Part shown: positions 1 to 64,000 of the stretch, one piece after another | Position numbering within the stretch: position 1 is the stretch's first letter | Layout of the letters: each line of letters starts with the position of its first letter | DNA from: a virus | Lineage: Duplodnaviria; Heunggongvirae; Uroviricota; Caudoviricetes | Virus record (IMG/VR): IMGVR_UViG_3300044557_000292 | Coordinates: 1 to 64,000 of that record | Direction: 5' to 3' (one strand) | Length of the DNA: 64,000 nucleotides | Notes under the pieces: generated by a model | What the model was told of the DNA's origin: nothing | What the model saw: only the letters and a program-made list of their open reading frames with translations | The model's database searches: none | Program-made: the position numbers and the translations under genes

Positions 1-1146
1 GGTTCAACCCCGCAATGCGGGGAATACGAATGTATCATCGTATGCTACATCTGTATCATCAGGGTTCAACCCCGCAATGCGGGGAATACCCTTCCTAGAA
101 GCACGCTCCACAGGATTCCTGATCGGGTTCAACCCCGCAATGCGGGGAATACCGACCGCAGATGACGCACCAGACTTCGAGTGTCGAGGTTCAACCCCGC
201 AATGCGGGGAATACTGCTCATCTACTTTTCTGAGAGCCATGCTCGGATTGGGTTCAACCCCGCAATGCGGGGAATACTCCGCTTTTTCTCTTCGTCGATT
301 TCCCTGTTCCGGGGTTCAACCCCGCAATGCGGGGAATACTATACCATTGTTATTAGAATATTGTACCATATTGAGGTTCAACCCCGCAATGCGGGGAATA
401 CTTCTGAGTTATGCTTGTACTCATTCAGAACCCTCGGGTTCAACCCCGCAATGCGGGGAATACGACGATCGGAGCCGGCGATGGTGGCAAGACTGCTAGG
501 TTCAACCCCGCAATGCGGGGAATACTATCGACGTCTCGAACTGGCAGGCTAGCTCTGCTAGGTTCAACCCCGCAATGCGGGGAATACATTGAAGATCGTC
601 AAAGATCGGCCAGATCTGACAAGGTTCAACCCCGCAATGCGGGGAATACAGCAGATGGTCTCAAAGTCAGGATCAGGGGTAGAAGGTTCAACCCCGCAAT
701 GCGGGGAATACTGCGGGCCCCATTCAGCATTCCCCGACAGACTCTTGGGTTCAACCCCGCAATGCGGGGAATACTCCCAAGCGGAATGCTTTGCACTGAC
801 CATTGGCAAGGTTCAACCCCGCAATGCGGGGAATACTTGGTTCAGCGGGAGAGTCTATCAGGCAGTACTCAGGTTCAACCCCGCAATGCGGGGAATACTC
901 TTGTAGAAGATTGAGAAGACCATCGCACCAGAAGGTTCAACCCCGCAATGCGGGGAATACAGAGCCCGGTGCGGGCTGCGATTGCACTCATCGTGGGTTC
1001 AACCCCGCAATGCGGGGAATACTAGACTCTCCCGCTGAACCAAGATTCCACGGGCTGGGTTCAACCCCGCAATGCGGGGAATACTCAGCTCAGGGGGATG
1101 AGGAGCGGCAACGCGAACCGGTTCAACCCCGCAATGCGGGGAATAC
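1..1146 (-). CRISPR. Type I-E-like CRISPR array, 19 identical 27-nt repeats and 18 unique 35-36-nt spacers; may continue beyond the window start
   Basis: GGTTCAACCCCGCAATGCGGGGAATAC starts at 1,63,126,188,251,313,375,437,499,561,623,685,748,810,872,934,996,1058,1120 (period 62-63). The reverse complement GTATTCCCCGCATTGCGGGGTTGAACC resembles I-E repeats, with a CCCCGC/GCGGGG stem. No cas genes in the window. Confidence 0.98.
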
Positions 1147-1312
1147 CTAGGAACGTTGAAGCCACGTTAACGATAATCGATTATAACCATGATTCTCGTT
1201 AACGTAGATCAACATCCCGAACTCATAGACCCATCACGCTATTAAAATATCAAGCGCCAGTACCACCGCACAATTAAAATACCATCTAGGAATAATGCAC
1301 TAGGAACGCGGA
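1147..1312 (-). promoter_or_regulatory. CRISPR leader
   Basis: AT-richer non-coding DNA abutting the last repeat. It contains an imperfect palindrome of CGTTAACG boxes (1164-1205) and a minus-strand TGGTTATAAT -10-like box pointing into the array. A paralogous copy lies at 17750-17932. Confidence 0.8.
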
Positions 1313-1400
1313 GGATGCGTTCTAACGCCCTGTAACACAGGTGAGTGAAAAAACACGCGCCAAGAATGGCCGAGCGTCTAAGGCGTCATGGAATGCGTCT
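1313..1400 (+). repeat. Dispersed repeat family A, copy 1
   Basis: GGATGCGTTCTAACGC...AGGTGAGTRAAAAAACACGCGCC...GAGCGTCTAAGGCGTCATGGAATGCGTCT, with terminal imperfect inverted repeats. Confidence 0.9.
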
Positions 1401-1465
1401 AAGAGGACAATTAGAGTGAATCCTCACACTTACATGAAGATCGCACCGGAATCTCGTACCTTACC

Positions 1466-1975
1466 TCAGAAGAATAAGACCTTCAGGATCGCCAGGACGA
1501 TGACCACCGCGATGATAGCCAGGATGATCTTTGAAGGACTCTCCGTGAGCCTCCTGCTCCCAGTGGTGTCGTCAGGTCTGATGACCTTCCTGCGGACATC
1601 GTCTACGCTACGCACGCCGTTAGGACCACTCATGTGGCCCGTGTTATACGAGTACACGCTCTTCTGCTTTATGGAGGAATCCTCAAATGCTGACAATGAG
1701 TCCCTGATCGCCGGTGATCCTCCTGCAGGATCGTCAGCGGTGGCAATGGTAGCCCTCACGGATGGTCTTGTGGCCACTCGATCTGGAGCACCGTCCCCAT
1801 CATCCATGGGGATTCCCCTGACTGGCCTTCCGGTCCTGGGGTCAATCATCTTCCCCGAGCTGCCTGGAATGCTAGTGGAAGAACGGCCGTGATTCAGCCT
1901 ATCGAATCTCGATGGAGTAGGATCGCCACCATTCAACCTACCCGGCGTGTGATTCCTTCCCGTTGGTTTCACCAT
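1466..1975 (-). CDS. Hypothetical protein with C-terminal membrane anchor
   Basis: 169-aa ORF ending in the hydrophobic stretch IILAIIAVVIVLAILKVLFF. Confidence 0.6.
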   Translation of the reverse strand: MVKPTGRNHTPGRLNGGDPTPSRFDRLNHGRSSTSIPGSSGKMIDPRTGRPVRGIPMDDGDGAPDRVATRPSVRATIATADDPAGGSPAIRDSLSAFEDSSIKQKSVYSYNTGHMSGPNGVRSVDDVRRKVIRPDDTTGSRRLTESPSKIILAIIAVVIVLAILKVLFF

Positions 1976-2381
1976 GCAGGACCTCCATTACGATGTCGGC
2001 TATTGATAGTATTGTGGACGTCGCGAGCACGGCCATGATCACGAGTTCCATGAGGATTCCCCATGCGCCAAAATACCATAGGACCATGGTCACCACGATG
2101 AGGAGTATTGACCCCAGGAAGACCAGACCGTCAACGATCATGATGATGACCTGAAATCTATTGTCAGCATGGGCTAGCCCAACCCTGCTTTCACTAGTAC
2201 CACGATCATCATCACTCTTACTCATGAGGATAAGATATGCCCCGCGTCCTGCTCTCACCCTGCTCTCACCATCCATGATGATCCTCCAATCCCCGGTCCG
2301 CGGGTGGCTGCAGGAGCTGTGAGCCACGAGCCATGAATCGAATGAATCGTCATAGGGGATGGGGGACTGGGTGACGCCCAT
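1938..2381 (-). CDS. Hypothetical membrane protein (true start may be downstream of the called one)
   Basis: ORF with two hydrophobic helices that overlaps the next gene start. Confidence 0.5.
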   Translation of the reverse strand: MGVTQSPIPYDDSFDSWLVAHSSCSHPRTGDWRIIMDGESRVRAGRGAYLILMSKSDDDRGTSESRVGLAHADNRFQVIIMIVDGLVFLGSILLIVVTMVLWYFGAWGILMELVIMAVLATSTILSIADIVMEVLHGETNGKESHAG

Positions 2382-2407
2382 TAGGAGGTAGGAGCCTTGG
2401 CACCGCA

Positions 2408-2469
2408 GACCCTATAATCCTAGGATATGCTTTCCCGTGTTACATGGCCAGCGTTACTATTACGCCCTT
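2408..2469 (-). repeat. Dispersed repeat family B, copy 1 (inverted)
   Basis: Reverse complement reads AAGGGCGTAATAGTAACGCTGGCCATGTAACACGGGAAAGCATATCCTAGGATTATAGGGTC. Confidence 0.9.
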
Positions 2470-2504
2470 CCTAGGAATGGCGTCTTACCGTGGAGAGAAT
2501 ACCC

Positions 2505-2984
2505 CTAGTCTTCGACGTCAGCACCCCACCATGATGAGGACGGGCTTGCCCACAGGAGAAGCCCCGCAATGACCGATGACGCTAATATGAGCCAGTACGG
2601 GACCGCGTCTTGAAAGATGGTGAGATCAACAGCAGTGTAGAGGAATAGCAGATGAGTGAGCATGATGACAATGAGACATGATAACCCAGCTCTATTGCCA
2701 GATGGCCTAACAGTCGCGATCCACGTGATTAGGAAGACTATGGCAGCAGGTATCGTGAATAGTAGACTGATCAATGGTATGGCTAGCCAGTGGACCTCAT
2801 TATGATTCATGAGTACATACGCGTAGAACAATGACTGGGCTAGTACCGGAATCATAAGGAGGGAAGCCCTCCAGCTCATTGGAACGTAATCACCACGATC
2901 AACATTCTTCACATGATTAGATGTCCTTGCGCATGACATGAGGGCTAGCATCGTGAATATTACCGTGGTGACGATCAGGGTCAT
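2505..2984 (-). CDS. Hypothetical polytopic membrane protein
   Basis: 159 aa with about 5 hydrophobic segments; GGGAGG RBS upstream. Confidence 0.7.
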   Translation of the reverse strand: MTLIVTTVIFTMLALMSCARTSNHVKNVDRGDYVPMSWRASLLMIPVLAQSLFYAYVLMNHNEVHWLAIPLISLLFTIPAAIVFLITWIATVRPSGNRAGLSCLIVIMLTHLLFLYTAVDLTIFQDAVPYWLILASSVIAGLLLWASPSSSWWGADVED

Positions 2985-3599
2985 GAGCTAATCCTCCCAT
3001 TACAGACGATCATTAATTAGACTGCCACCATCTTGTAGCAGAATCAATGAGATCAGCATCCAATCGACTTGGCCTTGCGGGCGGACGCTTCAGCCCATCT
3101 AGCATAGTCTTCAATATCCTCATGTGAATCATAACCCCCGTCAGCACTGTTATCATGGTTATGATCAATGAGGCCAGACCAGTCAACCGGAGCAGTTCCA
3201 AGTCCCCTCTTCAATCTACGAGCCTCAATACGAGCGTGCTTATCTGTCCTGTGGCAACGTGCCATCATCACTCCTTCCCATGACGTTAGGGAAGATGATC
3301 CCCTAACGATTGTTGTGTAGCATTCACGAGAATAAGATATCAGACCGGTCTAATCCCCTCCAGTGAAACCTAATGGGCTTTGGGGGTAATGCTTGAGCTG
3401 GATCTGATGGCCGCCCGGGGACGATGCTCGAGGAATCCATGCCCATCCAGCAGGGGGTAAAGAGCTTCGCCTTGCTGACATGAGACGATGATTGAGATTC
3501 ACCTCCGGTACTAGGCCTACTCATGATGATCCTCCCCGTGAATATCTTATCCTTAGCTTCACATAGTATCATGATCTTACCACAGGGAGGAGAGGGTCC

Positions 3600-4226
3600 G
3601 TGTCTAGTCTCAATCAATATGAGGACATCATTCCCATGGTATCTATAACCGCTGGTGACGGTGGCAAGATAGGAACAGCATACTGGGATCCGGCAAGCAC
3701 GAACAACAGGATCGCCATCAACACGATCGGCATCAGGCGTGGAAGACTATTGAGCGCTCCGCACGGTGCTATCATCAGTGAAGACGGTGAATCATCAAGA
3801 TTCATGAGGAGTCTTTATGATTCCATTTCTGCTAGCACTCACCACCCCGGTCTCATCATGATTGGACGTGACGACAGGCCAATTGACGATCTAACCAGCA
3901 TCATCTATGAGGTGAACGGGAGGATCAGGCTCATGGAGCATGAGCATGTGGACGATTGGGGACTCATGCCAAGGAGTCTGAATCCAGATCCAAGCCTCTA
4001 CGTGCTCGTCAGCAATGCTGAATCACTGTCCGATGATGAGGCGTCGATCGTAACGTCAATCTTAAGACTCGGGAGGGCCACTCACGTCTTCGCGTTCTTG
4101 TCAATTGACAGCATTGATCGGGTGACCGCGGAAGATGCTGACAATATTGGCATAAAGATCTTCACGTCCTCATCTAGCAACGCGGTCGTGTCTTACCTCG
4201 GTGAGGACATTCCCATCACCGTTTGA
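3600..4226 (+). CDS. Hypothetical protein, possibly a degenerate FtsK/SpoIIIE-like ATPase domain
   Basis: The segments EVNGRIRLMEHEHV and SILRLGRATHVFAFL recall FtsK-domain C-terminal motifs, but there is no Walker A. Confidence 0.4.
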   Translation: MSSLNQYEDIIPMVSITAGDGGKIGTAYWDPASTNNRIAINTIGIRRGRLLSAPHGAIISEDGESSRFMRSLYDSISASTHHPGLIMIGRDDRPIDDLTSIIYEVNGRIRLMEHEHVDDWGLMPRSLNPDPSLYVLVSNAESLSDDEASIVTSILRLGRATHVFAFLSIDSIDRVTAEDADNIGIKIFTSSSSNAVVSYLGEDIPITV

Positions 4227-4315
4227 CAATAGTAGACCACGTGACGGCCTGAGTTAACAGTTCTGAAGAGGATCTTTGCTTGAGGGCAATCTAGCCTAAC
4301 GGTAATGATGATTAG

Positions 4316-5176
4316 TTAAACGTACTCGGGCTGCTCGTCTTTACCGTTAACCAGGCTGATCTTATCCTCAAACGAATGCACCTTGTCAGCATACTGATCA
4401 TCAACGATGATCATGTCCGCGAGCTGCATTCCATAACCGAGGGTTTCCGCGCCCACATCAGAACCATTAGAACCGCTAGTCCTTATCTTGAATCGTACCA
4501 CGTGGACTTTACCGTCCTTCAAGATGGGAAGCACGTCCGTCAGACCGTTCTTCAAGCTGGTGGTCCAGGGTCTAATCACATCATGATCATTAGAGTCCCC
4601 CGCAGTGATCATTGACGTGTGGATCACGGGAGGTTCTATCAGACCGCCTAGTCCTATACCACCCTCATAGCATTCTGGAGAGGACTCACCGTACCGGTCA
4701 TAGTCATCCCTGGTAATCCAGCTCAGCCTTCCATTGATCTTCACCACGTGATCGCCACGAGCTATCGCATCACGCTTAAGATCTCCATGATTCCGCTTCA
4801 CGGTTCTCTCGTATAGGACATTCTCGTCTATAGTGTCCCCACTGTAATCATCATACGTGTTCTTCCTGAGCACGACGCACTCGTAATTCCTCTCGACCTC
4901 GTTAAGATCTAAACGATAGCCAGACTTGAGGTTATCGATCTCACGGGCTGAGACATAGCCGAAAGGGAAGAACATGAGGATCACTAGGGGGTTGGGGATG
5001 TAGAATCCAATCCCAAGTGACGCTATCGCTAGGATGGCCGGTACTATCACCCTGATACGAGCCCTCTTCAGCGTATAGACCACGACGCCATCATCAGAAG
5101 ACCCGTTAACCGAGCCGCCTCCTCCATTGTCAATGATGCTGTCGTCACCCGCGCTCGATGCGCTCACAGTACTCAT
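4316..5176 (-). CDS. Hypothetical membrane protein
   Basis: 286-aa ORF with an N-terminal TM hairpin and GGAGG RBS. Confidence 0.7.
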   Translation of the reverse strand: MSTVSASSAGDDSIIDNGGGGSVNGSSDDGVVVYTLKRARIRVIVPAILAIASLGIGFYIPNPLVILMFFPFGYVSAREIDNLKSGYRLDLNEVERNYECVVLRKNTYDDYSGDTIDENVLYERTVKRNHGDLKRDAIARGDHVVKINGRLSWITRDDYDRYGESSPECYEGGIGLGGLIEPPVIHTSMITAGDSNDHDVIRPWTTSLKNGLTDVLPILKDGKVHVVRFKIRTSGSNGSDVGAETLGYGMQLADMIIVDDQYADKVHSFEDKISLVNGKDEQPEYV

Positions 5177-5266
5177 GCGTCCTCCAAATCGTCCCCATAA
5201 GCCAGACCATAAAGCCAGACCATAATGATAACGTATGGTACCATTCCAATCAACCCAATTTGATGA

Positions 5267-5773
5267 TCATCTGTATTCCTGCAGGGCTGACTCATCGAGG
5301 TCATCTTCACGCGCCATACCAGCAAGATCGCTAGCCGAAGAGTAGAGTGACTCCATCCTGTCAGCCAGGTCGTCAGGATCAATGAGAACCGCGGCCACGT
5401 ACTTGTGAATGACCGCTGGTGATGGCCATTCCCCAAGATGCTCGACGAGCACGGCGATGGTCGAGCGCTCCTGGAGGATGAGATCAATACTACATGGAAG
5501 CCCATCAACACTAGGGTTAACGCTCATGTTCACCACACTGTAACTAGATTCAGGATCAATGAGGTCATTGAGCCTGTCATCATCATAGATCTTTAAGATG
5601 CCGAACCCGGAGGCATGCCGCTTATTGAAGTCAAGATTCTTATGACCAGGGATCTTATCGTAGGCAGCGCTGATGTCATGGGCAACTTGATCTAGAAGCC
5701 CGTCCCTCCCGTCGACTGCACCAGTTTCCGTATTGATATCAACACTCATCATCAAACTCCTTAAGCTCATCAT
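5267..5773 (-). CDS. Hypothetical protein
   Basis: 168-aa acidic ORF with element-typical codon style. Confidence 0.6.
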   Translation of the reverse strand: MMSLRSLMMSVDINTETGAVDGRDGLLDQVAHDISAAYDKIPGHKNLDFNKRHASGFGILKIYDDDRLNDLIDPESSYSVVNMSVNPSVDGLPCSIDLILQERSTIAVLVEHLGEWPSPAVIHKYVAAVLIDPDDLADRMESLYSSASDLAGMAREDDLDESALQEYR

Positions 5774-6299
5774 GGCTACTATTCGCGTCAGGATGCTATC
5801 AATTGCAGTACAGCATCTTAACCCGTTACATGATCATCATAACCCTGATATGATGGGCTGACAACGTGTTGGCGTGTCGGGGATATAACAGAATAGATGG
5901 ATTCTACTCTGGATCTTTAAGATCTTCAATTCCTCCATTGATGCTATCATTGACCGGTGGACGCCGGGTGGCCATCATCCTTGGAGTCATCTCCCCCGCC
6001 ATCATCCCCCGCGAGCAATTCCCCCAGCTTCCTGAATGCTACGGGTAGATACCTATCCGAAGCCCACCACACGAATGTTGATACGGCGACCTCCAGTACC
6101 CTGGTCAATACTGAATGCCTGCTAGTCCAGCTGGTCGCATTCTTGTTACTATTCGACATGACTTCCTCCTCATCTCTCACATATGACCCAATGAAGTAAA
6201 CTATCGTGCTCGACGTTTATCTCTCATATCTTTCCCATGTGAAAAGGATATGAGGGAATTGAATTCGAGCAGAATAAAGAATAAGGAGGATAATAGATT

Positions 6300-7022
6300 A
6301 TGATTAGCCCTGAGGATAATGCTAAGACGATGCCGCCAGTACAGGGGGCAGTATGGGTGGAACCCTATGAGAGGAATGGCGTCACGGTCAGCGGGTACTG
6401 GCGTGGGCCGAACGGGAGGAGGATAGAGTACGCTGACACTAGCTCCGAGTGGAAATCCAGAGATTTTTATCTAAACAAGAAGCTAGATGACCCGAACACC
6501 ACCGTGATCAACACTATCTACAATAACGCTCCATTCAACCTGCGGAATCCTTATGAGGCTGTCAGCAATTTTCAGGACTACGCGTCGGTTCTTGATGATG
6601 TCATTGAGACTGACCCGGTACCGGGAGAGGCAGAGAGGGGTAGGGGGTTGATGGAAGAGCTCGCTAATGCGTATCACGCCGTGTCGTGGTATGAGGTGAG
6701 CGAGTATGCTTTCAAGGCCGGTGTCAGACCAGAGCCCGGGCATGATCAGGCTCGCCTGCTGACCTATTATCCCGATAACGGGGAGATGTCCTTCGCGAAC
6801 GTCTACTGGCCACTAGAAGTTCAACCGAACGGTGAGAAGACCTATGCGAGGGTGGATAGACCAGAGGCCGTCCACTCGCCCAACCCGACGCCGGTTGACT
6901 ACAGGGCGTTCGTCGACCCGGCATGGTATCCAGCCCAGAAGGCAGCATTCCAGCATATTGACGAGTTCCTCAGGAATAGTGATGATTATAGCATTAGGGA
7001 CATGATCCAGGATTTCCGGTGA
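6300..7022 (+). CDS. Hypothetical protein with N-terminal VWV..Y.R.G..V.GYWRGPNG motif
   Basis: 240 aa, strong AAGGAGG RBS; N-terminal motif shared with 42994..44553. Confidence 0.8.
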   Translation: MISPEDNAKTMPPVQGAVWVEPYERNGVTVSGYWRGPNGRRIEYADTSSEWKSRDFYLNKKLDDPNTTVINTIYNNAPFNLRNPYEAVSNFQDYASVLDDVIETDPVPGEAERGRGLMEELANAYHAVSWYEVSEYAFKAGVRPEPGHDQARLLTYYPDNGEMSFANVYWPLEVQPNGEKTYARVDRPEAVHSPNPTPVDYRAFVDPAWYPAQKAAFQHIDEFLRNSDDYSIRDMIQDFR

Positions 7023-7024
7023 TC
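6830..7024 (+). repeat. 195-bp direct repeat, copy 1 (3' end of the 6300 gene); copy 2 at 8292-8486
   Basis: Near-identical sequence with mostly synonymous differences. Confidence 0.95.
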
Positions 7025-7754
7025 CCCGCTTGTTAACAAGCAGCTAGACGGTATACCGATAAACCGAGTATACTAGAAATCATTAACTGCGATTACGCTG
7101 CGTTCACATCTTTTTAGGATCATGATCAGAATCGAAATGCCTATGGCGAGGCACAGTGGTGTGAGGAATCAAGGGAGACATCATGAGGAACGGCAAGCAG
7201 GCATCAGTACGTGACCTAATGAGGAGACAGTTGAACTCGAGATCTCGTGATTCTACAACGGTTTAGCGTTCGGGAAGTAACGTCATACACAAAGGAGCCT
7301 TTTCGGGGACTTCCGTTCAGACTATCATCAGAATCGCAGTAGGCTGTTGTATTCTGAACATAGTTGAATCTAAGCAGATTTGGGATTGACGAGATGGCCC
7401 CTATCATCAAGCGGGAACATCATCTTGTCATTTTTCATCGCGATCATCGCCGCTAGCATGGCGTCATTGTTCATTTCCAATGCCACGATGGGTTTTATGA
7501 CCCTCCCCCTGTTGTGTTCCGTTCTTCCCGACGTTCCACGCATGACTCTCATGCTAAACCAGCCAGGTTCAGATACCATTCGACGGCGGCGCCGCCGAAG
7601 ATTCCCAGCCATGCCCCCCCCCCGCCATCATCGATGGCCCGTATCCCATCGTTTGATCTTCCATCGTTACGCGGGCTTATAGACGTGATATCTTCTGTCA
7701 TGATACCTCTGCTTGCAAGTCAGTGATACCGTATAAAATATAGCATAAGAATGT

Positions 7755-8264
7755 GTGCGCAGTAATATGAGCACATGGTATGAGAGGTTCCTTATGAACA
7801 GTTTTCAGGTATCAGATCTCGCCAAACAGCGGACTGCAGTGCTGGATGCCGCGAGGAACGGTCGTGCCATCATCAAAGACAACAAAGGGCCGGAGCTGGT
7901 GATGCTCCCTAATGTTAAACTTGAGCATCTGGAACTGTACAAGGAATGGACACTGAATTTAAACCGGCTCAGAAGTTATCTTCAGCCAGGTGGCCGGCCG
8001 GATGTGGCGGGGTGGGGAGACCTCGCATGGCTCAGGGTCTTTGATAACGATGATCTCACCGCGTTCTGTGATGAGCTTTCTGATGAGCTAATCATCGATA
8101 TTTCCGAAGATAACTTTACTGGGCTTGACAAGTTGCTGCATGATTGGAAGGCAACCGCAGGGCAATTGGAGGATCCGTTGAGAAAACGGGTGCTGCTATC
8201 TCCGGGACTTGATCAGGATGATTTCACCGAGGCCGAGGTGCCGGCAGAACCGTGGGATAAGTGA
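7755..8264 (+). CDS. Phd/YefM-like (prevent-host-death) antitoxin, actinobacterial long form
   Basis: N-terminal FQVSDLAKQRTAVLDAARNGRAIIKD...LVML Phd-like fold, plus C-terminal W.RVFD.DDL..F..EL...LHDWKATA. Confidence 0.65.
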   Translation: MRSNMSTWYERFLMNSFQVSDLAKQRTAVLDAARNGRAIIKDNKGPELVMLPNVKLEHLELYKEWTLNLNRLRSYLQPGGRPDVAGWGDLAWLRVFDNDDLTAFCDELSDELIIDISEDNFTGLDKLLHDWKATAGQLEDPLRKRVLLSPGLDQDDFTEAEVPAEPWDK

Positions 8265-8486
8265 TGGATTCTGCGTACAACCCTATGGAACCGGTGAGAA
8301 GACCTATGCGAGGGTGGACAGACCAGAGGCCGTCCACTCGCCCAACCCGACGCCGGTTGACTACAGGGCGCTCGTCGACCCGGCATGGTACCCAGCCCAG
8401 AAGACAGCATTCCAGCACATTGACGAGTTCCTCAGGAATAGTGATGATTATAGCATTAGGGAAATGATTCAAGATTCCCGGTGATC
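8261..8486 (+). pseudogene. Truncated downstream (probable toxin) gene start fused to a duplicated fragment of the 6300 gene
   Basis: The ORF overlaps the antitoxin stop (GTGATG), reads MDSAYNPMEPVRRP, then runs out of frame into the 195-bp duplicate. Confidence 0.5.
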
Positions 8487-8672
8487 TCTGACTGATAACA
8501 ATTTCAGCCGATAGAATCCTCTAAGGAGAAGACTGCCTGGAACGCGATACGATAGTACTCTAACGAGCTTATTCCATACGTGTGCCCCACCCAGCCAACG
8601 AACGCATCAAGACTCTCTGGACACGCGTGGATGGCGTCCGGGGCACACTGCAGCCCAATCCCTAGGAAAGAC

Positions 8673-9449
8673 TTATAAGGACCCATCAACGAGATCGTCC
8701 ATGGCCGTTCTGAACCCAAGCTCCCTCGCCCTATCAACTATTTTAACCCCATCAAGATGCATGACCGTCACCCTTCCCCTGAGATCATACGGAACAGCAG
8801 ACGCAATATCATTAAGGCCAGCGTGGGCTGGATTCTCCTGGATGGACGCGTCTGCGTACAACACCTTCACATGCTCGGGTTTCACGGTATTAATCACCAG
8901 CTTGATTCCAATCGTGTCAGATGTGTCACCTGACCAATAGATAATCCACTCGGGTCGGTCAAGTGATATGCTGTACGAGGACATGCCGGTGACGTGATTC
9001 ACCCTATCGTACCTGACCGTTAGCAACGGGTCCCTGAACTCTCCCCTGTATGACCCCTCGGCTACCGGCGATACGTCATAGAATGATTCCGGGATCCCCT
9101 GGAGTGATAGGAATTCTCTAATCAATCCGTTCAAAGATTTTGGAATGACGAGTAGAGGTTTGAGATTCCTCTCGTGGTGAAGCCAACCAATGAGAGATCC
9201 CAGGCTGCCCACGTGATCCGCGTGCATGCGCGTGATCAGTATGGCTACAGCTGGAGCTTCCCTGAACTCTCCAAGCGTCAACAGTCTATCGAACACGCTT
9301 GGGCCGCAGTCGATCAGGATCATACTCCCGTCATGCTCGATCATGAACGCAGAGTTGCTACCCAGCTCGGGATGGAATCCAGACCCGCACCCAAGGAATC
9401 GTAACAGTCCACCGGGAGCGCTTTCCCGTACCACGTGATCAACCATCAT
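8673..9449 (-). CDS. Metallo-beta-lactamase-fold hydrolase, RNase Z-like
   Basis: FLGCGSG, LIDCG, ITRMHADHVGSL (HxHxDH with first H replaced by R), VNHV, WSGDT, AH and MHLD motifs. Confidence 0.85.
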   Translation of the reverse strand: MMVDHVVRESAPGGLLRFLGCGSGFHPELGSNSAFMIEHDGSMILIDCGPSVFDRLLTLGEFREAPAVAILITRMHADHVGSLGSLIGWLHHERNLKPLLVIPKSLNGLIREFLSLQGIPESFYDVSPVAEGSYRGEFRDPLLTVRYDRVNHVTGMSSYSISLDRPEWIIYWSGDTSDTIGIKLVINTVKPEHVKVLYADASIQENPAHAGLNDIASAVPYDLRGRVTVMHLDGVKIVDRARELGFRTAMDDLVDGSL

Positions 9450-9494
9450 GATCCTCCCCGCTGATCATTGAACTACCTAGAAGCATCTATACGC

Positions 9495-10370
9495 CTACCT
9501 GTCACCATCAGTATGATCTGGGTCGTCCAGGGGATGCTTCCTCTCGGACCCATCGGAATTATAGTAACGGTCGATCCTCCTAGCCAGGGTGATGATCATG
9601 TCATTCATATCATCCGAAACGTGATCTAGTCTGGTGTCATGTACTGTTGGCAGTGGCTCAACCTCCAGCATTGGAATCTTATCATCACCGTCTCCAGAAT
9701 CACTACCACCGTAGAAGAACTCCTGCCAGCCCATCATCCTGCTGAACCCACTCCCCGTGGAAATGACGGGCCTGTCCATCCTTCCGCGACCCACGGACCA
9801 CCCAAGCGGATGATTATCAAGATACTCGTATGATAGGATGCTATCGTCTTTATCCCGCAGCCATTGAGCATACGTGTAATCTTTGAATAGCTTGAGGGCG
9901 GATACAGCGTGGAGGAGTTGTTCTAGAATGCCGACCTTCGTGTGAATGACAGTAAGCTTGGCAGTATCCCTCTTGAGGGCGTCCATGTTAACTCGATCAT
10001 CTACTGATCCATGCGTGGAATACTCCCAATCGTCATTATTGAAGTTTATGAGCATATCATGATTATAAGACAACCCATCTAGCCCCCAGGTACTCTCATC
10101 GAACCACAACTCATGATCGTAGTCTTCCCTGACCCGCTCCGCGATGGCTCGGAGCCCATCGTTTGATCTTCCATCGTTACGCGGGCTTATAGACGTGATC
10201 CCATCAGGGTCCGTAACCCTAAGCTCATCATTGCCCCCATCATACGAGACAACCCAGAATTTATCCGGCAGAGGGTCAAGCATGAGCACGTCATGCTTCA
10301 CGCACTCCGGGAGTGGAAGCCCGGTTACATTGATCCTAGGATCATCGTGCTTCACAAGGTCGTCTTCCAT
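9495..10370 (-). CDS. Hypothetical protein
   Basis: 291-aa acidic ORF with GGAG RBS. Confidence 0.7.
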   Translation of the reverse strand: MEDDLVKHDDPRINVTGLPLPECVKHDVLMLDPLPDKFWVVSYDGGNDELRVTDPDGITSISPRNDGRSNDGLRAIAERVREDYDHELWFDESTWGLDGLSYNHDMLINFNNDDWEYSTHGSVDDRVNMDALKRDTAKLTVIHTKVGILEQLLHAVSALKLFKDYTYAQWLRDKDDSILSYEYLDNHPLGWSVGRGRMDRPVISTGSGFSRMMGWQEFFYGGSDSGDGDDKIPMLEVEPLPTVHDTRLDHVSDDMNDMIITLARRIDRYYNSDGSERKHPLDDPDHTDGDR

Positions 10371-10488
10371 TCACTACTCCTATCTCCTATCATGAGGACG
10401 TCAACGCATCCATCATATCATGGTAATCGAGATTTAACTTAACTGGCGGTTGAACGTTAGCTATCATGATCACCGTCAACTAGGTTAA

Positions 10489-10866
10489 TCACTCACGCTT
10501 CGTCTTACCGTGTTTCCCATTACGCCACCGTACGATTAGACCTCCAGCCACTCCACAGAACAACACAAGCATGACAGCCAACGCGACTCGTCCAGGTACG
10601 GTTCGGAAGCTCCCCTCATGGAGTGGAGCTATCACCATGCCATCACCCGCGCTGTTATCACTGTTGTCATTGCCGGTAGACGGGGTTGACGGAGATGGAC
10701 CCGGCGATGGTGACGGCGTCTTCCCAGTAACGCTATACGCTATCCCCCTCGCGTCACTGCCTGCAGCCTGCGCGCACGGCGTTACAACCGCCATGATAAG
10801 AAACGTGACCGCGAGGACGGACGTCACCGCTATCATAATTCTTCTTAGAATAGTAACCCTTCTCAT
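10489..10866 (-). CDS. Small surface/membrane-anchored protein
   Basis: Signal peptide (AQA), Pro/Ser linker, C-terminal TM and basic tail. Confidence 0.6.
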   Translation of the reverse strand: MRRVTILRRIMIAVTSVLAVTFLIMAVVTPCAQAAGSDARGIAYSVTGKTPSPSPGPSPSTPSTGNDNSDNSAGDGMVIAPLHEGSFRTVPGRVALAVMLVLFCGVAGGLIVRWRNGKHGKTKRE

Positions 10867-10888
10867 GAAGATAAAATATCAGATCTAG

Positions 10889-11272
10889 TTAAGACCGTGC
10901 ATTCACCGATGAGGACAATCGTTCTGACTCCATAACGTGATTCTTATCGACTGCACGTTTCATGACTCCGTTACTAATGAGATAAGACACGAGTGGATGG
11001 CGCACATACGTGGGAGTAATCCAGACCCCGCACTCCTTGAGTCTTCCAAGGGAGCATTTCCTGAACTCGTCATTGTGCTTGAGTTCCTTGAGTACATCAG
11101 CGAGTGGGTAGAAATAATCCGCGGGGTCATGCTGATTAATGCTTTCATTCCTGACGGCGTCCTTGTACCAACTCGTGTCATACCAGTAGGGCCGCACGAT
11201 TTCCTCGAACGCGAACTTCTCCAGATCCGTCACGTGCTTCATATCTGTGGACACGATCCTCACTCCATGCAT
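10889..11272 (-). CDS. Hypothetical protein
   Basis: 127-aa ORF in the minus-strand run. Confidence 0.5.
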   Translation of the reverse strand: MHGVRIVSTDMKHVTDLEKFAFEEIVRPYWYDTSWYKDAVRNESINQHDPADYFYPLADVLKELKHNDEFRKCSLGRLKECGVWITPTYVRHPLVSYLISNGVMKRAVDKNHVMESERLSSSVNARS

Positions 11273-11294
11273 TTAATAGACTCAATAACTTTTG

Positions 11295-11969
11295 CTATTC
11301 AACGATCTCGATGCAGCCGGTGAACCCGTCACGACGGAAGCTCTTCCACGCCCCGTCCTTCTCAGCCCGGATTGACGGTTCACCGTCAACGGGAGACTTG
11401 AAGAGGTTATCGGGGTAGAACTCATAACCACGATACATCTTCTCAACCCCATACTGATTACAGTACGTGAACTTCTTCACCTTCACAGGTATCTTCGACT
11501 CGGTGAGGTAGGGGTGATCCGCGTCCGACTCCAGACGATCGAAGAGGACGCCGGGCTCGGTGGGCGTCACCGACTCAGTGTTCACGAGTTCTTGCTCCCC
11601 TCCAGCCCTATCGAATGCCAAAAGGTCACCCTGCACGCCAGACTCGAGGAATGATCTCCATCCATCATCCGTCTTCACGTGGGCGAGACGGTCATCGCCA
11701 TCAAGGTACTCAACGTCAACTGGATACACGGCCCCACTCACTGTTGACACGTGACCACTCTTAGACTTGTACTTGAACGTCACGTCATACTTCCCCAAGA
11801 TGCTGCCGTCGAAGAGGGCAGCCTTGTCAACAGACGAGTCCGCCCCGATCACCGGGCCTGAGGGCGCGTTCTCACTACCGTTGACAGTGACCGATCCATT
11901 AGACCCTATGGTGACTGTAGACCCCTCGTCAACGTTAATAGTCACACCGTTCACTACGATTGTAGCCAT
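11295..11969 (-). CDS. Protein with two WYL/Sm-like SH3 beta-barrel domains
   Basis: Two repeats: VTFKYKSKSG...DDGWRSF and KFTYCNQYG...DGAWKSFR. Confidence 0.6.
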   Translation of the reverse strand: MATIVVNGVTINVDEGSTVTIGSNGSVTVNGSENAPSGPVIGADSSVDKAALFDGSILGKYDVTFKYKSKSGHVSTVSGAVYPVDVEYLDGDDRLAHVKTDDGWRSFLESGVQGDLLAFDRAGGEQELVNTESVTPTEPGVLFDRLESDADHPYLTESKIPVKVKKFTYCNQYGVEKMYRGYEFYPDNLFKSPVDGEPSIRAEKDGAWKSFRRDGFTGCIEIVE

Positions 11970-12145
11970 CTCATGTCTCCTTACATTCTAAACTTCTAGC
12001 GTTCCATCAGATGACAGAGCGTACCGTTGAGTTCGCGCATATTATGCAACCCAATGACATTCATTGTATCTTATTCTCCATGGTAATGCAAATGTTAACT
12101 ATCATGCTCGCAATCATATTAAGAGTTGACGGCCAATAGACCCCA

Positions 12146-12739
12146 TCAATGGATATGGACGTCGTACTCGCGATTCCTATCCGGTATGATGTGGCCACCC
12201 GTGAGTTCAATGAAGGCAACTGACTGCTTTTCAAGTATGTTCAACGGTGACCTGGTGGCAATGATCACGTCATTATTATCGATCGTGAACGTGATCATGG
12301 CGGTGGGGTTATGGACCATGACGAACACGGAATCATGATCATCGTGAAGACTCTTCATGGTCACGAATGTTGACGGGTATGAGTGGAATAGGCCAAGCGC
12401 TTCACCCACAATACTGTAAGCGTTGCGATACGTCTTTGGTCTCATCATCCTGTCCTTCAAGATGGGTACGTGATAATCACCGATCTCATCCTCAGAGGAT
12501 AAGATGGCCTTGAACCATAAGGGCGTCCTGAAGAACATGATGATGTAAGAGAATATGATCGCGTCCAGAGCGCCCAGCATGATCGATATGGGGACAGAGT
12601 CGGGGATAACGTTCTCAATAAGTAGCAGAGTGATTAGAACGATCGCGGTTGCACTCATCTTAGCCATAAACCCGGCAAAATAGTCCTCCGCATCATGATT
12701 ACCGATCTTACGCATTACCCCTCCATTCGAGATCTCCAC
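12146..12739 (-). CDS. Hypothetical membrane protein
   Basis: Two TM segments; GGAGG before MRKIG suggests a later start. Confidence 0.6.
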   Translation of the reverse strand: MEISNGGVMRKIGNHDAEDYFAGFMAKMSATAIVLITLLLIENVIPDSVPISIMLGALDAIIFSYIIMFFRTPLWFKAILSSEDEIGDYHVPILKDRMMRPKTYRNAYSIVGEALGLFHSYPSTFVTMKSLHDDHDSVFVMVHNPTAMITFTIDNNDVIIATRSPLNILEKQSVAFIELTGGHIIPDRNREYDVHIH

Positions 12740-12861
12740 CCATCATCTTGTCAGACCTTCCAGAATGAAACCATCTCATCACGGGAGAAATGATAGTTAA
12801 CAGTTCCTGGATCGAGTAGAATCATAATCTAGCTTACCAAAACGATCTATATAATCATGTC

Positions 12862-13932
12862 TCATCTAATTCCTGCCATTCCGGTAGTTTGCTCTATCCT
12901 ACCAACGATGTCATCAATGGCCTTATTAGAATCGTTGATCGACTCCACGTCAACAGAGTATCTTGACAGGCTGTCATCAAGTGATTTCAGACGATTCCTC
13001 AGCGCCCGGACCCTCTCGTACAGGTCATGATCAACGTCAAGATCTTCATTCTCAATGAGCTTGAACTCACGGGCAGTACTTGCAATCTTATCAGCGATAT
13101 CAGACCCGATACTGACCCCGAGGACATCTGTCTTCATGATTATCGTCCTCGTCAGCTCACGAACCTCAGATATGGCAGACGTCATGTCAATGATCTTACC
13201 AAGCTTTGACTTCGATAGGGTGCCCGGGTGGGCGGCCTCATCAGTCATGATTCCGCCAAGATGATTCAGTATCGATCTCCTCATCTTCTCGTCAAGGTGA
13301 AGCGCATTATCGTCATAAGCTATGAAGATCTTACGGCCAAGTAGTACCGCACCTGGATTCTCGAATATATCTTCACCCTGAGCAGCGCTATCGAGACTAA
13401 GCACTGACGGTATGCTTATTGGGCATGCATTCTTGAATGTCTGCTCACTCCCGTACCCAATTCCAATGATGACTGGCACGCCATTGATATTCAAGTCTAG
13501 CATGGTTGGCGTCATCATTGATCTTATCCTGCCATTATAGGGACGGGGGACAATCATCATATGGGAAATTGGGATAATAGGAATCATGAGTAACCATGAG
13601 AAAGAACCGGTATCAATTCCAAGCATACTGAGCGTAAGTGTACTAGCAGTTATTATTGCTGTATAGACGAACGGGATGGAGAATAAGATCGCGTGTGAGA
13701 AGTACTGGTGCCTGGAAAAGAACCTGTACCATCCGTGAGAACAAACCCTCCTCACCCTCTGCGTCCAGGGTACACGGTACCGTTCCTGCAGACCCTTTAT
13801 GAATCGAGTGACCCTCAGCCTTCCAGTAATCTTAACGCGCTCGCTCTTCACGCAATCCTCAAGGAAGCCGTTCCTAATTGCGGAGACATCGGTTATCGTT
13901 ATTCTTTTACTCATGGACAATCTCCTTCTCAC
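12862..13932 (-). CDS. Hypothetical membrane protein with C-terminal coiled coil
   Basis: 356 aa, TM hairpin, heptad-rich C-terminus. Confidence 0.7.
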   Translation of the reverse strand: MRRRLSMSKRITITDVSAIRNGFLEDCVKSERVKITGRLRVTRFIKGLQERYRVPWTQRVRRVCSHGWYRFFSRHQYFSHAILFSIPFVYTAIITASTLTLSMLGIDTGSFSWLLMIPIIPISHMMIVPRPYNGRIRSMMTPTMLDLNINGVPVIIGIGYGSEQTFKNACPISIPSVLSLDSAAQGEDIFENPGAVLLGRKIFIAYDDNALHLDEKMRRSILNHLGGIMTDEAAHPGTLSKSKLGKIIDMTSAISEVRELTRTIIMKTDVLGVSIGSDIADKIASTAREFKLIENEDLDVDHDLYERVRALRNRLKSLDDSLSRYSVDVESINDSNKAIDDIVGRIEQTTGMAGIR

Positions 13933-15398
13933 GATATGACTTTGCGTAGACGATCAATAAGATCATTAATAGAACTATGATCAATCACCGGCTCTAACTC
14001 TTCCCATAATGGGTCATCGTCCTTGGCTTGCCTCAGTTTCTTGGGGATCATCCCCCTGAACTCATCGGGAACCTGTAATCCTTCCTCATGGGCTTCGCAC
14101 ACGATGCTCGCGATCAAACGGAGCCTTTCATTACCGCCAATTCTATCAACCAGTGTCTTACCGGGAGTGGTCGATTGAACGTCAACACCGAGGGCTTGCA
14201 CCCATCTTCGCCTCTCCTTATAGACGCCCGGCTTCATCCTAGCGTGCTGCGGGCTCAGTGACTCCACCCTGCGAGTCAATCTAGACTCAGGACCAAGATC
14301 AGGACGCTTCTTAAGAGTATACTCGATGCCCGCATTCCTCTTGACCGGGTCGGTAATGTTCGCAAGTAACTGAGGGATGGTAGACTCCGGCTCCCTCTTA
14401 ATGAGGAATCTTATCCCGTCCTCATGCATGCCCAAGGCAATCTTCAGAGCCCGGTCACCATGCACCCTACGGTAATCGCATGGGTCCTTACCGTCCGGGA
14501 CGATGCAGACATCGATTCTCTCATTCGGGAACCTCATGATGGCAGATCTGGCTCCCCTTAGACCAGCCTCGTCGTCATCAAGGCATAGGATGATCCTCCC
14601 GTGATCGGTCATCAACTGCTTGCACTGGTCCAACTGGCGCTCGTAGAAATCAGTCATCCCCGCGATGGAAGCGGTGTTCCTGACACCAGCATAAGAGCAG
14701 GCGAGGGCGTCAAGCTGGCCCTCCACTAGGATCACCTCGTCCTTCCTACGGATGAACGGTTTGGATTCGTCAAGGAGGAACATGGGATTCTCATAGGGCT
14801 CCGTGAACCTTCCACTAGAATCTCGTCTTGGGACCATGTATGACGGAGGCCTTGATCGCACGTACTTCAGACCTGAGGTCATGGTGACCGTTGCATTACC
14901 GATCTTCGCGATCTTATGACCGCCAGTCTTATCAGCATATGACCTCGCGTAATAAGCGGTCACGTCATTACCATCCATGACGGCAATGGTGAGCCGGTCA
15001 TGGGCGAAGACCTGGAGCGCAGTTCCATCCGCCTTAAGATCTGCCAGGCCAGACTCAAGCAAATCTAAATCACTGCAACCAGCATTCTTCAACTGTCTGA
15101 GAGCATCATTCCTCGAGGATATCCACCCGAGATGTGGATCACTCAGCGGAATCTTCCTACGCCTCACGTCAACAACCGCTGGATGATCATCGGGAAGCCG
15201 GGTCAGGTTATCGTGGAAGATCTTATTGGCCGTGTTGAGGATGAACAACTCACGATCCTTGTCAACATGAGTTGCAATCGCAAGACTCCTATCCTTGAAC
15301 CTACAGTTCGCGGGGTTACTGCACCTGCGAATCTTGCCATCGGGGCTTACATGCACGGGTTTGGCCTTACCCGATCCCCATATTCTTGAATCTGCCAT
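13929..15398 (-). CDS. DnaG-like TOPRIM-domain primase with atypical N-terminus
   Basis: ILVEGQLDALAC, TASIAG, IILCLDDDEAG and GKDPCDY are DnaG TOPRIM motifs; no canonical CHC2 zinc finger. Confidence 0.8.
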   Translation of the reverse strand: MADSRIWGSGKAKPVHVSPDGKIRRCSNPANCRFKDRSLAIATHVDKDRELFILNTANKIFHDNLTRLPDDHPAVVDVRRRKIPLSDPHLGWISSRNDALRQLKNAGCSDLDLLESGLADLKADGTALQVFAHDRLTIAVMDGNDVTAYYARSYADKTGGHKIAKIGNATVTMTSGLKYVRSRPPSYMVPRRDSSGRFTEPYENPMFLLDESKPFIRRKDEVILVEGQLDALACSYAGVRNTASIAGMTDFYERQLDQCKQLMTDHGRIILCLDDDEAGLRGARSAIMRFPNERIDVCIVPDGKDPCDYRRVHGDRALKIALGMHEDGIRFLIKREPESTIPQLLANITDPVKRNAGIEYTLKKRPDLGPESRLTRRVESLSPQHARMKPGVYKERRRWVQALGVDVQSTTPGKTLVDRIGGNERLRLIASIVCEAHEEGLQVPDEFRGMIPKKLRQAKDDDPLWEELEPVIDHSSINDLIDRLRKVIS

Positions 15399-15598
15399 CG
15401 TATCTAATCCTAACCCACCAGTCTGATTACGGTACTTCCGTTCCGGACAATATGATCATATCACAAGAATATAGACCGTTATCAATGGGATAACCGTTAC
15501 ATGATTATAGTGCATCGAGAAGGGATCGCAATGACAACCGTAACCAAGATCTAATAAGATTAAGGCGCGTTTTAGGGGCTTTTAGCCGGTTTTACGAG

Positions 15599-15660
15599 AA
15601 GGGCTAGATTTCAACGCTGGCCGTGTAACACGGGGAAGCATATCCTAGGATTATAGGGTC
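15599..15660 (+). repeat. Dispersed repeat family B, copy 2
   Basis: AAGGGCTAGATTTCAACGCTGGCCGTGTAACACGGGGAAGCATATCCTAGGATTATAGGGTC. Confidence 0.95.
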
Positions 15661-16088
15661 TTCCAGCATAGACCCTATAAGTCCTCACCCCTAAGCTTGA
15701 AGCACCCTGACCTCACCCCCTTCACTTCCACTCATTCATGGTGTGATCAGCAGGCCACTGTCCGGCGTGGGCTAGCCTTCCACTGATGATCTTGGTGGTC
15801 TCGTCCGCAGCGCGAACCTCAGACGCCATTGCTGCACCCCGAGTCCTCACCATTGAAGCGTGGACTAATCGCGCTGGCCGGCTACTCTGCCCATGGAGTA
15901 GAGATCCTCGTGGAGTTCCCTCCGGAAGATGATGCTGGTGATTCCATTGATCCATGATTCCTCATGAGACATCCTCCCGTCAACCCGTATCATGATTGCA
16001 AGATTCATCTCGACAAAGGTCCCAAATGGGACACGTCGCGTGACCCCGAGTTTACAGGAGTTAATGCAGGATTGACTGGGATTGCGGA

Positions 16089-16177
16089 GGATGCGTTCTA
16101 ACACACCATACCCACGCGTGAGTAAAAAAACACGCGCCGCGACGGGTCGAGCGTCTAGGGGGTCATGGAATGCGCCT
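16089..16177 (+). repeat. Dispersed repeat family A, copy 2
   Basis: GGATGCGTTCTAAC...GTGAGTAAAAAAACACGCGCC...GTCGAGCGTCTAG...TGGAATGCGCCT. Confidence 0.9.
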
Positions 16178-16303
16178 GGGGCGTGCTTGGGGCCACCCCA
16201 CGGGATCGCCGCGTGATGAGCATTAACTCGCGTCACCACCCACTCCCGAATGGTAATCGCCCCGTGCCAGCTTGGCGATTATCCTATACTAAGGTTATTA
16301 TCA

Positions 16304-16567
16304 TCAAGATTCAAGCTCATAGTGATCGGGGTAGAATGACTCGCCCTGCAGCTCGCGGACGCACTTGTTAAGCGCGTTAACGAGCGACTTACCGCCGCGT
16401 GGGTTGAGCGAGATGCTGTGATTCCAACTGTTACCGCATTCGAGGGTGTAATGGAAGTACTCGGTAAGCTCCTGTACGGTGCCCGTTTGCTTTGAGACGC
16501 GGCCGCGGTGCATCTTGATGATCGTGTACGTTCTCGCGGAGGACTTTGACTTTGCCGTTACACTCAT
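16304..16567 (-). CDS. Small hypothetical phage-type protein
   Basis: 87 aa with RBS and its own promoter (16607-16636). Confidence 0.75.
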   Translation of the reverse strand: MSVTAKSKSSARTYTIIKMHRGRVSKQTGTVQELTEYFHYTLECGNSWNHSISLNPRGGKSLVNALNKCVRELQGESFYPDHYELES

Positions 16568-16606
16568 GATGAATCCTATTCCTTGTCACGTTTTGTTGAC
16601 TTGATT

Positions 16607-16636
16607 ATTATAACCCGGATAAGATCGCGACACGCC
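16607..16636 (-). promoter_or_regulatory. GGCGTGTC-N14-GTTATAAT promoter
   Basis: Recurrent motif upstream of small genes. Confidence 0.7.
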
Positions 16637-16644
16637 AATGATGG

Positions 16645-16950
16645 TCATGAAGAAGCAGTGAACCCTAATCCCCCCCCCGATCCATTCTCCTTGAGCTGAC
16701 TATAATAGTCGATCAGTGGTAGACTCTCATCTCTAGGATCATCAATGCTAACCAGCCATCCATCTCTTACAGTCGCCAGCCCATCATGATCACCACTGTA
16801 ATCACCAGTCTCAGGATCATTACCTCCGAAGATCTCAAATTGGAAGCTAACGTTGTCATCCCTGACAGCATCACCGATCTTGTAGTTACGCAAGACCCGG
16901 CCGAACGCCTTCGCCGCCCTCGCGACCCTGCTCATCATGCAACTCGTCAA
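16645..16950 (-). CDS. Hypothetical protein (start uncertain)
   Basis: Acidic ORF, probably 5'-truncated or frameshifted. Confidence 0.45.
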   Translation of the reverse strand: MTSCMMSRVARAAKAFGRVLRNYKIGDAVRDDNVSFQFEIFGGNDPETGDYSGDHDGLATVRDGWLVSIDDPRDESLPLIDYYSQLKENGSGGGLGFTASS

Positions 16951-17082
16951 ACGTGCCCATTACTAAACGCTCCTTATCAGGTATGGAATTTTGCTCATGA
17001 TTGATCATATCACGAGATCTTCCATGGGTGGTTAGAACGTGGTGAGGACGCGTCAAGCAATCTTGAAGGTGAGTCTTCCGAG

Positions 17083-17144
17083 AAGGGCTAGATTTCAACG
17101 CTGGCCGTGTAACACGGGGAAGCATATCCTAGGATTATAGGGTC
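17083..17144 (+). repeat. Dispersed repeat family B, copy 3
   Basis: Identical to copy 2 over 62 bp; its 3' extension TACGGTGGAAGTTCC is shared with copy 5. Confidence 0.95.
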
Positions 17145-17418
17145 TACGGTGGAAGTTCCATGCCACGTCGTGCCCAGGGGGTCACCACATCCCGCCCCCT
17201 CATCTCCTACTAGCACAGTCAATCAGTCCAATCCTGCGGGCAACCTGACCCAGCATAGGCCACCTCCCATGGGAATCCGTCCATCACCCCCGTCATGTGA
17301 TCATGGTCTCAACTCCTGGAGGACAGCGTGCTCACTACCGTAGACCCTGGGTTCATAGGACGTCCTGCTGACGCTTGACCTGTAGTCTAGGGATCGTGGG
17401 CGACCCCCACATGACGAC

Positions 17419-17722
17419 ATGCTTGATCCTGAGACGGATCTGGCGGATGGACTGGAGCGCTTCTTCCCCGTCGTACTGGACAAGACCGTCTATCAGAATG
17501 CGGATGCGATTGCTAGACAACTCGACGCCATAGGCGTCGGAGAGGTCAATCTGTTCGGCATTGACACCGACATTTGTGTTCTGCAGAACGCCGCCCGCTT
17601 GTTCGATCTCGGGTACCGCGTGAACGTGCTCTATGACTTGTGCGCCACCAATGCTGGCTTCGCGATCCATTCAGCAATGCTCACAGTGCTTCAGCGCACC
17701 GTCGGCCGCAAGCAGGTGAAGA
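17419..17722 (+). pseudogene. C-terminal fragment of an isochorismatase/cysteine-hydrolase family gene
   Basis: VLDKTVY...EVNLFGIDTDICVLQNAARLFDLGYRVNVLYDLCAT; lacks the N-terminal LLVID catalytic Asp; runs into a CRISPR repeat. Confidence 0.8.
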
Positions 17723-17749
17723 GGTTCAACCCCGCTACGCGGGGAATGC
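17723..17749 (-). CRISPR. Solitary degenerate CRISPR repeat
   Basis: GGTTCAACCCCGCTACGCGGGGAATGC has 3 differences from the array repeat, with the stem intact. Confidence 0.9.
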
Positions 17750-17932
17750 CCTAGGAACGTTGAGACCACGTTAACGAGGGTTGAGTACAACCACGATCCC
17801 CGTTAACGCAGGCCAGCATCACGAACCATCGAAAGAACCCCTATGGGACCCATCACGCTATTAAAATATCAAGCGTCAGTACCATCGCATGATTAAGAAT
17901 CATCTAGAATGATAATGCGCTAGGAACGCGGA
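17750..17932 (-). promoter_or_regulatory. Paralogous copy of the CRISPR leader
   Basis: Shares CTAGGAACGTTGA, CCACGTTAACGA, GACCCATCACGCTATTAAAATATCAAGCG and ATAATGC.CTAGGAACGCGGA with 1147-1312. Confidence 0.85.
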
Positions 17933-18021
17933 GGATGCGTTCTAACGCACCGTAACACAGGTGAGTAAAAAAAACACATGCTATGATAGATCGAGCGTCT
18001 AAGGCATCATAGAACACGTCC
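17933..18021 (+). repeat. Dispersed repeat family A, copy 3
   Basis: Same consensus as copy 1. Confidence 0.9.
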
Positions 18022-18463
18022 TAATCCCATGTGGAGCCATATCCTCACGGAACGAATGCGAGATTACCGATTCCTACCAAAACCATATCATTTGATGGAG
18101 ATGAATCCTATAAATGTGAAGGAACTGTGAATAATCTTATTGTTTTAATGAGTTCCTCACCTTTTGAAGATGACTGGTACCTTAGATTCCATCATGTCAA
18201 CCGGCGTGATGGGACATCTTGTCCTACAGATGATCTGAACGTTATCTGATGGGGAGTGGAGCTGTGCTCCCACCCATTGATATGGAGATTCACAGCATCA
18301 GTTAAGATAAAGACTCCCACGAGTTAGGGTGACGGATCGCAATGGAAGCATGACGCCCTGTTAATAGTGGCCACGTGGGCCTACCAGTCCCCAACATTAG
18401 GGGTTAAGCAGTGTGGAATCATCTTCATCGCCTCCCGTCGCTAGTACGATAAGGAATAGATAA

Positions 18464-21145
18464 TTGAAACAAGAATCAAGTATGGGAGACTCCTCAGATT
18501 CCTCAATGAGCGGTACCCGGGAGGATCTTAACGGGAATACTGTCGATTCCACCTCTACACCAACGGTGAGTCCGGAGATGATCAAGCATTCTAATGACTG
18601 GATACGGAATCATCCCAGTGTCCGCAACAAGCACCTGACCCTGAGGAAGATGGATAAGATGCCGTCTTTGAAGATGAGCCCATCAATGGGACACCGTGCT
18701 AGGTGCATTGGTGATAGCATCGCGCTCATGTTGTCCCCGGGAGATTCCGCTAGCCGGTACGCGATCATGAAGAGTCTGGGTCGCGATAACCTCACTGGTG
18801 AACAGCTGATCCTGCATAACGGTAAGAAGTGGATGAGACCGGAGGGAGCTGGTCGGCCGAAGTTCGATCATATCTTCGCCGCGTGGAAGGGGTGGCTTCC
18901 AGTACCCGGGGGGCTGCAACTCCTATCTGAAAGCGTGAATGGTCTTAAGTCTGACATGGATCCATTCCAGTTCAACAGAGACATGTACATGCTTAACGAG
19001 AGGGCTAGCAGTGGCTTCATCTCTCTAAGCGGCTACAGGTCAGTGGGCGGGCTATCATACCAGACCCTCAGTATAGCCAACCAGACGCTTATTGATGATT
19101 ACATCAAGTACGCGATCGAGCATTACTACGAGCCGTACGACTCCTACGGTCTTGGAATCCTCTTCGAGAACGCAACCGGGTATGAGTACGATCTGGAGAC
19201 GCCTGGGAGACGCGTTGGGTCTCAGAGGGATCTCATTGACGTGATGCAGAGGATAGAGGATGCGTTGGTGGCTCCATCCTCGCCTCTTTCACGGTCAACG
19301 TCAGCCGACCAGCAGGGGAATGACCCGTCTGTGTACGCTGGATCGCCTATGATGGATGACCTCACCGTGTACTCGTACTCACGGAGGAAGAATCTCCTAC
19401 CAGCGTCCTCACTGTACAAGATCATCAACGCGGCCATGAGTAGGGTCAATTGCGCGGGTGCAGCTGGTCTTGAATCACTGCCGGATGATATGCTTCTTAA
19501 GATCTTCGTTAGCGTCATCAAGGATGGAGCTGATAGCGATAATGAGAACAATGAGTGGAAGAGCTATCAGCAGTACGGATCATCATTCAAGACTCTTATA
19601 GACGGGAGCCGGGTGAGCACTTCGCCAATCATTCCGTCCAAAGACTGTCTTGAAATGCTACTATACCTGGTTGATGTGGGGATCATAACAAGCATTGGAG
19701 AATGGAATGAGGTCGTTGGGTTCATCGCGAGGTTCCCCGTTAAGAAGGCCGGTCAGAAGACGGAATCTAATGGAGCTAGCAGCGTGAGGAAGGGAGACCT
19801 CATCGAATTCACATTAAAACTGGTCTCGTCCTCCGGGTCTGTTGATAATGCTCTTGATGACTTCAAGAATATGGGCTCGGTGACCAGGGGTCTTATACAG
19901 TCCTTCATCAGTAGTCATGACGTGGTCAGTAACTATGATCTTCATGCGAACCCGGCGTCGAGCAGCCAGTCTATTCAGAGCTCATCATTCATCAACGCTC
20001 TTAGGGACACGTGGAGGAATGCTGCCGGGCATGGGCTTTTGGGAGGCATCACCTCAAGTGATGAGAACCCGTATGATTATAATAGGATTAGGATCGGGTA
20101 CGTTGCGGGCACGATTGGAGATGAGGATCTACGCTCGATATTCGAAGAGTACTCGCTTGCCGTAGCGGCAACATCAAATCATGTTGCCGGTTTCAATACT
20201 GTCATCAGGAAGCTGGGAGACTGGCCGTTCAGGAATGTGGGAGATCTTATCCGTAGGGTTGAGGCGGTGATGGACGATAATCCCAAGGGACTTAGCACTG
20301 AGAATAAGAGAGGGGTGTCGATGCTCGTGTCGATCGTGTGCAAGCATTATGATTGGCCTGAGTTCCACGTGGAGAGCTTCGCTAGGAGGAAGATGAGGGA
20401 GACCATCGAGTCCTGGAAGAGGGATAACCCGGAGTACGCGCTCCTTGTTGACCCGTATGAGTCCTATTATGATGAGCACTGCGCGGGTAAGAAGAGGAAT
20501 CGCATCAGGTCAACGCCTAAGATTCTTGAGTACATTGACGAGGCGAAAGCGTCGCCTCTCAAAATGGGTTCAAGGCCGGTGGACACTGAGATGAGGATCG
20601 TGAAGCGCATGGCTGATAACGCTACCGGCGATACGACCGGCGCGGTAAGTACGGACAGATCTCGTAGGATCGATAGTGGCATCCTGTTCTTCAAGGGGGA
20701 GATCATAGGTAATAGGGATATTGCGAATCTTATCGTTGAGAACGGATGGGCTTACAGGGACGTCCTCGTGGATACGCAGGCTGTCATTGACGAGCTCCCG
20801 CCTACCGGAGATTCCTATGGGCTGTCTAAATTGTCAACCGTCTTGAAGCCAGACGGTGAGTATGACATAAGACTCCTTGAGGAGGGTATGCTTAAGGACC
20901 CGGGATCTACTATCGATAATGCGTTATGGGACATGTATTATAAGTCAGATGCCGCGGGTCAGTCTAGATATTCGTTGACCGGGCAGATGAGGACTCTTGT
21001 CTGCCTGCTCGGAGTACTAGCTAACGAGCATCACGGGACGACAGTTCGTCTTAACGCGCTATGGGAGCTTCTCGCCGGGGGAGTCCTTAACATGAGGGAG
21101 TTCAATGAGGTCATGGAGGAATCAACTGCTGAACTTGAAGCATAA
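18464..21145 (+). CDS. Large hypothetical protein; C-terminal domain paralogous to the next gene
   Basis: 893-aa ORF with AAGGAA RBS. Confidence 0.85.
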   Translation: MKQESSMGDSSDSSMSGTREDLNGNTVDSTSTPTVSPEMIKHSNDWIRNHPSVRNKHLTLRKMDKMPSLKMSPSMGHRARCIGDSIALMLSPGDSASRYAIMKSLGRDNLTGEQLILHNGKKWMRPEGAGRPKFDHIFAAWKGWLPVPGGLQLLSESVNGLKSDMDPFQFNRDMYMLNERASSGFISLSGYRSVGGLSYQTLSIANQTLIDDYIKYAIEHYYEPYDSYGLGILFENATGYEYDLETPGRRVGSQRDLIDVMQRIEDALVAPSSPLSRSTSADQQGNDPSVYAGSPMMDDLTVYSYSRRKNLLPASSLYKIINAAMSRVNCAGAAGLESLPDDMLLKIFVSVIKDGADSDNENNEWKSYQQYGSSFKTLIDGSRVSTSPIIPSKDCLEMLLYLVDVGIITSIGEWNEVVGFIARFPVKKAGQKTESNGASSVRKGDLIEFTLKLVSSSGSVDNALDDFKNMGSVTRGLIQSFISSHDVVSNYDLHANPASSSQSIQSSSFINALRDTWRNAAGHGLLGGITSSDENPYDYNRIRIGYVAGTIGDEDLRSIFEEYSLAVAATSNHVAGFNTVIRKLGDWPFRNVGDLIRRVEAVMDDNPKGLSTENKRGVSMLVSIVCKHYDWPEFHVESFARRKMRETIESWKRDNPEYALLVDPYESYYDEHCAGKKRNRIRSTPKILEYIDEAKASPLKMGSRPVDTEMRIVKRMADNATGDTTGAVSTDRSRRIDSGILFFKGEIIGNRDIANLIVENGWAYRDVLVDTQAVIDELPPTGDSYGLSKLSTVLKPDGEYDIRLLEEGMLKDPGSTIDNALWDMYYKSDAAGQSRYSLTGQMRTLVCLLGVLANEHHGTTVRLNALWELLAGGVLNMREFNEVMEESTAELEA

Positions 21146-21216
21146 GACTATGCCCTGCCAATGGCAGGGAATTCTATTAACGGTATGAGGACATAAGCAA
21201 CTGGAAGGAAGGAATA

Positions 21217-22137
21217 ATGCTAACAAGCATGAAGATAGCAGATCATAACGCTAGACTCTCTCACGGGAGAACGGTCTGGAGTGGAGTTGACAGAACGATC
21301 CCAGTAAGAACGCACGTGGATGGCAAGACGGAGCTTGTGAGACCGACGCATAGCAGTAAAGACTTGGCTAAGATCTGCCCCGGGTACGCAGGCCAACTGG
21401 GTGAGTATGATGACTGGAGATCTAGGGTCATCGCCAAGAACCCTGACCACATGCCGCTATCAGCCCGCCGCCTTGCCGGAATCATCAACGAGATTCCTCC
21501 AGTTGACCCATCCACGCCAGATGCGAACATGAAGCTCGCCCGTGAGATCTACGCGCAGGTCGAATCAGAGCTTGATGATCATGATCGTCGGTCGAATCGC
21601 AAGCTCAGGGATCGTGAGCGTGGACGCAAGCTTAAGATTGCCAGGGATAGCGCCATCATGCTGCTCACCGGCGTCAGTATTGACGACAGTGACGTCGCCC
21701 AGCTCGTCATGGAGAACGGGTGGGAGTACCTGGGGTACCTCACGCGGGTGAAGGGTGAGAGGGACGCCAAGGCTCTTGTGGACGGCGGTGACGCTTGGGC
21801 TAACCCGTCAGTGATCCTTGGACCTGGTACGGGCTACGTCCTCAGTGACATCACCAGGGGAATGCGTGATGATCCCAGTAGAACGGTTACGGTCGAACTG
21901 GGGCGGATGGCCAGTGAGGTGAAGGGCAACAAGAACGCCCTCACGAGGAATATCCGCACGCTCGTGCTCATCCTTCACGTGGCCGCATCTGACGCGGGCG
22001 CTAGGATTCCACTGCTTGAGTCCATGATGGACGGTCTTGAGGGAATGACGAATAGCACGTTCGTCTCGCGGTATGAGAGGGGTACTAGCACTGGGCTGTT
22101 CACGGCCACCGGTGAGCCAATCACCATGTTCTCATGA
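21217..22137 (+). CDS. Hypothetical protein, paralog of the 18464 C-terminal domain
   Basis: Shared L.VENGW.Y, GM..DP..T and LT...RTLV.LL motifs. Confidence 0.85.
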   Translation: MLTSMKIADHNARLSHGRTVWSGVDRTIPVRTHVDGKTELVRPTHSSKDLAKICPGYAGQLGEYDDWRSRVIAKNPDHMPLSARRLAGIINEIPPVDPSTPDANMKLAREIYAQVESELDDHDRRSNRKLRDRERGRKLKIARDSAIMLLTGVSIDDSDVAQLVMENGWEYLGYLTRVKGERDAKALVDGGDAWANPSVILGPGTGYVLSDITRGMRDDPSRTVTVELGRMASEVKGNKNALTRNIRTLVLILHVAASDAGARIPLLESMMDGLEGMTNSTFVSRYERGTSTGLFTATGEPITMFS

Positions 22138-22158
22138 TGAGACTATAATTGAATGAGA

Positions 22159-22260
22159 ATGCCTAGGATGCGTTCTAACGCGCTGTGGCCCAGGTGAGTA
22201 AGAAAACACGCGCCGAGACCCACGGCGCGTCTATGGCGCGTTAGAATACGTCTTAGGCGT
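22159..22260 (+). repeat. Dispersed repeat family A, copy 4 (best-folding)
   Basis: 28-position outer stem plus inner ACGCGCCG/CGGCGCGT hairpin; lies between convergent genes. Confidence 0.9.
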
Positions 22261-22670
22261 ATCTGGTGATCATTCCTCACCACGTCTACTCATCATATGT
22301 GAATCATACGCTGATATGTTAGTTAACATTCAATTTCTTCAGTTCACTGTACTAGAGTTCTTATCTTTAACCTCATGCTCGTTGATCCTCCTCCGGACTT
22401 GCCCTTCGAAGAATTCTGAATCTTCCTTAGAGGATGCGCATCTTAGAGGATGCGTTAGACCATCATGCATAGTGAGATCATATTCATCATTCTGCATAGT
22501 CTCATAATAGTACGCGGCTGCCTCTGATAACCTTGAAAGGTATCGATGATCATCACGATCATTAACGTATTGGACTTATAGGAATTGGATAGATCTTCAA
22601 CCTTCTCGTTAATAGTCTCAGTCATAATTAGCCCTTCCAATTCCATTAATGATGAGTTTTAACTTAATAT

Positions 22671-23528
22671 TCAGATGAATGCTCCTATGATCTTCCCGAA
22701 CGGTTCGGCATCCACGCTAGCTCCGCCCACAAGTACCCCACTCACGCTCGGGATGTCCGCGATCTTGTCCGCATTGTCTTCATTCACGGATCCACCGTAC
22801 AGTACTGGAATCCTCCCAGCCCCATGGAATTGGGTGACGTGATGGCGGATCCTGCTCACCATGCGGTCAATCTCATCCACGGTGGGCACGTTACCAGTAC
22901 CAATCGCCCATACGGGCTCGTACGCGATCACAATCCTGGCTGTCTCGTATGGGTCAAGGTCAGAGAGGACAGACAATTGGCCAGTAACTGACGCCCACGA
23001 CTCATCATCGTACGAAGATGGACTCCTCAACTCCGTGGATGCGGTGAGACTATTCTGGTCAGTAGCGTCATGATCCTCAGCGTTATCACCAACGCACAGG
23101 ATTGGCGTCATGCCGGCATCAAGAATCGTGCGTAGCTTACGACGGATGCACGCATCGTCCTCATGGTGGTAACGTTTGCGCTCACTGTGGCCAACGAGCA
23201 CGTACTTGCAGCCAAGGGCTGCGAGCATGGACGCGGACACGTCACCCGTGTACGCCCCGCCCTGCACGTCGGATACGGTCTGCGCTCCGATCGTGATTGG
23301 GATGTGATGCTTACCAGCATACTGACAGACCGGGTGGATGGCCGTGAATGATGGAAGCACGATAACCTCAGCATTGTCGGCATCATCAGCATCCTTGAGC
23401 ACATGAGAGAGCTTGTGGATGAGCTCACGCCCCTCGTTATGGTCAATCTTCATCTTCCAGTTACCGATGACCAGACGTTTGTTTGAATCACGATTCCTGT
23501 TCATATGCGATTCCATCCTCTTGTTCAT
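22671..23528 (-). CDS. tpiA: Triosephosphate isomerase
   Basis: GNWKM, GAYTGDVS, VGHSER, IAYEPVWAIGTG, LYGGSV, GVLVGGAS. Confidence 0.97.
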   Translation of the reverse strand: MNKRMESHMNRNRDSNKRLVIGNWKMKIDHNEGRELIHKLSHVLKDADDADNAEVIVLPSFTAIHPVCQYAGKHHIPITIGAQTVSDVQGGAYTGDVSASMLAALGCKYVLVGHSERKRYHHEDDACIRRKLRTILDAGMTPILCVGDNAEDHDATDQNSLTASTELRSPSSYDDESWASVTGQLSVLSDLDPYETARIVIAYEPVWAIGTGNVPTVDEIDRMVSRIRHHVTQFHGAGRIPVLYGGSVNEDNADKIADIPSVSGVLVGGASVDAEPFGKIIGAFI

Positions 23529-23641
23529 CCTATTCTTGCATTCGGCTCATCCATAGTCCTGCGTGAGGAGTAGCCCCGATGGGGAAGTGGCATCATCGGT
23601 TGAAGCATCATCGTTATCAGTGGGGGCATTCCTCACAACCG

Positions 23642-24652
23642 TCAACTCGGATGGACATCAGATGTCCTCCGCTCAAGATCAAAGAATCTGATCATGGCCT
23701 CAACCTTATCAGCCATGGCCTTCGTGGGAGATTTGAGGAGCGAGCGCGGGTCATACAGCTTCCCGGCAATCACCCCGTCCTCACCGATACCGGTAAGACG
23801 ATTAGCCTGCTTGATGATCTCATGATAGAATACAAGCTGAAGCTCAGTGTTCACATTGATCTTCGTGACGCCGTTCACGATGGCCTTTATAATCTGGTCA
23901 TCGGGAATGCCAGACCCTCCGTGGAGTACGAGTGGCATGTCCAACCCATTCATGCCTAGGGCGTCTCTCAACTTGGACAGGTATTCGAAGTGAAGCCCAC
24001 CCCAATCCTTTGGATACGGCCCGTGAATGTTACCAATGCCAACAGCCATCATGTCTGGGCGCAGTGTGGCCATTCTGAGGACGTCCTCTATGGGCGAGGT
24101 CTCACCAGACCCGTACACGCCATCCTCACTGCCTCCAATCGTCCCCACCTCAACCTCAACACTCACACCGCGACTATGGGCTTCGAAGATAATCTCCCGA
24201 GACCGCGCCACGTTCTCCTCGATTGGAAGAGCGGATCCGTCGAACATGACAGAGGTGAACCCGGCATCAATGGCCTCAAGGCAGCTATCATAGTCAGCAT
24301 GATCCGCGTGCAGCACTGGGAACCAACCCTGCGGGACCTCACCGTTCTGCTTCTCGTACTCGATGAGGTCAACGATCATGTCATGGGCGAGCTTGTACCC
24401 TCCCATGTACTTGGCTGCCCCCATCGTTACCTGGAGGATCACGTCATGCGGACGACCCCTCTTCACTGATGCCGCCCCATCAATGATCGCGTGAGCCCAC
24501 TCCAGGTTGTTCACGTTGAACGCGCCGATCCCAATGGTTGCATTGTACGCCCTCCAGACCACTCCGCGCGATGGCTGGATAACCATGTGCTCGGTATCAT
24601 GGAGAGTAGTACTACTCTGCTTCTTGTCCTTCTCTATTATTGATGTCATCAC
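23642..24652 (-). CDS. fba: Class II fructose-1,6-bisphosphate aldolase
   Basis: IGAFNVNNLEW, LHADH, GFTSVMFDGS, SVEVEVGTIGG.ED, GIGNIHG, LVLHGGSG, KINVNTE, YDPR. Confidence 0.95.
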   Translation of the reverse strand: MMTSIIEKDKKQSSTTLHDTEHMVIQPSRGVVWRAYNATIGIGAFNVNNLEWAHAIIDGAASVKRGRPHDVILQVTMGAAKYMGGYKLAHDMIVDLIEYEKQNGEVPQGWFPVLHADHADYDSCLEAIDAGFTSVMFDGSALPIEENVARSREIIFEAHSRGVSVEVEVGTIGGSEDGVYGSGETSPIEDVLRMATLRPDMMAVGIGNIHGPYPKDWGGLHFEYLSKLRDALGMNGLDMPLVLHGGSGIPDDQIIKAIVNGVTKINVNTELQLVFYHEIIKQANRLTGIGEDGVIAGKLYDPRSLLKSPTKAMADKVEAMIRFFDLERRTSDVHPS

Positions 24653-24858
24653 AGCTTCTCCTCAAGATCATCAAGCGGGTTAGACAGGGCAACCTCGCTT
24701 CCAATTCCAACGGGGTCATCACGATCCTCCTCGAAGAGGTTGAAAGCCCTTCTACGATTCAACTCATCAACATAATCCTTGGCATCATCCTGCGTTCCCG
24801 TGAACACACCACTGTTCCCGTAGCCATCAATGTAAACGTATCGTTTCTCAGCACCCAT
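24649..24858 (-). CDS. Small hypothetical protein
   Basis: 69 aa, coupled to the fba start; -10-like GTTATAAT upstream. Confidence 0.5.
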   Translation of the reverse strand: MGAEKRYVYIDGYGNSGVFTGTQDDAKDYVDELNRRRAFNLFEEDRDDPVGIGSEVALSNPLDDLEEKL

Positions 24859-25254
24859 ATCACAGATCTTATCTACTAAGTTTTTCTAACAATTCCATTA
24901 TAACACAAAATCAATCGCGATGAATCTGAATTCTTCATTTAGACGCAATGAAGCCTATGGTATTATTTCTCGTTAATTGAATCGGTGAACAAATAAGGAT
25001 TAGAGATAGAATGGTTCCGTTATTGCTCGGTATCTTCGTATCGACTGGAGGCGTCTTGCTCGGCAGCTTGACGTGATGATGGTCGGAGGAGTGGATGAGA
25101 AGTGCTCTAGTCCTATCTTCCTGAACGTGTCATCATCAATAAGTTTTGCTGGGATAACGGGGACCATTACCTCCAACAGGTAACCGTCACGATCAGTTAG
25201 CTGCCGGCGGGGTTATCAGCACGCCAGCGACTGCCTTCACGTTGGTAAGAACTG

Positions 25255-25815
25255 TCACGATTCAAACCTTCCAGTCTTCCCCAGTAGGTATCTTGTCACG
25301 GCCGGCCAGTCGGGGTACGGTTCAAATCCGAATCGTATGAGCTCACCCCTGAATTCAGATGCACCGTGGAAAGGCCAATCATCGATCAGATAGTCACCAC
25401 GGAGTAACTCCTTGTGATGAGTGAAGATCACGTGCTTGTAGAACGGGTTCTCGGGTCCGGATCCTCCGAACCAGCTCTTCACCCACCATAGCTTCTCACG
25501 AGCACCATCATCGTTATCCCACGGGTTCGTTGAGGCAATATAAAGCTCGTAGTCATCCTTGAGGGCGTCCACGGCATGGACAGCACCGGGCACTGGGTCA
25601 AGGTGAGCGAAGATGCCCGGCCAACAATCTGGACGCTTGTCCCCAGTGACGAGACCAGATGCCATCAACTCGTCAGCATACTTGTTGAAGTCGGCCAGCG
25701 TACCGTCCATGTCAAAAAAGACGATAGGCTTCACGTGGTTCGTGTCCACGTGATGGCTGCTCCCATTATCACGGGCAATGCTGGTATCATTGCTAATCTG
25801 CTTGTTATCAGTCAT
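25255..25815 (-). CDS. 5'(3')-deoxyribonucleotidase (HAD, NT5C family)
   Basis: FDMDGTLADF, P.PGA..AV..L, IAST.PW, EKL.WV, H.KELLRGDYLIDD. Confidence 0.92.
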   Translation of the reverse strand: MTDNKQISNDTSIARDNGSSHHVDTNHVKPIVFFDMDGTLADFNKYADELMASGLVTGDKRPDCWPGIFAHLDPVPGAVHAVDALKDDYELYIASTNPWDNDDGAREKLWWVKSWFGGSGPENPFYKHVIFTHHKELLRGDYLIDDWPFHGASEFRGELIRFGFEPYPDWPAVTRYLLGKTGRFES

Positions 25816-26072
25816 CAGAATCCTCTCTCCTCAGCGTCACGTCTGACAGCCGCAGACTCTTCATCAAGCTTATTCCTAACCCACTCGTCATAAACCTCAT
25901 CACGGGAATTCCACTCGGCGTCGAGCCCATCTTCACGTTGCTCTTTCAGACGCTCCCCCTCAAGCTCGGCTATCCATTCCGCGTACATGTAAACCTCTTC
26001 CCTCGCTTGCTGCTCGCGATAAGCATCAAACTCAGCCTGTTCGTCTTTCGTCACGTCTACACTCCGATTCAT
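25815..26072 (-). CDS. Small acidic hypothetical protein
   Basis: 85 aa; stop overlaps the next start. Confidence 0.6.
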   Translation of the reverse strand: MNRSVDVTKDEQAEFDAYREQQAREEVYMYAEWIAELEGERLKEQREDGLDAEWNSRDEVYDEWVRNKLDEESAAVRRDAEERGF

Positions 26073-26259
26073 AGACTTAATCTGTTAACGATTCCATCAT
26101 ATCATAGACTAGCGACGATATGATGGAATCGCTTCGTTTTATTGGGGTGAATGGAGGTAAGATTGATCGTAATGCTTATCTTGAAAGATTCTCAGCACTA
26201 TTGGAGATGAGTACCTCTATGGTGAGAACAATGGGAAAGATTAAGATAAGTGGATGGGA

Positions 26260-26349
26260 GGATGCGTTCTAACGCGCCGTGGCCCAGGTGAGTAAGGGAA
26301 AACACGCACCGAGGGCCACGGCGCGTCTAAGGCGCGTTAGAACACGTCT
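26260..26349 (+). repeat. Dispersed repeat family A, copy 5
   Basis: GGATGCGTTCTAACGCGCC...GGCGCGTTAGAACACGTCT. Confidence 0.9.
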
Positions 26350-26377
26350 GAACGCATATGGGGAGCTAATCCTCGTC

Positions 26378-26581
26378 CTAATCCTCAAAGCTGGTGGCGA
26401 ACCCGCTTGATACTGACACGAGGAGGCTCGTGAGTTCTGACTCGTGCTCGGACCCCTCCAATGACTCGAAGTCGTCAATCGCATCCACGCCAAGCGTCTC
26501 GTCGATCATGTACCCCGGTACACCCCACTCGTTCATGAGTACTTGCACCGCGTCAGATACCGTTACTGCCATCCCAATCAT
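26378..26581 (-). CDS. Small acidic hypothetical protein
   Basis: Has its own GGCGTGTC-N15-GTTATGAT promoter (26624-26654) and GGGAG RBS. Confidence 0.6.
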   Translation of the reverse strand: MIGMAVTVSDAVQVLMNEWGVPGYMIDETLGVDAIDDFESLEGSEHESELTSLLVSVSSGFATSFED

Positions 26582-26836
26582 CTCCCGCTATCAGCGGCAA
26601 TCCACCTGTTAACCAATGATTCCATCATAACATGGAGATCATATAAGACACGCCAATCTCAACACCTTATCCTTGAATCAGCTGAACCGCTCTAGCACAT
26701 CAATCCGTTAACAGAATCCGTCCAAGAGTGATCATGCGGTCAATCTTGTCCTCATCCAGGGGAGTACTGATTCTTCTCCAGTACTCCCCCATTCCGTCTA
26801 GGACCAACCTTGATCTACCCTAGACGACCATCAGGC

Positions 26837-27421
26837 TCAATGTCTAATCGGCTTGAATCCAAAGATTCCAGCCGCTATGCTCTCGGGGAATGCCTCCACC
26901 TTGTTATCATACGATTCCACAGCCCGGTTGTACTTGATCTTCTCGTAACTGATTCGATTCTCTGATCCCTGCACGTCAATCATGAAGTTCTTCACGGTCG
27001 TGTTCGTCTTCAACTCGGGGTAAGACTCCCGGATGACCTTCACGAGGTCATCAGACGCTTTAGTGATCGAGTCAGACGCATCTGGCTTCTCATACTTGCC
27101 AGCATCCTCGTACAATGATCGAGCTTCCTCAAGAGTGGTGAGCGTTGCCTGCTCCTGCTTCATTGACGCCTTCACCGTGTCTATCATTGGGGGAATGAGA
27201 TCCGCCCTCCTCTGGAGAACGTTATCAACCTGCGAGTACCTCGTCTCGACATCATTCCTAGCGTTCACGAGATCATTATAAGAATACGATAGCCATCCCC
27301 CAATGATGATGAGAACAATAATAATACCAGCAATGATCTTTCCTATGGTTCGCTTCCGGTTCACCATGACGATCCTCCGCCGCCTCCGCCGAATGAGTCG
27401 TCTCCGCCAGATCCTGACCAT
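26837..27421 (-). CDS. lemA: LemA family protein (likely start MVNRKR near 27367)
   Basis: TM, YNDLV, SQVDNVLQRRADLIP, ESYPELK, ENRI, YN.AV..Y, FP.SI.AGIFGF. Confidence 0.93.
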   Translation of the reverse strand: MVRIWRRRLIRRRRRRIVMVNRKRTIGKIIAGIIIVLIIIGGWLSYSYNDLVNARNDVETRYSQVDNVLQRRADLIPPMIDTVKASMKQEQATLTTLEEARSLYEDAGKYEKPDASDSITKASDDLVKVIRESYPELKTNTTVKNFMIDVQGSENRISYEKIKYNRAVESYDNKVEAFPESIAAGIFGFKPIRH

Positions 27422-28356
27422 CCATCATCGGAACTGTCATAATCATCGCCTACGCCGTCGCCGCCGCCGGAAGATATTCCGCTGCCACCACTGAAAAAGA
27501 TCCTGGCCATGCCGATGACGGTGCTGATGACGGCCACCACGATGGCGATGAGGCCGATAATGAGCATAATAAGGTCGGGTAATGCCATACTTCCCACATT
27601 GATTTTTTCATTGTTTTTATTGTTGATAGTATTCTGCTGGCGCTTAAGATCTTTCACTGAGTACTTACCGTGAAGATACGGGCTTACCTTCGACAACACC
27701 TTCTGCACTCCCGAATCGTAATCCTTACTCTTGTAGTCACCATGAATAGAATCATCGTCTAGAAGGTTAGTCGCGATCACATCAGTGATCTTATCCTCCA
27801 TGCCGTAACCCGTGGCGAGGAAGTCCTTATGCTCATCCACATCAAGGACATACACGAGGCCATTATTCTTATCCTTCGAGCCTATCCCGTACTGATTGCC
27901 CTTATCCGCCGCGAACGTTGAGATGTCCGCCCCATTCAGGGTCTTCACGGTGACCACCAGAATCTCGGGGGATCCATCCACCTTCTTCAGGCTATTGTTT
28001 AGATTACTGATAGACTCATCAGTCTCCCTTGAGAGAACCTTCGCATTGTCCTCAACGAACGGGGTGCTCGCATCATAATGCTTCCTGCTGACATCACTTG
28101 ATGAGGATGATGAGATTACAGACGCATTATCAGAGGATGCTCTTCTCATCGATGAGAAGAGGGAACCCGCTATGAGGATGGAAGCAATGATAATGATCAG
28201 GATAAACTTCCCGTGGCTGGTATGCTTACTGACAGTATCATGATTCATGTCATGATCGTTATCATCGTGATTATCCTGCGAGTCGAATAGGCTTACCCCA
28301 GAGTCGTCTTCATCATCAAGATTCTTATCAGGAATCTTATCAGGTCTTCGTATCAT
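27361..28356 (-). CDS. TPM-domain (DUF477) membrane protein
   Basis: VEDNAKVLS, ILVVTVKTL.G.DI..FA, GIG.KDKNNG, TGYGME..ITD; Gly/Ser tail GGDDSFGGGGGGSSW; adjacent to LemA. Confidence 0.9.
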   Translation of the reverse strand: MIRRPDKIPDKNLDDEDDSGVSLFDSQDNHDDNDHDMNHDTVSKHTSHGKFILIIIIASILIAGSLFSSMRRASSDNASVISSSSSSDVSRKHYDASTPFVEDNAKVLSRETDESISNLNNSLKKVDGSPEILVVTVKTLNGADISTFAADKGNQYGIGSKDKNNGLVYVLDVDEHKDFLATGYGMEDKITDVIATNLLDDDSIHGDYKSKDYDSGVQKVLSKVSPYLHGKYSVKDLKRQQNTINNKNNEKINVGSMALPDLIMLIIGLIAIVVAVISTVIGMARIFFSGGSGISSGGGDGVGDDYDSSDDGWSGSGGDDSFGGGGGGSSW

Positions 28357-28492
28357 AGATTCATTCTCCTAAAATCTATCCATTGCCAGACTTAGCAGGA
28401 TTAAAATATCACCTCATCTAGTTAACGTTAGAATAGGCTCATAGAACTGGCCTTGGAAAGATCAGAATGGTCTAGCTGATTGATTGATCGTA

Positions 28493-29068
28493 TCAGATGA
28501 ATATTGGATGCTCGGGATCCCAGTGCGTGTCATACCTCCCGTTAGCGAAGAGTCCACCGCCACCCGGATCCTCAACACGATACCATCCATCGGGAGCCAT
28601 CGTGCTGGCGTCTCTTGAGAACTCCACCTGACCGCTCTCCGGGTCAACGAATGCTATCCTAGCGTCTGTCGGAACGAGCCCAGCGTGCAGCTTGGGGTCA
28701 AGATGCTCTTCAACAACATGATCGCTCCTATTCGCCGAGTTAACGACAGCTCCCCCACTGAATAATAGAATGATTAGGGCGATAATGGCTCCAAGCACGA
28801 CTTGTATTGACCTAGTGCCAAGCCAGAACAGGAACCACCAGTTCTTCCATACTGCAAGACCTATGGCTGGAATGATGAACAAGAATCTGAACTTCACGAG
28901 GAATCTTGAGATTCTAATAATGATCTTGAGGACGGGTGACGGCCTCCTCCTACTTCCCCATACTGCTAGCAGGATTGGAAGTACGAGCGACGTGAGAACG
29001 ATGACTGTGATCATGAGCCCAGTAGCCCACCAGTCAAGATCCGTGTTGGGATTAAAACTCACATTCAT
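28493..29068 (-). CDS. Hypothetical membrane protein
   Basis: 191 aa with 3 TM segments. Confidence 0.65.
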   Translation of the reverse strand: MNVSFNPNTDLDWWATGLMITVIVLTSLVLPILLAVWGSRRRPSPVLKIIIRISRFLVKFRFLFIIPAIGLAVWKNWWFLFWLGTRSIQVVLGAIIALIILLFSGGAVVNSANRSDHVVEEHLDPKLHAGLVPTDARIAFVDPESGQVEFSRDASTMAPDGWYRVEDPGGGGLFANGRYDTHWDPEHPIFI

Positions 29069-29159
29069 AGTCCACCATCATTCCTCCTGCCTGACAGTAC
29101 GGGCAGTCCTTATGCTCATCTTTCCTATAAGTAAGATATTGATATCGTCAGTGATCTCA

Positions 29160-30848
29160 TCATACGGACGAGGGGCCGGCATCTGGAGGTCCAGCATAGG
29201 CCTCAAGACCACCGACGACCTCACCGTCGATACTCGTAATGAAATCACGGGCTAGCGTGCTAAGAAGAATCTTGGTTGATGTCCCACTATGATGACCAAG
29301 AGGACAATCTCCCCCTGCCTTACAAGCGCGCGTTCCCCCATTATGATCATTCTCTTGATCCCATCCGTCAGCAATGTCATCTGTAGCAGACATCACCGAG
29401 TCAACCTCTGATAGGATGGCGTCCCTACTATACTGATCGTTTGATGCGATCCCGTCAACGTTAAGGCCAATAGTGGCAGCAGACTCCCTCAACTGTTGCA
29501 GGACGGCGTCCGCATCTTCATCTGAGGACACGCCACCGACCAGTCTCACGTCAACGGACAGATTCGATATGAATCGTATTGCCTTCTCAAGCCCCTTCTG
29601 ATCACCTGAGTCTTCACTGCTATCAGCATCTTCCCCACCGTCAGACAGCTCATTCTCCGCGTACCAGTCTATTCCACCTATGACCTCACCGTCAAGCTCT
29701 CGCATGAAGTCATGGGCAACGAGAGAGTTCACGACGCACTTGTACGCATAATAATCGTCAATCTTATGGCTACCTGGATCAGAATCAATGAGGTCATTAA
29801 TGATACCCTCATAGTTCTCACAAGTGTTCTTAATGTCTTCCAATGATTCCTCGGCTAGATTATTCCCGTGGACGAGATCCTCAGCGTGATCACGGATCCA
29901 CTCTACTGCCTCTAGAATACGCTCAGTCTCCCCTGTGAAGCCACTGCTTCCATCTAGTGCTTGCCTTGAGAGGAATCTCACAGCCTGGGCTGTGGAGTAG
30001 ATGAACTGGGGCTCGTCACCGCTTCTATTAAGATCACCCTGCTCAGCGTCGGCCAGTTCACTCTTGATGACCATCCATGCAGAGTCAGTTTGGACGAAAT
30101 CTAGCCATGCTTCAGATGGAACCGGGCGCTTGGAGTCACTCACGATGAGCTTGATCGTATCCCCGCTGTGAAGCACAGTGTTAAGGGCGGTCATCTTCCC
30201 GTTCACGATAGCACTAATAGTGCGGGCTCCAGGTGAACCCTCCGCGTTATTGTACGCATAATCGAGAACAGTGCTACCCTCGGGCAGGTCTGCTACCACA
30301 CCCTTGTCATTGAACACGTAGAAGTATTGACCGCCATTACGCTCATTGTTCTTATCAACCTTCTGATTGTCTTCCATGTTCCCATCCTCCCCACTCGATT
30401 CTTCCATATGTTTAGAATATTGTCTCAAGGCCAACGAGCGTGACATTCCGCGTAGAGTCTGTTCTATCTCCCGTTTTGAATTAGCACTATCATCATCTGA
30501 ATCATCACTCATTACAGTCGGGCTATTCCTGAGAACGACGGGTCGAGCATACGGACCCATACCGTACGGTGAGGGGTTGATCCTAAGGTACGGGGCTGAT
30601 GTCACGGGGAGGCCCCTGTACGTTTCCTGATCGGTCATCCATGTCCTCGTCTTATTCTCGTAGACGGGGACGCCCTCCAGCTCGTCTGAGAGGATCCAGA
30701 GGTCACCGTTCTTACCAAGGTAAAGACCGGGGACGATGGGATCGTAGGCTTCCGTGAGCCCCTGGGTGAGGAATCCGTACTCATTGCTCAGCCTACTAGC
30801 CTCACCATCAATCATCTTCGTGTAATCTTCGTTAACACGATTAGTCAT
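29160..30848 (-). CDS. Mosaic protein containing a RelA/SpoT-type TGS(+helical) domain and a Cys/His motif
   Basis: YVFNDKG.V.DLPEGSTVLDYAY...SAIVNGKM..LNTVL.SGDTIKLI...PSEAWLDFVQT matches the Rel TGS region; no synthetase or hydrolase domains. Confidence 0.8.
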   Translation of the reverse strand: MTNRVNEDYTKMIDGEASRLSNEYGFLTQGLTEAYDPIVPGLYLGKNGDLWILSDELEGVPVYENKTRTWMTDQETYRGLPVTSAPYLRINPSPYGMGPYARPVVLRNSPTVMSDDSDDDSANSKREIEQTLRGMSRSLALRQYSKHMEESSGEDGNMEDNQKVDKNNERNGGQYFYVFNDKGVVADLPEGSTVLDYAYNNAEGSPGARTISAIVNGKMTALNTVLHSGDTIKLIVSDSKRPVPSEAWLDFVQTDSAWMVIKSELADAEQGDLNRSGDEPQFIYSTAQAVRFLSRQALDGSSGFTGETERILEAVEWIRDHAEDLVHGNNLAEESLEDIKNTCENYEGIINDLIDSDPGSHKIDDYYAYKCVVNSLVAHDFMRELDGEVIGGIDWYAENELSDGGEDADSSEDSGDQKGLEKAIRFISNLSVDVRLVGGVSSDEDADAVLQQLRESAATIGLNVDGIASNDQYSRDAILSEVDSVMSATDDIADGWDQENDHNGGTRACKAGGDCPLGHHSGTSTKILLSTLARDFITSIDGEVVGGLEAYAGPPDAGPSSV

Positions 30849-30901
30849 GATCCTCCTCCCTCATCGTTTGAACAGATAGCCCGGTGGGCTTATTGAACCC
30901 A

Positions 30902-32047
30902 TTAGAAGATGTCATCGTCATCATCCTCACTCTTACCAGTGAACTCATCAATACTAGAATCATCACTGCCCTCAACTGGGGAGGAATTGGCCGCGGGGTC
31001 AAAATCAAAGATCGTTCCCTGGGCTCCCCCTCCATTGTCCTTCCGATCCCCATGACCATCACGTGGAGCATGATCGGGGGAAGACGAGTCCCAATCATCG
31101 TCCTCAGATGGTCTTGGTGTCAGTAGAATAAGACTCGGTGCTGGTTCCTTCATCCGGATCTGACTGTCAGTATCAGGATTCTTCATCAACTCGTTCAGAT
31201 CAGTGAGCTGGGAGTCTATCGTGTCTACAAGGTGGACCACGTAGGCCTCAATCGTGCGCGGCGTCTCCTCCCACCTCCCGTGGTGCTGGGTGAAGATGCT
31301 CTGCAAGATCCAGTACCCATCCTCGCCATAAAGACCAGACACTCGGGGGCGGAGCCTGGAGAGACGCTCACTCATGATGGTACGGTGACTCAACATGCGG
31401 CCTAGGTGGCTGATCTTTCCTCCATCATACTCCAGGGTCTTCCCCAGGTCATGGAGGAACGCGCCCACTACGATGAGGTCCTTCTCGTCTTGCGATAGTG
31501 CGTACAATGCTGAGTACATTGGATCCTCAACCACGAGCTTGGCGAAGCGTCCTACCTTGAGGGAGTGCGCCATGAGCCCGTGCGGGTACGCATCATGATG
31601 CCATATGGCCGCGTGCTCGTCCTTGAACCTCTCCGAGAGGTCACCGCTCAGGGGATCACCACCACCGTCACCCTTGAGGAGGATCTTGAAGAGCTCTTGG
31701 GCCTTCGGCGAGAGGGTCCTCACGAACCTGTGGGAGTCCTCATTCAACCCTCCATCATAGGGCGAGTACCTGTAAGCATTCTTGTCCACGGTATCTGGCA
31801 GTGGGTCAGCATCATCAATGATCACGCTGTTCTGTCCATTGTACGTCTGGTACTTACCGCGGACGTGGTACACTCCGTCATCTAGTTCAGGAGTACGCCA
31901 CTTCTTGAACTCGATGCTGCCATCACTCGTAGACAGGGTGCCGGAAGCATATGACCCGCCCTTAGAGCTCTTGATCTCGACCCTTTCTAGTAGAGCGTTG
32001 AACTCGAAGCTACCTCCGTCACGGAAGTCAAGCTTTCCATCAGTCAT
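30902..32047 (-). CDS. YhaM/Cbf1-like 3'-5' exoribonuclease (OB fold + HD domain)
   Basis: OB fold (G.Y..G.L.T..GSI..K.W...V.G..Q.YNG), AA..HHDAY.HGL..HSL, GAFLHDLGK..EY, QHHG..E, VHLVDTIDS. Confidence 0.85.
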   Translation of the reverse strand: MTDGKLDFRDGGSFEFNALLERVEIKSSKGGSYASGTLSTSDGSIEFKKWRTPELDDGVYHVRGKYQTYNGQNSVIIDDADPLPDTVDKNAYRYSPYDGGLNEDSHRFVRTLSPKAQELFKILLKGDGGGDPLSGDLSERFKDEHAAIWHHDAYPHGLMAHSLKVGRFAKLVVEDPMYSALYALSQDEKDLIVVGAFLHDLGKTLEYDGGKISHLGRMLSHRTIMSERLSRLRPRVSGLYGEDGYWILQSIFTQHHGRWEETPRTIEAYVVHLVDTIDSQLTDLNELMKNPDTDSQIRMKEPAPSLILLTPRPSEDDDWDSSSPDHAPRDGHGDRKDNGGGAQGTIFDFDPAANSSPVEGSDDSSIDEFTGKSEDDDDDIF

Positions 32048-32171
32048 CGTGTAGAATCCTTCCTCTCATAATCGTAAACAAAGTAAATAGGTTATGTCAT
32101 AATCTTAACAAGTATGAGCCGGAATTGCAATTTAGGGGTAACTGATTGAATAAGATTGTTGCTCGCCGCAC

Positions 32172-33020
32172 TCATGCGAATAGGATGTGATCAGCGATGA
32201 CTCTCCCATCACCATTGATTAGATCAAATTCAGTAAATAGAGAATAAGAGCATTTTCCATCAGAGAAAACTAGCTTCATATCATGGAAGTTATCCCACTT
32301 GCTCTTACTGAAGACAAGCTTATTGTCATCAAGTTGTCCGCCGATACGGATGAAGGTCAGGAAGTCATCACGAATGACGACAACACCATTCTCCTTATTG
32401 TTAAAAGGTGAATCGACACTCTTCATTGAAACCAGATCAGAATCATCAGAGATGAGTCCCTGGACAATCTTGAGCAGCGCGACAAGATCACTATTCGTAG
32501 CATGCTCGTCCACATTAATTCCAGTCATGATAGAATCAATGATCTCATCCTTGTCTATGAATTTTATATTGTCCAACCATCGATCAGTAATCCTGATAGC
32601 ATGCGTCCGCACGTTCTGCTCGCCGTTCGGCCCGTAATCCTCATTCAGAGTGTCCAGGATCATATTCTTGAATGACGTGAGGAAATGGCGAAGATTACTA
32701 TCCGCATATTCCCTAGTCCTCTTACTAGTCACGTAACGATTGATTCCATAGACGGTATAGACACCGGTCTTCAGGGCTTCGAATTCCTTTGGAGCGTCAG
32801 CGCGCTCCTTCAACACGGTTTCAAGTCTCTTGACCTCGCGCTCAAGCTCCATCTTCTTATCATTATAGGCGGATTCAAGAAGATCAATAGCTGCCTGCGC
32901 CCACGTCAAGTCAAGAGAATCATGAGCATAAGGGCTCCTGATCTTATTGGTCTGCGGGATGGTCACGTTGACCTCAACTGTAACGTCATCAATATGCTCA
33001 GTCATAATCTTTCCTTCCAA
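32172..33020 (-). CDS. Hypothetical protein
   Basis: 282-aa ORF with coiled-coil N-terminus. Confidence 0.7.
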   Translation of the reverse strand: MEGKIMTEHIDDVTVEVNVTIPQTNKIRSPYAHDSLDLTWAQAAIDLLESAYNDKKMELEREVKRLETVLKERADAPKEFEALKTGVYTVYGINRYVTSKRTREYADSNLRHFLTSFKNMILDTLNEDYGPNGEQNVRTHAIRITDRWLDNIKFIDKDEIIDSIMTGINVDEHATNSDLVALLKIVQGLISDDSDLVSMKSVDSPFNNKENGVVVIRDDFLTFIRIGGQLDDNKLVFSKSKWDNFHDMKLVFSDGKCSYSLFTEFDLINGDGRVIADHILFA

Positions 33021-33055
33021 TTCATCTGTTATAATATTACTCGATAAAAGAATTC

Positions 33056-33322
33056 CTATTGCCTAAGATCGTTCATGGAATCAGCTGGGAACACGAGTCT
33101 ACGGAATGATTCCATCCTCATCTCCTCAACCATCTTCCCGTCATAATCTTCAATGGCCTCCTCAATGGACGTATGATTGTCGTCAGCCATCTGTCCCGCC
33201 ACCAGTCTTCTACGATTGACCATATCTGGGTGAGCATTCAACTCCTTCTTGTACTCATCTTCATAGTCAACCGACAGTGCGTTCACCAGATCAATCATCT
33301 TCATAGTCTTGATCCTCCTCAT
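33056..33322 (-). CDS. Small hypothetical protein
   Basis: GAGGAGG RBS before MKMID. Confidence 0.55.
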   Translation of the reverse strand: MRRIKTMKMIDLVNALSVDYEDEYKKELNAHPDMVNRRRLVAGQMADDNHTSIEEAIEDYDGKMVEEMRMESFRRLVFPADSMNDLRQ

Positions 33323-34685
33323 CTACCTCTCTTATAAGCCATCCGTTATGATTCCTATCCTCATGAAGGCTTAAATGCTTAATGCTCTCCCCTGATTCTA
33401 ATCCACCATTAGAGTCATCAGGGGAGTCAGTCTCATTCACCAGTTCTTTCTCCCATGCGGCCATTGACCCACCAGACTCGTCTTCAATAGGAACAATACC
33501 TGGAAGGCTACTCATGTCAAACGTGACGATGCGATCTTTAACGATCTTGGACGGGTCAGGAGTCTTACTGATCTTATTGATCTTATCGTTAAGAGCATCG
33601 GTTATCTTATCCTCAAGCTCTATAAGATTGCTCCCAGTGACCACGCCGATTGAGTCCAGACCACGGGATCTCCTGAGGCTCGATGAGAAGCACAATGTGG
33701 AGAGATCAGGGCTGTAGAGGATCTCCCCAATGCTCCTCCCGTCAACGTAGACTAACCCCTCAAAGTCCACGTTATGCCACTCGTCAGATTCCTCGGTGAA
33801 GCCCAGAGCTTGTCTGACCCTGCAATCAGCGTCACTGCTTGGAAGATCATTCACGATCTCATCATAATCACAGTGGTAATCACCCGTCTTACCATCAGGT
33901 CTTTTGAGAACACCGTCACGCAAAGACCAATCAGCACTAGCAAGCTCATAGGATTGATCGTCGTGATAATCATTCTTATGATCGTCGTCGTATTTGAACG
34001 GGTTGAACCTGATGAGGAGGTGAGCACCACGCCTACCCATCTCGTCTTCAACTAGCGCGTCAATCGGCCGATCACTATATTCTCGCTCACTGGTCACGAT
34101 AGTGGTGATCATATCCTCGGTGAAGACAATCCCGTCATCCTTGAGGTCATCATCATAATCCTCGTGGACGTGCTTCGTGAAATCATCCAGAACCGTCCGG
34201 TAGTTTGGAGCATTCCTGACCGCATCTTCAAGTACGCTCTTAACATGCCTCGTGTACTCATCCTCATGGCAGGGGACGCTCCACGAGCCCCTGTTCGCAT
34301 CAGTGACCTCATCAATGAAGCCGATCACCCCGTCCTCGGTGACCGGGGCAGCCCTCCTCGGGAATACCATGACCGACCTGTACTCAACAGGAAAATCACC
34401 ACTGTACGAATAGCCCGTGAATGCGGCTGATGCTGATCGTGACAAGACCCTTGCGGCCTCGTCAGCGTCTTCATGAGAGGTGAACCAATACGTTCTACCA
34501 TGCTTGTCACGAATAGGGTGTAAGATGCCTGGATTCGCGTAGTCACCGAACCCACCATCCTGTCCGATACCTGAGGCAACGATCCAGTATGGCTCATCAC
34601 GATTCTCATTACTGATCATGGGCTGCGTATTCCTCCTCATGCTTGTTAACAGTCTGGTTGAAGTCTTCAACGGGCGCTCCCTCAC
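33291..34685 (-). CDS. Acidic hypothetical protein (start likely near 34619)
   Basis: Long ORF with GAGGAGG RBS before MISNE. Confidence 0.75.
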   Translation of the reverse strand: MRERPLKTSTRLLTSMRRNTQPMISNENRDEPYWIVASGIGQDGGFGDYANPGILHPIRDKHGRTYWFTSHEDADEAARVLSRSASAAFTGYSYSGDFPVEYRSVMVFPRRAAPVTEDGVIGFIDEVTDANRGSWSVPCHEDEYTRHVKSVLEDAVRNAPNYRTVLDDFTKHVHEDYDDDLKDDGIVFTEDMITTIVTSEREYSDRPIDALVEDEMGRRGAHLLIRFNPFKYDDDHKNDYHDDQSYELASADWSLRDGVLKRPDGKTGDYHCDYDEIVNDLPSSDADCRVRQALGFTEESDEWHNVDFEGLVYVDGRSIGEILYSPDLSTLCFSSSLRRSRGLDSIGVVTGSNLIELEDKITDALNDKINKISKTPDPSKIVKDRIVTFDMSSLPGIVPIEDESGGSMAAWEKELVNETDSPDDSNGGLESGESIKHLSLHEDRNHNGWLIREVDEEDQDYEDD

Positions 34686-34832
34686 CCGAGTAGATGAAGA
34701 CGATGATGATTAGACAATATTACCCGCGCTAGGTCTTGTCAATCTGCCATCTGCTAGTCGTAAGATTCCTATAGGAAGTTAAGAGGGAGTGGTGGATGCG
34801 TTCAGATCGCGCTCAGAACGAGTGAAATGGGA

Positions 34833-34889
34833 AAGGGCGTGATAGCAACGCTTCTAGTGTAACACGGGGAAGCATATCCTAGGATATAG
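34833..34889 (+). repeat. Dispersed repeat family B, copy 4
   Basis: AAGGGCGTGATAGCAACGC...GTGTAACACGGGGAAGCATATCCTAGGATATAG. Confidence 0.9.
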
Positions 34890-35060
34890 CATTAAAGCCA
34901 TCCCCCATCCAGGCAGCCTGCCATCTCCATATGCCTGCATCCTTACGTCACTCATAGGATCTCCCGCGATGGCCTGTAAGTCTAGTAGCCCATGATGAGG
35001 ACGGGAGGGGCGGTGCGTCCATCCTCCGAATCCGAGGGCATAATGCGCTAGGAGCGCGGA

Positions 35061-35148
35061 GGATGCGTTCTAACACGCTGTGAGCCAGGTGAGTAAAAAA
35101 ACACGCGCCACGCCCGGTCGAGCGTCTAAGGCGTCATGGAATGCGTCT
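35061..35148 (+). repeat. Dispersed repeat family A, copy 6
   Basis: Full consensus, just downstream of the aspA stop. Confidence 0.92.
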
Positions 35149-35166
35149 GAACGGTGCTCGGGGTCA

Positions 35167-36621
35167 CTAGCTTGCCTTAACCCCATCAGGACCATCATCA
35201 CGGTCATCAAAATCATACTTCCTGAGCGCTTCTGGAATGCTCACACCCTCCTCCACAAGCTCTTCGATGATTGTTCTACCGCTCATGCTAGCACTGTGGG
35301 CTATCCGCGCGGCAGTATCATATCCAAGGGTCGTGTTCAGGAATGTGGCCAGGGTGAGTGATGAGCCAGCGTACCTCCTGCCAACATCTTCACGTACGGT
35401 GAGCTCGTGCAGAGCCTTCCCTGACAGCATGATCATGCCGTGCTCAAGAACTGACTCCTCATCAAGCAGGCTATGGGCGATCACAGGCTCGAATGCGTTC
35501 AACTGGAGTTGGCCGGCCTGCGCGGCGTCCATGATCGTGTGATCTAGCCCGTTAACCGTGAACACGACCTGGTCAATAGACTCCATGATGACGGGGTTCA
35601 CCTTACCGGGCATGATTGATGAACCCGCCTGCACGGCCGGGAGTATGACCTCACCTAGTCCAGCCCTGGGGCCACTCGCGAGGAGTCTCATATCATCGGC
35701 GAGCTTCCTCAGGTGGGTGGCAATGACCCTCATCGCGTTAGAAGCGTCAATCATCACCCCCATGTCTGTCATGTCAGCAACTGGGTCAACCGATGGGGTC
35801 AATGCTAGGTTAGTGAGACCGGCTAGCCTCTTTACTGTTCCCTCGGCATACCCCGCCGGAGCGTTGATACCAGTGCCGACAGCCGTCCCACCTAGGGGTA
35901 TCGTCCTTAACTCCTCAACGACCCCAGCTACACGATGCTCGTCACCTTCCAGTTGACGGGCGTACGCGCTGAATATTCTCCCGTACGTGATTGGAACAGC
36001 GTCCTGCAACTGGGTGCGGCCAATCGTAACCGCGTTCTCGTGCCGCCCGGCTATCATATCGAGATCCTCCACCACGGTTGTGATGACACGCTCGAGGTCA
36101 TGGAGCTTCCACGCGAGCGCGATCCTGAGGGCGGTCGGGTACGTGTCATTCGTCGACTGGCTCATGTTCACGTCGTCAACTGGGCTGACCACCCCGTATG
36201 ATCCCCTAGGCCATCCCCCGTGCTCGAGGGCTAGGTTTGCTATCACCTCGTTCACGTTCATGTTCAGTGACGTTCCCGCCCCGCCCTGTAGAACGTCAAC
36301 TGGGAACTGGTCCATCCATCTGCGTCCATCAGAATCACGGTCACTCGTGATGGCCGACAGGCTCATGCAAGCCCATGCTATCAGATCATGCTTCCATCCA
36401 GGCATCCACCCCCGCAACAGGTTCTCCTCAACAGCGGCCAGCTTCACGAGCGCATAAGCCCTGATAAGCTCTGGGTGGGCTGATTCAGGGATGCTACTCA
36501 CGTGGAAGTTGTCTATCGCCCTCTGGGTCTGTGACCCCCAGTACGCGGTGTCTGGTATGCTCACAACGCTAATGCTGTCATGTTCTGTCCTCATGGGCTG
36601 CCCCTCCTTGAATAAACGCAC
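35167..36621 (-). CDS. aspA: Aspartate ammonia-lyase (fumarase/aspartase family)
   Basis: YWGSQTQRAIDNF, QGGAGTSLNMNVNEVIAN, SQSTNDTYPT, GRTQLQDAVP, GSSIMPGKVNPV, GQLQLNAFEP. Confidence 0.95.
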   Translation of the reverse strand: MRLFKEGQPMRTEHDSISVVSIPDTAYWGSQTQRAIDNFHVSSIPESAHPELIRAYALVKLAAVEENLLRGWMPGWKHDLIAWACMSLSAITSDRDSDGRRWMDQFPVDVLQGGAGTSLNMNVNEVIANLALEHGGWPRGSYGVVSPVDDVNMSQSTNDTYPTALRIALAWKLHDLERVITTVVEDLDMIAGRHENAVTIGRTQLQDAVPITYGRIFSAYARQLEGDEHRVAGVVEELRTIPLGGTAVGTGINAPAGYAEGTVKRLAGLTNLALTPSVDPVADMTDMGVMIDASNAMRVIATHLRKLADDMRLLASGPRAGLGEVILPAVQAGSSIMPGKVNPVIMESIDQVVFTVNGLDHTIMDAAQAGQLQLNAFEPVIAHSLLDEESVLEHGMIMLSGKALHELTVREDVGRRYAGSSLTLATFLNTTLGYDTAARIAHSASMSGRTIIEELVEEGVSIPEALRKYDFDDRDDGPDGVKAS

Positions 36622-36704
36622 CGTCCGTTGGGTCGCGTATTGATTCGGCCTTCACGTGGACTCGATGCTCAGGGGTAAGATATTCACCCGTGAGCCTTAT
36701 GGAA

Positions 36705-37058
36705 TCAGGAATCTTCCTCTTCCTTGAGGATTGATTCCAGTATGGACACGAGGTAGCCTTTACTCCAGTCACGGTGCCCACCGTTGCAGTGAGCTTGAAT
36801 GCTATCGTCTTCCCCGTTGAGCACGAGCACAGCAAAAAGATCCTTCTGGGCCAGCTTGCCATCAAGATCATTACTGCTACCACTAGGATCGTGAGCTGGG
36901 AGGTTCGCGTCTGCTACTGGTGGATTGCTGTCATCTCCATGCTCTCCACGTTCATCATCTTGAAGGTCATCCCCGTATAGATCAGACTTGATCTCACTTA
37001 GTCTTGCGTCGAGGGCCGCCTCGATGGATTCGTACTGCTCGCCGATCATGATCTTCAT
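36705..37058 (-). CDS. Hypothetical protein
   Basis: 117-aa acidic ORF. Confidence 0.55.
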   Translation of the reverse strand: MKIMIGEQYESIEAALDARLSEIKSDLYGDDLQDDERGEHGDDSNPPVADANLPAHDPSGSSNDLDGKLAQKDLFAVLVLNGEDDSIQAHCNGGHRDWSKGYLVSILESILKEEEDS

Positions 37059-37081
37059 TCATTTTCAGCTCTGAGCTTTAT

Positions 37082-38365
37082 CTAAACGATATTAGACAGC
37101 GCGGAAAGACTCATGTTAGCATCCATCACCACGTTCACGTCAAGATCACGAGTCTCCCTGTTCAAGGTGTCTTCAATGCTACTCAGTCCTGATATGATGT
37201 CAGTAAGAACTTGCGCGTCTGAATCATTCCGATGATGATCATTGATGAGGTTCTTCACCTCCATCATTAGATTGTCGAATCGTGTGATTATCGCAGTCTT
37301 CACGTCATCACTCATGGGAGACGATCTTATCCCCTCGCTTATCCTATCAGCAAGATCATATGCTGACTTGACATCAGAATCATTCATGGGTATCTCGTCA
37401 CCGGCAGCGTGGATGATCACGGGATTATGGTCAACGTCATCAGTCTTCATCATGGAGACAGCCACGTCAAGACTCCTGTTCCTCCTAAGCTTCCTCCTCA
37501 ACCTACCGTAAGCCCATCTTATGCCGATGATAGATTTGATCCTATCCCATGGCGACATCCTCATCAAGTCTAGTGGAAGCTCTTTCCACACGACGAGCCT
37601 AGGATCATTAAGACATATCTCACCCTGCACGTGATCCTTAACGGCTTGCTTCCTCAGTGACTCCGCCTTGGATACAGCATCATATACAGCTTGTCTTAAC
37701 CCAGTCTGATCGTAATCGCTCGTCATTCTAGAATTGCACGATACCAGGTAATGATTATCAACGTAAACAATGCTGCCATCATCAAGCAAGACCCTGAATG
37801 GCGTGAGGGATAAGCTTCGCACGACGCGCATGCCACTGCTTCCAGACTGCTCGCGAGACCAATCGTCATTGAACCATCCGGGGATCGAATTCCCATCGAA
37901 TCTTGAGAGCATGATTGTGTGCGGGTAATCACGCAGGATGACGGTATGACGCTTACTCCTGCTACCGTAACCGTTATTCATAGCCCTATAGGCCATGAGC
38001 TTGATCCTGTCGAACAGCATGCGTCTATGGTTAAGAATGAGAGCAGCAGCTGCGAACAAGATGACGTTGAGCAGCATGACGATGGGAATGAATGCTTGGA
38101 AACGATCAAGGAAACCGGTTGCGTATGCTATGAAACCAGTTCCGATTAAGACTCCAATCAGCATTGATAGCTGGCCGTACCCGGTACTGCCATTATAGAA
38201 GACATCATCGAATGGATCCGCCCATCTGTCATCTCCGGAGTAACCCAAGTATCGCTCTATGCGCGGGATCCTAACGTCAGCGTGATCATTCCGAATGATT
38301 GACCATGCTGAAGACGCATCACCCGATTCAGAGCACTCATTGCCTACTGATTCCTCGTTGCTCAT
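37082..38365 (-). CDS. Paralog family member 1 (TM hairpin + RxD.xSIP.W domain + coiled coil)
   Basis: GYGS..KRHT...MLSRFDGNSIPGWF. Confidence 0.8.
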   Translation of the reverse strand: MSNEESVGNECSESGDASSAWSIIRNDHADVRIPRIERYLGYSGDDRWADPFDDVFYNGSTGYGQLSMLIGVLIGTGFIAYATGFLDRFQAFIPIVMLLNVILFAAAALILNHRRMLFDRIKLMAYRAMNNGYGSRSKRHTVILRDYPHTIMLSRFDGNSIPGWFNDDWSREQSGSSGMRVVRSLSLTPFRVLLDDGSIVYVDNHYLVSCNSRMTSDYDQTGLRQAVYDAVSKAESLRKQAVKDHVQGEICLNDPRLVVWKELPLDLMRMSPWDRIKSIIGIRWAYGRLRRKLRRNRSLDVAVSMMKTDDVDHNPVIIHAAGDEIPMNDSDVKSAYDLADRISEGIRSSPMSDDVKTAIITRFDNLMMEVKNLINDHHRNDSDAQVLTDIISGLSSIEDTLNRETRDLDVNVVMDANMSLSALSNIV

Positions 38366-38375
38366 GAACTTCCTC

Positions 38376-39587
38376 CTAACCAGCCATATCTACGGCAACG
38401 CTTGAGAGATTGCTGATCGTGTCCTTCACCTCGTTGATGTCAACCGTACCATTCTCCTCCAGTAGACTCAGCGTTGATTCCAATTCATCAAGGGCGGACG
38501 CGACCTCCTCCATCCTCATGAACGCGGAATGATCATGACTGGGCGCATCGTTGAACCTGAGGAGGGCATGCTGCGCGCTGAGCGCGGTAAGCTCACGATC
38601 AATGATACTCCGAGTCTCATCATCAATGACCAGGGATGAGGACACCCGTCCGCGGAGTCGAGTTATCCTCCCCGTAACCTCATCTCCTATCGTCTCGGGG
38701 ATAGCAGTCATGGGCTTCCCGTTCAAGTGCTCACTTGTTATGAATTCCTGAGAGTCATTAAGCTTGCTCACATCAATTCTGATTGGGCTATAACCATCAG
38801 CATTAGAGTCAGCAATGGTCGTTAATAAGTCAAGATTCTGCATGGTCTGTTGCGTTGTCTCATTGTGTTTGACAAGATCGCGATAGAGCTTCCTCACCCT
38901 ATGGATAGTCCACATCATCTTCAACGGGTTCTTCTTCAAACGTCTTACTGACGATTGGCCATCACTCGCCCTGGCATTCTCCGCTTGATTCCTCCAATCA
39001 GCATCCTTCCAGTCAGATGAATATCCAGCGTCACAATCAGCGTGATTGACCGCGTCCTCTATGAACTTCATCAGTGATGTCTTATCATCAAACTCACGGA
39101 GGAAGGCTTCATTCCACGATACTAGCCAGTGATTAGGCGTGTGGATCGTCCCGTAATAGGTATGATAAGGTGGCCTATGAATGATCTCGAATGGCCGCAG
39201 TGAGACCTGACCGAGGGCTCTCATCCCCCGCTTAGATGGCGAGTGGTCATTAGCCCAAGAGCTGGTGAACCATCCAGGTATGCTGTCATGATCCCATCTC
39301 GTGAGCATCATGAGGCTATCCCCATGCTTGAATTCCACCGTTGTTCTGTGGGCAATGCTCCCATAACCAGCATTCACGATCCTCCTCATCATGAGGGCAA
39401 GCTCGTTAAGACCAATCCTAGTTATCGAATCATCGTTATCACTGGGATTAGCCTTAACGGCCCGTTCCTCTGATAGGAACGCTTCAACTGGATCCAGATC
39501 TTCATCTTTAACGATGTTTACCTGCTCTGACCATTCCTCGGAGTGGCCATTACGCCAGAGTCTCACTATCTTCAAGACTTCCACCAC
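38376..39587 (-). CDS. Paralog family member 2 (no TM)
   Basis: GYGS..HRTT...MLTRWDHDSIPGWF. Confidence 0.8.
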   Translation of the reverse strand: MVEVLKIVRLWRNGHSEEWSEQVNIVKDEDLDPVEAFLSEERAVKANPSDNDDSITRIGLNELALMMRRIVNAGYGSIAHRTTVEFKHGDSLMMLTRWDHDSIPGWFTSSWANDHSPSKRGMRALGQVSLRPFEIIHRPPYHTYYGTIHTPNHWLVSWNEAFLREFDDKTSLMKFIEDAVNHADCDAGYSSDWKDADWRNQAENARASDGQSSVRRLKKNPLKMMWTIHRVRKLYRDLVKHNETTQQTMQNLDLLTTIADSNADGYSPIRIDVSKLNDSQEFITSEHLNGKPMTAIPETIGDEVTGRITRLRGRVSSSLVIDDETRSIIDRELTALSAQHALLRFNDAPSHDHSAFMRMEEVASALDELESTLSLLEENGTVDINEVKDTISNLSSVAVDMAG

Positions 39588-39706
39588 CTAATCTTTCATC
39601 AATGATCCACGCATCTACTCATTCCCCCATATGATCATTATAACCCCGTTCAATAGTCCATTCAATCTTGTTCAGATAGCCGTTAATACAGTCCTAATCG
39701 TGACGG

Positions 39707-41329
39707 TCACCCGGCGAGCGCGGTTGCCATCTGGTTCATCTTGTCCACGTCACGCATGACCATCCGCGCGTCAATCCTACCTGATTCCTCGAGCCGAGAT
39801 GCTGCCCCAGACAACCCCTCGACTGTACTCATGATCGACTCGTACTGCGACCTGTCCACGCTCTTAGCGATGACGGCCTGATTCTTGAGCGATTCCGTTA
39901 TAGTGAGGAGTCTATCCTTCTCCTCATCGCTGAGCACGGTTGACCTATCGATGAGGTCAACGAGCGAGTCAGTGGGGTCAGGCTCTGGGAGTACCCAGCG
40001 TTTCCCGTCATCATGATCATACGTGTTCTGTCTAACTGGAATACGAGCCTTACCATCAGAAGGATCAGGATCTTCTGATGGTTCAGTATTACCTCCGTCA
40101 AGGATGCTGGCGGAGTCTAGACGCCACTTCGGATGCAAGAGTGGTAGATGATCATACTGCTCTGGCGTGGTGAGCCTGGTTACCAATCGATTCTTCTTCT
40201 CGAGTAACGCTAGTATATGGTGTCTCTCACGTATCCCCCGGTGATGGACTAGGTGGGGGTCGCCCGCCGTTCCAGTCAACGCTAGGGCATACTTAATGAT
40301 CGTAGTGTCATCAGGATCCCCATCATACTCATCATGATCAAGTCCATCCGGAAGATCGTCACCAGTGAGCGCTAGCACGTACCGGGGGCTATCATACTCA
40401 TCATCACGGCGGACCCTGCCCCAGATCCTTACCTTCTCACCATGAAGACCGAACTTCCTCCGCATCCATTCCTCCGTCATCCAGATCGGGATGGAATCCC
40501 CATCCCATCGCACGAGCAGTATTGATCCCCCGTGACTAGCGCGGTCAATCTTCATCGTACTCCTCACGGAATCAGACCCAACACCCTTACGGAATAGTGA
40601 TCTCAAGACTCGGTGCATGCGATGAGTGAGCCTCTTCTGAATGAACTCATATGGCACCTTCATGAATACGAACAAGGAAACACATAAAATCACTATGGTA
40701 AAGTCGAATACTACATTGCTCATACTAGCATCGTTGGTGATGATGTCAGCAGCAATCTTACCTACCGGGAATGAACAGATTGCAATCGGGAGGCCTATTG
40801 CCCAATCATTACTAACGGCAGCAATGTCACTAGGTCTTGATTCAAGATCGTCACCATCGGCTCCGGAGGACCAGTACTGAACGCTCAGCGGATTGAACGC
40901 TTCGCTAGCTTCCTTGGAATCACTAGAATTGATACTAGAATCATTAGATGAATAATCCGTGAGATCATATCCGTAATGCAAGACGACACGATCATTTAAG
41001 ACACCGTTACGATCCACTTCCACCCGTGACGGGGGATACCTGCTGATCACGTACTGCACGTCTTTTTGGACGTGATCATAGAGGTACGCCTTCAACGGTG
41101 AAGCGTCATTGTAGATGAGATCAGATGATAATCCCCTCGGGAGGCTGACAATCACGTCTGTGCAACGCTCGGGGTTTCTCCCGTTCATGATAGACGTGCT
41201 GATCTTCATGAACCTTTTAGGATCGCGGTACACGAGGCCGGCAAGATCGTCTGACGCTTTGATAAGATTCAAGCCATCATCCAAGCTGTCATTCACGTTA
41301 TCTTTACTGATCGGCATCATAATAGACAT
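39707..41329 (-). CDS. Paralog family member 3 (TM hairpin)
   Basis: GVGS..VRST...LLVRWDGDSIPIWM. Confidence 0.8.
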   Translation of the reverse strand: MSIMMPISKDNVNDSLDDGLNLIKASDDLAGLVYRDPKRFMKISTSIMNGRNPERCTDVIVSLPRGLSSDLIYNDASPLKAYLYDHVQKDVQYVISRYPPSRVEVDRNGVLNDRVVLHYGYDLTDYSSNDSSINSSDSKEASEAFNPLSVQYWSSGADGDDLESRPSDIAAVSNDWAIGLPIAICSFPVGKIAADIITNDASMSNVVFDFTIVILCVSLFVFMKVPYEFIQKRLTHRMHRVLRSLFRKGVGSDSVRSTMKIDRASHGGSILLVRWDGDSIPIWMTEEWMRRKFGLHGEKVRIWGRVRRDDEYDSPRYVLALTGDDLPDGLDHDEYDGDPDDTTIIKYALALTGTAGDPHLVHHRGIRERHHILALLEKKNRLVTRLTTPEQYDHLPLLHPKWRLDSASILDGGNTEPSEDPDPSDGKARIPVRQNTYDHDDGKRWVLPEPDPTDSLVDLIDRSTVLSDEEKDRLLTITESLKNQAVIAKSVDRSQYESIMSTVEGLSGAASRLEESGRIDARMVMRDVDKMNQMATALAG

Positions 41330-41457
41330 GCTGATTGACTCCTTACCATCTTATGGCCTCCTATGATCATGATAACAGGGACCCTAGTCAAATGCAATCC
41401 TTACCTACCTGTTCATCTAGTAAAGAATTAGTAAAGAATCTTGACTAGACGTGAAGC

Positions 41458-41907
41458 TCATAGGAATAACGCGGCTGTAATCACGATCACGTGGATCACA
41501 ATCTTAACGGCTGGGTGCGGGACGTCCCTACTGTACGGGTAGTCTTTGAACCCGCGCCCAGTCCTCCTCATCCATGAGCGTATCATGACGGCTGGTACCA
41601 GGCTCGTGAACAGGTCTGTCAGTACGGCTATGACGATGACCACTTCCGGTACTGTTGACGTGTAGACTGTGCTCATGACGATGACTATGAGTAGTGCTGA
41701 CAGGGCGTCGTTAATCATACCGCGCGGATCATACCGCCCGTTCATGACGGTGATCATCCGGTTGAGCTCGGCGGTCTTCCCGTCATCTAACGCCTGCCCG
41801 TCACTATCATGGAGGAGTCTCCTATACCATGTCTGCACCATCCATAAGGCCGCCTCGGATATGATCCTGAGAACAGCCCATATGATGACGATGAACTGTA
41901 CTAGCAT
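41458..41907 (-). CDS. Hypothetical membrane protein
   Basis: 149 aa with about 4 TM segments. Confidence 0.65.
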   Translation of the reverse strand: MLVQFIVIIWAVLRIISEAALWMVQTWYRRLLHDSDGQALDDGKTAELNRMITVMNGRYDPRGMINDALSALLIVIVMSTVYTSTVPEVVIVIAVLTDLFTSLVPAVMIRSWMRRTGRGFKDYPYSRDVPHPAVKIVIHVIVITAALFL

Positions 41908-42015
41908 TAATCCGCATCTTTCGTTTCAGTCATTCGATCGTGCGCCAGACTATTAGCCTCTTGCATCTTCACCGTTAGGGTTGATAATCATCTGTTGGCA
42001 TGACCCCAACTCTAG

Positions 42016-42690
42016 TCAGATGTGGAAGTCAATGAAGAAGACATGCTCGCCGTCATGCTCGCGGAGGACGCTGAGCACATGCTCCTTCCAATCCTTGGGG
42101 TTAACGTTGCTCTCATGGAATCCGAACCATCCCGTTGGCCCATCCTCATCCCACCTGGGCTCACCGTTCTCATCCCTGTACACGATGCTAGACGGTACCC
42201 ATGGGCCATCACCACTCCAATCCTCGTCAGCGTCGTCACTAACGGGTATCTTCTCCACCTCAGCAGCGTAATCGGTCGTCGTCATCCCCTGCGAGGAATC
42301 GTCATAGACATCAGCGAACCTTCCACCGTACGTGTACCAATCCCACTTCGAGTCGGGATTGTACGTCGTGTGGTGGTTGCCATCCTCATCGAATTCATCC
42401 TCATAGCCAGGACCCCAGGACTTTAGCTCCCGATCGAAGACCTCATCATCCGTCATGCTTATCGTGTCAAGGAGCCTCTTCTTCTGCGCGTCACTAGCAT
42501 GGGAAGCCCACGAGTCTGGGTTCTTACTGGCAGCAATGAAGTCATCAGCTTCCCTCCTCACCCGCCTGATGATCTGCCCTCTCGTCTCGTCAACGTAATC
42601 AGAGCCCTCCTTATTCTCATCGAACTTCTCCAGTATGTCCTCATCGGGCTCTAACCCCGGTGAGACTAGCACTCCTACGAAATGGGTCAT
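42016..42690 (-). CDS. Conserved phage-type hypothetical protein
   Basis: MTHF...YNPDSKWDWY..GGRF...GWFG...DFHI pattern typical of phage hypotheticals; GGAGGAGG RBS. Confidence 0.8.
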   Translation of the reverse strand: MTHFVGVLVSPGLEPDEDILEKFDENKEGSDYVDETRGQIIRRVRREADDFIAASKNPDSWASHASDAQKKRLLDTISMTDDEVFDRELKSWGPGYEDEFDEDGNHHTTYNPDSKWDWYTYGGRFADVYDDSSQGMTTTDYAAEVEKIPVSDDADEDWSGDGPWVPSSIVYRDENGEPRWDEDGPTGWFGFHESNVNPKDWKEHVLSVLREHDGEHVFFIDFHI

Positions 42691-42993
42691 GATCCTCCTC
42701 CTGTGCAGTATATAGCCTATAAGAGACTATAAGCTCTTACGTTTCTCATATTAACAAAACAACTCGCTAATAGCAATTATTAAGATTCGTGATTCTACTG
42801 GCCAGCGCGCTCGTCTTTCCAGTCATCATGCAATGGCTTAGATTCGATTATCATCAGAACGCAACGTTCTACTATGCTTCTGATGATAGTTAGAACGGTA
42901 ACTCCCGGAAATGCGTCCTCACGTATAACGTTACTTCCCGAGCGATAAGCCACTGTAGAATCAAGAGATCGATGATGGGGATTCCAGGTCACT

Positions 42994-44553
42994 CTAGTAC
43001 TTCGAGTACTGGTTCTGATCCCTGGAGATAGCCCTGACCTCTTTCCTCGTGGCTGCGTCCATATTCTTCCAGCAGCTGCTCTTCATGAAGAAGTTCGTGA
43101 ACACCTCGTCACGGGCGAGCTCAACGATACGATGAGAGTCAAGCCATCCCCTCTTGCATCCAAGGGCTAGGGCTTTGTAATCACTGTCACTAGCGATTGG
43201 GCCCTGATCCACGTAAGCCCCCTCACCCCATCCGTCATCCTCGTACTCTTCGCTGGGATTAGACTTGAACGCACCAGAATCGAACATGCTACTCATGATC
43301 CTATCATCAGGATGCTTACCAGAACCGTACGTGAGGATGAGACTCGATCGCATACCGCTGATCTGTTCCTCCTGACTCCACTTCTCGGTGAGACTCGCAT
43401 CTATCAGAATAGCGTTATCGTCTAGGGCTTTACGGTCAATGATCTTGATAGCATCATTGGCCATGAGTCTGGTGGATTCCCCGTACCTCGGCTCGTCACG
43501 GACCTGTTTGATGAAGCTGATGTGATCGTCTATCATAGATGAGGCCGAGTTGAGGTCATTCAGGTTCAATCCTAGCCTATTAGTCCTATTGAGTATCGCG
43601 TTCAGCTTCTTCGGGTCTACCTCCCCCGCCTTCTCATCGTGGATAAGACGTGGGATATGCTCTGACTTGTAGACGAGGCCTGGTGGGATGCTTCCATCAG
43701 TAATATTCTTCTCAATAGCGTCATCATTAGCATGCCGCTTCGAGTACTCACGATACGCGCTGTACGCATACGACATCGTGTAATCATCATGAGGGTTTCT
43801 CATGATTGTCTTCAGGTCATCATCACGGAACAGGTCGGGGCGGAGGGCTATGATGTCAGCATCATGATCATCTGACCTGTAGTCTGTCCTCATAGTCCCC
43901 GTCAACCGCGTGAGCTTAAGAGCGTTCTCCCTGCTAATCTTATCCACACGCCCGTTCTGCACCATTGACCTGAATGCTATGGAAGCAGACGCTGTTCCAC
44001 TACGATCAATGATTCCATCATGTGGCCTAGACCCGTGCTTGATGGCCATGCTAAGCTCTTCATCTGTAGACGTGCCCTTAAGAGCGTCGTAGTATCTCAT
44101 GGACACGGGATCATTACCAGCAATGAGGATGGATCGTGAAAGATCAAACTGATAGGGGGCTATGATGACGACCTCGTCTTTCGGTATGATCTCACCGTTA
44201 CTCTCACGATCAAGCTGATCCATGAGCCGATCGTCTAGTTCTGCCGCGTGCTCGGCCGTATAGGCTTCTGACGCAGCACTGAACTCATTGATCTTATCCA
44301 GATCAGGCTTTGACCCCGTCTTCCCACCTAGCGTCTTTCGAAGCGGCATCAGTGAAGCCGATGATGCAGCCTGTTCCCCAGTTTTAATCTGTTCTCCATT
44401 CGGACCACGCCAGTACCCCCTCACGTGATGCCCGGCTGACTCATGGGGCTTCACCCAGATAGCGCCCTTAACCGGAGGACTATCGTTACCAGTTGACTCT
44501 TCACCGCGTACCATGTCTTCATCCTCCCCGCTTGATGATATGAATTGACGCAA
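42994..44553 (-). CDS. Hypothetical protein with N-terminal IWV.PH...G..VRGYWRGPNG motif
   Basis: 519-aa ORF; motif shared with 6300..7022. Confidence 0.8.
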   Translation of the reverse strand: MRQFISSSGEDEDMVRGEESTGNDSPPVKGAIWVKPHESAGHHVRGYWRGPNGEQIKTGEQAASSASLMPLRKTLGGKTGSKPDLDKINEFSAASEAYTAEHAAELDDRLMDQLDRESNGEIIPKDEVVIIAPYQFDLSRSILIAGNDPVSMRYYDALKGTSTDEELSMAIKHGSRPHDGIIDRSGTASASIAFRSMVQNGRVDKISRENALKLTRLTGTMRTDYRSDDHDADIIALRPDLFRDDDLKTIMRNPHDDYTMSYAYSAYREYSKRHANDDAIEKNITDGSIPPGLVYKSEHIPRLIHDEKAGEVDPKKLNAILNRTNRLGLNLNDLNSASSMIDDHISFIKQVRDEPRYGESTRLMANDAIKIIDRKALDDNAILIDASLTEKWSQEEQISGMRSSLILTYGSGKHPDDRIMSSMFDSGAFKSNPSEEYEDDGWGEGAYVDQGPIASDSDYKALALGCKRGWLDSHRIVELARDEVFTNFFMKSSCWKNMDAATRKEVRAISRDQNQYSKY

Positions 44554-44712
44554 ATCTTACAATGAGAACCAATAAGACATCCTATTGTAAAGCATTCCTA
44601 TCTTATCACAATATTTGATCCAACTCAAAATCTAACTCGAGAAGAGCATCATGCTGGTTGCATTAATAAGATAGATGCACAAAACGTGGTGAAGATGAAG
44701 GAGCCTGCCACC

Positions 44713-44741
44713 GGCGCGTCGCGATCATCTGTTGTTATAAT
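44713..44741 (+). promoter_or_regulatory. GGCGCGTC-N13-GTTATAAT promoter
   Basis: Precedes the 44789 gene, which has an AAGGAG RBS. Confidence 0.7.
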
Positions 44742-44788
44742 GGAATCGTCAGGAAGAAACGGATAATCCCACAATTCAAGGAGTCGTC

Positions 44789-45112
44789 ATGTACGGATCG
44801 GTCATCAACATGCTTGCCACGCGCCCCCAGGAGAAGTACCCCGATGCTCACGTCGGTGATGGCGTCACGTTCGTCTACTGGTCTGACCGCACCGTGGGCA
44901 CGGTCGTGAGGGTCGAGACCCCGAATCGATGCGTGGTCAAGGATGACATCGTGGTCACGGCTGATGACGGCATCCACGCGAAGACCATCACGAGGGACCC
45001 AGACGCCCCCGAGGCCACCCTCCTCCGCACGAAGAAAGGATGGAAGGTCAAGGGGGAGCCAATCCGTGTGCTCATGGGAGTACGCGATTACTACTACGAT
45101 ATTGGCTTCTGA
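44789..45112 (+). CDS. Conserved phage-type hypothetical protein
   Basis: VGDGVT...WSDR..GTV...G.RDYYYD.GF. Confidence 0.8.
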   Translation: MYGSVINMLATRPQEKYPDAHVGDGVTFVYWSDRTVGTVVRVETPNRCVVKDDIVVTADDGIHAKTITRDPDAPEATLLRTKKGWKVKGEPIRVLMGVRDYYYDIGF

Positions 45113-45177
45113 CCTTCAGAATCCTTCCTTAATAAACTTATAGCGTTGTCAACAAGCCAGATTAAAAGGAGAACCAG

Positions 45178-46307
45178 ATGACACCTCGCGTCAGTCAAGA
45201 TCATCGACCGGATCACGCCTATCCCGGGCGCTGATAGGATCACCGCCGCGCACATCGGGGGGATGGCCCGTCGTCGTGTCCAGGAACGACTATAAAGCTG
45301 GGGATAAGATCGTGTACTTCGAGCCAGATTCCATGCTGCCCCTGAGCAACCCGCTCTTCGCGCCATTGGAATCACGGGGGAAGCACGCTGAGAACAGCCG
45401 GGGTGAGGAGTGCGTCGTCCTCAAGACCATCAGCCTCCGCGGTCAGGTATCACAGGGCCTCGCCATGCCCCTAGGGAGAACTGGGGCTCCCAGAGTCAAT
45501 CGCTCCGGGTGTTGATGTTTCAGACGTACTTGGTGTTGAGAAGTATGATCCACCTGAGGTCATCATGAACAACATGACCCTTCGACCAATGCCGGGGTTC
45601 ATCGTGAAGACGGATGAGGAGAGGGTACAAAACCTACCCGAGCTTGTGGACTGGATTCGAGAAGATCCATCACGTGCAGGAATCTACCATGCGTCTGAGA
45701 AACTAGACGGGACCTCAACGAGCTTCTACGGTATGTATGATGAGGATGGAAACGTGGGGCATGGTGCTTGCTCTCGTAATAATGAGATCATTGAGCCGGA
45801 AGACCACTCAATCAACATTTACTGGAGGATCTTCGATAAGTACAGTATTCTGGACCGATTGAACAAGATTCACGATCGTTATCCCTCCGCCCGCACGATC
45901 GTGATTCAGGGTGAGGCGACAGGCCGGGGATCAATGGGAATAGGCTCGGGAGGAAGAGTCTCGAATTCCACGCGTTCAATGTTCTCATTGATCATACTCG
46001 TCTTGAACCATGCCGGCCATTGATCATGATGACGGGGGATGATGGAGTGGTGCACCCAGGACGGGGTCTTGTTGATATTCTAGGTGACATCGCGGTTCCA
46101 CAGCTTAATACTAAGCTGGGTGACTCCGACCTCACGATGGATGGGATCATTGGCTTGTCGGATGGCCTGCGGTCTGATCTTGAACCAGGCAGGCTGGCCG
46201 AGGGGATCGTGTAGAGGTATGACGGTCGCCCAGTTCCAGGAATGGACTCAGAGTGGCGTCACTTCAAAGTCATTAACAACACTTACCTTCTTAAGGACAA
46301 GAGATGA
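45178..46307 (+). pseudogene. ATP-dependent RNA ligase (DRB0094/Rnl5-like), interrupted by several frameshifts and one TAG
   Basis: Pieces across frames: LASVKII..I.PIPGADRI, GDKIVYFEPDSMLP, LRGQVSQGLAMPL, KTDEERVQNL, SEKLDGTS, CSRN, IQGE, EGIV*, FKVINN.YLLK. Confidence 0.85.
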
Positions 46308-46447
46308 ACTCAAGTATGGGGGTTAGCTTTTCCTAGTTAAGGGAAACTGTGCTCAATGCGGCGCGTCGCGGGATGTCTCATCGTGGGCCACGTTATAATG
46401 GAATCGTAAGTGAAAAACAGAAGATGTTTTAATCGAACGGAGATCTA

Positions 46448-46872
46448 ATGAAGACAAGGTACATCGCGCGGTTCAACCTCACGAATCCCATTGACGATGA
46501 TGCAATCGAAGCTGCCAATGAGTATCTTCAGTCTGATGACATGACCCAGTTCATCGATAATGACTTGAAGCCGATTATCCACAGCATTAAGTGGAAGCTT
46601 GATGATGAAGATTCCGGGGGGATCATCGTGCTGGCGAATCGTGAGCTCACGAGGGATGAATCATCCAGGCTCAGTAAGTGGATTAGCGGGCAGTGCAGTG
46701 ACGGTCTTGGTGAGGGCTTCGACAGCAGCCATTCGCCATCCATGAACCCGAGGATGACCGTTATGATGCTTACAGTGATGATTACGGGTACTACGATGAC
46801 TACTCCACGTCATCATTTGACTGGAAGACGAATGATTACCGTCTCCGCCCATCAATATTCACGTGGGAGTAA
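46448..46872 (+). CDS. Hypothetical phage-type protein with one apparent frameshift near 46722
   Basis: WISGQCSDGLGEGF continues as QQPF in another frame; promoter at 46360-46399. Confidence 0.6.
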
Positions 46873-46923
46873 TTGCATCAACTAACTCGCACTGATAACC
46901 CTTTATCTTCACGTGGCTAATGA

Positions 46924-49332
46924 TCATGCTAGCGAGATGAGCCCAGCGATGTCCCCCTCGATCTTACCCGCGAGCCCGAGGTCTCCCATGCTATAGAGCG
47001 ACCACTCGTCAGACGCGTCTATACCACTCCTATCATAGAATCCCGTGGGCTGAGTGTCAACCACGCTGATATGATTCTTCACCTGAACGCCATTCCTAGT
47101 AGCATCAACGGTCTTCTCAAGATTGAACCCAAGATTATCACCACAGTCCGTCACGAGGATGATCTCATTCCTCGTCCTTATCGGTAGCTTCTGCATGATC
47201 TGCTGGTACACGTAGCCGAAAGCATTGCCTCCATTAGCGTGAGGGTCAAGCTCGTCATAATTCTCAGACCACTTCTTGAGATTCTCGTTATACGTGAAGA
47301 ATATTACCCCTTGAATATCCATACGCTTTCTGAGATCCTCAACCATGAGCCCAATCTCACGGGCTTTCTCACTCCACTCCTGCTCCATGGAACCCGACAC
47401 GTCGAGGCCAATGAGGACGTTCACGCCCGTAGCCCTGAGCTTACGCTTGCCCTTCATCATGTCAGCATTCGAGAACTCCTTCCTACTCGAGCGGAAGTAC
47501 GTGTACTCGACCTGCGCTGTCTTCGAACCCACGCCAATCACGTCCTGGCGGTCAGAATCAATGATTGTTATCCTCTTCGGGGTGTTCTTGCACTCGATCC
47601 TCTTCACCCAGTTACCCGCCATCCGCGAGCTGTCACTCTCATCACGGCTGATCATGATTGGGAGGGGGATAGCCGGGTCATATGACCTCGCATGTCCACT
47701 GGGCTCATCTTCACCAGTGTCAGGATGCCACTCGCCGGGATTCTCCATTGGAGCAGAATCGTCCTTCTCAACGCTACTGGGCGTAGCGTCCTGAACGCTT
47801 CCATCGCCATCGCCGCGCTTACCGTCATCATCGTCAGACGGTAGACCAGCAGCCAAGGGTTGAGGCTTAGCGCCGGCAAGCTCGAACGCCTTCCTGAGTC
47901 GCTTCTGATTCCTGAGCTGCATCTCAAGACGCTTGATCTTATGCGCCCTCTTCTCCTCGGCTATCCTAGACCGTTTGTCACGACGCTCATCCGACGTGAG
48001 ACGCTTGATCTCGTCATTAATCCTCTTCTTCATCCCCTCAAGACGGGGTGAAGTCTTACCGTCCTTGGCCTCCCTCCTGGCTATCTTATCAAGCTGGTCT
48101 GAGAGCCGGTTCACCCTTCGCTCGTCCTCCAGGTTGACCTCATCTAGGAAACGATTCGTCTTCCTGTCACGATCAACCTCCCTACCGATCTCGTCAATAT
48201 CCTGGTCAAGATCGTTAAGCATGGATGAGAGCAGCTGTCTCATTGCTGTCATCGGTATCTTACTGATCTCGTCCATCAGCTTATCACTGCCAGCGGCATC
48301 CCCATCCGACCCACTATGCTTCGACGCGCCCGCATCGCCAGATGGGCTATTGGAAGCATCATGATTGGGATTATCGTGAGCACTGCCGGTGGGCTTGACC
48401 CCAGCATGACCCTGGCCATCTGGGCTACCATCACCGTCGGCACTTGAACCAGAACCAGGACCGGAATCATCACCATTATCCTGGGGAGCACCCATCCGCC
48501 TCAGAAGATCTCTCAGCGGGCTGTCATCTGGGGCGTCGGCGTCACTGCTCCCTGGGCTATCATTCTGATCAGAGTCCTCGCCCTCGTCACCATTGCTATC
48601 GCCATCATCATTCTGGGAACCAGGATCATTAGACTCGTCCCCGTTGCCTGGAGATGCGTCTCCGTCATCCCAGCCGTCCTCCTGGTTCTTATCCTCCTCG
48701 TTATGGAGCTGCTCGAGGACCTGAGGGAGCATCTCCTCGGGAAACCGCGCCCTGTCATCAGTGAGGTATTGTCCACATACCTCACGGGTGATCATCTTAA
48801 CTTCCTCAAGGGTCTCAAGATGCTTCACGCCAACGTTATGATGGTACTCGACCAGACTCGTGCTGCAGATGCACTTGTCAGACAGTGTTTCTATAACAAT
48901 GTCCTGTACGACGTTATCGACCCATGCTAGTAGTCGCGCGTCGAATCTCAGAACGTTGCCCTCAGAGTAGATGATCTTACCGATCATTGACCGCAGCGTG
49001 GTCTTACGTAGGGTCGTGAACTGCGAAGAGTTAAAGAGGGTGAGGTGCCCCATCTCGTGCTGGAAGAGGGCCTCCTGCATGGGCTTACTGTAATTCGCGT
49101 TGATGACGATCTCGTGGGTACGACTGCTCGTGACGGCCAGCTCGTCGTAATCATAGTCTAGCACGACCCTGAACTTGAGATCTAGTACAGCATTCACGAG
49201 ACGATAACTGTCAGTGAGCGTTGCGGGGTCAACTACCCTGCGCCCATGCCTGCCTGGAGTCCTGTACTTCTTATGGTACGTCCAGAGGTCCCCGTACTTG
49301 AAATTCTTCTTGAACCATCTCCGTGTGGTCAT
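46924..49332 (-). CDS. vWA-domain protein with N-terminal HExxH metallopeptidase-like domain
   Basis: LFQHEMGHL, acidic Gly-rich linker, MIDAS motif LDVSGSM, ILVTDCG. Confidence 0.85.
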   Translation of the reverse strand: MTTRRWFKKNFKYGDLWTYHKKYRTPGRHGRRVVDPATLTDSYRLVNAVLDLKFRVVLDYDYDELAVTSSRTHEIVINANYSKPMQEALFQHEMGHLTLFNSSQFTTLRKTTLRSMIGKIIYSEGNVLRFDARLLAWVDNVVQDIVIETLSDKCICSTSLVEYHHNVGVKHLETLEEVKMITREVCGQYLTDDRARFPEEMLPQVLEQLHNEEDKNQEDGWDDGDASPGNGDESNDPGSQNDDGDSNGDEGEDSDQNDSPGSSDADAPDDSPLRDLLRRMGAPQDNGDDSGPGSGSSADGDGSPDGQGHAGVKPTGSAHDNPNHDASNSPSGDAGASKHSGSDGDAAGSDKLMDEISKIPMTAMRQLLSSMLNDLDQDIDEIGREVDRDRKTNRFLDEVNLEDERRVNRLSDQLDKIARREAKDGKTSPRLEGMKKRINDEIKRLTSDERRDKRSRIAEEKRAHKIKRLEMQLRNQKRLRKAFELAGAKPQPLAAGLPSDDDDGKRGDGDGSVQDATPSSVEKDDSAPMENPGEWHPDTGEDEPSGHARSYDPAIPLPIMISRDESDSSRMAGNWVKRIECKNTPKRITIIDSDRQDVIGVGSKTAQVEYTYFRSSRKEFSNADMMKGKRKLRATGVNVLIGLDVSGSMEQEWSEKAREIGLMVEDLRKRMDIQGVIFFTYNENLKKWSENYDELDPHANGGNAFGYVYQQIMQKLPIRTRNEIILVTDCGDNLGFNLEKTVDATRNGVQVKNHISVVDTQPTGFYDRSGIDASDEWSLYSMGDLGLAGKIEGDIAGLISLA

Positions 49333-50426
49333 ATGAGAACCTTCTCCTCTGGTAGCCTCGTCTCGTCAGTCTCCCAGTCGACATCAAACTTGCTCTTGAG
49401 CAGCTGTATGGCGGTTGAGTACACCTTGGGGTTCACGATCTTCCTCGCGAATCCCTTAGACCGGCCGTAGCTATGAGAATTGTGGATGGACTGCTGCACC
49501 CAGAGGACCTGCTGGTATTCTGACACCACGTCATCGGGCTCACGCTTCCACTCGACGTATTGGACGTTATCACCCTCAACCCTGACTGGCCGTCCGGATG
49601 CGAAGACCTCACTACCGAGGAAGTCCATATCCCTCGCGAAGTCAAGTGCTCCCGTTCCGAACCCCGCGATGAGGGACACCTTCTCGTAATCACTAAGATT
49701 ATCGTAATCGTTGATGAGGCAGACGTTATCGACGAGGGCGGAGCTCAGGTTACTGTACTCAACGTAGTCAGCGATATCAGACAAGTCGGCCGGCTTGATA
49801 GTCCCCGATGGGATCTCGATGTCATGCTTCCTGGACACGTACTTGTAGTCATCGATTATTGGCAGCATGCATAGACGACGCCTGAACGCGCCCGACAGCT
49901 TCTTCGCCGCGAAGAGAGCGTCATCACCGGGTGGGTTGCACGCACCGATGATGTGGGTGGTGCGGGGGAGCTCCAGGCCGTTGATCACGAAGTCTGAGAA
50001 CATCTTCTGGAAGCCCGCGAGCGTGTCGGGCGTCGTGTTGTTGAACTCGTCCACGAAGATGATGCAGTGACCAGCAAGTGCCTTCTCCGCCCATGATGGC
50101 AACGCGGGCACGGTCTCCCACCGCCCGTTGACCTTCTCCCTCGCACCGAGCCCGATGATGTCTGTTGGCTCGATGCACGCTAGGTTGAGATCAATGAGCT
50201 CGTACCCTATCCGCCTCGCGTACTTGGCTATCACGGAGCTCTTACCCACGCCTGGCTTCGAGATGAGGATGGTCACGAACCTGTTCTCATCGGTGACACG
50301 ATCATCATCCTCGAAGTTCTTGAATATCCGGCCAATCATGTCCACTGAATCGTCTATCGTCTGCGTGAACAATTGGTGAAGTGCCATGAAAACCCCCTTT
50401 ATATAGTGATGAGCCCATCTTATCAC
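49329..50426 (-). CDS. MoxR-like AAA+ ATPase
   Basis: SKPGVGKS Walker A, EPTDIIGL, IFVDEFN Walker B, GACNP; coupled to the vWA gene. Confidence 0.9.
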   Translation of the reverse strand: MIRWAHHYIKGVFMALHQLFTQTIDDSVDMIGRIFKNFEDDDRVTDENRFVTILISKPGVGKSSVIAKYARRIGYELIDLNLACIEPTDIIGLGAREKVNGRWETVPALPSWAEKALAGHCIIFVDEFNNTTPDTLAGFQKMFSDFVINGLELPRTTHIIGACNPPGDDALFAAKKLSGAFRRRLCMLPIIDDYKYVSRKHDIEIPSGTIKPADLSDIADYVEYSNLSSALVDNVCLINDYDNLSDYEKVSLIAGFGTGALDFARDMDFLGSEVFASGRPVRVEGDNVQYVEWKREPDDVVSEYQQVLWVQQSIHNSHSYGRSKGFARKIVNPKVYSTAIQLLKSKFDVDWETDETRLPEEKVLI

Positions 50427-50637
50427 GGGTGATCGTGAAATGCAATAAGACCATCCACCTGTTAAAAACGCGCCGTGAGGCAGGACGTACTAATTTCTAA
50501 TTTCCTATAGAATACGGTACCAGTCAGCACGTCGAGCATGATAGTTGACAGCTCCCCGTAGACGACGTAAGATGTGAATCAGTTATCAAAAATCAATACC
50601 AATTCGCATTATCGTATCTTGAAGGAGGATCCCCCAC

Positions 50638-51777
50638 ATGAAGATCATTGAGACGGGCAGCACGGTGAGAGTGTTCGGTGACGACCTGGTTGTCCATGAT
50701 CATATACCCGCGGGGTGCTGGGTCGTGAAGAACGCTCCACTCGTTGGCTTCATGCTGGAGAAGGTTGATCAGCCACCAATCCCCAGGGGGAAGATCTACG
50801 GCTCCCACGGCCGGCGTCTGGAGAAGGTCCTGAGGACGTATGATAGAATGGACGCAAGATCGCTCGGAGTCATCCTATCCGGGCCGAAGGGCATTGGTAA
50901 GACCATGTTCTCTAACCTGGCCATCGACCATTGGATCCATGATAGGAAGCAGGCTGTCATCCTCGTGAAGCAGGACATTCCAGGGCTTGCCGACTTCATC
51001 GACTCGATCAAGCAGGAGGTACTCGTCCTATTTGACGAGTTCGAGAAGGTGTTCGAGCTTGACGACGATGACGACGATGATGACGAGGGCAGTAACCCGC
51101 AGAGCACGCTGCTGGGTCTCTTCGACGGGCTGTCCTCACAGAAGAGACTCTACATCTTGACCGTGAATCGTATCAGCGGCCTTTCCACCTATCTTCTTAA
51201 TCGTCCTGGACGATTCCACTATCACTTCAGGTTCAAGGAGCCTGATGCTGATGAGGTTCGTGAGTACATGACAGACCACGCCCCAGGAGCCTCCCCAGTG
51301 GAGATCGATAAGGTCGTCAAGTTCTCCAGTCTCGTACCGCTCTCATTCGACTGCCTGCGCGCGATCGCGTTCGAGATCAGTGATGGAACGCCATTCGAGG
51401 ATGCCATCGCCGATCTGAACATCGTGAATGAAGAATCCGGTCGTCACTATGACGTGGAGGCCATCGACGTTAATGGAGGCATATGGAAGGGAGACTCGCG
51501 TATAGATCTCCTCGACGGGTCGAACGAATTCCAATTCTACATGTACAAGTATGAGAACGTCAGGAAGACTGGATTGCTCAATCATGCTTACGATGATAGT
51601 GGGAGTTACATCATGATCAACGTGGCCGTCAAACGGAATGACTTCAAGGTGGGCGCGGCTGGCGAGCTGACCGCCAGGAATGTGCTCATAACGGAGGGTG
51701 ATGACGGCTTGCAGATACGCAGCCTGAAGGCAACCCCATCTTCGACAAGCGCTAACAGTTATGACTACGTGTTCTAG
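50638..51777 (+). CDS. AAA+ ATPase (phage-type)
   Basis: GVILSGPKGIGKT, LFDEFEK, LLNRPGRFHY. Confidence 0.9.
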   Translation: MKIIETGSTVRVFGDDLVVHDHIPAGCWVVKNAPLVGFMLEKVDQPPIPRGKIYGSHGRRLEKVLRTYDRMDARSLGVILSGPKGIGKTMFSNLAIDHWIHDRKQAVILVKQDIPGLADFIDSIKQEVLVLFDEFEKVFELDDDDDDDDEGSNPQSTLLGLFDGLSSQKRLYILTVNRISGLSTYLLNRPGRFHYHFRFKEPDADEVREYMTDHAPGASPVEIDKVVKFSSLVPLSFDCLRAIAFEISDGTPFEDAIADLNIVNEESGRHYDVEAIDVNGGIWKGDSRIDLLDGSNEFQFYMYKYENVRKTGLLNHAYDDSGSYIMINVAVKRNDFKVGAAGELTARNVLITEGDDGLQIRSLKATPSSTSANSYDYVF

Positions 51778-51818
51778 TAGACCATGATGATCTTAGAAAA
51801 GAACGGGAGGGAAGAACA

Positions 51819-52133
51819 ATGAGATTCGGTAGATTAGGCGGCGACCTGCTCGCTATGACGAGGGAGCAGAACAGGCACGCTGAGGCCATGGCCGACAAGA
51901 CGTTATGGAAGGTCAGTTACGCGCCTTCTGATGGCGTGGATGGAGGCCTCATGATTCCAATACCAAATGACGTGATCGAGAAGCTCGGGTGGTCTACGGG
52001 CGAAAAGATCAATATTGCCGTTAATGGCGACAAGCTCATCTTGACGAAGATGCATCCCAGCCCCGATAATGCGGCCTCCAAGACGCCCCGTGACAGTGAG
52101 GGGCTGAGTGACGGCCCGATTGACGACGCTTGA
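51819..52133 (+). CDS. AbrB/MazE/SpoVT-like DNA-binding protein
   Basis: GLMIPIPNDVIEKLGWSTGEKINIAVNGDKLILTK. Confidence 0.75.
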   Translation: MRFGRLGGDLLAMTREQNRHAEAMADKTLWKVSYAPSDGVDGGLMIPIPNDVIEKLGWSTGEKINIAVNGDKLILTKMHPSPDNAASKTPRDSEGLSDGPIDDA

Positions 52134-52203
52134 TAGGCCCAATCGAAGGATCCTTGATAGGCCCAATCGAAGGATCCTTGATAGGCCCAATCGAAGGATC
52201 CTT
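52129..52203 (+). repeat. Tandem repeat, 3 x 24 bp
   Basis: CTTGATAGGCCCAATCGAAGGATC in three perfect copies. Confidence 0.95.
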
Positions 52204-52272
52204 ACAGCCGGATTCCATGAAGATCGGCCACTAAGCATGGCGAATCTCCCACGGGAGACCGTGTTTTTCAGG

Positions 52273-52334
52273 AAGGGCGTAATAGCAACGCTGGCCGTGT
52301 AACACGGGGAAGCATATCCTAGGATTATAGGGTC
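52273..52334 (+). repeat. Dispersed repeat family B, copy 5
   Basis: Full consensus. Confidence 0.95.
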
Positions 52335-52539
52335 TACGGTGGAAGTTCCGTGCCACGCCGGGCCCAAGGGGTCCCCCGCGTCTACCCCTTGCCCCGATAA
52401 ACCCAAAGACATGTAGACTTGAGGACCTAACCTTGCACTGTCGACTTCTAGTAAGATCTTCGCCCATCGGCGTGTCCCCATGGTAAAGAGTTATACTGAT
52501 CTTGTAATCAAGAAAACCACCACCAGGAATGAGGAAGTC

Positions 52540-52873
52540 ATGGCACTCTACACATTGGACTACAGTGACGTGAAGGAAATCAGTGCCAACTGCAAGGCGT
52601 GCGGTGGAACGATGATTGGCACCAGGCATTATGATCACGTGGCCAAACCGGGCGTCCACGTCTTCACGAGCTACTAGGACTGACATCGCGCGGCTCGACG
52701 AGAACACGAGCGTCCTCACGCGGCTCTGCAGGTATGAGGGGGCTTACTCGAGGACAACCATGAATGGTCTCAATGAATGGTTCGATAGACTCCATGTAGC
52801 CAAGCATCTTTCCATCAACGACGTCCGCAGGGCGAGTTCGAACGGGTTCTCGGACGAGATCATATTCCACTGA
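52540..52873 (+). CDS. Hypothetical protein split by a +1 frameshift at TAG 52675-52677
   Basis: Promoter 52469-52497 and GAGGA RBS; ...HVFTSY continues as RTDIARLD... in the +1 frame; paralogous fragment at 62861-63086. Confidence 0.55.
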
Positions 52874-53037
52874 TGCCTGTGAATAATCATTGAGGACGCT
52901 TTTACTCAAGATGATCTGTTGGCAAGGCCGCCGCTGGAGTGGGTGCTTCAGGGATTGATCAATGCCACGCCGGCCGAGGTCATCCATTACAGCATCTAAC
53001 ACGAATCCAATCGCAACGACAGGAAGGAACCGTCATC

Positions 53038-53346
53038 ATGAAACTTCGAGATATTCAGGAAGCATACAAAAGGGCGAAACAGGCACGGATCGAACTTCTC
53101 CCCATCGTGGAGAGGTATCTTGAAGAGAGTGGCACGATCTCGTTCGAGTCGATCAAGGGGGCGGGAGGATGGCAGAAGCTTCATATCCTCCCGAACGAAC
53201 ATGACATTCAATGGAGTCTTGTTCTGGAAGACGAGCGTGCCGCCGACACAGTTCTGAAACGCGGAACCATCGCCTACGAAGACCTTGAAACCGAGGAGGT
53301 CGTGGAGACCCATATCCGGTTCAAGAAGCTTCGACGGCCTTCCTGA
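53038..53346 (+). CDS. Hypothetical protein
   Basis: MKLRDIQ start with AGGAAGGA RBS. Confidence 0.65.
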   Translation: MKLRDIQEAYKRAKQARIELLPIVERYLEESGTISFESIKGAGGWQKLHILPNEHDIQWSLVLEDERAADTVLKRGTIAYEDLETEEVVETHIRFKKLRRPS

Positions 53347-53560
53347 AAGTCTCCTGAGAATCCACTTGCGTCCGCACGCTCTTTGCCCCTACACTGAAAG
53401 CATCAACCACCTATTACCTGAACATTGACAAGTCTGATCTGGTGGTGCGATGGAGCAGCCGGTCCCTCGAACCCTTGATTGATGGGCTGGGCCACACTGT
53501 CTATCAAGGATCGTCCGCATCTGTGGGTTCATGTCCCGTCAACAAGCCCGTGAGTCACAT

Positions 53561-53647
53561 GATGCGTTCTAACGCCCTGTGGGCCAGGTGAGTAAAAAAA
53601 CACGCGCCATGCAAGGTCGAGCGTCTAAGGTGCCATAGAACACGTCC
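53561..53647 (+). repeat. Dispersed repeat family A, copy 7
   Basis: Consensus match. Confidence 0.9.
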
Positions 53648-54037
53648 TAGGGATATGCGACGCGTCCCCCTCACGTTTTGCTGACATCAGCGCAATGGAT
53701 GCGAGTCTCATAGCCCATGAGCTACAGTACGTCAGACCCCCAAGAGCGGTGAGGATCGTGGTCACACAGCGTCCTGCATGATCTTCCGCATCTTCCCGCG
53801 TTTGGGATGCATCCATGACACGCCCAACCGCTTCCTTGCCTCAGAGATCTTATTGCTGATGGCCTCGTCAACGTCAGAGTGATTCTTCTCAAGACTCCTT
53901 CCAGCGACCGTGATCCTCATGGTCTTCTGACCGGTAGCCCGGCCCCGTAAGCTCGGAATGATTCCATGTCAAGGAGGCCATCAAGTAGTATGACGCTCTG
54001 TTCTATCGGGTTCATGATCTTAATGCTCGAATCATTC

Positions 54038-54976
54038 TCAGGCCTCGTAGTACCCGCGCACGATGCTGCCATACGCGGCGCAGTTGTCCGTGAACGCCTT
54101 CATGTTAGCATCCAGACCCGCCGCCTCGAGCCTATCCTGCTCGTCACGAGCATACGCTGGAGGCATCCCCCACATGGCCTCGGCTATAGCACCAGTCATC
54201 GCGCACTGCGTGTCAGAGTCACCACCGAGCCGGATCGTGTTCACGAGCGTGGTCTGGTAATCAATGCTGGACGGGTCGAGGAACGCGCAGAGAGCTTCGG
54301 GGACGGATCCCTGGCACGTCTCGTCGAACTGGTAGTCCGAGTCAATGATGCTGGCGACACTGCGGTCAAGGTCATAATGACTCCCATCTGGGACGAGGCT
54401 CTTGCTCTTATCGGGTCCAATCATGCTCTTAACCCCGTCATGATTCATGATGGAGTCGAGCTCGTCGTGAATATCACGCTTCGAGTACTTACTCCTCGCG
54501 AGGAATACGGCAAGCGCTATGGCCTGCGCTCCCCTGACGCCATCAGGATGGCCATGCGTTGGAAGCGCGGTCAGGCGGGCCATCTCAAGCACGGTGTCCT
54601 CACTGTCATACAGCCATCCGACTGGGCTCACCCTCATAGCCGACCCGTTACCATACGATCCGTACGGTTCAAGCTCACGGGTGAACGCCCACGCGTAGAA
54701 TCGGGATCCCCATCCAGAATCCTGCCAATTCCTAACCGCCCTAGCGTACTCGACGGCCAGCGTGCTCACGAGGTCGTCATCACTCATCTTGTACGGCGCG
54801 GTAGCCAGAACCCTGCCCGTCACCGTCGTGAGCACACTGTCATCAGTATACTTGTATGCACTGTCCGTCAGGTCATGCTCATATGCCGGTGGCTGAGAAC
54901 ATGCTGACCATCCTGGTCTGCCAGTGAACTCGCTCGGGGCTCCCGCCACGTCACCGAAACACGCTCCATACGTCAT
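54038..54976 (-). CDS. ADP-ribosylglycohydrolase (DraG/ARH family)
   Basis: GD..G...EF, YTDDSVLT, SYGNGSAMRVSP, THGHP, ETCQGSVPEA, GGDSDT..AMTGAIAEA. Confidence 0.93.
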   Translation of the reverse strand: MTYGACFGDVAGAPSEFTGRPGWSACSQPPAYEHDLTDSAYKYTDDSVLTTVTGRVLATAPYKMSDDDLVSTLAVEYARAVRNWQDSGWGSRFYAWAFTRELEPYGSYGNGSAMRVSPVGWLYDSEDTVLEMARLTALPTHGHPDGVRGAQAIALAVFLARSKYSKRDIHDELDSIMNHDGVKSMIGPDKSKSLVPDGSHYDLDRSVASIIDSDYQFDETCQGSVPEALCAFLDPSSIDYQTTLVNTIRLGGDSDTQCAMTGAIAEAMWGMPPAYARDEQDRLEAAGLDANMKAFTDNCAAYGSIVRGYYEA

Positions 54977-55043
54977 TCCTCATCATCCCCATCTTTGTAG
55001 TTAATAGTAATCATTGTCATAGTAATCATTGTCATGATGGATT

Positions 55044-55592
55044 CTACGCCATCCACCACGCCGACCATCCCCTCATGGTGGAATCATTCCATACTGAGAG
55101 CGGGTCCTTGAGCACCTCGTCAATGGCCTTCCACCATTCCAGGGCAGTGCCGGCAGTGTAGACCATGCCCTCACTAACCGGTATCGACCAGATCTTGGAG
55201 TCGGACATGATGAACCTCGATCCGAATGATGCTCTATTCTCATTCAGCCAGTCATCAATGGAGGCATGATCATACAGACCCTGATCGTCAGTGATGCTCA
55301 GGGTTCCCAACGCTACCTCAAGGCCCTGGGACAACCCACTGTGATCATGCTTGTTGAGTACGATCCTCGCCTTGACAGCTTTCACGTCCATGATGGCCGG
55401 GTTATTAGACTCCCTACCAGACTTATAGTCAATGGTAACAGGGTAATAGGATATATGGGCTGTGCTGGCCTCGACCGCGTACACGGCGTCGCACTTGTGC
55501 TTATCATCAAAAATGACTCCATTTGGATTCCTGATCATAGGAGAACAACCTCTTCCAGATTCGCAAGCTTCTGCTTGAACCGTCTTCACCAT
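55044..55592 (-). CDS. Hypothetical protein
   Basis: 182-aa ORF. Confidence 0.55.
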   Translation of the reverse strand: MVKTVQAEACESGRGCSPMIRNPNGVIFDDKHKCDAVYAVEASTAHISYYPVTIDYKSGRESNNPAIMDVKAVKARIVLNKHDHSGLSQGLEVALGTLSITDDQGLYDHASIDDWLNENRASFGSRFIMSDSKIWSIPVSEGMVYTAGTALEWWKAIDEVLKDPLSVWNDSTMRGWSAWWMA

Positions 55593-55956
55593 CTTATCAT
55601 TAGACCATGGGTCATGTCAATTCTAATGACACTCCAACGGCATCCTAAGATCTTTAATCGAGTTGACCCCATCCACTAAGATGCCTTCATGAATGCTCAT
55701 AACCTCATTACCCCCCCTCTACCTGGATGAGACTTGAGTAGATATGATCGTATAGCACGGTAATCATGCAGCCCGTCGTCCTCAATGATCCTCGTGATGG
55801 CTGGGCGTGGGGAGGATGGCAGCGGATACTGAGGGGTCGTTGGCCTCTGGAATGCTCTTATCCCATTCCACTCTAATGTGGTCATAAAAGCTCATGGCCT
55901 TGCATCCTCCAGGAGGCAAGCGCTGTCTGAGGAGCCACCCCTCACGGGTTTGAGGA

Positions 55957-56748
55957 GTGCGTACTGTTGACGGGCTCGCCCGAGCGGGTGCCTCAGGACG
56001 CTCCTTTGGTACCATCCTACCCATGAGCACTAGGGTAAGGCATGGAAGTCATGGCAGACGCGGGTCGCCATGGGTGACCATCGTCACTATCTTCATCATC
56101 ATTGGGTTCACCGCGGGCATGTTCATCGCCGGTTGGACTGCTCATAAGATCTATAGGGGTATGGAACCGAAGCCCACCGTGACCGTCACGAAGACGATCA
56201 GGGAGAAGCCCCTCTCCGAGGACGCGACGCTACGATCATGCGCGGATGAGATCAGGAGGTCTGCCCCCTCCCTGACAGACGCGCTTGTCGCCAGCATCGT
56301 CGGGAACGCCTGGGGGGAATCTAAATGCGACCCTTCCGCGCTAGAAGCGTCTGATTCTACACCAGATCCGCGGGATGACCATGCTGTGAGGGAGTGGGCG
56401 ACTGGTGGTCATGGAGTGGGCGTCATGCAATGGACTGGCGGCAGGGCGTCTAGCCTGTTCTCGTATGCTGACTCGAAGGGTGGGGATTGGAAGAAGCTAG
56501 ACGTGCAGGTGGAATTCCTCATGACCGAGCTGGGCTCATCCTCATCATGGAGGACGCCGATCGGAAGCACTGGGAGGGTGACGGCTGATGGCACCACGGG
56601 CGAGCAGGAATGGAAGCAGGCTACCGACGTGAAGACAGCGTCTGACGCGCTACTCCTAGGGTTCGTGAGGCCGGCTGACCCGGGTCAGAGCGAGCGCGTC
56701 AGGCTCAAAGCTGCGCTCGCAGCCTACGAGTACCTGCAGGAGCACTAG
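55957..56748 (+). CDS. Membrane-anchored phage-tail-type lysozyme (start likely near 56023)
   Basis: TM, then IVGNAWGES..DP...E, G.GVMQWTGGR...L, LDVQVEFL..EL, F.RP. Confidence 0.8.
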   Translation: MRTVDGLARAGASGRSFGTILPMSTRVRHGSHGRRGSPWVTIVTIFIIIGFTAGMFIAGWTAHKIYRGMEPKPTVTVTKTIREKPLSEDATLRSCADEIRRSAPSLTDALVASIVGNAWGESKCDPSALEASDSTPDPRDDHAVREWATGGHGVGVMQWTGGRASSLFSYADSKGGDWKKLDVQVEFLMTELGSSSSWRTPIGSTGRVTADGTTGEQEWKQATDVKTASDALLLGFVRPADPGQSERVRLKAALAAYEYLQEH

Positions 56749-57303
56749 TGACCACAGGATCACTCGTCCTTCAACATGGAGTCGTCCCGAGCAATGGATT
56801 GAGATTCCCTTGGCTCTGTTAGACCAAGATTGACCTTTTCAAACATGAAGTTGCGGATATAGTTCAGCCGCCGGCAACCCATGCCCTAGTGATACCGTCC
56901 TCCAGTGTCTCACCGGTGACACGAACCATATGATCGTGGTGTCTTATGTTCTTCCAGCGCCTAAGCTTATAGATTCATATAAGGAAACTCGTCTTGTTGA
57001 CCTTGCTAACGCCACGTTCAAGCGTGATTTCACCTTGGAGAAGATAGATTCAACGCATTATGATCTTGTCATGTCTAGTCTTGCGGATATCCAAGGAAAA
57101 TAGCTCATTCACATAAGGATGCTGACGAAGGCGATGTCGATTCGACTGACGTGATCGGCGCTGGCGGATGATGCCGCGGAGATCGATGTGCTCGGAGTGG
57201 ACGTGGTGAACCGGTAGCATCGTCGGCGCGTCGCGGGGCCGCGCGTGTTACCATGTAACCATACCGAGTAATAGGGCGAAACGGTTATGAACATGGAAGA
57301 GGA

Positions 57304-57705
57304 TTGAACGTGAGAAGTTTGGACGAGTTGGCACAGTATGAGAGCAAATGCTTTGATGGACGTGATGTCCGTCGACTGGCGGTGTTCCTTCCCGCCGACA
57401 AGTTGTCTGAACTCGGGTTGAAACTGGTGGACGATGGGTCGACGTGGGAGCAGGTTCCGCTGACGCGGGAGAACGTGCTTGAGCGCTTCCACGAGGATTT
57501 TGATTTCGGTGTCGAGAAAGCCGCTGGCGAGCGTGGCATCAGCGCTTCCCTTATGGCGGTCGTGATGGAGATGTGGGTCTGGGTGCTCGGCGATTCGTTG
57601 GACAGCGAGGCCGGTGACTCGCCGTACAGCATCGACACGTATGAGGAGGTCGCTGCTAAATACGGTTTCCAAATGAAATGCGACCTTGAGAACCTTCGAG
57701 TATGA
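57304..57705 (+). CDS. Hypothetical protein
   Basis: 133 aa, GAGGA RBS, promoter-like motif at 57225-57254. Confidence 0.65.
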   Translation: MNVRSLDELAQYESKCFDGRDVRRLAVFLPADKLSELGLKLVDDGSTWEQVPLTRENVLERFHEDFDFGVEKAAGERGISASLMAVVMEMWVWVLGDSLDSEAGDSPYSIDTYEEVAAKYGFQMKCDLENLRV

Positions 57706-57833
57706 GAACAGCATCGGCAGGAAAAGCAGAAAGGTTATAACATGAAAACCACGTTGGCTGCGCGCGCCATCGCCGCGTCCGTCATCTCCCTCGTGAACAG
57801 TGATGATCGTCCATCAGGAAAGAATGGTCCGGC

Positions 57834-58763
57834 ATGACGGTAACCCCGGAACATGGCCGTGACCGACTGGGAAGCCGTGGCAGGCACACGGCGCACATGA
57901 CGACGGCACGTATCACGGCGAAGCCGAACCGACGTCACGGTGGTTCGCGGCACGCTGGAAGGAACCGATCGGTCATGCCAGCGTTCATGTCGACCATCAT
58001 CCCGGGTAGGGCGACACATCATCACGGCGAGCACGCGCAAGCGCTCGCGCTCGCAGCCGGGTCGCCGGCGATTCCCGGGAACGCACGGCGTGCTCATCAT
58101 CGTCATGCCGTGGCAATGCGGGTGACGCCGGCTACCGCCGGCGATCGCGATCATCGGCCACTCGCATGGGTCATCGCCAGCATCATGCTCGCGCCCGCGT
58201 TCGTGCTCGCGGGCCACTCCGCCGTGGCGAGTCATGTGGAAACGGACAAGGGCAGCGTGGTGCGCTCCGCGCGGTCGTTCACGGTGTCACGCGACGAGTA
58301 CCGGGTGGCACCGTGGAGTCTTGGCGATTCCTCCGCCATCGACCCCGATAGGCTGACCCGCGAGGTCGGACCGTTGGAGCGTACGCCGGCCGGGTTCGAC
58401 CCGAATCATGACACCGGTGACACCGGTAATGCGTACCCGTGGTCACAGTGTACGTGGTGGGCCTACGTTCGTCGTCATCAGCTTCACCTTCCGGTGGGCT
58501 CGTACCTCGGCAATGGCGAGGACTGGGCCGCCAGCGCACGCCGGCTGGGGTATTGGGTGGATGGCACGCCACGATCGACGGGTGACGTCATGGTGTTCGC
58601 GGCCGGGCAGGATGGTTCCAGCGTGGATTACGGTCATGTGGCCATAGTCGAGAAGATTAACGATGACGGTACCGTGCTGATCAGCGAGTGCGGTTCGGTG
58701 TACCAGGGCGTGGCGCATTACCGGACGTTAAGCCCGGCGAATCACTCGTTCATTCACCTGTAG
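57834..58763 (+). CDS. CHAP-domain amidase/peptidoglycan hydrolase
   Basis: GNAYPWSQCTWWAY.RR, GNG.DWA, YGHVAIVEKIN.DG.VLISE; GC-richer than the flanks. Confidence 0.92.
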   Translation: MTVTPEHGRDRLGSRGRHTAHMTTARITAKPNRRHGGSRHAGRNRSVMPAFMSTIIPGRATHHHGEHAQALALAAGSPAIPGNARRAHHRHAVAMRVTPATAGDRDHRPLAWVIASIMLAPAFVLAGHSAVASHVETDKGSVVRSARSFTVSRDEYRVAPWSLGDSSAIDPDRLTREVGPLERTPAGFDPNHDTGDTGNAYPWSQCTWWAYVRRHQLHLPVGSYLGNGEDWAASARRLGYWVDGTPRSTGDVMVFAAGQDGSSVDYGHVAIVEKINDDGTVLISECGSVYQGVAHYRTLSPANHSFIHL

Positions 58764-59263
58764 GGTCCGGTGTCCTCGACTGTGGCTTCCAGCGCCGCCT
58801 GGCGCTTGTCGACGATGACGTGGATGACCTCCCGCTCCTCGTCGTAATTCACGTCCGTGGCGAATCGCAGGTCGGGGACCTTCCCGGTGCTCTCTAACCA
58901 TGTTTTGACGTTCTCCGGAGTGACATCGCAACGGTAGGTCAACGAGCTGCTGACGTGGTACCACGAGTCGGAGATCGATGGCCGGTAACGCCAATCATGC
59001 CCCGGCCCCTGCTCATCGAACTGCTGGAGCGAGTCGAAGAGTTCGGCCCATGGCACCACGTCGGGTCGGTCATCCGGGTGCTGGTCGGCGGCGTAATCAC
59101 GACCGCTGGTATACCCGATGGCATCAAAGTCCAGTGATGAGAAAATCAATTGATCCCTGTCGAACGTCCACTTGCGTCCACGGTACCGCGCCACGTCGAC
59201 GCCGTAGAAGTCCACGACCTCGCTTGGTATCAGCTGGTGACCCAGCATGATGTCGTTCGCCAT
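58754..59263 (-). CDS. Hypothetical protein
   Basis: 169-aa ORF converging on the CHAP gene. Confidence 0.65.
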   Translation of the reverse strand: MANDIMLGHQLIPSEVVDFYGVDVARYRGRKWTFDRDQLIFSSLDFDAIGYTSGRDYAADQHPDDRPDVVPWAELFDSLQQFDEQGPGHDWRYRPSISDSWYHVSSSLTYRCDVTPENVKTWLESTGKVPDLRFATDVNYDEEREVIHVIVDKRQAALEATVEDTGPYR

Positions 59264-59681
59264 GTCGATGCCCAGTGGCGAGGCGTCATAACAGAGCCTT
59301 CCCTTAACCCATCCCGATAAGACTCCGTATCGCTATCAGTGTTCACTAATAAGCATTCCAGGATCATGATCCTTGAACGGACGATGCGCTTGTAAGCACG
59401 CACGTTATGATTAGAGGCAAGGATCAGGTAGCCCCCTACCATCAACGAGACCAATCACTCGCCGCGTCTTGAGGGAGGGATCCCTCCCATCATCAAGAGC
59501 ATCTAGGATGCCGTCACTGTACTCAGTGCCGACGGGGACGCTGGAGGGGCCCGACGTCCCCGTACCTTCCACGCCCGGCCTGGATCTTAGTAGACTTAAC
59601 GAAATAGCCGGGGGTCGACGCTCCCTTATTCCTAGAAGGATTATGGTTTATGGAATCAGAAGCAGGATAGGCCACACTGAT

Positions 59682-59735
59682 AGACGCATTCTAACGTACC
59701 TTAAGCGCACGACGCCCAGGCGCGTGTTTTTTCAC
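59682..59735 (-). repeat. Dispersed repeat family A, partial inverted copy 8
   Basis: Reverse complement GTGAAAAAACACGCGCC...TAAGGTACGTTAGAATGCGTCT (3' half only). Confidence 0.7.
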
Positions 59736-59982
59736 ATGCTAATACCTCAAGACTCTCTAGCCGCGCATAGATTAAGTCTGAGGGCATATGGAGTCGCTTT
59801 CACGCCCTGAACGTGGCAATAGAGCATTTGTCCAGGAAGCCGCCGACAAACGGCAGTAGGGGACCGGGTGGCATCCCCTACACGTGATCACGACATGCCA
59901 ACAGTCTATCACCCCCAATAATGTTATCATGGAATCGTAAGTCGTAAGCAGGACAGCCTGAGCTGTAGGAAAGGTAATCATC

Positions 59983-60264
59983 ATGAGCGAGACAGCAACT
60001 GGTAGGGAAGCCCAGAAGACCATCAGGGTAGTCAACGTATGGTATAACGACTCGGGAGACGTGAAGATCATCCTCCTCGCCCCGGTTGACCCGTCCAGGA
60101 AGCTCAATGTTGATCTCTTCTGGTACAGCGGCAATCACCGCCCCAAGTGGAATCGTGGTGATGAGCTCACTGATGGGAACGTCCTCTCCACCAAGTGCTA
60201 TAAACAGCGGAAGTTCACGTCTATCGACCAGGACATCCCGAATGATTGTTACATGGCCTTCTGA
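59983..60264 (+). CDS. Small hypothetical protein
   Basis: 93 aa, with GTTATCATGGAATCGT promoter-like box and AGGAAAGG RBS. Confidence 0.65.
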   Translation: MSETATGREAQKTIRVVNVWYNDSGDVKIILLAPVDPSRKLNVDLFWYSGNHRPKWNRGDELTDGNVLSTKCYKQRKFTSIDQDIPNDCYMAF

Positions 60265-60877
60265 GACCAGTGCTCACCAACACGATACGGCAGGACGATA
60301 ATCAGACGCTATAATCGACCCATCACGGGTCACTTGGCTGTAGCTCTTGTAGGACTGGACGCGGGTACCACGTGGGACCCGCTATTGGGTCTTACTTCTA
60401 GTACGCGTGGTGTCCTTGCTGGCAGTATGAATGCAGTCGTCCACATTCCTGAGTGGTGGGGGCGGCATGGTCTTTAACAACACGATCGGGGTACGTGCCA
60501 CTGATCTCCATGATGTCCTTATAGGGAACGGGAGATGCATCCTCGAAGCCCGATCATGTCGATCTATGAGGGCCGTATGGACCCACCCGACCCCGGGTGG
60601 CCCACCCATGCTGCCGGCGTGGGCGTTTTCCGCCGGATCGGCAGATTGTTCGCTCACCGCGCCTGCTGAGCGCTCCCATGCGTACGTCTGCGTGCCCGCC
60701 GCGGGCGCTAGCGACCGTGATCGGGTGCTCATGATGATGGTTCGCACGATTCCGGCGATTCCGATGAAGCAGGATGATGCCGGTGACGATGTAAGAGTTA
60801 CGGCGGGCTGCGGCGCGCTGACGTTCGATAGCGGCACGGCCGTGGTGGTATCGAACGTATTCATGATGAAGTGCTCC

Positions 60878-61498
60878 TTAGTGAGTAGAGGCCGCTGGAC
60901 AGTCGCCGGCGAGTTCCTTGATGCTGCCGTCTTCATTATACGATTTCACATAGCAGCCGGTGAGTGAGCGCGTGCTCTGGCGTGGCTTGCTCGCGTTCCT
61001 GCGTACGTCCGCCGACTTCGACGGAGTGGTAGCGGCGCTGGCTGTCTGCGGTTTCACCGGGGTGAGTCTATCACCCGTGCCCGCGAACAAGCCGGCCTTA
61101 TTATCCTTGACGATCAGCATGCCGTTGATCATGGCTCCGTCATGAAGGTAACTTAATCGGCGGGATTCTATGCCGCCATCGACGCTGTTATAATCGTCCA
61201 TCGATGTCACGGTGATGCCGTACTCGTCGTTGATCTTCGGTATGTCAATGCTCTTCGGCCAACTGGATTGGAACACCCAGTAACACGCGACGAAGAACGT
61301 GATGATCCCGGCAGTCACTGCTACTGCCGTGATGGCTTTGCCATGCCCGTGGAGAATCGAGTCCACGGACTTCGCGACCATCGCAGTTCCCAGTGCTATA
61401 AGCAACGCGATGAGTATCCCCGCCACGATACCAATAAAGCCGACGCTCCGTATGTTATCCGCTGGGATCATGTACTTGTTAATGTCATGCATTCTCAT
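60878..61498 (-). CDS. Hypothetical membrane protein
   Basis: 206 aa, 2 TM segments, AAGGAA RBS. Confidence 0.7.
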   Translation of the reverse strand: MRMHDINKYMIPADNIRSVGFIGIVAGILIALLIALGTAMVAKSVDSILHGHGKAITAVAVTAGIITFFVACYWVFQSSWPKSIDIPKINDEYGITVTSMDDYNSVDGGIESRRLSYLHDGAMINGMLIVKDNKAGLFAGTGDRLTPVKPQTASAATTPSKSADVRRNASKPRQSTRSLTGCYVKSYNEDGSIKELAGDCPAASTH

Positions 61499-61835
61499 TC
61501 TTCCTTATCGTTGACGATTCACGAGTGTGACCGAGTGAATCGCCGCGCTCACTCGAACCGTCTGAGTACCGTCAGCATGTTAGGCGTGATTCTTCTAGTC
61601 ATGATTCCTCCAATTCCACTGTTACCATATGATTCACAGCCCAAGCCCGGCTTGCACGCTCACTGCTGCCCCGGCCTCCTTGCCGCGTGGTTGATGGGTG
61701 CTGCCGTCCTCCGGGGCGCTCAGCATAGGCCTACTCGGGCTTGTGCGCGGTGAGCCAGTCCGCGTCTTGCTCAAGGATGTCGAGCGCGCGGTAGAGGAAG
61801 TAGGCCTTGTCACGAGTGCGGAGGGTGGAGCCATC

Positions 61836-62062
61836 CTACTCCGCGTCACTGATGAAGTACATGACGCTCCTGGTGGGGTTACCGCACTCGCCTGGCCGCG
61901 TGATACCGTAAACGCGGGCTGCTGGGAACATGACGCTGTCCCCGTCATCACTCACGCTGACCGTGCGGCCATTATAAGCGGGGGTCGTGGACGCGGCCTC
62001 GATGATCTTACCAAGCGGATGGCTGACCCTCACGCCCTCAAGCTTGCTGATCCTCATGCTCA
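61836..62062 (-). CDS. Small hypothetical protein
   Basis: MSMRISKLEG... downstream of the promoter at 62121-62150. Confidence 0.55.
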
Positions 62063-62860
62063 TGATGCACCCCCAGTGACTACCTTGACCCCAGTGAATC
62101 CTCACTGGCTTGACGATTCTATTATAACGCTGGCACGGGTTAGACACGCCGCGTCACCCCCGTCGGTGCGGGGCCCCTCCAGGAAGCGACTTGTGTACAA
62201 TTGTGTACAAGCCGCCCCGGTGGCTGGTATGACAGCGCGCAATACCAGGCAGCGTGACTGTAACGCCGCGATGACAGCAAGGTTGATCGCGCTGGCGAGC
62301 GTGAGCAATCCCATCCCGTGGTGATGGGAGCCTACCCCCCCCCCGCCCGCGCCGGTGACGGGTACCACTACCGCCACGCGTACTTCACGGGGCAGGAAGA
62401 TCACCCATTGACCCCAGGAGTCATTAGGATTCCATGATGAGGGAGGATTCCACACGCCTACCCATCATGGACGCTCGTAAGACCTCGTCTAGGCAAGAGG
62501 ATCCTCACAACACGAGGACTCAATCCCCATACCACCATCCTCCCCCCCCCCAAGCAGGACGTATGATTCCACTGATGACCATCTTACAATGATCATAACA
62601 ATATAAGCGCGCAATCAACCTCACGAGGATGCTACGCGCACGGGGTCATGCACATGACCATACCACGTCCGCAAGAAGTTACACACCCTCAGGATCATGC
62701 ATCATACGCAGCGCACAATGCGTAAGAAGTTATTCACGAGCTTATAGTCAGCATCGTCTACATGAAGTACTACGCGCCTGACCAGGAGGAAAGGAGAAGC
62801 AAAAAGAAAAAAGCCACCACCGCATGCCGTCCACGTCCGTTGCATGGTCAGGGATGCTGG

Positions 62861-63086
62861 CGTGGCCAAACCGGCCGTCCACGTCTTCACGAGCTACTAG
62901 GACTGACATCGCACGATTCGATGGCAATACGAGCGTCCTCACGCGGCTCTGCAGGTATGAGGGGGCTTACTCGAGGACGGTAATGAGGGGTCTTAATGAT
63001 TGGTTTGATATGATCCACGTTTCCAAGCATTTATCCATCAACGATGTCCGCAGGGCGAGTTCGAAATGGTTCTCGGACGAGATCAC
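62861..63086 (+). pseudogene. Diverged 5'-truncated copy of the 52540 gene
   Basis: Aligns with 52638-52863, including the same TACTAGGAC site. Confidence 0.8.
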
Positions 63087-63212
63087 ATCTTACCGAGGAC
63101 GATGCCGGAAAACCAAAGAACACATCTACTTGAAACGATCTTCTAACAGAACTGTAGCATGAATAGACGGGGTGAACACCGTATAAGTGGGACGTCTGAC
63201 CGTTCTTCGTGA

Positions 63213-63273
63213 AAGGGCTAGATCTCAACGCTGGCCGTGTAACACGGGAAAGCTATATCCTAGGAATAGGGTC
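63213..63273 (+). repeat. Dispersed repeat family B, copy 6
   Basis: AAGGGCTAGATCTCAACGCTGGCCGTGTAACACGGGAAAGCTATATCCTAGGAATAGGGTC. Confidence 0.92.
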
Positions 63274-63525
63274 CGCGTCCCGATCGCGCTCACCCGCGTT
63301 CCAGTGACTCGGGTGGGCTAATCGACTGATGGTCTGCTCGGACGTGATCAGGCCGTGGACGGTCAGAGTCAAATGGTGGTCTGCGACGCCACGCTTGAAT
63401 TAATCAACTAGTATTCTGCGCTGGCACAATCAAACCAATTGCTGGTCTGGTGATCTGCGCGGGCGATTGGTGGTCTTCGCTGATTCAGATGAACGGTAAG
63501 GACACCGTGATGTGAGGAACGCGGA

Positions 63526-63614
63526 GGATGCGTTCTAAAGACCCGAAGCCCAGGCGAGTAAAAAAAACACACACCACGACGGGTTGAGCGTCTATGGCGT
63601 CATAGAACACGTCC
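63526..63614 (+). repeat. Dispersed repeat family A, copy 9
   Basis: GGATGCGTTCTA...CAGGCGAGTAAAAAAAACACACACC...GAGCGTCTATGGCGTCATAGAACACGTCC. Confidence 0.88.
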
Positions 63615-63726
63615 TAGTGGTACGTGACACATCCTCCCACGCTTCACGGTGACAATGATTGGTCTCAGGGCTCGCCCCCACTAGAATCACGGGAAGATCC
63701 TAGTATGCTCACAGCTTATGCGGGGT

Positions 63727-63957
63727 TCATCTCCTGAAGAACCCGCCGACTGGGAGCTGCTTGTCACCGTTCTTATTGTTCTTGACGATCGTGTCGATAC
63801 GCCATGATCCGGGGTACCTCGCCGCGCTCTCGAACAGGCGGCGGAGCTCACCCTTATGGTCAACGTGCTCCGTGTAAGTCCTACCGCTGTACGGGTTCGT
63901 GTAGGTGATCGTGTAGCCACTCGTGTACTCGCGCTTGTCCTGGTTCTTCTTGCTCAA
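63727..63957 (-). CDS. Small hypothetical protein
   Basis: 76-aa ORF upstream (in its own sense) of repeat A9. Confidence 0.55.
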   Translation of the reverse strand: MSKKNQDKREYTSGYTITYTNPYSGRTYTEHVDHKGELRRLFESAARYPGSWRIDTIVKNNKNGDKQLPVGGFFRR

Positions 63958-64000
63958 TGGTCTTACCGAATGGATTGGAGCTCTAGACTCAGTGATGGTG

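Follow-up and report, generated by a model that had tools for sequence, protein, structure and literature searches.

The 64,000-nucleotide stretch analysed here (the window) carries two families of intergenic repeat, B (~65 bp) and A (~93 bp). It is part of a complete circular replicon of 419.7 kb, the ends of which share an 89-bp terminal overlap, and which contains 12 B and 22 A copies in all. The features of the window are given below, followed by two units elsewhere on the circle; positions prefixed G000 are full-circle coordinates.

1..1146, minus: main type I-E-like CRISPR array, leader-side part, continuing from G000 419309 over the circle junction
278..312, no strand: spacer matching positions 1283-1314 of the small plasmid-like contig L020 at 32/32
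1147..1307, minus: CRISPR leader, duplicated with an A at 17751-17927
1308..1400, plus: A1, unpaired; faces the stop of the ORF at 1466-1975 (minus)
1466..2276, minus: two ORFs (112 and 169 aa) that follow B1 in the sense of B
2405..2469, minus: B1, without a same-strand A partner
15599..15663, plus: B2
15664..16083, no strand: B2-A2 interior, 420 bp, no credible gene
16084..16177, plus: A2, paired with B2
17083..17147, plus: B3
17419..17754, plus: 3' fragment of an isochorismatase/nicotinamidase gene (PF00857, E 5.6e-10)
17723..17927, minus: orphan CRISPR repeat and mosaic leader, from sequence comparison with the array leaders
17928..18021, plus: A3, paired with B3
22161..22253, plus: A4, unpaired; convergent gap, 24 bp past a stop
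26258..26349, plus: A5, unpaired
34833..34891, plus: B4, of one subtype with the B copies at G000 205111 and 205403, both of which lie upstream of the Replicase gene
35056..35148, plus: A6; an aspartase/fumarase gene (35167-36621, minus) has its stop 19 bp away
52273..52337, plus: B5
52540..53346, plus: interior of the B5-A7 unit, with a broken small gene and a 102-aa ORF that run in the sense of B
53559..53647, plus: A7, paired with B5
59682..59739, minus: partial A, right part only, unpaired (E 7.8e-9)
63213..63276, plus: B6
63521..63614, plus: A paired with B6; a minus-strand ORF has its stop 114 bp away
G000 B377804-B377080-A376762, minus: unit outside the window
G000 B380409-B380746-A381306, plus: unit outside the window

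The five B-A pairs described in the first-pass annotation lie where it placed them, each with both members on one strand, and the lone copies that it noted are also present: three A copies (1308, 22161 and 26258) and, on the minus strand, a partial A (59682) and a B (2405).

The replicon is likely an uncultured conjugative megaplasmid of an actinobacterium. It encodes a Replicase, VirB4/VirD4, a MOBC-like relaxase (G000 69898), a tRNA array and type I-E Cas proteins (cas3/cse1/cse2/cas7/cas5/cas6/cas1/cas2, G000 244.5-253.5 kb), together with RecA, RecG and an MgsA-type ATPase. Relatives of the relaxase-like protein occur on contigs of up to 629 kb, and the replicon is a member of a family of large uncultured elements; the searches for such relatives in PLSDB and IMG/VR gave no match.

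Repeat B contains two dyads and, on its reverse strand, a -10-like box. The exact hexamer TATAAT is found on that strand in 8 of the 12 copies and a loose sigma-A-like match in 10, compared with two copies in the forward sense, although these counts are not independent because the copies are homologous; in a consensus scan the -35 region is not conserved. The box faces away from the interior of the unit, and the four genes tested on that side all have promoter-like sites of their own. Of the ORFs that lie behind B in its own sense, 4/4 lack a promoter-like site in the stretch separating them from B. One gene for a helix-turn-helix (HTH) protein of 153 aa is flanked by two B copies, and the ribosome site and opening codons of the first ORF behind B1 match those of the HTH gene behind B377804 (36/40 nt). 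To judge from its sequence, B is likely a promoter/operator block.

Three boxes make up the dyad of repeat A, whose inverted arms are long and imperfect. Of the 16 convergent gaps of at least 100 bp, 7 hold an A, against 14 of the 143 other gaps (Fisher p 0.0014), and many copies, in either orientation, have a stop codon within ~130 bp. The hairpin that precedes the T-tract of A has predicted energies of -2 to -19 kcal/mol, being weak in many copies, and a simple terminator scan does not call it in A2 or A3. No covariation was found in the long stem, for which 316 of 500 shuffles scored as high; with the uneven hairpin, this makes a plain RNA terminator doubtful, and A is likely a terminator-like or insulating protein-binding dyad. 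Rfam returned nothing at the gathering score in the window, and nothing on A or B in L017 and L020 at E 0.5.

The order of the two repeats is real and non-random. When tandem B copies are collapsed into one, seven of the nine resulting independent B clusters are followed by a same-strand A within 1300 bp, a cut-off derived from the observed maximum. With A placed at random intergenic positions (20,000 draws), the expected number is 1.35 genome-wide and 2.04 within ±10 kb, and seven was reached in no draw under either null; under the tightest null, within ±3 kb, the mean is 3.94 and seven was reached in 147 draws. With a 600-bp cut-off, five of nine clusters pass (9 and 29 of 20,000 null draws). 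Orientation on its own is a weaker signal (p 0.03 by coin flip, 0.09 by permutation). The spacing between B and A ranges from 165 to 1222 bp across units.

What lies between the repeats does differ from unit to unit, as had been proposed: interiors are unrelated past ~40 bp beside the repeats, and at least five contain no gene. Both components reported for B3-A3, the isochorismatase fragment and the CRISPR repeat with leader, are present. The leader is a mosaic, resembling the array 3 leader near the repeat and the array 1 leader near A, and the CRISPR leader at 1147-1307 plus its A is duplicated at 17751-17927 (75% over 178 nt). A GTAACAC core shared with B is indeed visible in A1 and A3 and in no other A; these two copies belong to one duplicated leader-A block, and the sharing therefore counts as a single event. 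B and A mark the borders of blocks duplicated from elsewhere on the replicon, among them blocks ending at A. Such DNA is also found outside the units: 470 bp of the outer flank of A2 (16178-16647) copies the flank of an A without a B (G000 397948; 87% over 486 nt), and DNA paralogous to the broken small gene of B5-A7 lies outside a unit at 62861-63088 (87%). The A copies that have a B partner group together as a subfamily (mean identity 0.81, p 0.001), the divergence of B is uncorrelated with that of its partner A (Mantel rho -0.18, p 0.72), and B copies are mosaic (31 of 105 site pairs incompatible; distance trend p 0.054), a combination that fits exchange among copies. Flank homology fades gradually outward from both B and A, with no sharp end.

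We tentatively favour, at a probability of roughly 0.45, a reading in which B and A are dispersed non-coding repeats in fixed order, with interiors reshuffled by ordinary homologous recombination and no dedicated cassette enzyme. B would drive or control transcription, the HTH gene between two B copies being a candidate autoregulated repressor, and A would stop or shield transcripts. An ancestral B-A unit may have been duplicated, and RecA-type exchange, insertion and decay would then have replaced the contents of its copies.

Repeat A also occurs in two other settings. L020, a 3.6-kb rolling-circle plasmid-like contig matched by one of 78 spacers tested, bears one A (E 6e-11) that overlaps the stop of its rep and keeps the box spacing while losing the A-tract. 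The double-strand origin of L020 itself likely lies elsewhere, so A would be an extra site. This sharing of A between the megaplasmid and a CRISPR-matched plasmid offers a direct handle on A function. A further copy lies within a CRISPR array, and a 9-nt word is found to either side of the inserted DNA; the word can equally be a degenerate CRISPR repeat. A regulatory role for the repeats leaves both of these copies unexplained. The B copy predicted beyond the main array, which ends at G000 419309, is absent: 38.5 kb separate that end from the nearest B (380746), itself a member of another pair, and there is no B at the distal end of any CRISPR array on the circle.

The strongest competing explanation, which we nevertheless consider unlikely, is that B, A or both are single-stranded DNA signals for replication or conjugation (ssi/primase, Frpo-like or oriT-like), with the A of L020 as a mimic by which the small plasmid exploits the machinery of the megaplasmid, and the spacer as a counter-move. 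It would account for the crowding of 10 of 12 B and 14 of 22 A copies in a 31% arc of the circle ending near the MOBC-like gene, for the plus orientation of 5/6 B and 8/9 A copies in the window, for the presence of two B copies ahead of the Replicase gene and for the small stem predicted around GTG-TAA-CAC in both main B subtypes. The extra A on L020, whose ORFs include no mobilisation gene and which is matched by a spacer, is also consistent with it. Genome-wide, however, orientation is mixed (B 7 plus and 5 minus, A 16 plus and 6 minus), no A follows the B copies at rep for 81 kb downstream, and oriT was not located. Covariation is likewise absent from A and limited to 1 of 14 pairs in B, and 12-22 nick sites would be expected to fragment transfer. 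In addition, PMC11541004 describes MOBC elements as lacking leading-region anti-defence enrichment.

The first-pass annotation had taken B and A for the two ends of a mobile cargo unit, and had remarked that no recombinase was visible. The latter observation extends to the complete circle, where a six-frame search gave no PF00589, PF00239, PF01797, PF04986 or PF01548 and a regex scan no recombinase motif; integrase, resolvase, Y1/Y2 and IS110 transposase are all absent from these results. Controls passed the cut-off in 14 of 14 genomes for PF00589 (integron IntI) and in 6 of 14 for PF01797 (IS200/IS605, REPIN/RAYT). For PF04986 (IS91/ISCR) the control passed in 0 of 14, which makes that negative weak, and ORF scans also gave no Pfam match. 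Target-site duplications are not apparent, the longest shared flank word being 4-5 nt in all seven units versus a mean of 4.5 between unrelated units; nor are B-upstream and A-downstream flanks similar (p 0.25), and no A-B junction remnant was found. Together with the absence of B/A co-divergence, these results do not bear out the mobile-unit claim. In another version, B and A would be the ends, or att-like sites, of cargo units that are not autonomous and depend on an enzyme acting in trans, either from the host or from the plasmid and so far unrecognised; this is slightly less probable than single-stranded signals. B-A polarity is fixed, as this version would predict. Tyrosine-recombinase cores consist of two inverted boxes around a short spacer, and the right part of A, with two inverted boxes around 8 bp, resembles this layout. 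The replicon also has two HU/IHF-like proteins, A is present in a CRISPR array and on another replicon, and divergent proteins do escape the Pfam search here, as the MOBC-like ORF did. Against it, 15 of 22 A and 3 of 12 B copies on the circle are unpaired, and the fading flanks show no unit boundary.

Six runs were compared as contigs, in which rare forms are dropped and breaks fall at repeats; over five of the seven pairs, with patchy cover in the low-depth runs, we found no empty sites, and the assembled contigs contained no A-B circle junctions. A few assembly joints do fall in or beside A or B, and none of the ten listed joints excises a whole B-A unit. Three could speak for a cargo unit. 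In a contig of X15 the left flank of B3 (307 letters) is joined to the B4 interior (119) via 29 shared B letters at depth 3.7, which could be a k-mer chimera and is also a candidate case of exchange between B copies; a joint in X2 steps back by 212 bp across A376762 (depth 17.7); and in X10 the DNA just behind B is altered (depth 1231, with 31 on the shorter side). A nearby polymorphic deletion of 845 bp, however, has neither A nor B at its ends. An X12 contig spans A376762 with both flanks, and another contig reaches B380409 with 110 differences in 1261 letters: the units hold their places in diverged populations. The initial interpretation is partly supported, by the non-random order, the subfamily of paired A copies and the position of the repeats at the borders of duplicated blocks.

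It is improbable that A is an independent MITE/REP-like palindrome spread by insertion, with B a separate operator and the pairing derived from one old adjacent insertion that was duplicated: the ~93-bp length, the long imperfect arms (near-symmetric in copies 276312 and 398892), the enrichment between convergent genes and the occurrence on two replicons and, beside the 9-nt word, in a CRISPR repeat region would suit such an element, but the 22 copies show no consistent target duplication, the replicon has no transposase, exact-pattern scans for chromosomal A, from which near-identical records may have been missing, gave none in GTDB genomes and none in JGI metagenomes, and the 9-nt repeat has the CRISPR explanation given above. 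We attach equally little weight to the idea that A is a site of the megaplasmid's DNA-processing machinery (the divergent MOBC-like protein or an unrecognised recombinase) with B as its polar partner, mini-cassettes being excised or transferred and L020 having copied A as a hijack fought by CRISPR; if true, it would represent a new plasmid gene-shuffling route with a parasite.

Several known systems also bracket variable cargo with short sites, namely pdif, for which the recombinase is host-encoded, integron attC, IS200/IS605, IS91 and REPIN. pdif is an XerC/XerD site with an 11-6-11 layout that matches the dif of the host, whereas the A core has an 8-bp spacer and, by inspection, no likeness to the usual XerD arm. 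attC has a conserved GTT right core, which is absent from about half of the A copies; in the alignment of A, the corresponding columns pair in the GTT form in 9 of 22 copies, and most others have a CAT form. Unlike IS200/IS605, IS91 and REPIN, the present units have no Y1/Y2/RAYT enzyme on the replicon and no empty sites.

Closer parallels come from regulatory repeats. Frpo/ssi sequences (PMC11541004) share with B and A the crowding of palindromic intergenic repeats on one side of a relaxase-like gene, but here no stem with both -35 and -10 was found and orientation is mixed. EGeRS1 and EGeRS2, from pLS20-family conjugative plasmids of Gram-positive bacteria, are inverted-repeat-rich regulatory sequences, present in several copies before variable small operons (PMC8708921); EGeRS1 is a conserved block of 400-600 bp, whereas here only the 65-bp and 93-bp ends are kept and the middle is unrelated. 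The CUPs of IncN plasmids are promoter/operator blocks repeated upstream of genes, with a plasmid-encoded repressor, and show deletions or inversions that are attributed to inter-repeat recombination (PMC5371602, PMC3490853). They resemble B in being repeated promoter/operator-like blocks on a conjugative plasmid with a candidate plasmid-encoded repressor. CUPs head operons in one orientation, however, while B is of mixed orientation, is often geneless behind and has a second repeat, A, downstream; a sequence comparison gave no match. In the T4-type phages RB49 and phi1, PeSLs are intergenic promoter and stem-loop repeats that bracket small ORFans in variable regions, and recombination between them shuffles the ORFans and yields mini-circles, no dedicated recombinase having been identified in that account (PMC2839356). 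The likeness lies in repeated motifs around variable DNA, again with no identified recombinase. The PeSL is one composite motif, its stem-loop and promoter side by side and both functions measured, whereas the present system has two separate motifs of putative function, 165-1222 bp apart on a plasmid. If B and A are indeed regulatory repeats whose interiors are exchanged by homologous recombination, regulatory-cassette shuffling of the PeSL/CUP type would extend to large uncultured elements, in a split two-motif design.

The ordered arrangement of B and A is a property of the whole source replicon, G000, in which iterated nhmmer searches locate 12 copies of B (65 bp) and 22 of A (about 93 bp), one of the latter partial. 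The first-pass annotation describes the five window pairs correctly, each a B followed at short range by a same-strand A, and two further units diverge around an RNA ligase/kinase gene:

G000 376.8–377.9 kb, minus strand: B-B-A unit
G000 380.4–381.4 kb, plus strand: B-B-A unit

When tandem Bs are collapsed, seven of the nine B clusters have a same-strand A no more than 1.3 kb downstream. Two nulls have means of 1.35 and 2.04 (0/20,000 for each) and a null within ±3 kb has a mean of 3.94 (147/20,000); strand agreement alone gives p = 0.03–0.09. The B–A pairing is therefore real, and the observation of ordered pairs is confirmed as exceeding chance. Copies with no partner are common for A (15/22) and fewer for B (3/12), two of these Bs being a tandem pair upstream of rep.

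The window (bases 1–64000) is part of a single contig of 419,707 bp whose ends share an 89-bp overlap within a CRISPR array, indicating that the circle is complete. Pfam and NCBIfam scans of 60 window ORFs, all 264 outside ORFs of at least 130 aa and 41 of the 63 shorter outside ORFs (the remainder overlap tRNAs or arrays) identified a Replicase-family Rep, conjugation genes (VirD4-, VirB4-, VirB11-, TcpE- and TrbL-like), Tad-like genes, Pol III alpha, gyrase, RecA, RecG, two primases, two sigma-like and two HU-like proteins, and a full type I-E cas operon. A tmRNA and 50 tRNA calls are also present. The phage identity carried by the IMG/VR label is rejected because neither capsid nor terminase appeared in Pfam scans of the G000 ORFs or in PHROGs searches with 83 unknown ORFs. 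From its gene content, G000 is read as a conjugative megaplasmid. Its key loci are:

G000 202173–204635: Replicase-family Rep
G000 204636–205686 (4581–5631 of stretch L008), 5' of rep: candidate origin region
G000 69898–73137 (6199–9438 of stretch L001): MOBC-like ORF, 1079 aa

The segment 5' of rep, likely the origin region, has a 150-bp direct repeat in which B lies, together with five short repeats and one perfect inverted repeat of 20 bp. The MOBC-like ORF has a weak MobC match (E = 1.6e-4) and a MOBC/Replic_Relax-like domain at its C-terminal end; its protein-atlas neighbours are Replic_Relax proteins at 0.92–0.94, and the Pfam PF13814 profile itself misses it. This protein also serves to mark a family of uncultured elements whose contigs reach 629 kb, with nothing matching in PLSDB. 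The host is probably an actinobacterium, judging from the tmRNA tag (which we take to be of the actinobacterial type), the atlas taxa and a connection with a p4M-like plasmid. Sludge and dust runs contain G000, and parts of it occur in 20 of the 24 listed runs, one of which could be its source.

Repeat A was aligned from 21 replicon copies and one small-plasmid copy, with the partial copy at 59682 excluded. It shows three conserved boxes as well as an A-tract at its centre; the right two boxes face each other over 8 bp, and the left arm is an imperfect complement of the right. A long stem of 19 pairs is paired in 78.7% of cells. A covarying RNA is unsupported: the long stem lacks covariation (316 of 500 shuffles score as high), and of the mere 7 pairs called by RNAalifold none is compensatory. 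In the 20 copies with a T-tract, that tract is preceded on the reverse strand by a hairpin of −2 to −19 kcal/mol. Among gaps of at least 100 bp, taken from heuristic gene calls and unmatched for length, A lies in 7 of the 16 convergent ones and in 14 of the 143 others (p = 0.0014). Sequence is better conserved than structure in A, which suggests that A may be a DNA site for a bound protein; its placement resembles that of a terminator.

Repeat B has two dyads, and its blocks occur in varying combinations: 31 of the 105 informative site pairs are incompatible. Its reverse strand carries an exact TATAAT in 8 of 12 copies and a loose sigma-A-like match in 10 of 12, the −35 element of which falls within the variable interior; the forward strand has sigma-A-like matches at 2 of 12 copies. 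The four genes tested on the reverse side of B each have their own promoter-like site. Behind B in its own sense lie four ORFs with no promoter-like site between B and the start, two of which have a common 40-nt ribosome site and start. One of these ORFs (G000 377274–377735) encodes an HTH protein of 153 aa, lies between two Bs and is a candidate autoregulated repressor.

We tentatively favour, at a probability of about 0.45, a reading in which A and B are regulatory or protein-binding repeats that were duplicated and then reshuffled by homologous recombination. An ancestral B–A unit would have been duplicated, spreading the repeats; homologous recombination would reshuffle them, and the interiors would be by-products of this turnover. 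Self-BLAST shows that 470 bp of the outer flank of A2 is common to an unpaired A, that the inner leader of A3 is common to unpaired A1, and that some DNA within B5–A7 has a paralogue outside B6. The duplicated blocks thus end at the repeats yet disregard the B-to-A unit.

Two copies of A are not accounted for by this reading, and they keep its rivals alive. One interrupts the old end of CRISPR array 2, beside a truncated repeat (G000 242254–242520, stretch L010). The other (E = 6e-11) overlaps the stop of the rep gene on L020, a 3582-bp IMG/VR contig without B, and keeps the boxes and their spacing with the A-tract lost. The L020 Rep combines Viral_Rep with SF3-helicase domains and shares 36% identity with RepA of plasmid p4M from Bifidobacterium pseudocatenulatum; A-like sites in p4M, L022 and L023 were not significant (E = 0.09–0.41). 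CRISPR-related features are:

Window 278–312, against L020 1283–1314: spacer matching L020 at 32/32, 1 of 78 megaplasmid spacers
G000 331225–332161 (stretch L014): ORF-bearing 940-bp insert within array 3
G000 388694 (stretch L017): lone truncated CRISPR repeat
G000 314271–314359 (stretch L013): two-repeat mini-array in a tRNA cluster

Two further main-array spacers (window 810–870 and 996–1056) are mutual reverse complements over 19–20 nt. The spacer match makes it likely that L020 and the megaplasmid share a host. As the double-strand origin of L020, A was rejected in favour of a better candidate, a separate 12-bp stem-loop (about 687–712; z = −4.9) with a nonamer at its apex, presumably of the circovirus type. 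A match to RF03070 (ssNA-helicase) at 669–712, at 38 bits against a cut-off of 41.5, is consistent with a rolling-circle origin.

That A and B act as signals on single-stranded DNA or in transfer, mimicked by L020, is the best-placed rival, and an unlikely one. The A on L020 and work on Frpo (PMC11541004) and oriT placement (10.1101/2024.01.30.577996, PMC12282955) bear on it.

Somewhat less probable again is that an enzyme acting in trans uses B and A as ends or att sites. The first-pass annotation had proposed the ends of a non-autonomous cargo unit or anchors for cassette exchange, and this capture-system reading is partly supported at best: the non-random order stands, but no recombinase and no target duplication at the units was found, nor do B and its partner A diverge in step (rho = −0.18, p = 0.72). 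Six-frame family searches of G000 found no tyrosine recombinase, resolvase, Y1 or IS110 transposase, with good controls, and, with weak controls, no Y2 transposase or MOBP/F/L relaxase; motif regexes found no recombinase or HUH motif. The B expected beyond a CRISPR array is likewise rejected by the copy map of the circle, in which none of the three arrays has a B close to its far end. Flank comparison found no A–B junction remnant, and a split composite site, with an A remnant ahead of B, is rejected (p = 0.23–0.25); two further flank comparisons beat all 150 nulls narrowly (14.5 vs 14.1). Paired As resemble one another more than random sets do (p = 0.001). A GGTCTG-type hexamer, chosen post hoc among 4096, is enriched in interiors (9 vs 1.4 expected, in 4/9).

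Contigs from 6 of the 24 listed runs were compared with G000 over five of the seven units (all but B5–A7 and B6–A8), setting aside runs X16–X20 for their small word shares. No precise cassette gain or loss is seen in these contigs, a form of data that fragments at repeats, loses rare variants and so may hide such events. Over 15400–35300 (X11, X12, X13 and X15; 23–30 of 30 bins covered, at low depth), none of the five joints listed deletes a B–A unit. An X15 contig links the left flank of B3 with the B4 interior through 29 shared letters (depth 3.7), the product either of B-by-B recombination or of chimeric assembly; A-internal joints with short sides (29–56 letters) were taken as paralogous copies. 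Over G000 373454–385453 (X2, X10, X12 and X13), five joints are listed, two of them unrelated. One in X2 steps back 212 bp across A376762 (depth 17.7), and in X10 the stretch directly behind B is altered (depth 1231, shorter side 31). Another in X2 has ends carrying no A or B repeat:

L017 5191–6037: 845-bp deletion within the RNA ligase/kinase gene, kinase half lost

Depth in X10 over that region is 298 against about 2500. A diverged X12 contig spans A376762 with both flanks in place. The populations therefore differ by local polymorphism, partly at the repeats.

An independent, MITE-like A is improbable. Pattern scans for B gave no match in viral, genome or metagenome collections, and those for A gave one viral contig (L020) and none in the other collections. 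DNA and protein searches of PLSDB returned no close record, and IMG/VR protein scans with Rep and the relaxase-like protein returned none; the comparison thus covers one complete element. A limited literature search found no published megaplasmid tied to G000.

Other repeats and genes accompany A and B:

Window 7240–7375 and 42836–42970; G000 75601, 107269, 134043, 155242, 183670, 217627, 267661, 323811 and 369144: repeat C
Window 6320–6417 and 44390–44492, with 13 more G000 places: repeat D
Window 8673–9449: Apyc1-like metallo-beta-lactamase-fold ORF, below the family cut-off
Window 51819–52133: MazE-like antitoxin
Window 52129–52203: 24-bp triple tandem repeat, directly left of B5

Repeat C is non-coding, about 135 bp long and highly conserved, with 11 copies in both orientations every 21–58 kb around the circle. 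It contains a hairpin, has no Rfam match in the window, and might act in replication or partition, as an ssDNA signal or as a structured RNA. Repeat D encodes an N-terminal motif of about 35 aa in about 15 otherwise unrelated genes or fragments; a 52-nt piece (96% to 6336–6387) lies antisense within the B380746–A381306 interior.

The interest of these repeats rests on an uncharacterised replicon family and on an A site common to a CRISPR-matched small plasmid. Closest to B and A in working are PeSL cassettes (PMC2839356), CUP repeats (PMC5371602, PMC3490853) and EGeRS (PMC8708921). Unlike those systems, G000 has two separate motifs around an unrelated middle, and the resemblance of B and A to PeSL, CUP or EGeRS would be one of likeness only.

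Follow-up and report, generated by a model that had tools for sequence, protein, structure and literature searches.

Introduction

Collapse of CRISPR arrays to one repeat is described in the accessible part of PMC8047081, where a leader like those of filled arrays is followed by one polymorphic repeat and, directly behind it, by flanking DNA that is not a spacer. The solitary repeat described here, which lies in a window of 64,000 nt taken from a larger element, has the same arrangement and differs in that it was found without a filled ancestor, its leader is mosaic and its flank is the end of a truncated gene. Phages and plasmids encode RNA anti-CRISPRs (Racrs) in the form of solitary repeat units (SRUs) (PMC10651486, as far as its available text goes). 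As in an SRU, a single array-like repeat lies behind a promoter-like region on a mobile element, and, in agreement with the sequence definition of SRUs, no partial repeat was found in the flanking 100 bp. Unlike SRUs, for which the available text gives a pattern of having no cas genes of their own, the locus has a full leader copy and a cognate cas operon on the same replicon. The SRU list of that paper could contain the locus; SRUFinder, in the same portion of the text, masks confident ORFs, whereas the solitary repeat lies inside a called ORF. Regulatory mini-arrays of the CreA, CreR and Cracr types (accessible parts of PMC9458426, 10.1101/2023.03.03.530964 and 10.1101/2024.10.29.618823) share with the locus an ectopic, slightly degenerate repeat, and usually lack the acquisition part of the leader; in contrast, the solitary unit keeps the leader part needed for acquisition, is without a second repeat and has no promoter match in the element. 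By gene content only, the nearest named replicon is the Bifidobacterium breve megaplasmid pMP7017 (accessible part of PMC10832533; NZ_KM406416.1), which is likewise large and carries type I-E cas genes, tRNAs and a tmRNA; the element studied here is twice its size, the Cas1 proteins are 38% identical, and pMP7017 has no isochorismatase match.

The solitary locus is a real feature of a known kind. It is best explained as a fourth array of the type I-E system that the element carries, now empty or collapsed and in decay, a reading to which we assign a probability of about 0.65 from sequence comparison, and an empty or collapsed array is most likely, ahead of an anti-CRISPR RNA or a gene capture. 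Coordinates of the features are given in Table 1.

Table 1. Features of the solitary repeat locus and of array A1, in window coordinates
Feature	Position	Strand	Remarks
Array A1	1-1146	minus	19 repeats in window, 24 in all across the circular junction
A1 leader with D5 copy (1292-1400)	1147-1400	minus	Paralogue of the right flank of the solitary unit
D9 dispersed intergenic repeat, left bracket of the locus	17074-17184	plus	nhmmer E = 3e-33; 12 copies on the element
Possible decayed N-terminal catalytic motif	17328-17360	plus	Not significant
3′ ~60% of an isochorismatase-family (cysteine hydrolase) gene	17410-17722	plus	PF00857; ~310 bp; first ~65 codons missing
Called ORF, 111 aa	17419-17754	plus	Repeat/leader junction supplies the last ~9 codons and the stop
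Type I-E CRISPR repeat, single	17723-17749	minus	27 nt, 6-bp stem intact
CRISPR leader copy	17750-17911	minus	~160 nt; paired palindromic motifs at 17768-17776 and 17801-17808
TGTACT	17784-17789	minus	Sits where the A1 leader has TATAAT
D5 dispersed palindromic repeat	17912-18021	plus	24 matches at ~22 loci; not CRISPR-specific

The element and its filled arrays

The window is part of one circular contig of 419,707 bp (G000), which has an 89-nt terminal overlap and is filed as a virus record. Within it, the solitary locus falls in the interval from a primase-like gene (13929–15398) to an 893-aa gene (18464–21145). ORFs of at least 90 amino acids were called (382), of which 336 were compared with Pfam and 44 with PHROGs; 15 near the contig end were in neither set. 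No capsid, portal or terminase families were found in the ORFs scanned against Pfam or PHROGs. The element encodes type II/IV secretion ATPases, TcpE, a replicase, DnaE and gyrase, together with 50 tRNA calls and a tmRNA, and a TcpF/VirB4-like ATPase fell below the cut-off. From these features we infer a conjugative megaplasmid-like element, the host of which is probably an actinobacterium. Its RecA family was found on many contigs of 340–630 kb (clusters P0177, P0178, P0189 and P0194), with RecA homologues at 79% and 67% on contigs of 350 kb and 491 kb, respectively, a distribution that suggests that giant plasmid-like elements form a wide family. Triosephosphate isomerase, aldolase and fumarase are among the core metabolic genes on the element; three stretches of the window (8673–9449, 22671–24652 and 35167–36621) hold core metabolic genes and a metallo-beta-lactamase-fold protein with a sub-threshold match to Apyc1/anti-Pycsar.

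A complete type I-E cas operon, including Cas1e and Cas2e, lies at approximately 244,540–253,508, about 180 kb from the solitary repeat. In addition to A1, the element has array A2, with 30 perfect repeats, and array A3, with 22 repeats plus a separated block, and each of A1, A2 and A3 ends in a homologous leader. All 75 array spacers are 35–36 nt long, giving a period of 62–63 nt with the 27-nt repeat. No phage protospacers for the spacers of A1, A2 and A3 were found in the phage collection, and self-targets of array spacers did not exceed chance. Two A1 spacers, at 837–857 and 1023–1043, overlap by 21–22 nt in opposite orientation and correspond to both strands of one target.

The junction in public sequencing runs

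The junction between the solitary repeat and the gene fragment was bridged, with at least 31 nt on each side, in four of seven public runs (X2, X11, X12 and X14), and is not an assembly artefact. X2 and X11, both possibly the source of this DNA, showed no difference over all 730 nt, X12 (dust metagenome) showed none over 17452–17899, and X14 had 4 differences in 730 nt. X13 extended only 25 nt past the junction, and X15 and X16 (metatranscriptome) did not bridge it; that X16, an RNA run, leaves the gene fragment uncovered carries no weight. The 730-nt locus is thus (near-)identical across bridging runs, in strains too close to separate selection from recent ancestry.

The original prediction had proposed looking for a full array at this place in relatives; among the listed pieces of the four bridging runs, which come from close strains, there was none. 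Comparison by eye found in X11, which may hold several strains, four array spacers with no counterpart among the 75 of G000. Arrays with a TAC loop in X11 (pieces with 0 differences) were set aside, as the counts look de-duplicated by place and conflict with the identity bands. An array on a similar leader in X16 was also rejected: by eye it runs into sequence resembling the distal flank of A3, and therefore is not the solitary locus.

The solitary repeat

The solitary repeat and the last A1 repeat in the window lie 16,603 bp apart, in agreement with the predicted distance of about 16.6 kb, and the solitary repeat differs from the A1 repeat at three positions, with the foreseen changes in the loop (AAT to TAC) and in AATAC (to AATGC) and an intact stem. 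Only two mismatches separate it from the A2/A3 repeat, and in shuffled controls (n = 3) the best repeat match still had 8. The repeat together with its right flank aligns to 1120–1399 at 79% identity over 299 nt (E = 9e-66); its second base at the leader junction is altered. No second repeat was found on the gene side, where the best match in 17150–17715 had 12 mismatches of 27; a repeat-profile scan gave no further match near the locus, and Rfam gave 0 matches in 14500–19000. Candidate remnants of a repeat, sought near 17400 and one period upstream of there, scored no better than chance.

The stem was predicted to form when the repeat was folded alone. The Cas6 hairpin was predicted to form with up to 20 nt of downstream sequence (0.87–0.94) and to be occluded with 35 nt (P about 0.01); occlusion was likewise predicted in 10 of 78 array repeats and with 4.6% of 500 random flanks, and counts weakly against Cas6 processing of the solitary repeat.

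These results bear on the proposal that the unit is a Racr, transcribed to give a repeat RNA that would act as a decoy for the type I-E Cascade of the host or of a competitor. Such a function, which the single repeat with its self-sufficient stem, downstream of a leader and on a mobile element, would fit, is distinctly unlikely. What weakens it is that the element has a complete I-E system of its own to which the repeat is cognate, and that a decoy would be expected to inhibit this very system. Among 401 sampled genomes, the repeat pattern gave single two-mismatch matches in 5 and arrays in none; therefore, the known cognate system is that of the element itself. Also opposed to a Racr are the predicted occlusion of the hairpin, the -10 position, which is without the element's TGTTATAAT motif, and the two small neighbour genes, in which no acr or aca family match was found. 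A lone repeat with a leader should not by itself be taken as a Racr.

The leader and the dispersed repeats

The element carries four homologous leaders, so that what had been called a second leader is the fourth copy. The claim of a duplicated leader held for the segment next to the repeat, which is CRISPR leader, and not for the segment beyond it, which is the D5 palindrome (Table 1). Over the proximal 76 nt, the solitary leader is 79% identical to that of A1, 79% to that of A2 and 86% to that of A3, while the leaders of A1–A3 are 87–88% identical among themselves; over the distal 77 nt, it is 90% identical to A1 and 68–73% to A2/A3. By these identities, the solitary leader is a mosaic that suggests exchange among leader copies, and in its proximal part it has diverged furthest of the four.

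At the -10 position, the TATAAT of A1 lies within the element's recurrent TGTTATAAT-type motif, whereas A2 has AATACT and A3 has GGTACT, and a promoter scan found no site at this position of the solitary leader. The degenerate box (TGTACT) had been put forward as a discriminating test; it decides nothing, because the filled arrays A2 and A3 also deviate from TATAAT there.

The solitary unit retains the motif at the leader junction and both palindromic arms, as would be expected if it were a live, unfilled array still able to take up spacers, and a solitary leader-adjacent repeat can be repopulated (accessible part of PMC8047081). A live array is nevertheless very unlikely, given the changed second repeat base at the junction, the divergence of the proximal leader and the finding of no spacer at the solitary leader among the listed pieces of the four bridging runs; one of these had a contig depth near 2,000, and the data are contigs, where rare variants drop out.

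D5 also follows the A1 leader, so that leader and D5 are linked at both A1 and the solitary locus. In 9 of 12 cases on the element, D5 was found downstream of D9 in the same orientation and within 1.5 kb; random placement gave a mean of 0.95 and a maximum of 8 in 5,000 trials, with regional clustering uncontrolled. D9/D5 pairs in the window start at 15590/16069, 17074/17912, 34827/35040, 52264/53542 and 63204/63509, and pairs also occur at 377–381 kb. Several D9–D5 brackets enclose apparent decayed gene pieces, and the replicase has two D9 copies upstream.

The isochorismatase gene fragment

As predicted, about 300 bp of the 3′ part of a cysteine-hydrolase gene adjoin the repeat, and the called ORF matches Pfam Isochorismatase (PF00857) with E = 5.6e-10. 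A profile built from 38 homologues aligned positions 65–164 of 168 at 17425–17721, and detected neither another copy nor the 5′ half of the gene on the element. The identical 111-aa protein is present on 10 contigs of the collection, and the closest homologues are proteins 56–59% identical. The closest full-length homologue, P0017 (59% identity), extends about 5 residues beyond the matched part; the repeat therefore sits at the natural C-terminus of the family. In the alignment, the ORF is without the N-terminal strand that carries the Asp, which we take to be the catalytic residue of the family, and does not correspond to an intact PF00857 enzyme. The look-alike of the catalytic motif upstream of the fragment gave p = 0.07 with the closest homologue, 0.10–0.16 combined over 13 homologues and 0.12 with an HMM; if this remnant is real, the gene would have decayed in place. 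P0001, a variant in another assembly, has a shifted frame near its end, which may reflect decay or sequencing error.

The fragment had been described as host-like and of GC-richer codon style. Its GC3 is 0.70, compared with 0.56 genome-wide and an average of 0.61 for window genes, and the claim of a richer style is weak: GC3 is as high in 7% of random 101-codon windows, reaches 0.70 or more in 4 of 46 window genes, and the codon-usage score is median. A foreign origin is unsupported because the GC3 is within the local range. P0017 matched one Aeromicrobium genome, the entry point of the sampling; at E = 1e-25, its subfamily was found in 0 of 400 other genomes of the class and 0 of 60 of the genus sampled, and the label host-like is unsupported. 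Named homologues include Corynebacterium and Bifidobacterium proteins. By this distribution, the fragment looks to derive from patchy accessory cargo and not from a core gene of the host.

That a crRNA-like or antisense RNA from the unit represses the isochorismatase gene or a cas gene, in the manner of CreA, CreR or Cracr, is highly improbable. A leader transcript would read the repeat and then the antisense strand of the gene, and type I-E Cracr arrays exist (accessible part of 10.1101/2024.10.29.618823), but such a guide would be without the second repeat, and the element has no intact gene copy to act on, nor was the subfamily found in the genomes sampled above. For the 35 nt after the repeat, the best seed-anchored run elsewhere in the element was 12 nt, inside ORFs, and 38 of the 75 array spacers equal or beat this run within the element. 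A regulatory guide, as originally proposed, therefore fell short both in its missing repeat and in a seed match no better, within the element, than those of ordinary spacers.

Further comparisons of the gene gave minor observations. The isochorismatase in G001 is different, with a nicotinamidase-like context. A methyltransferase-like gene follows the two closest metagenome homologues, and was rejected as a conserved partner (motif in 3 of 78 and 1 of 43 loci; PF02086 absent from G000). A homologue from Bifidobacterium sp. SO1 (P0021/P0174) likewise lacks part of the N-terminus, beginning at almost the same residue, and the orphan repeat at 388693 shares with the flank of the solitary repeat an 8-nt stretch, located just upstream of the 388693 repeat (G000:C1 388676–388712); both likenesses may be due to chance.

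Origin of the solitary unit

Among the three readings of the original prediction, a relic of an array fits best, the Racr is weakened and the guide fails two tests. The array reading draws on the homology of leader and repeat to the three filled arrays, the orientation, which is that of an array, the exact end of the repeat against the truncated gene tail, and the lack of a far repeat and of any spacer in the listed bridging contigs. The other orphan repeats on the element, its two interrupted arrays and the mosaic leader are in line with it. Like a collapsed or empty array, the unit has a homologous leader, one repeat at the leader junction and cognate cas genes. The preservation of the repeat stem and of both leader palindromes counts against this reading.

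An empty or collapsed array would have arisen by recombination. In one route, an array that once lay behind the gene would have collapsed from its first to its last repeat. In the other, a leader end would have been copied between two anchors, a pre-existing orphan repeat on the left and the D5 palindrome on the right; such orphan repeats are common on the element. The gene fragment would then be the former flank of the array and not a spacer. Antisense RNA, if made, would be incidental and would meet no intact target gene within the element. Neither a filled array nor an intact gene turned up at this flank in any relative among viral and metagenome contigs and the bridging runs, so that collapse is inferred and the two routes are indistinguishable. 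The fragment, the two neighbour genes, the leader motif and the repeat motif gave no match among viral contigs, and the leader motif gave none among metagenome contigs, in searches from which records very near G000 were possibly left out. On this reading of an empty or collapsed array, the locus is a modest example of arrays multiplying and decaying on one replicon.

Alternatively, Cas1–Cas2 may have treated a long DNA end, the 3′ end of the gene, like a spacer and joined it to the repeat, with the far repeat and the 5′ part of the gene lost or never formed. We regard this as unlikely. The join lies exactly at the 3′ end of the repeat, and the next base on the transcribed strand is T; T begins 46 of the 75 spacers and a pyrimidine begins 73 of 75. 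A pyrimidine here weakly fits integrase action, yet has about even odds by chance. Thus the first base agrees with the predicted aberrant integration, and the far-side repeat that it would leave is absent. Cas1e and Cas2e are encoded on the element, and off-target integration has been reported to spawn new arrays in E. coli (Nivala 2018, as cited in the accessible parts of 10.1101/148544 and PMC11788318); off-target integration of a spacer would not, however, be expected to copy a 160-nt leader. The insert would be at least 310 bp, compared with 35–36 nt in all 75 spacers, and every trailer end likewise sets an exact repeat end against flanking DNA. A literature search on long, gene-sized spacers returned no paper on this subject, as judged by title and the start of the abstract.

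Array A3 contains a gene-bearing stretch of approximately 937 bp between two perfect repeats, which is one further hint of integrase-driven joining of long DNA; the gene in this gap shares its strand with its neighbours, and may instead be a resident gene between two array blocks. It is doubtful that the Cas1–Cas2 of the element sometimes joins the leader-repeat end to long DNA, with the solitary locus and the 937-bp stretch with a pilin-like gene in A3 as two products of gene capture or rearrangement. If this were true, the CRISPR integrase would offer a natural path to capture or rearrangement on the kilobase scale, a result that would surprise specialists.

Other repeats on the element

With its RecA family on contigs of 350–630 kb and its orphan repeats around strong promoters, the element looks more rewarding than the solitary locus. 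Many other orphan or degenerate repeats were found on it, and two of its arrays are interrupted by DNA that is not a spacer. The gap that splits A3 (G000:C1 331225–332161) contains an intact ORF whose product has a prepilin-type N-terminus (weak GspJ match); the ORF lies in the direction of CRISPR transcription and has no paralogue on the element.

Degenerate repeats lie beside or bracket TGTTATAAT-type promoters at G000:C1 397235–397325, 264085–264170, 65495–65663, 64179–64220, 388693–388712 and 417890–417930. In the unit at 397 kb, the promoter itself takes the place of a spacer between two repeats one period apart, and 103 nt are common, at 78%, to this unit and that at 264 kb; the repeat at 65636 lies between the promoter and the ribosome-binding site. 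From this placement, control of plasmid genes by Cas6 or Cas1–Cas2 is possible. In a tRNA cluster (G000:C1 314272–314361), two identical repeats with broken stems, which have a TAC loop like that of the solitary repeat, are accompanied by one 36-nt spacer and a leader stub.

The trailer ends of A2 and A3 (G000:C1 242130–242518 and 331006–331100) carry the same series of degenerate repeats with different spacers. In the A2 trailer, one repeat is split by a D5 copy, and 44 bp separate the final repeat from the DnaE ORF. The A3 leader (G000:C1 ~333620–334030) is interrupted by a stopped reading frame, without a family match, that has a zinc-ribbon motif presumably resembling the C-terminus of TnpB.
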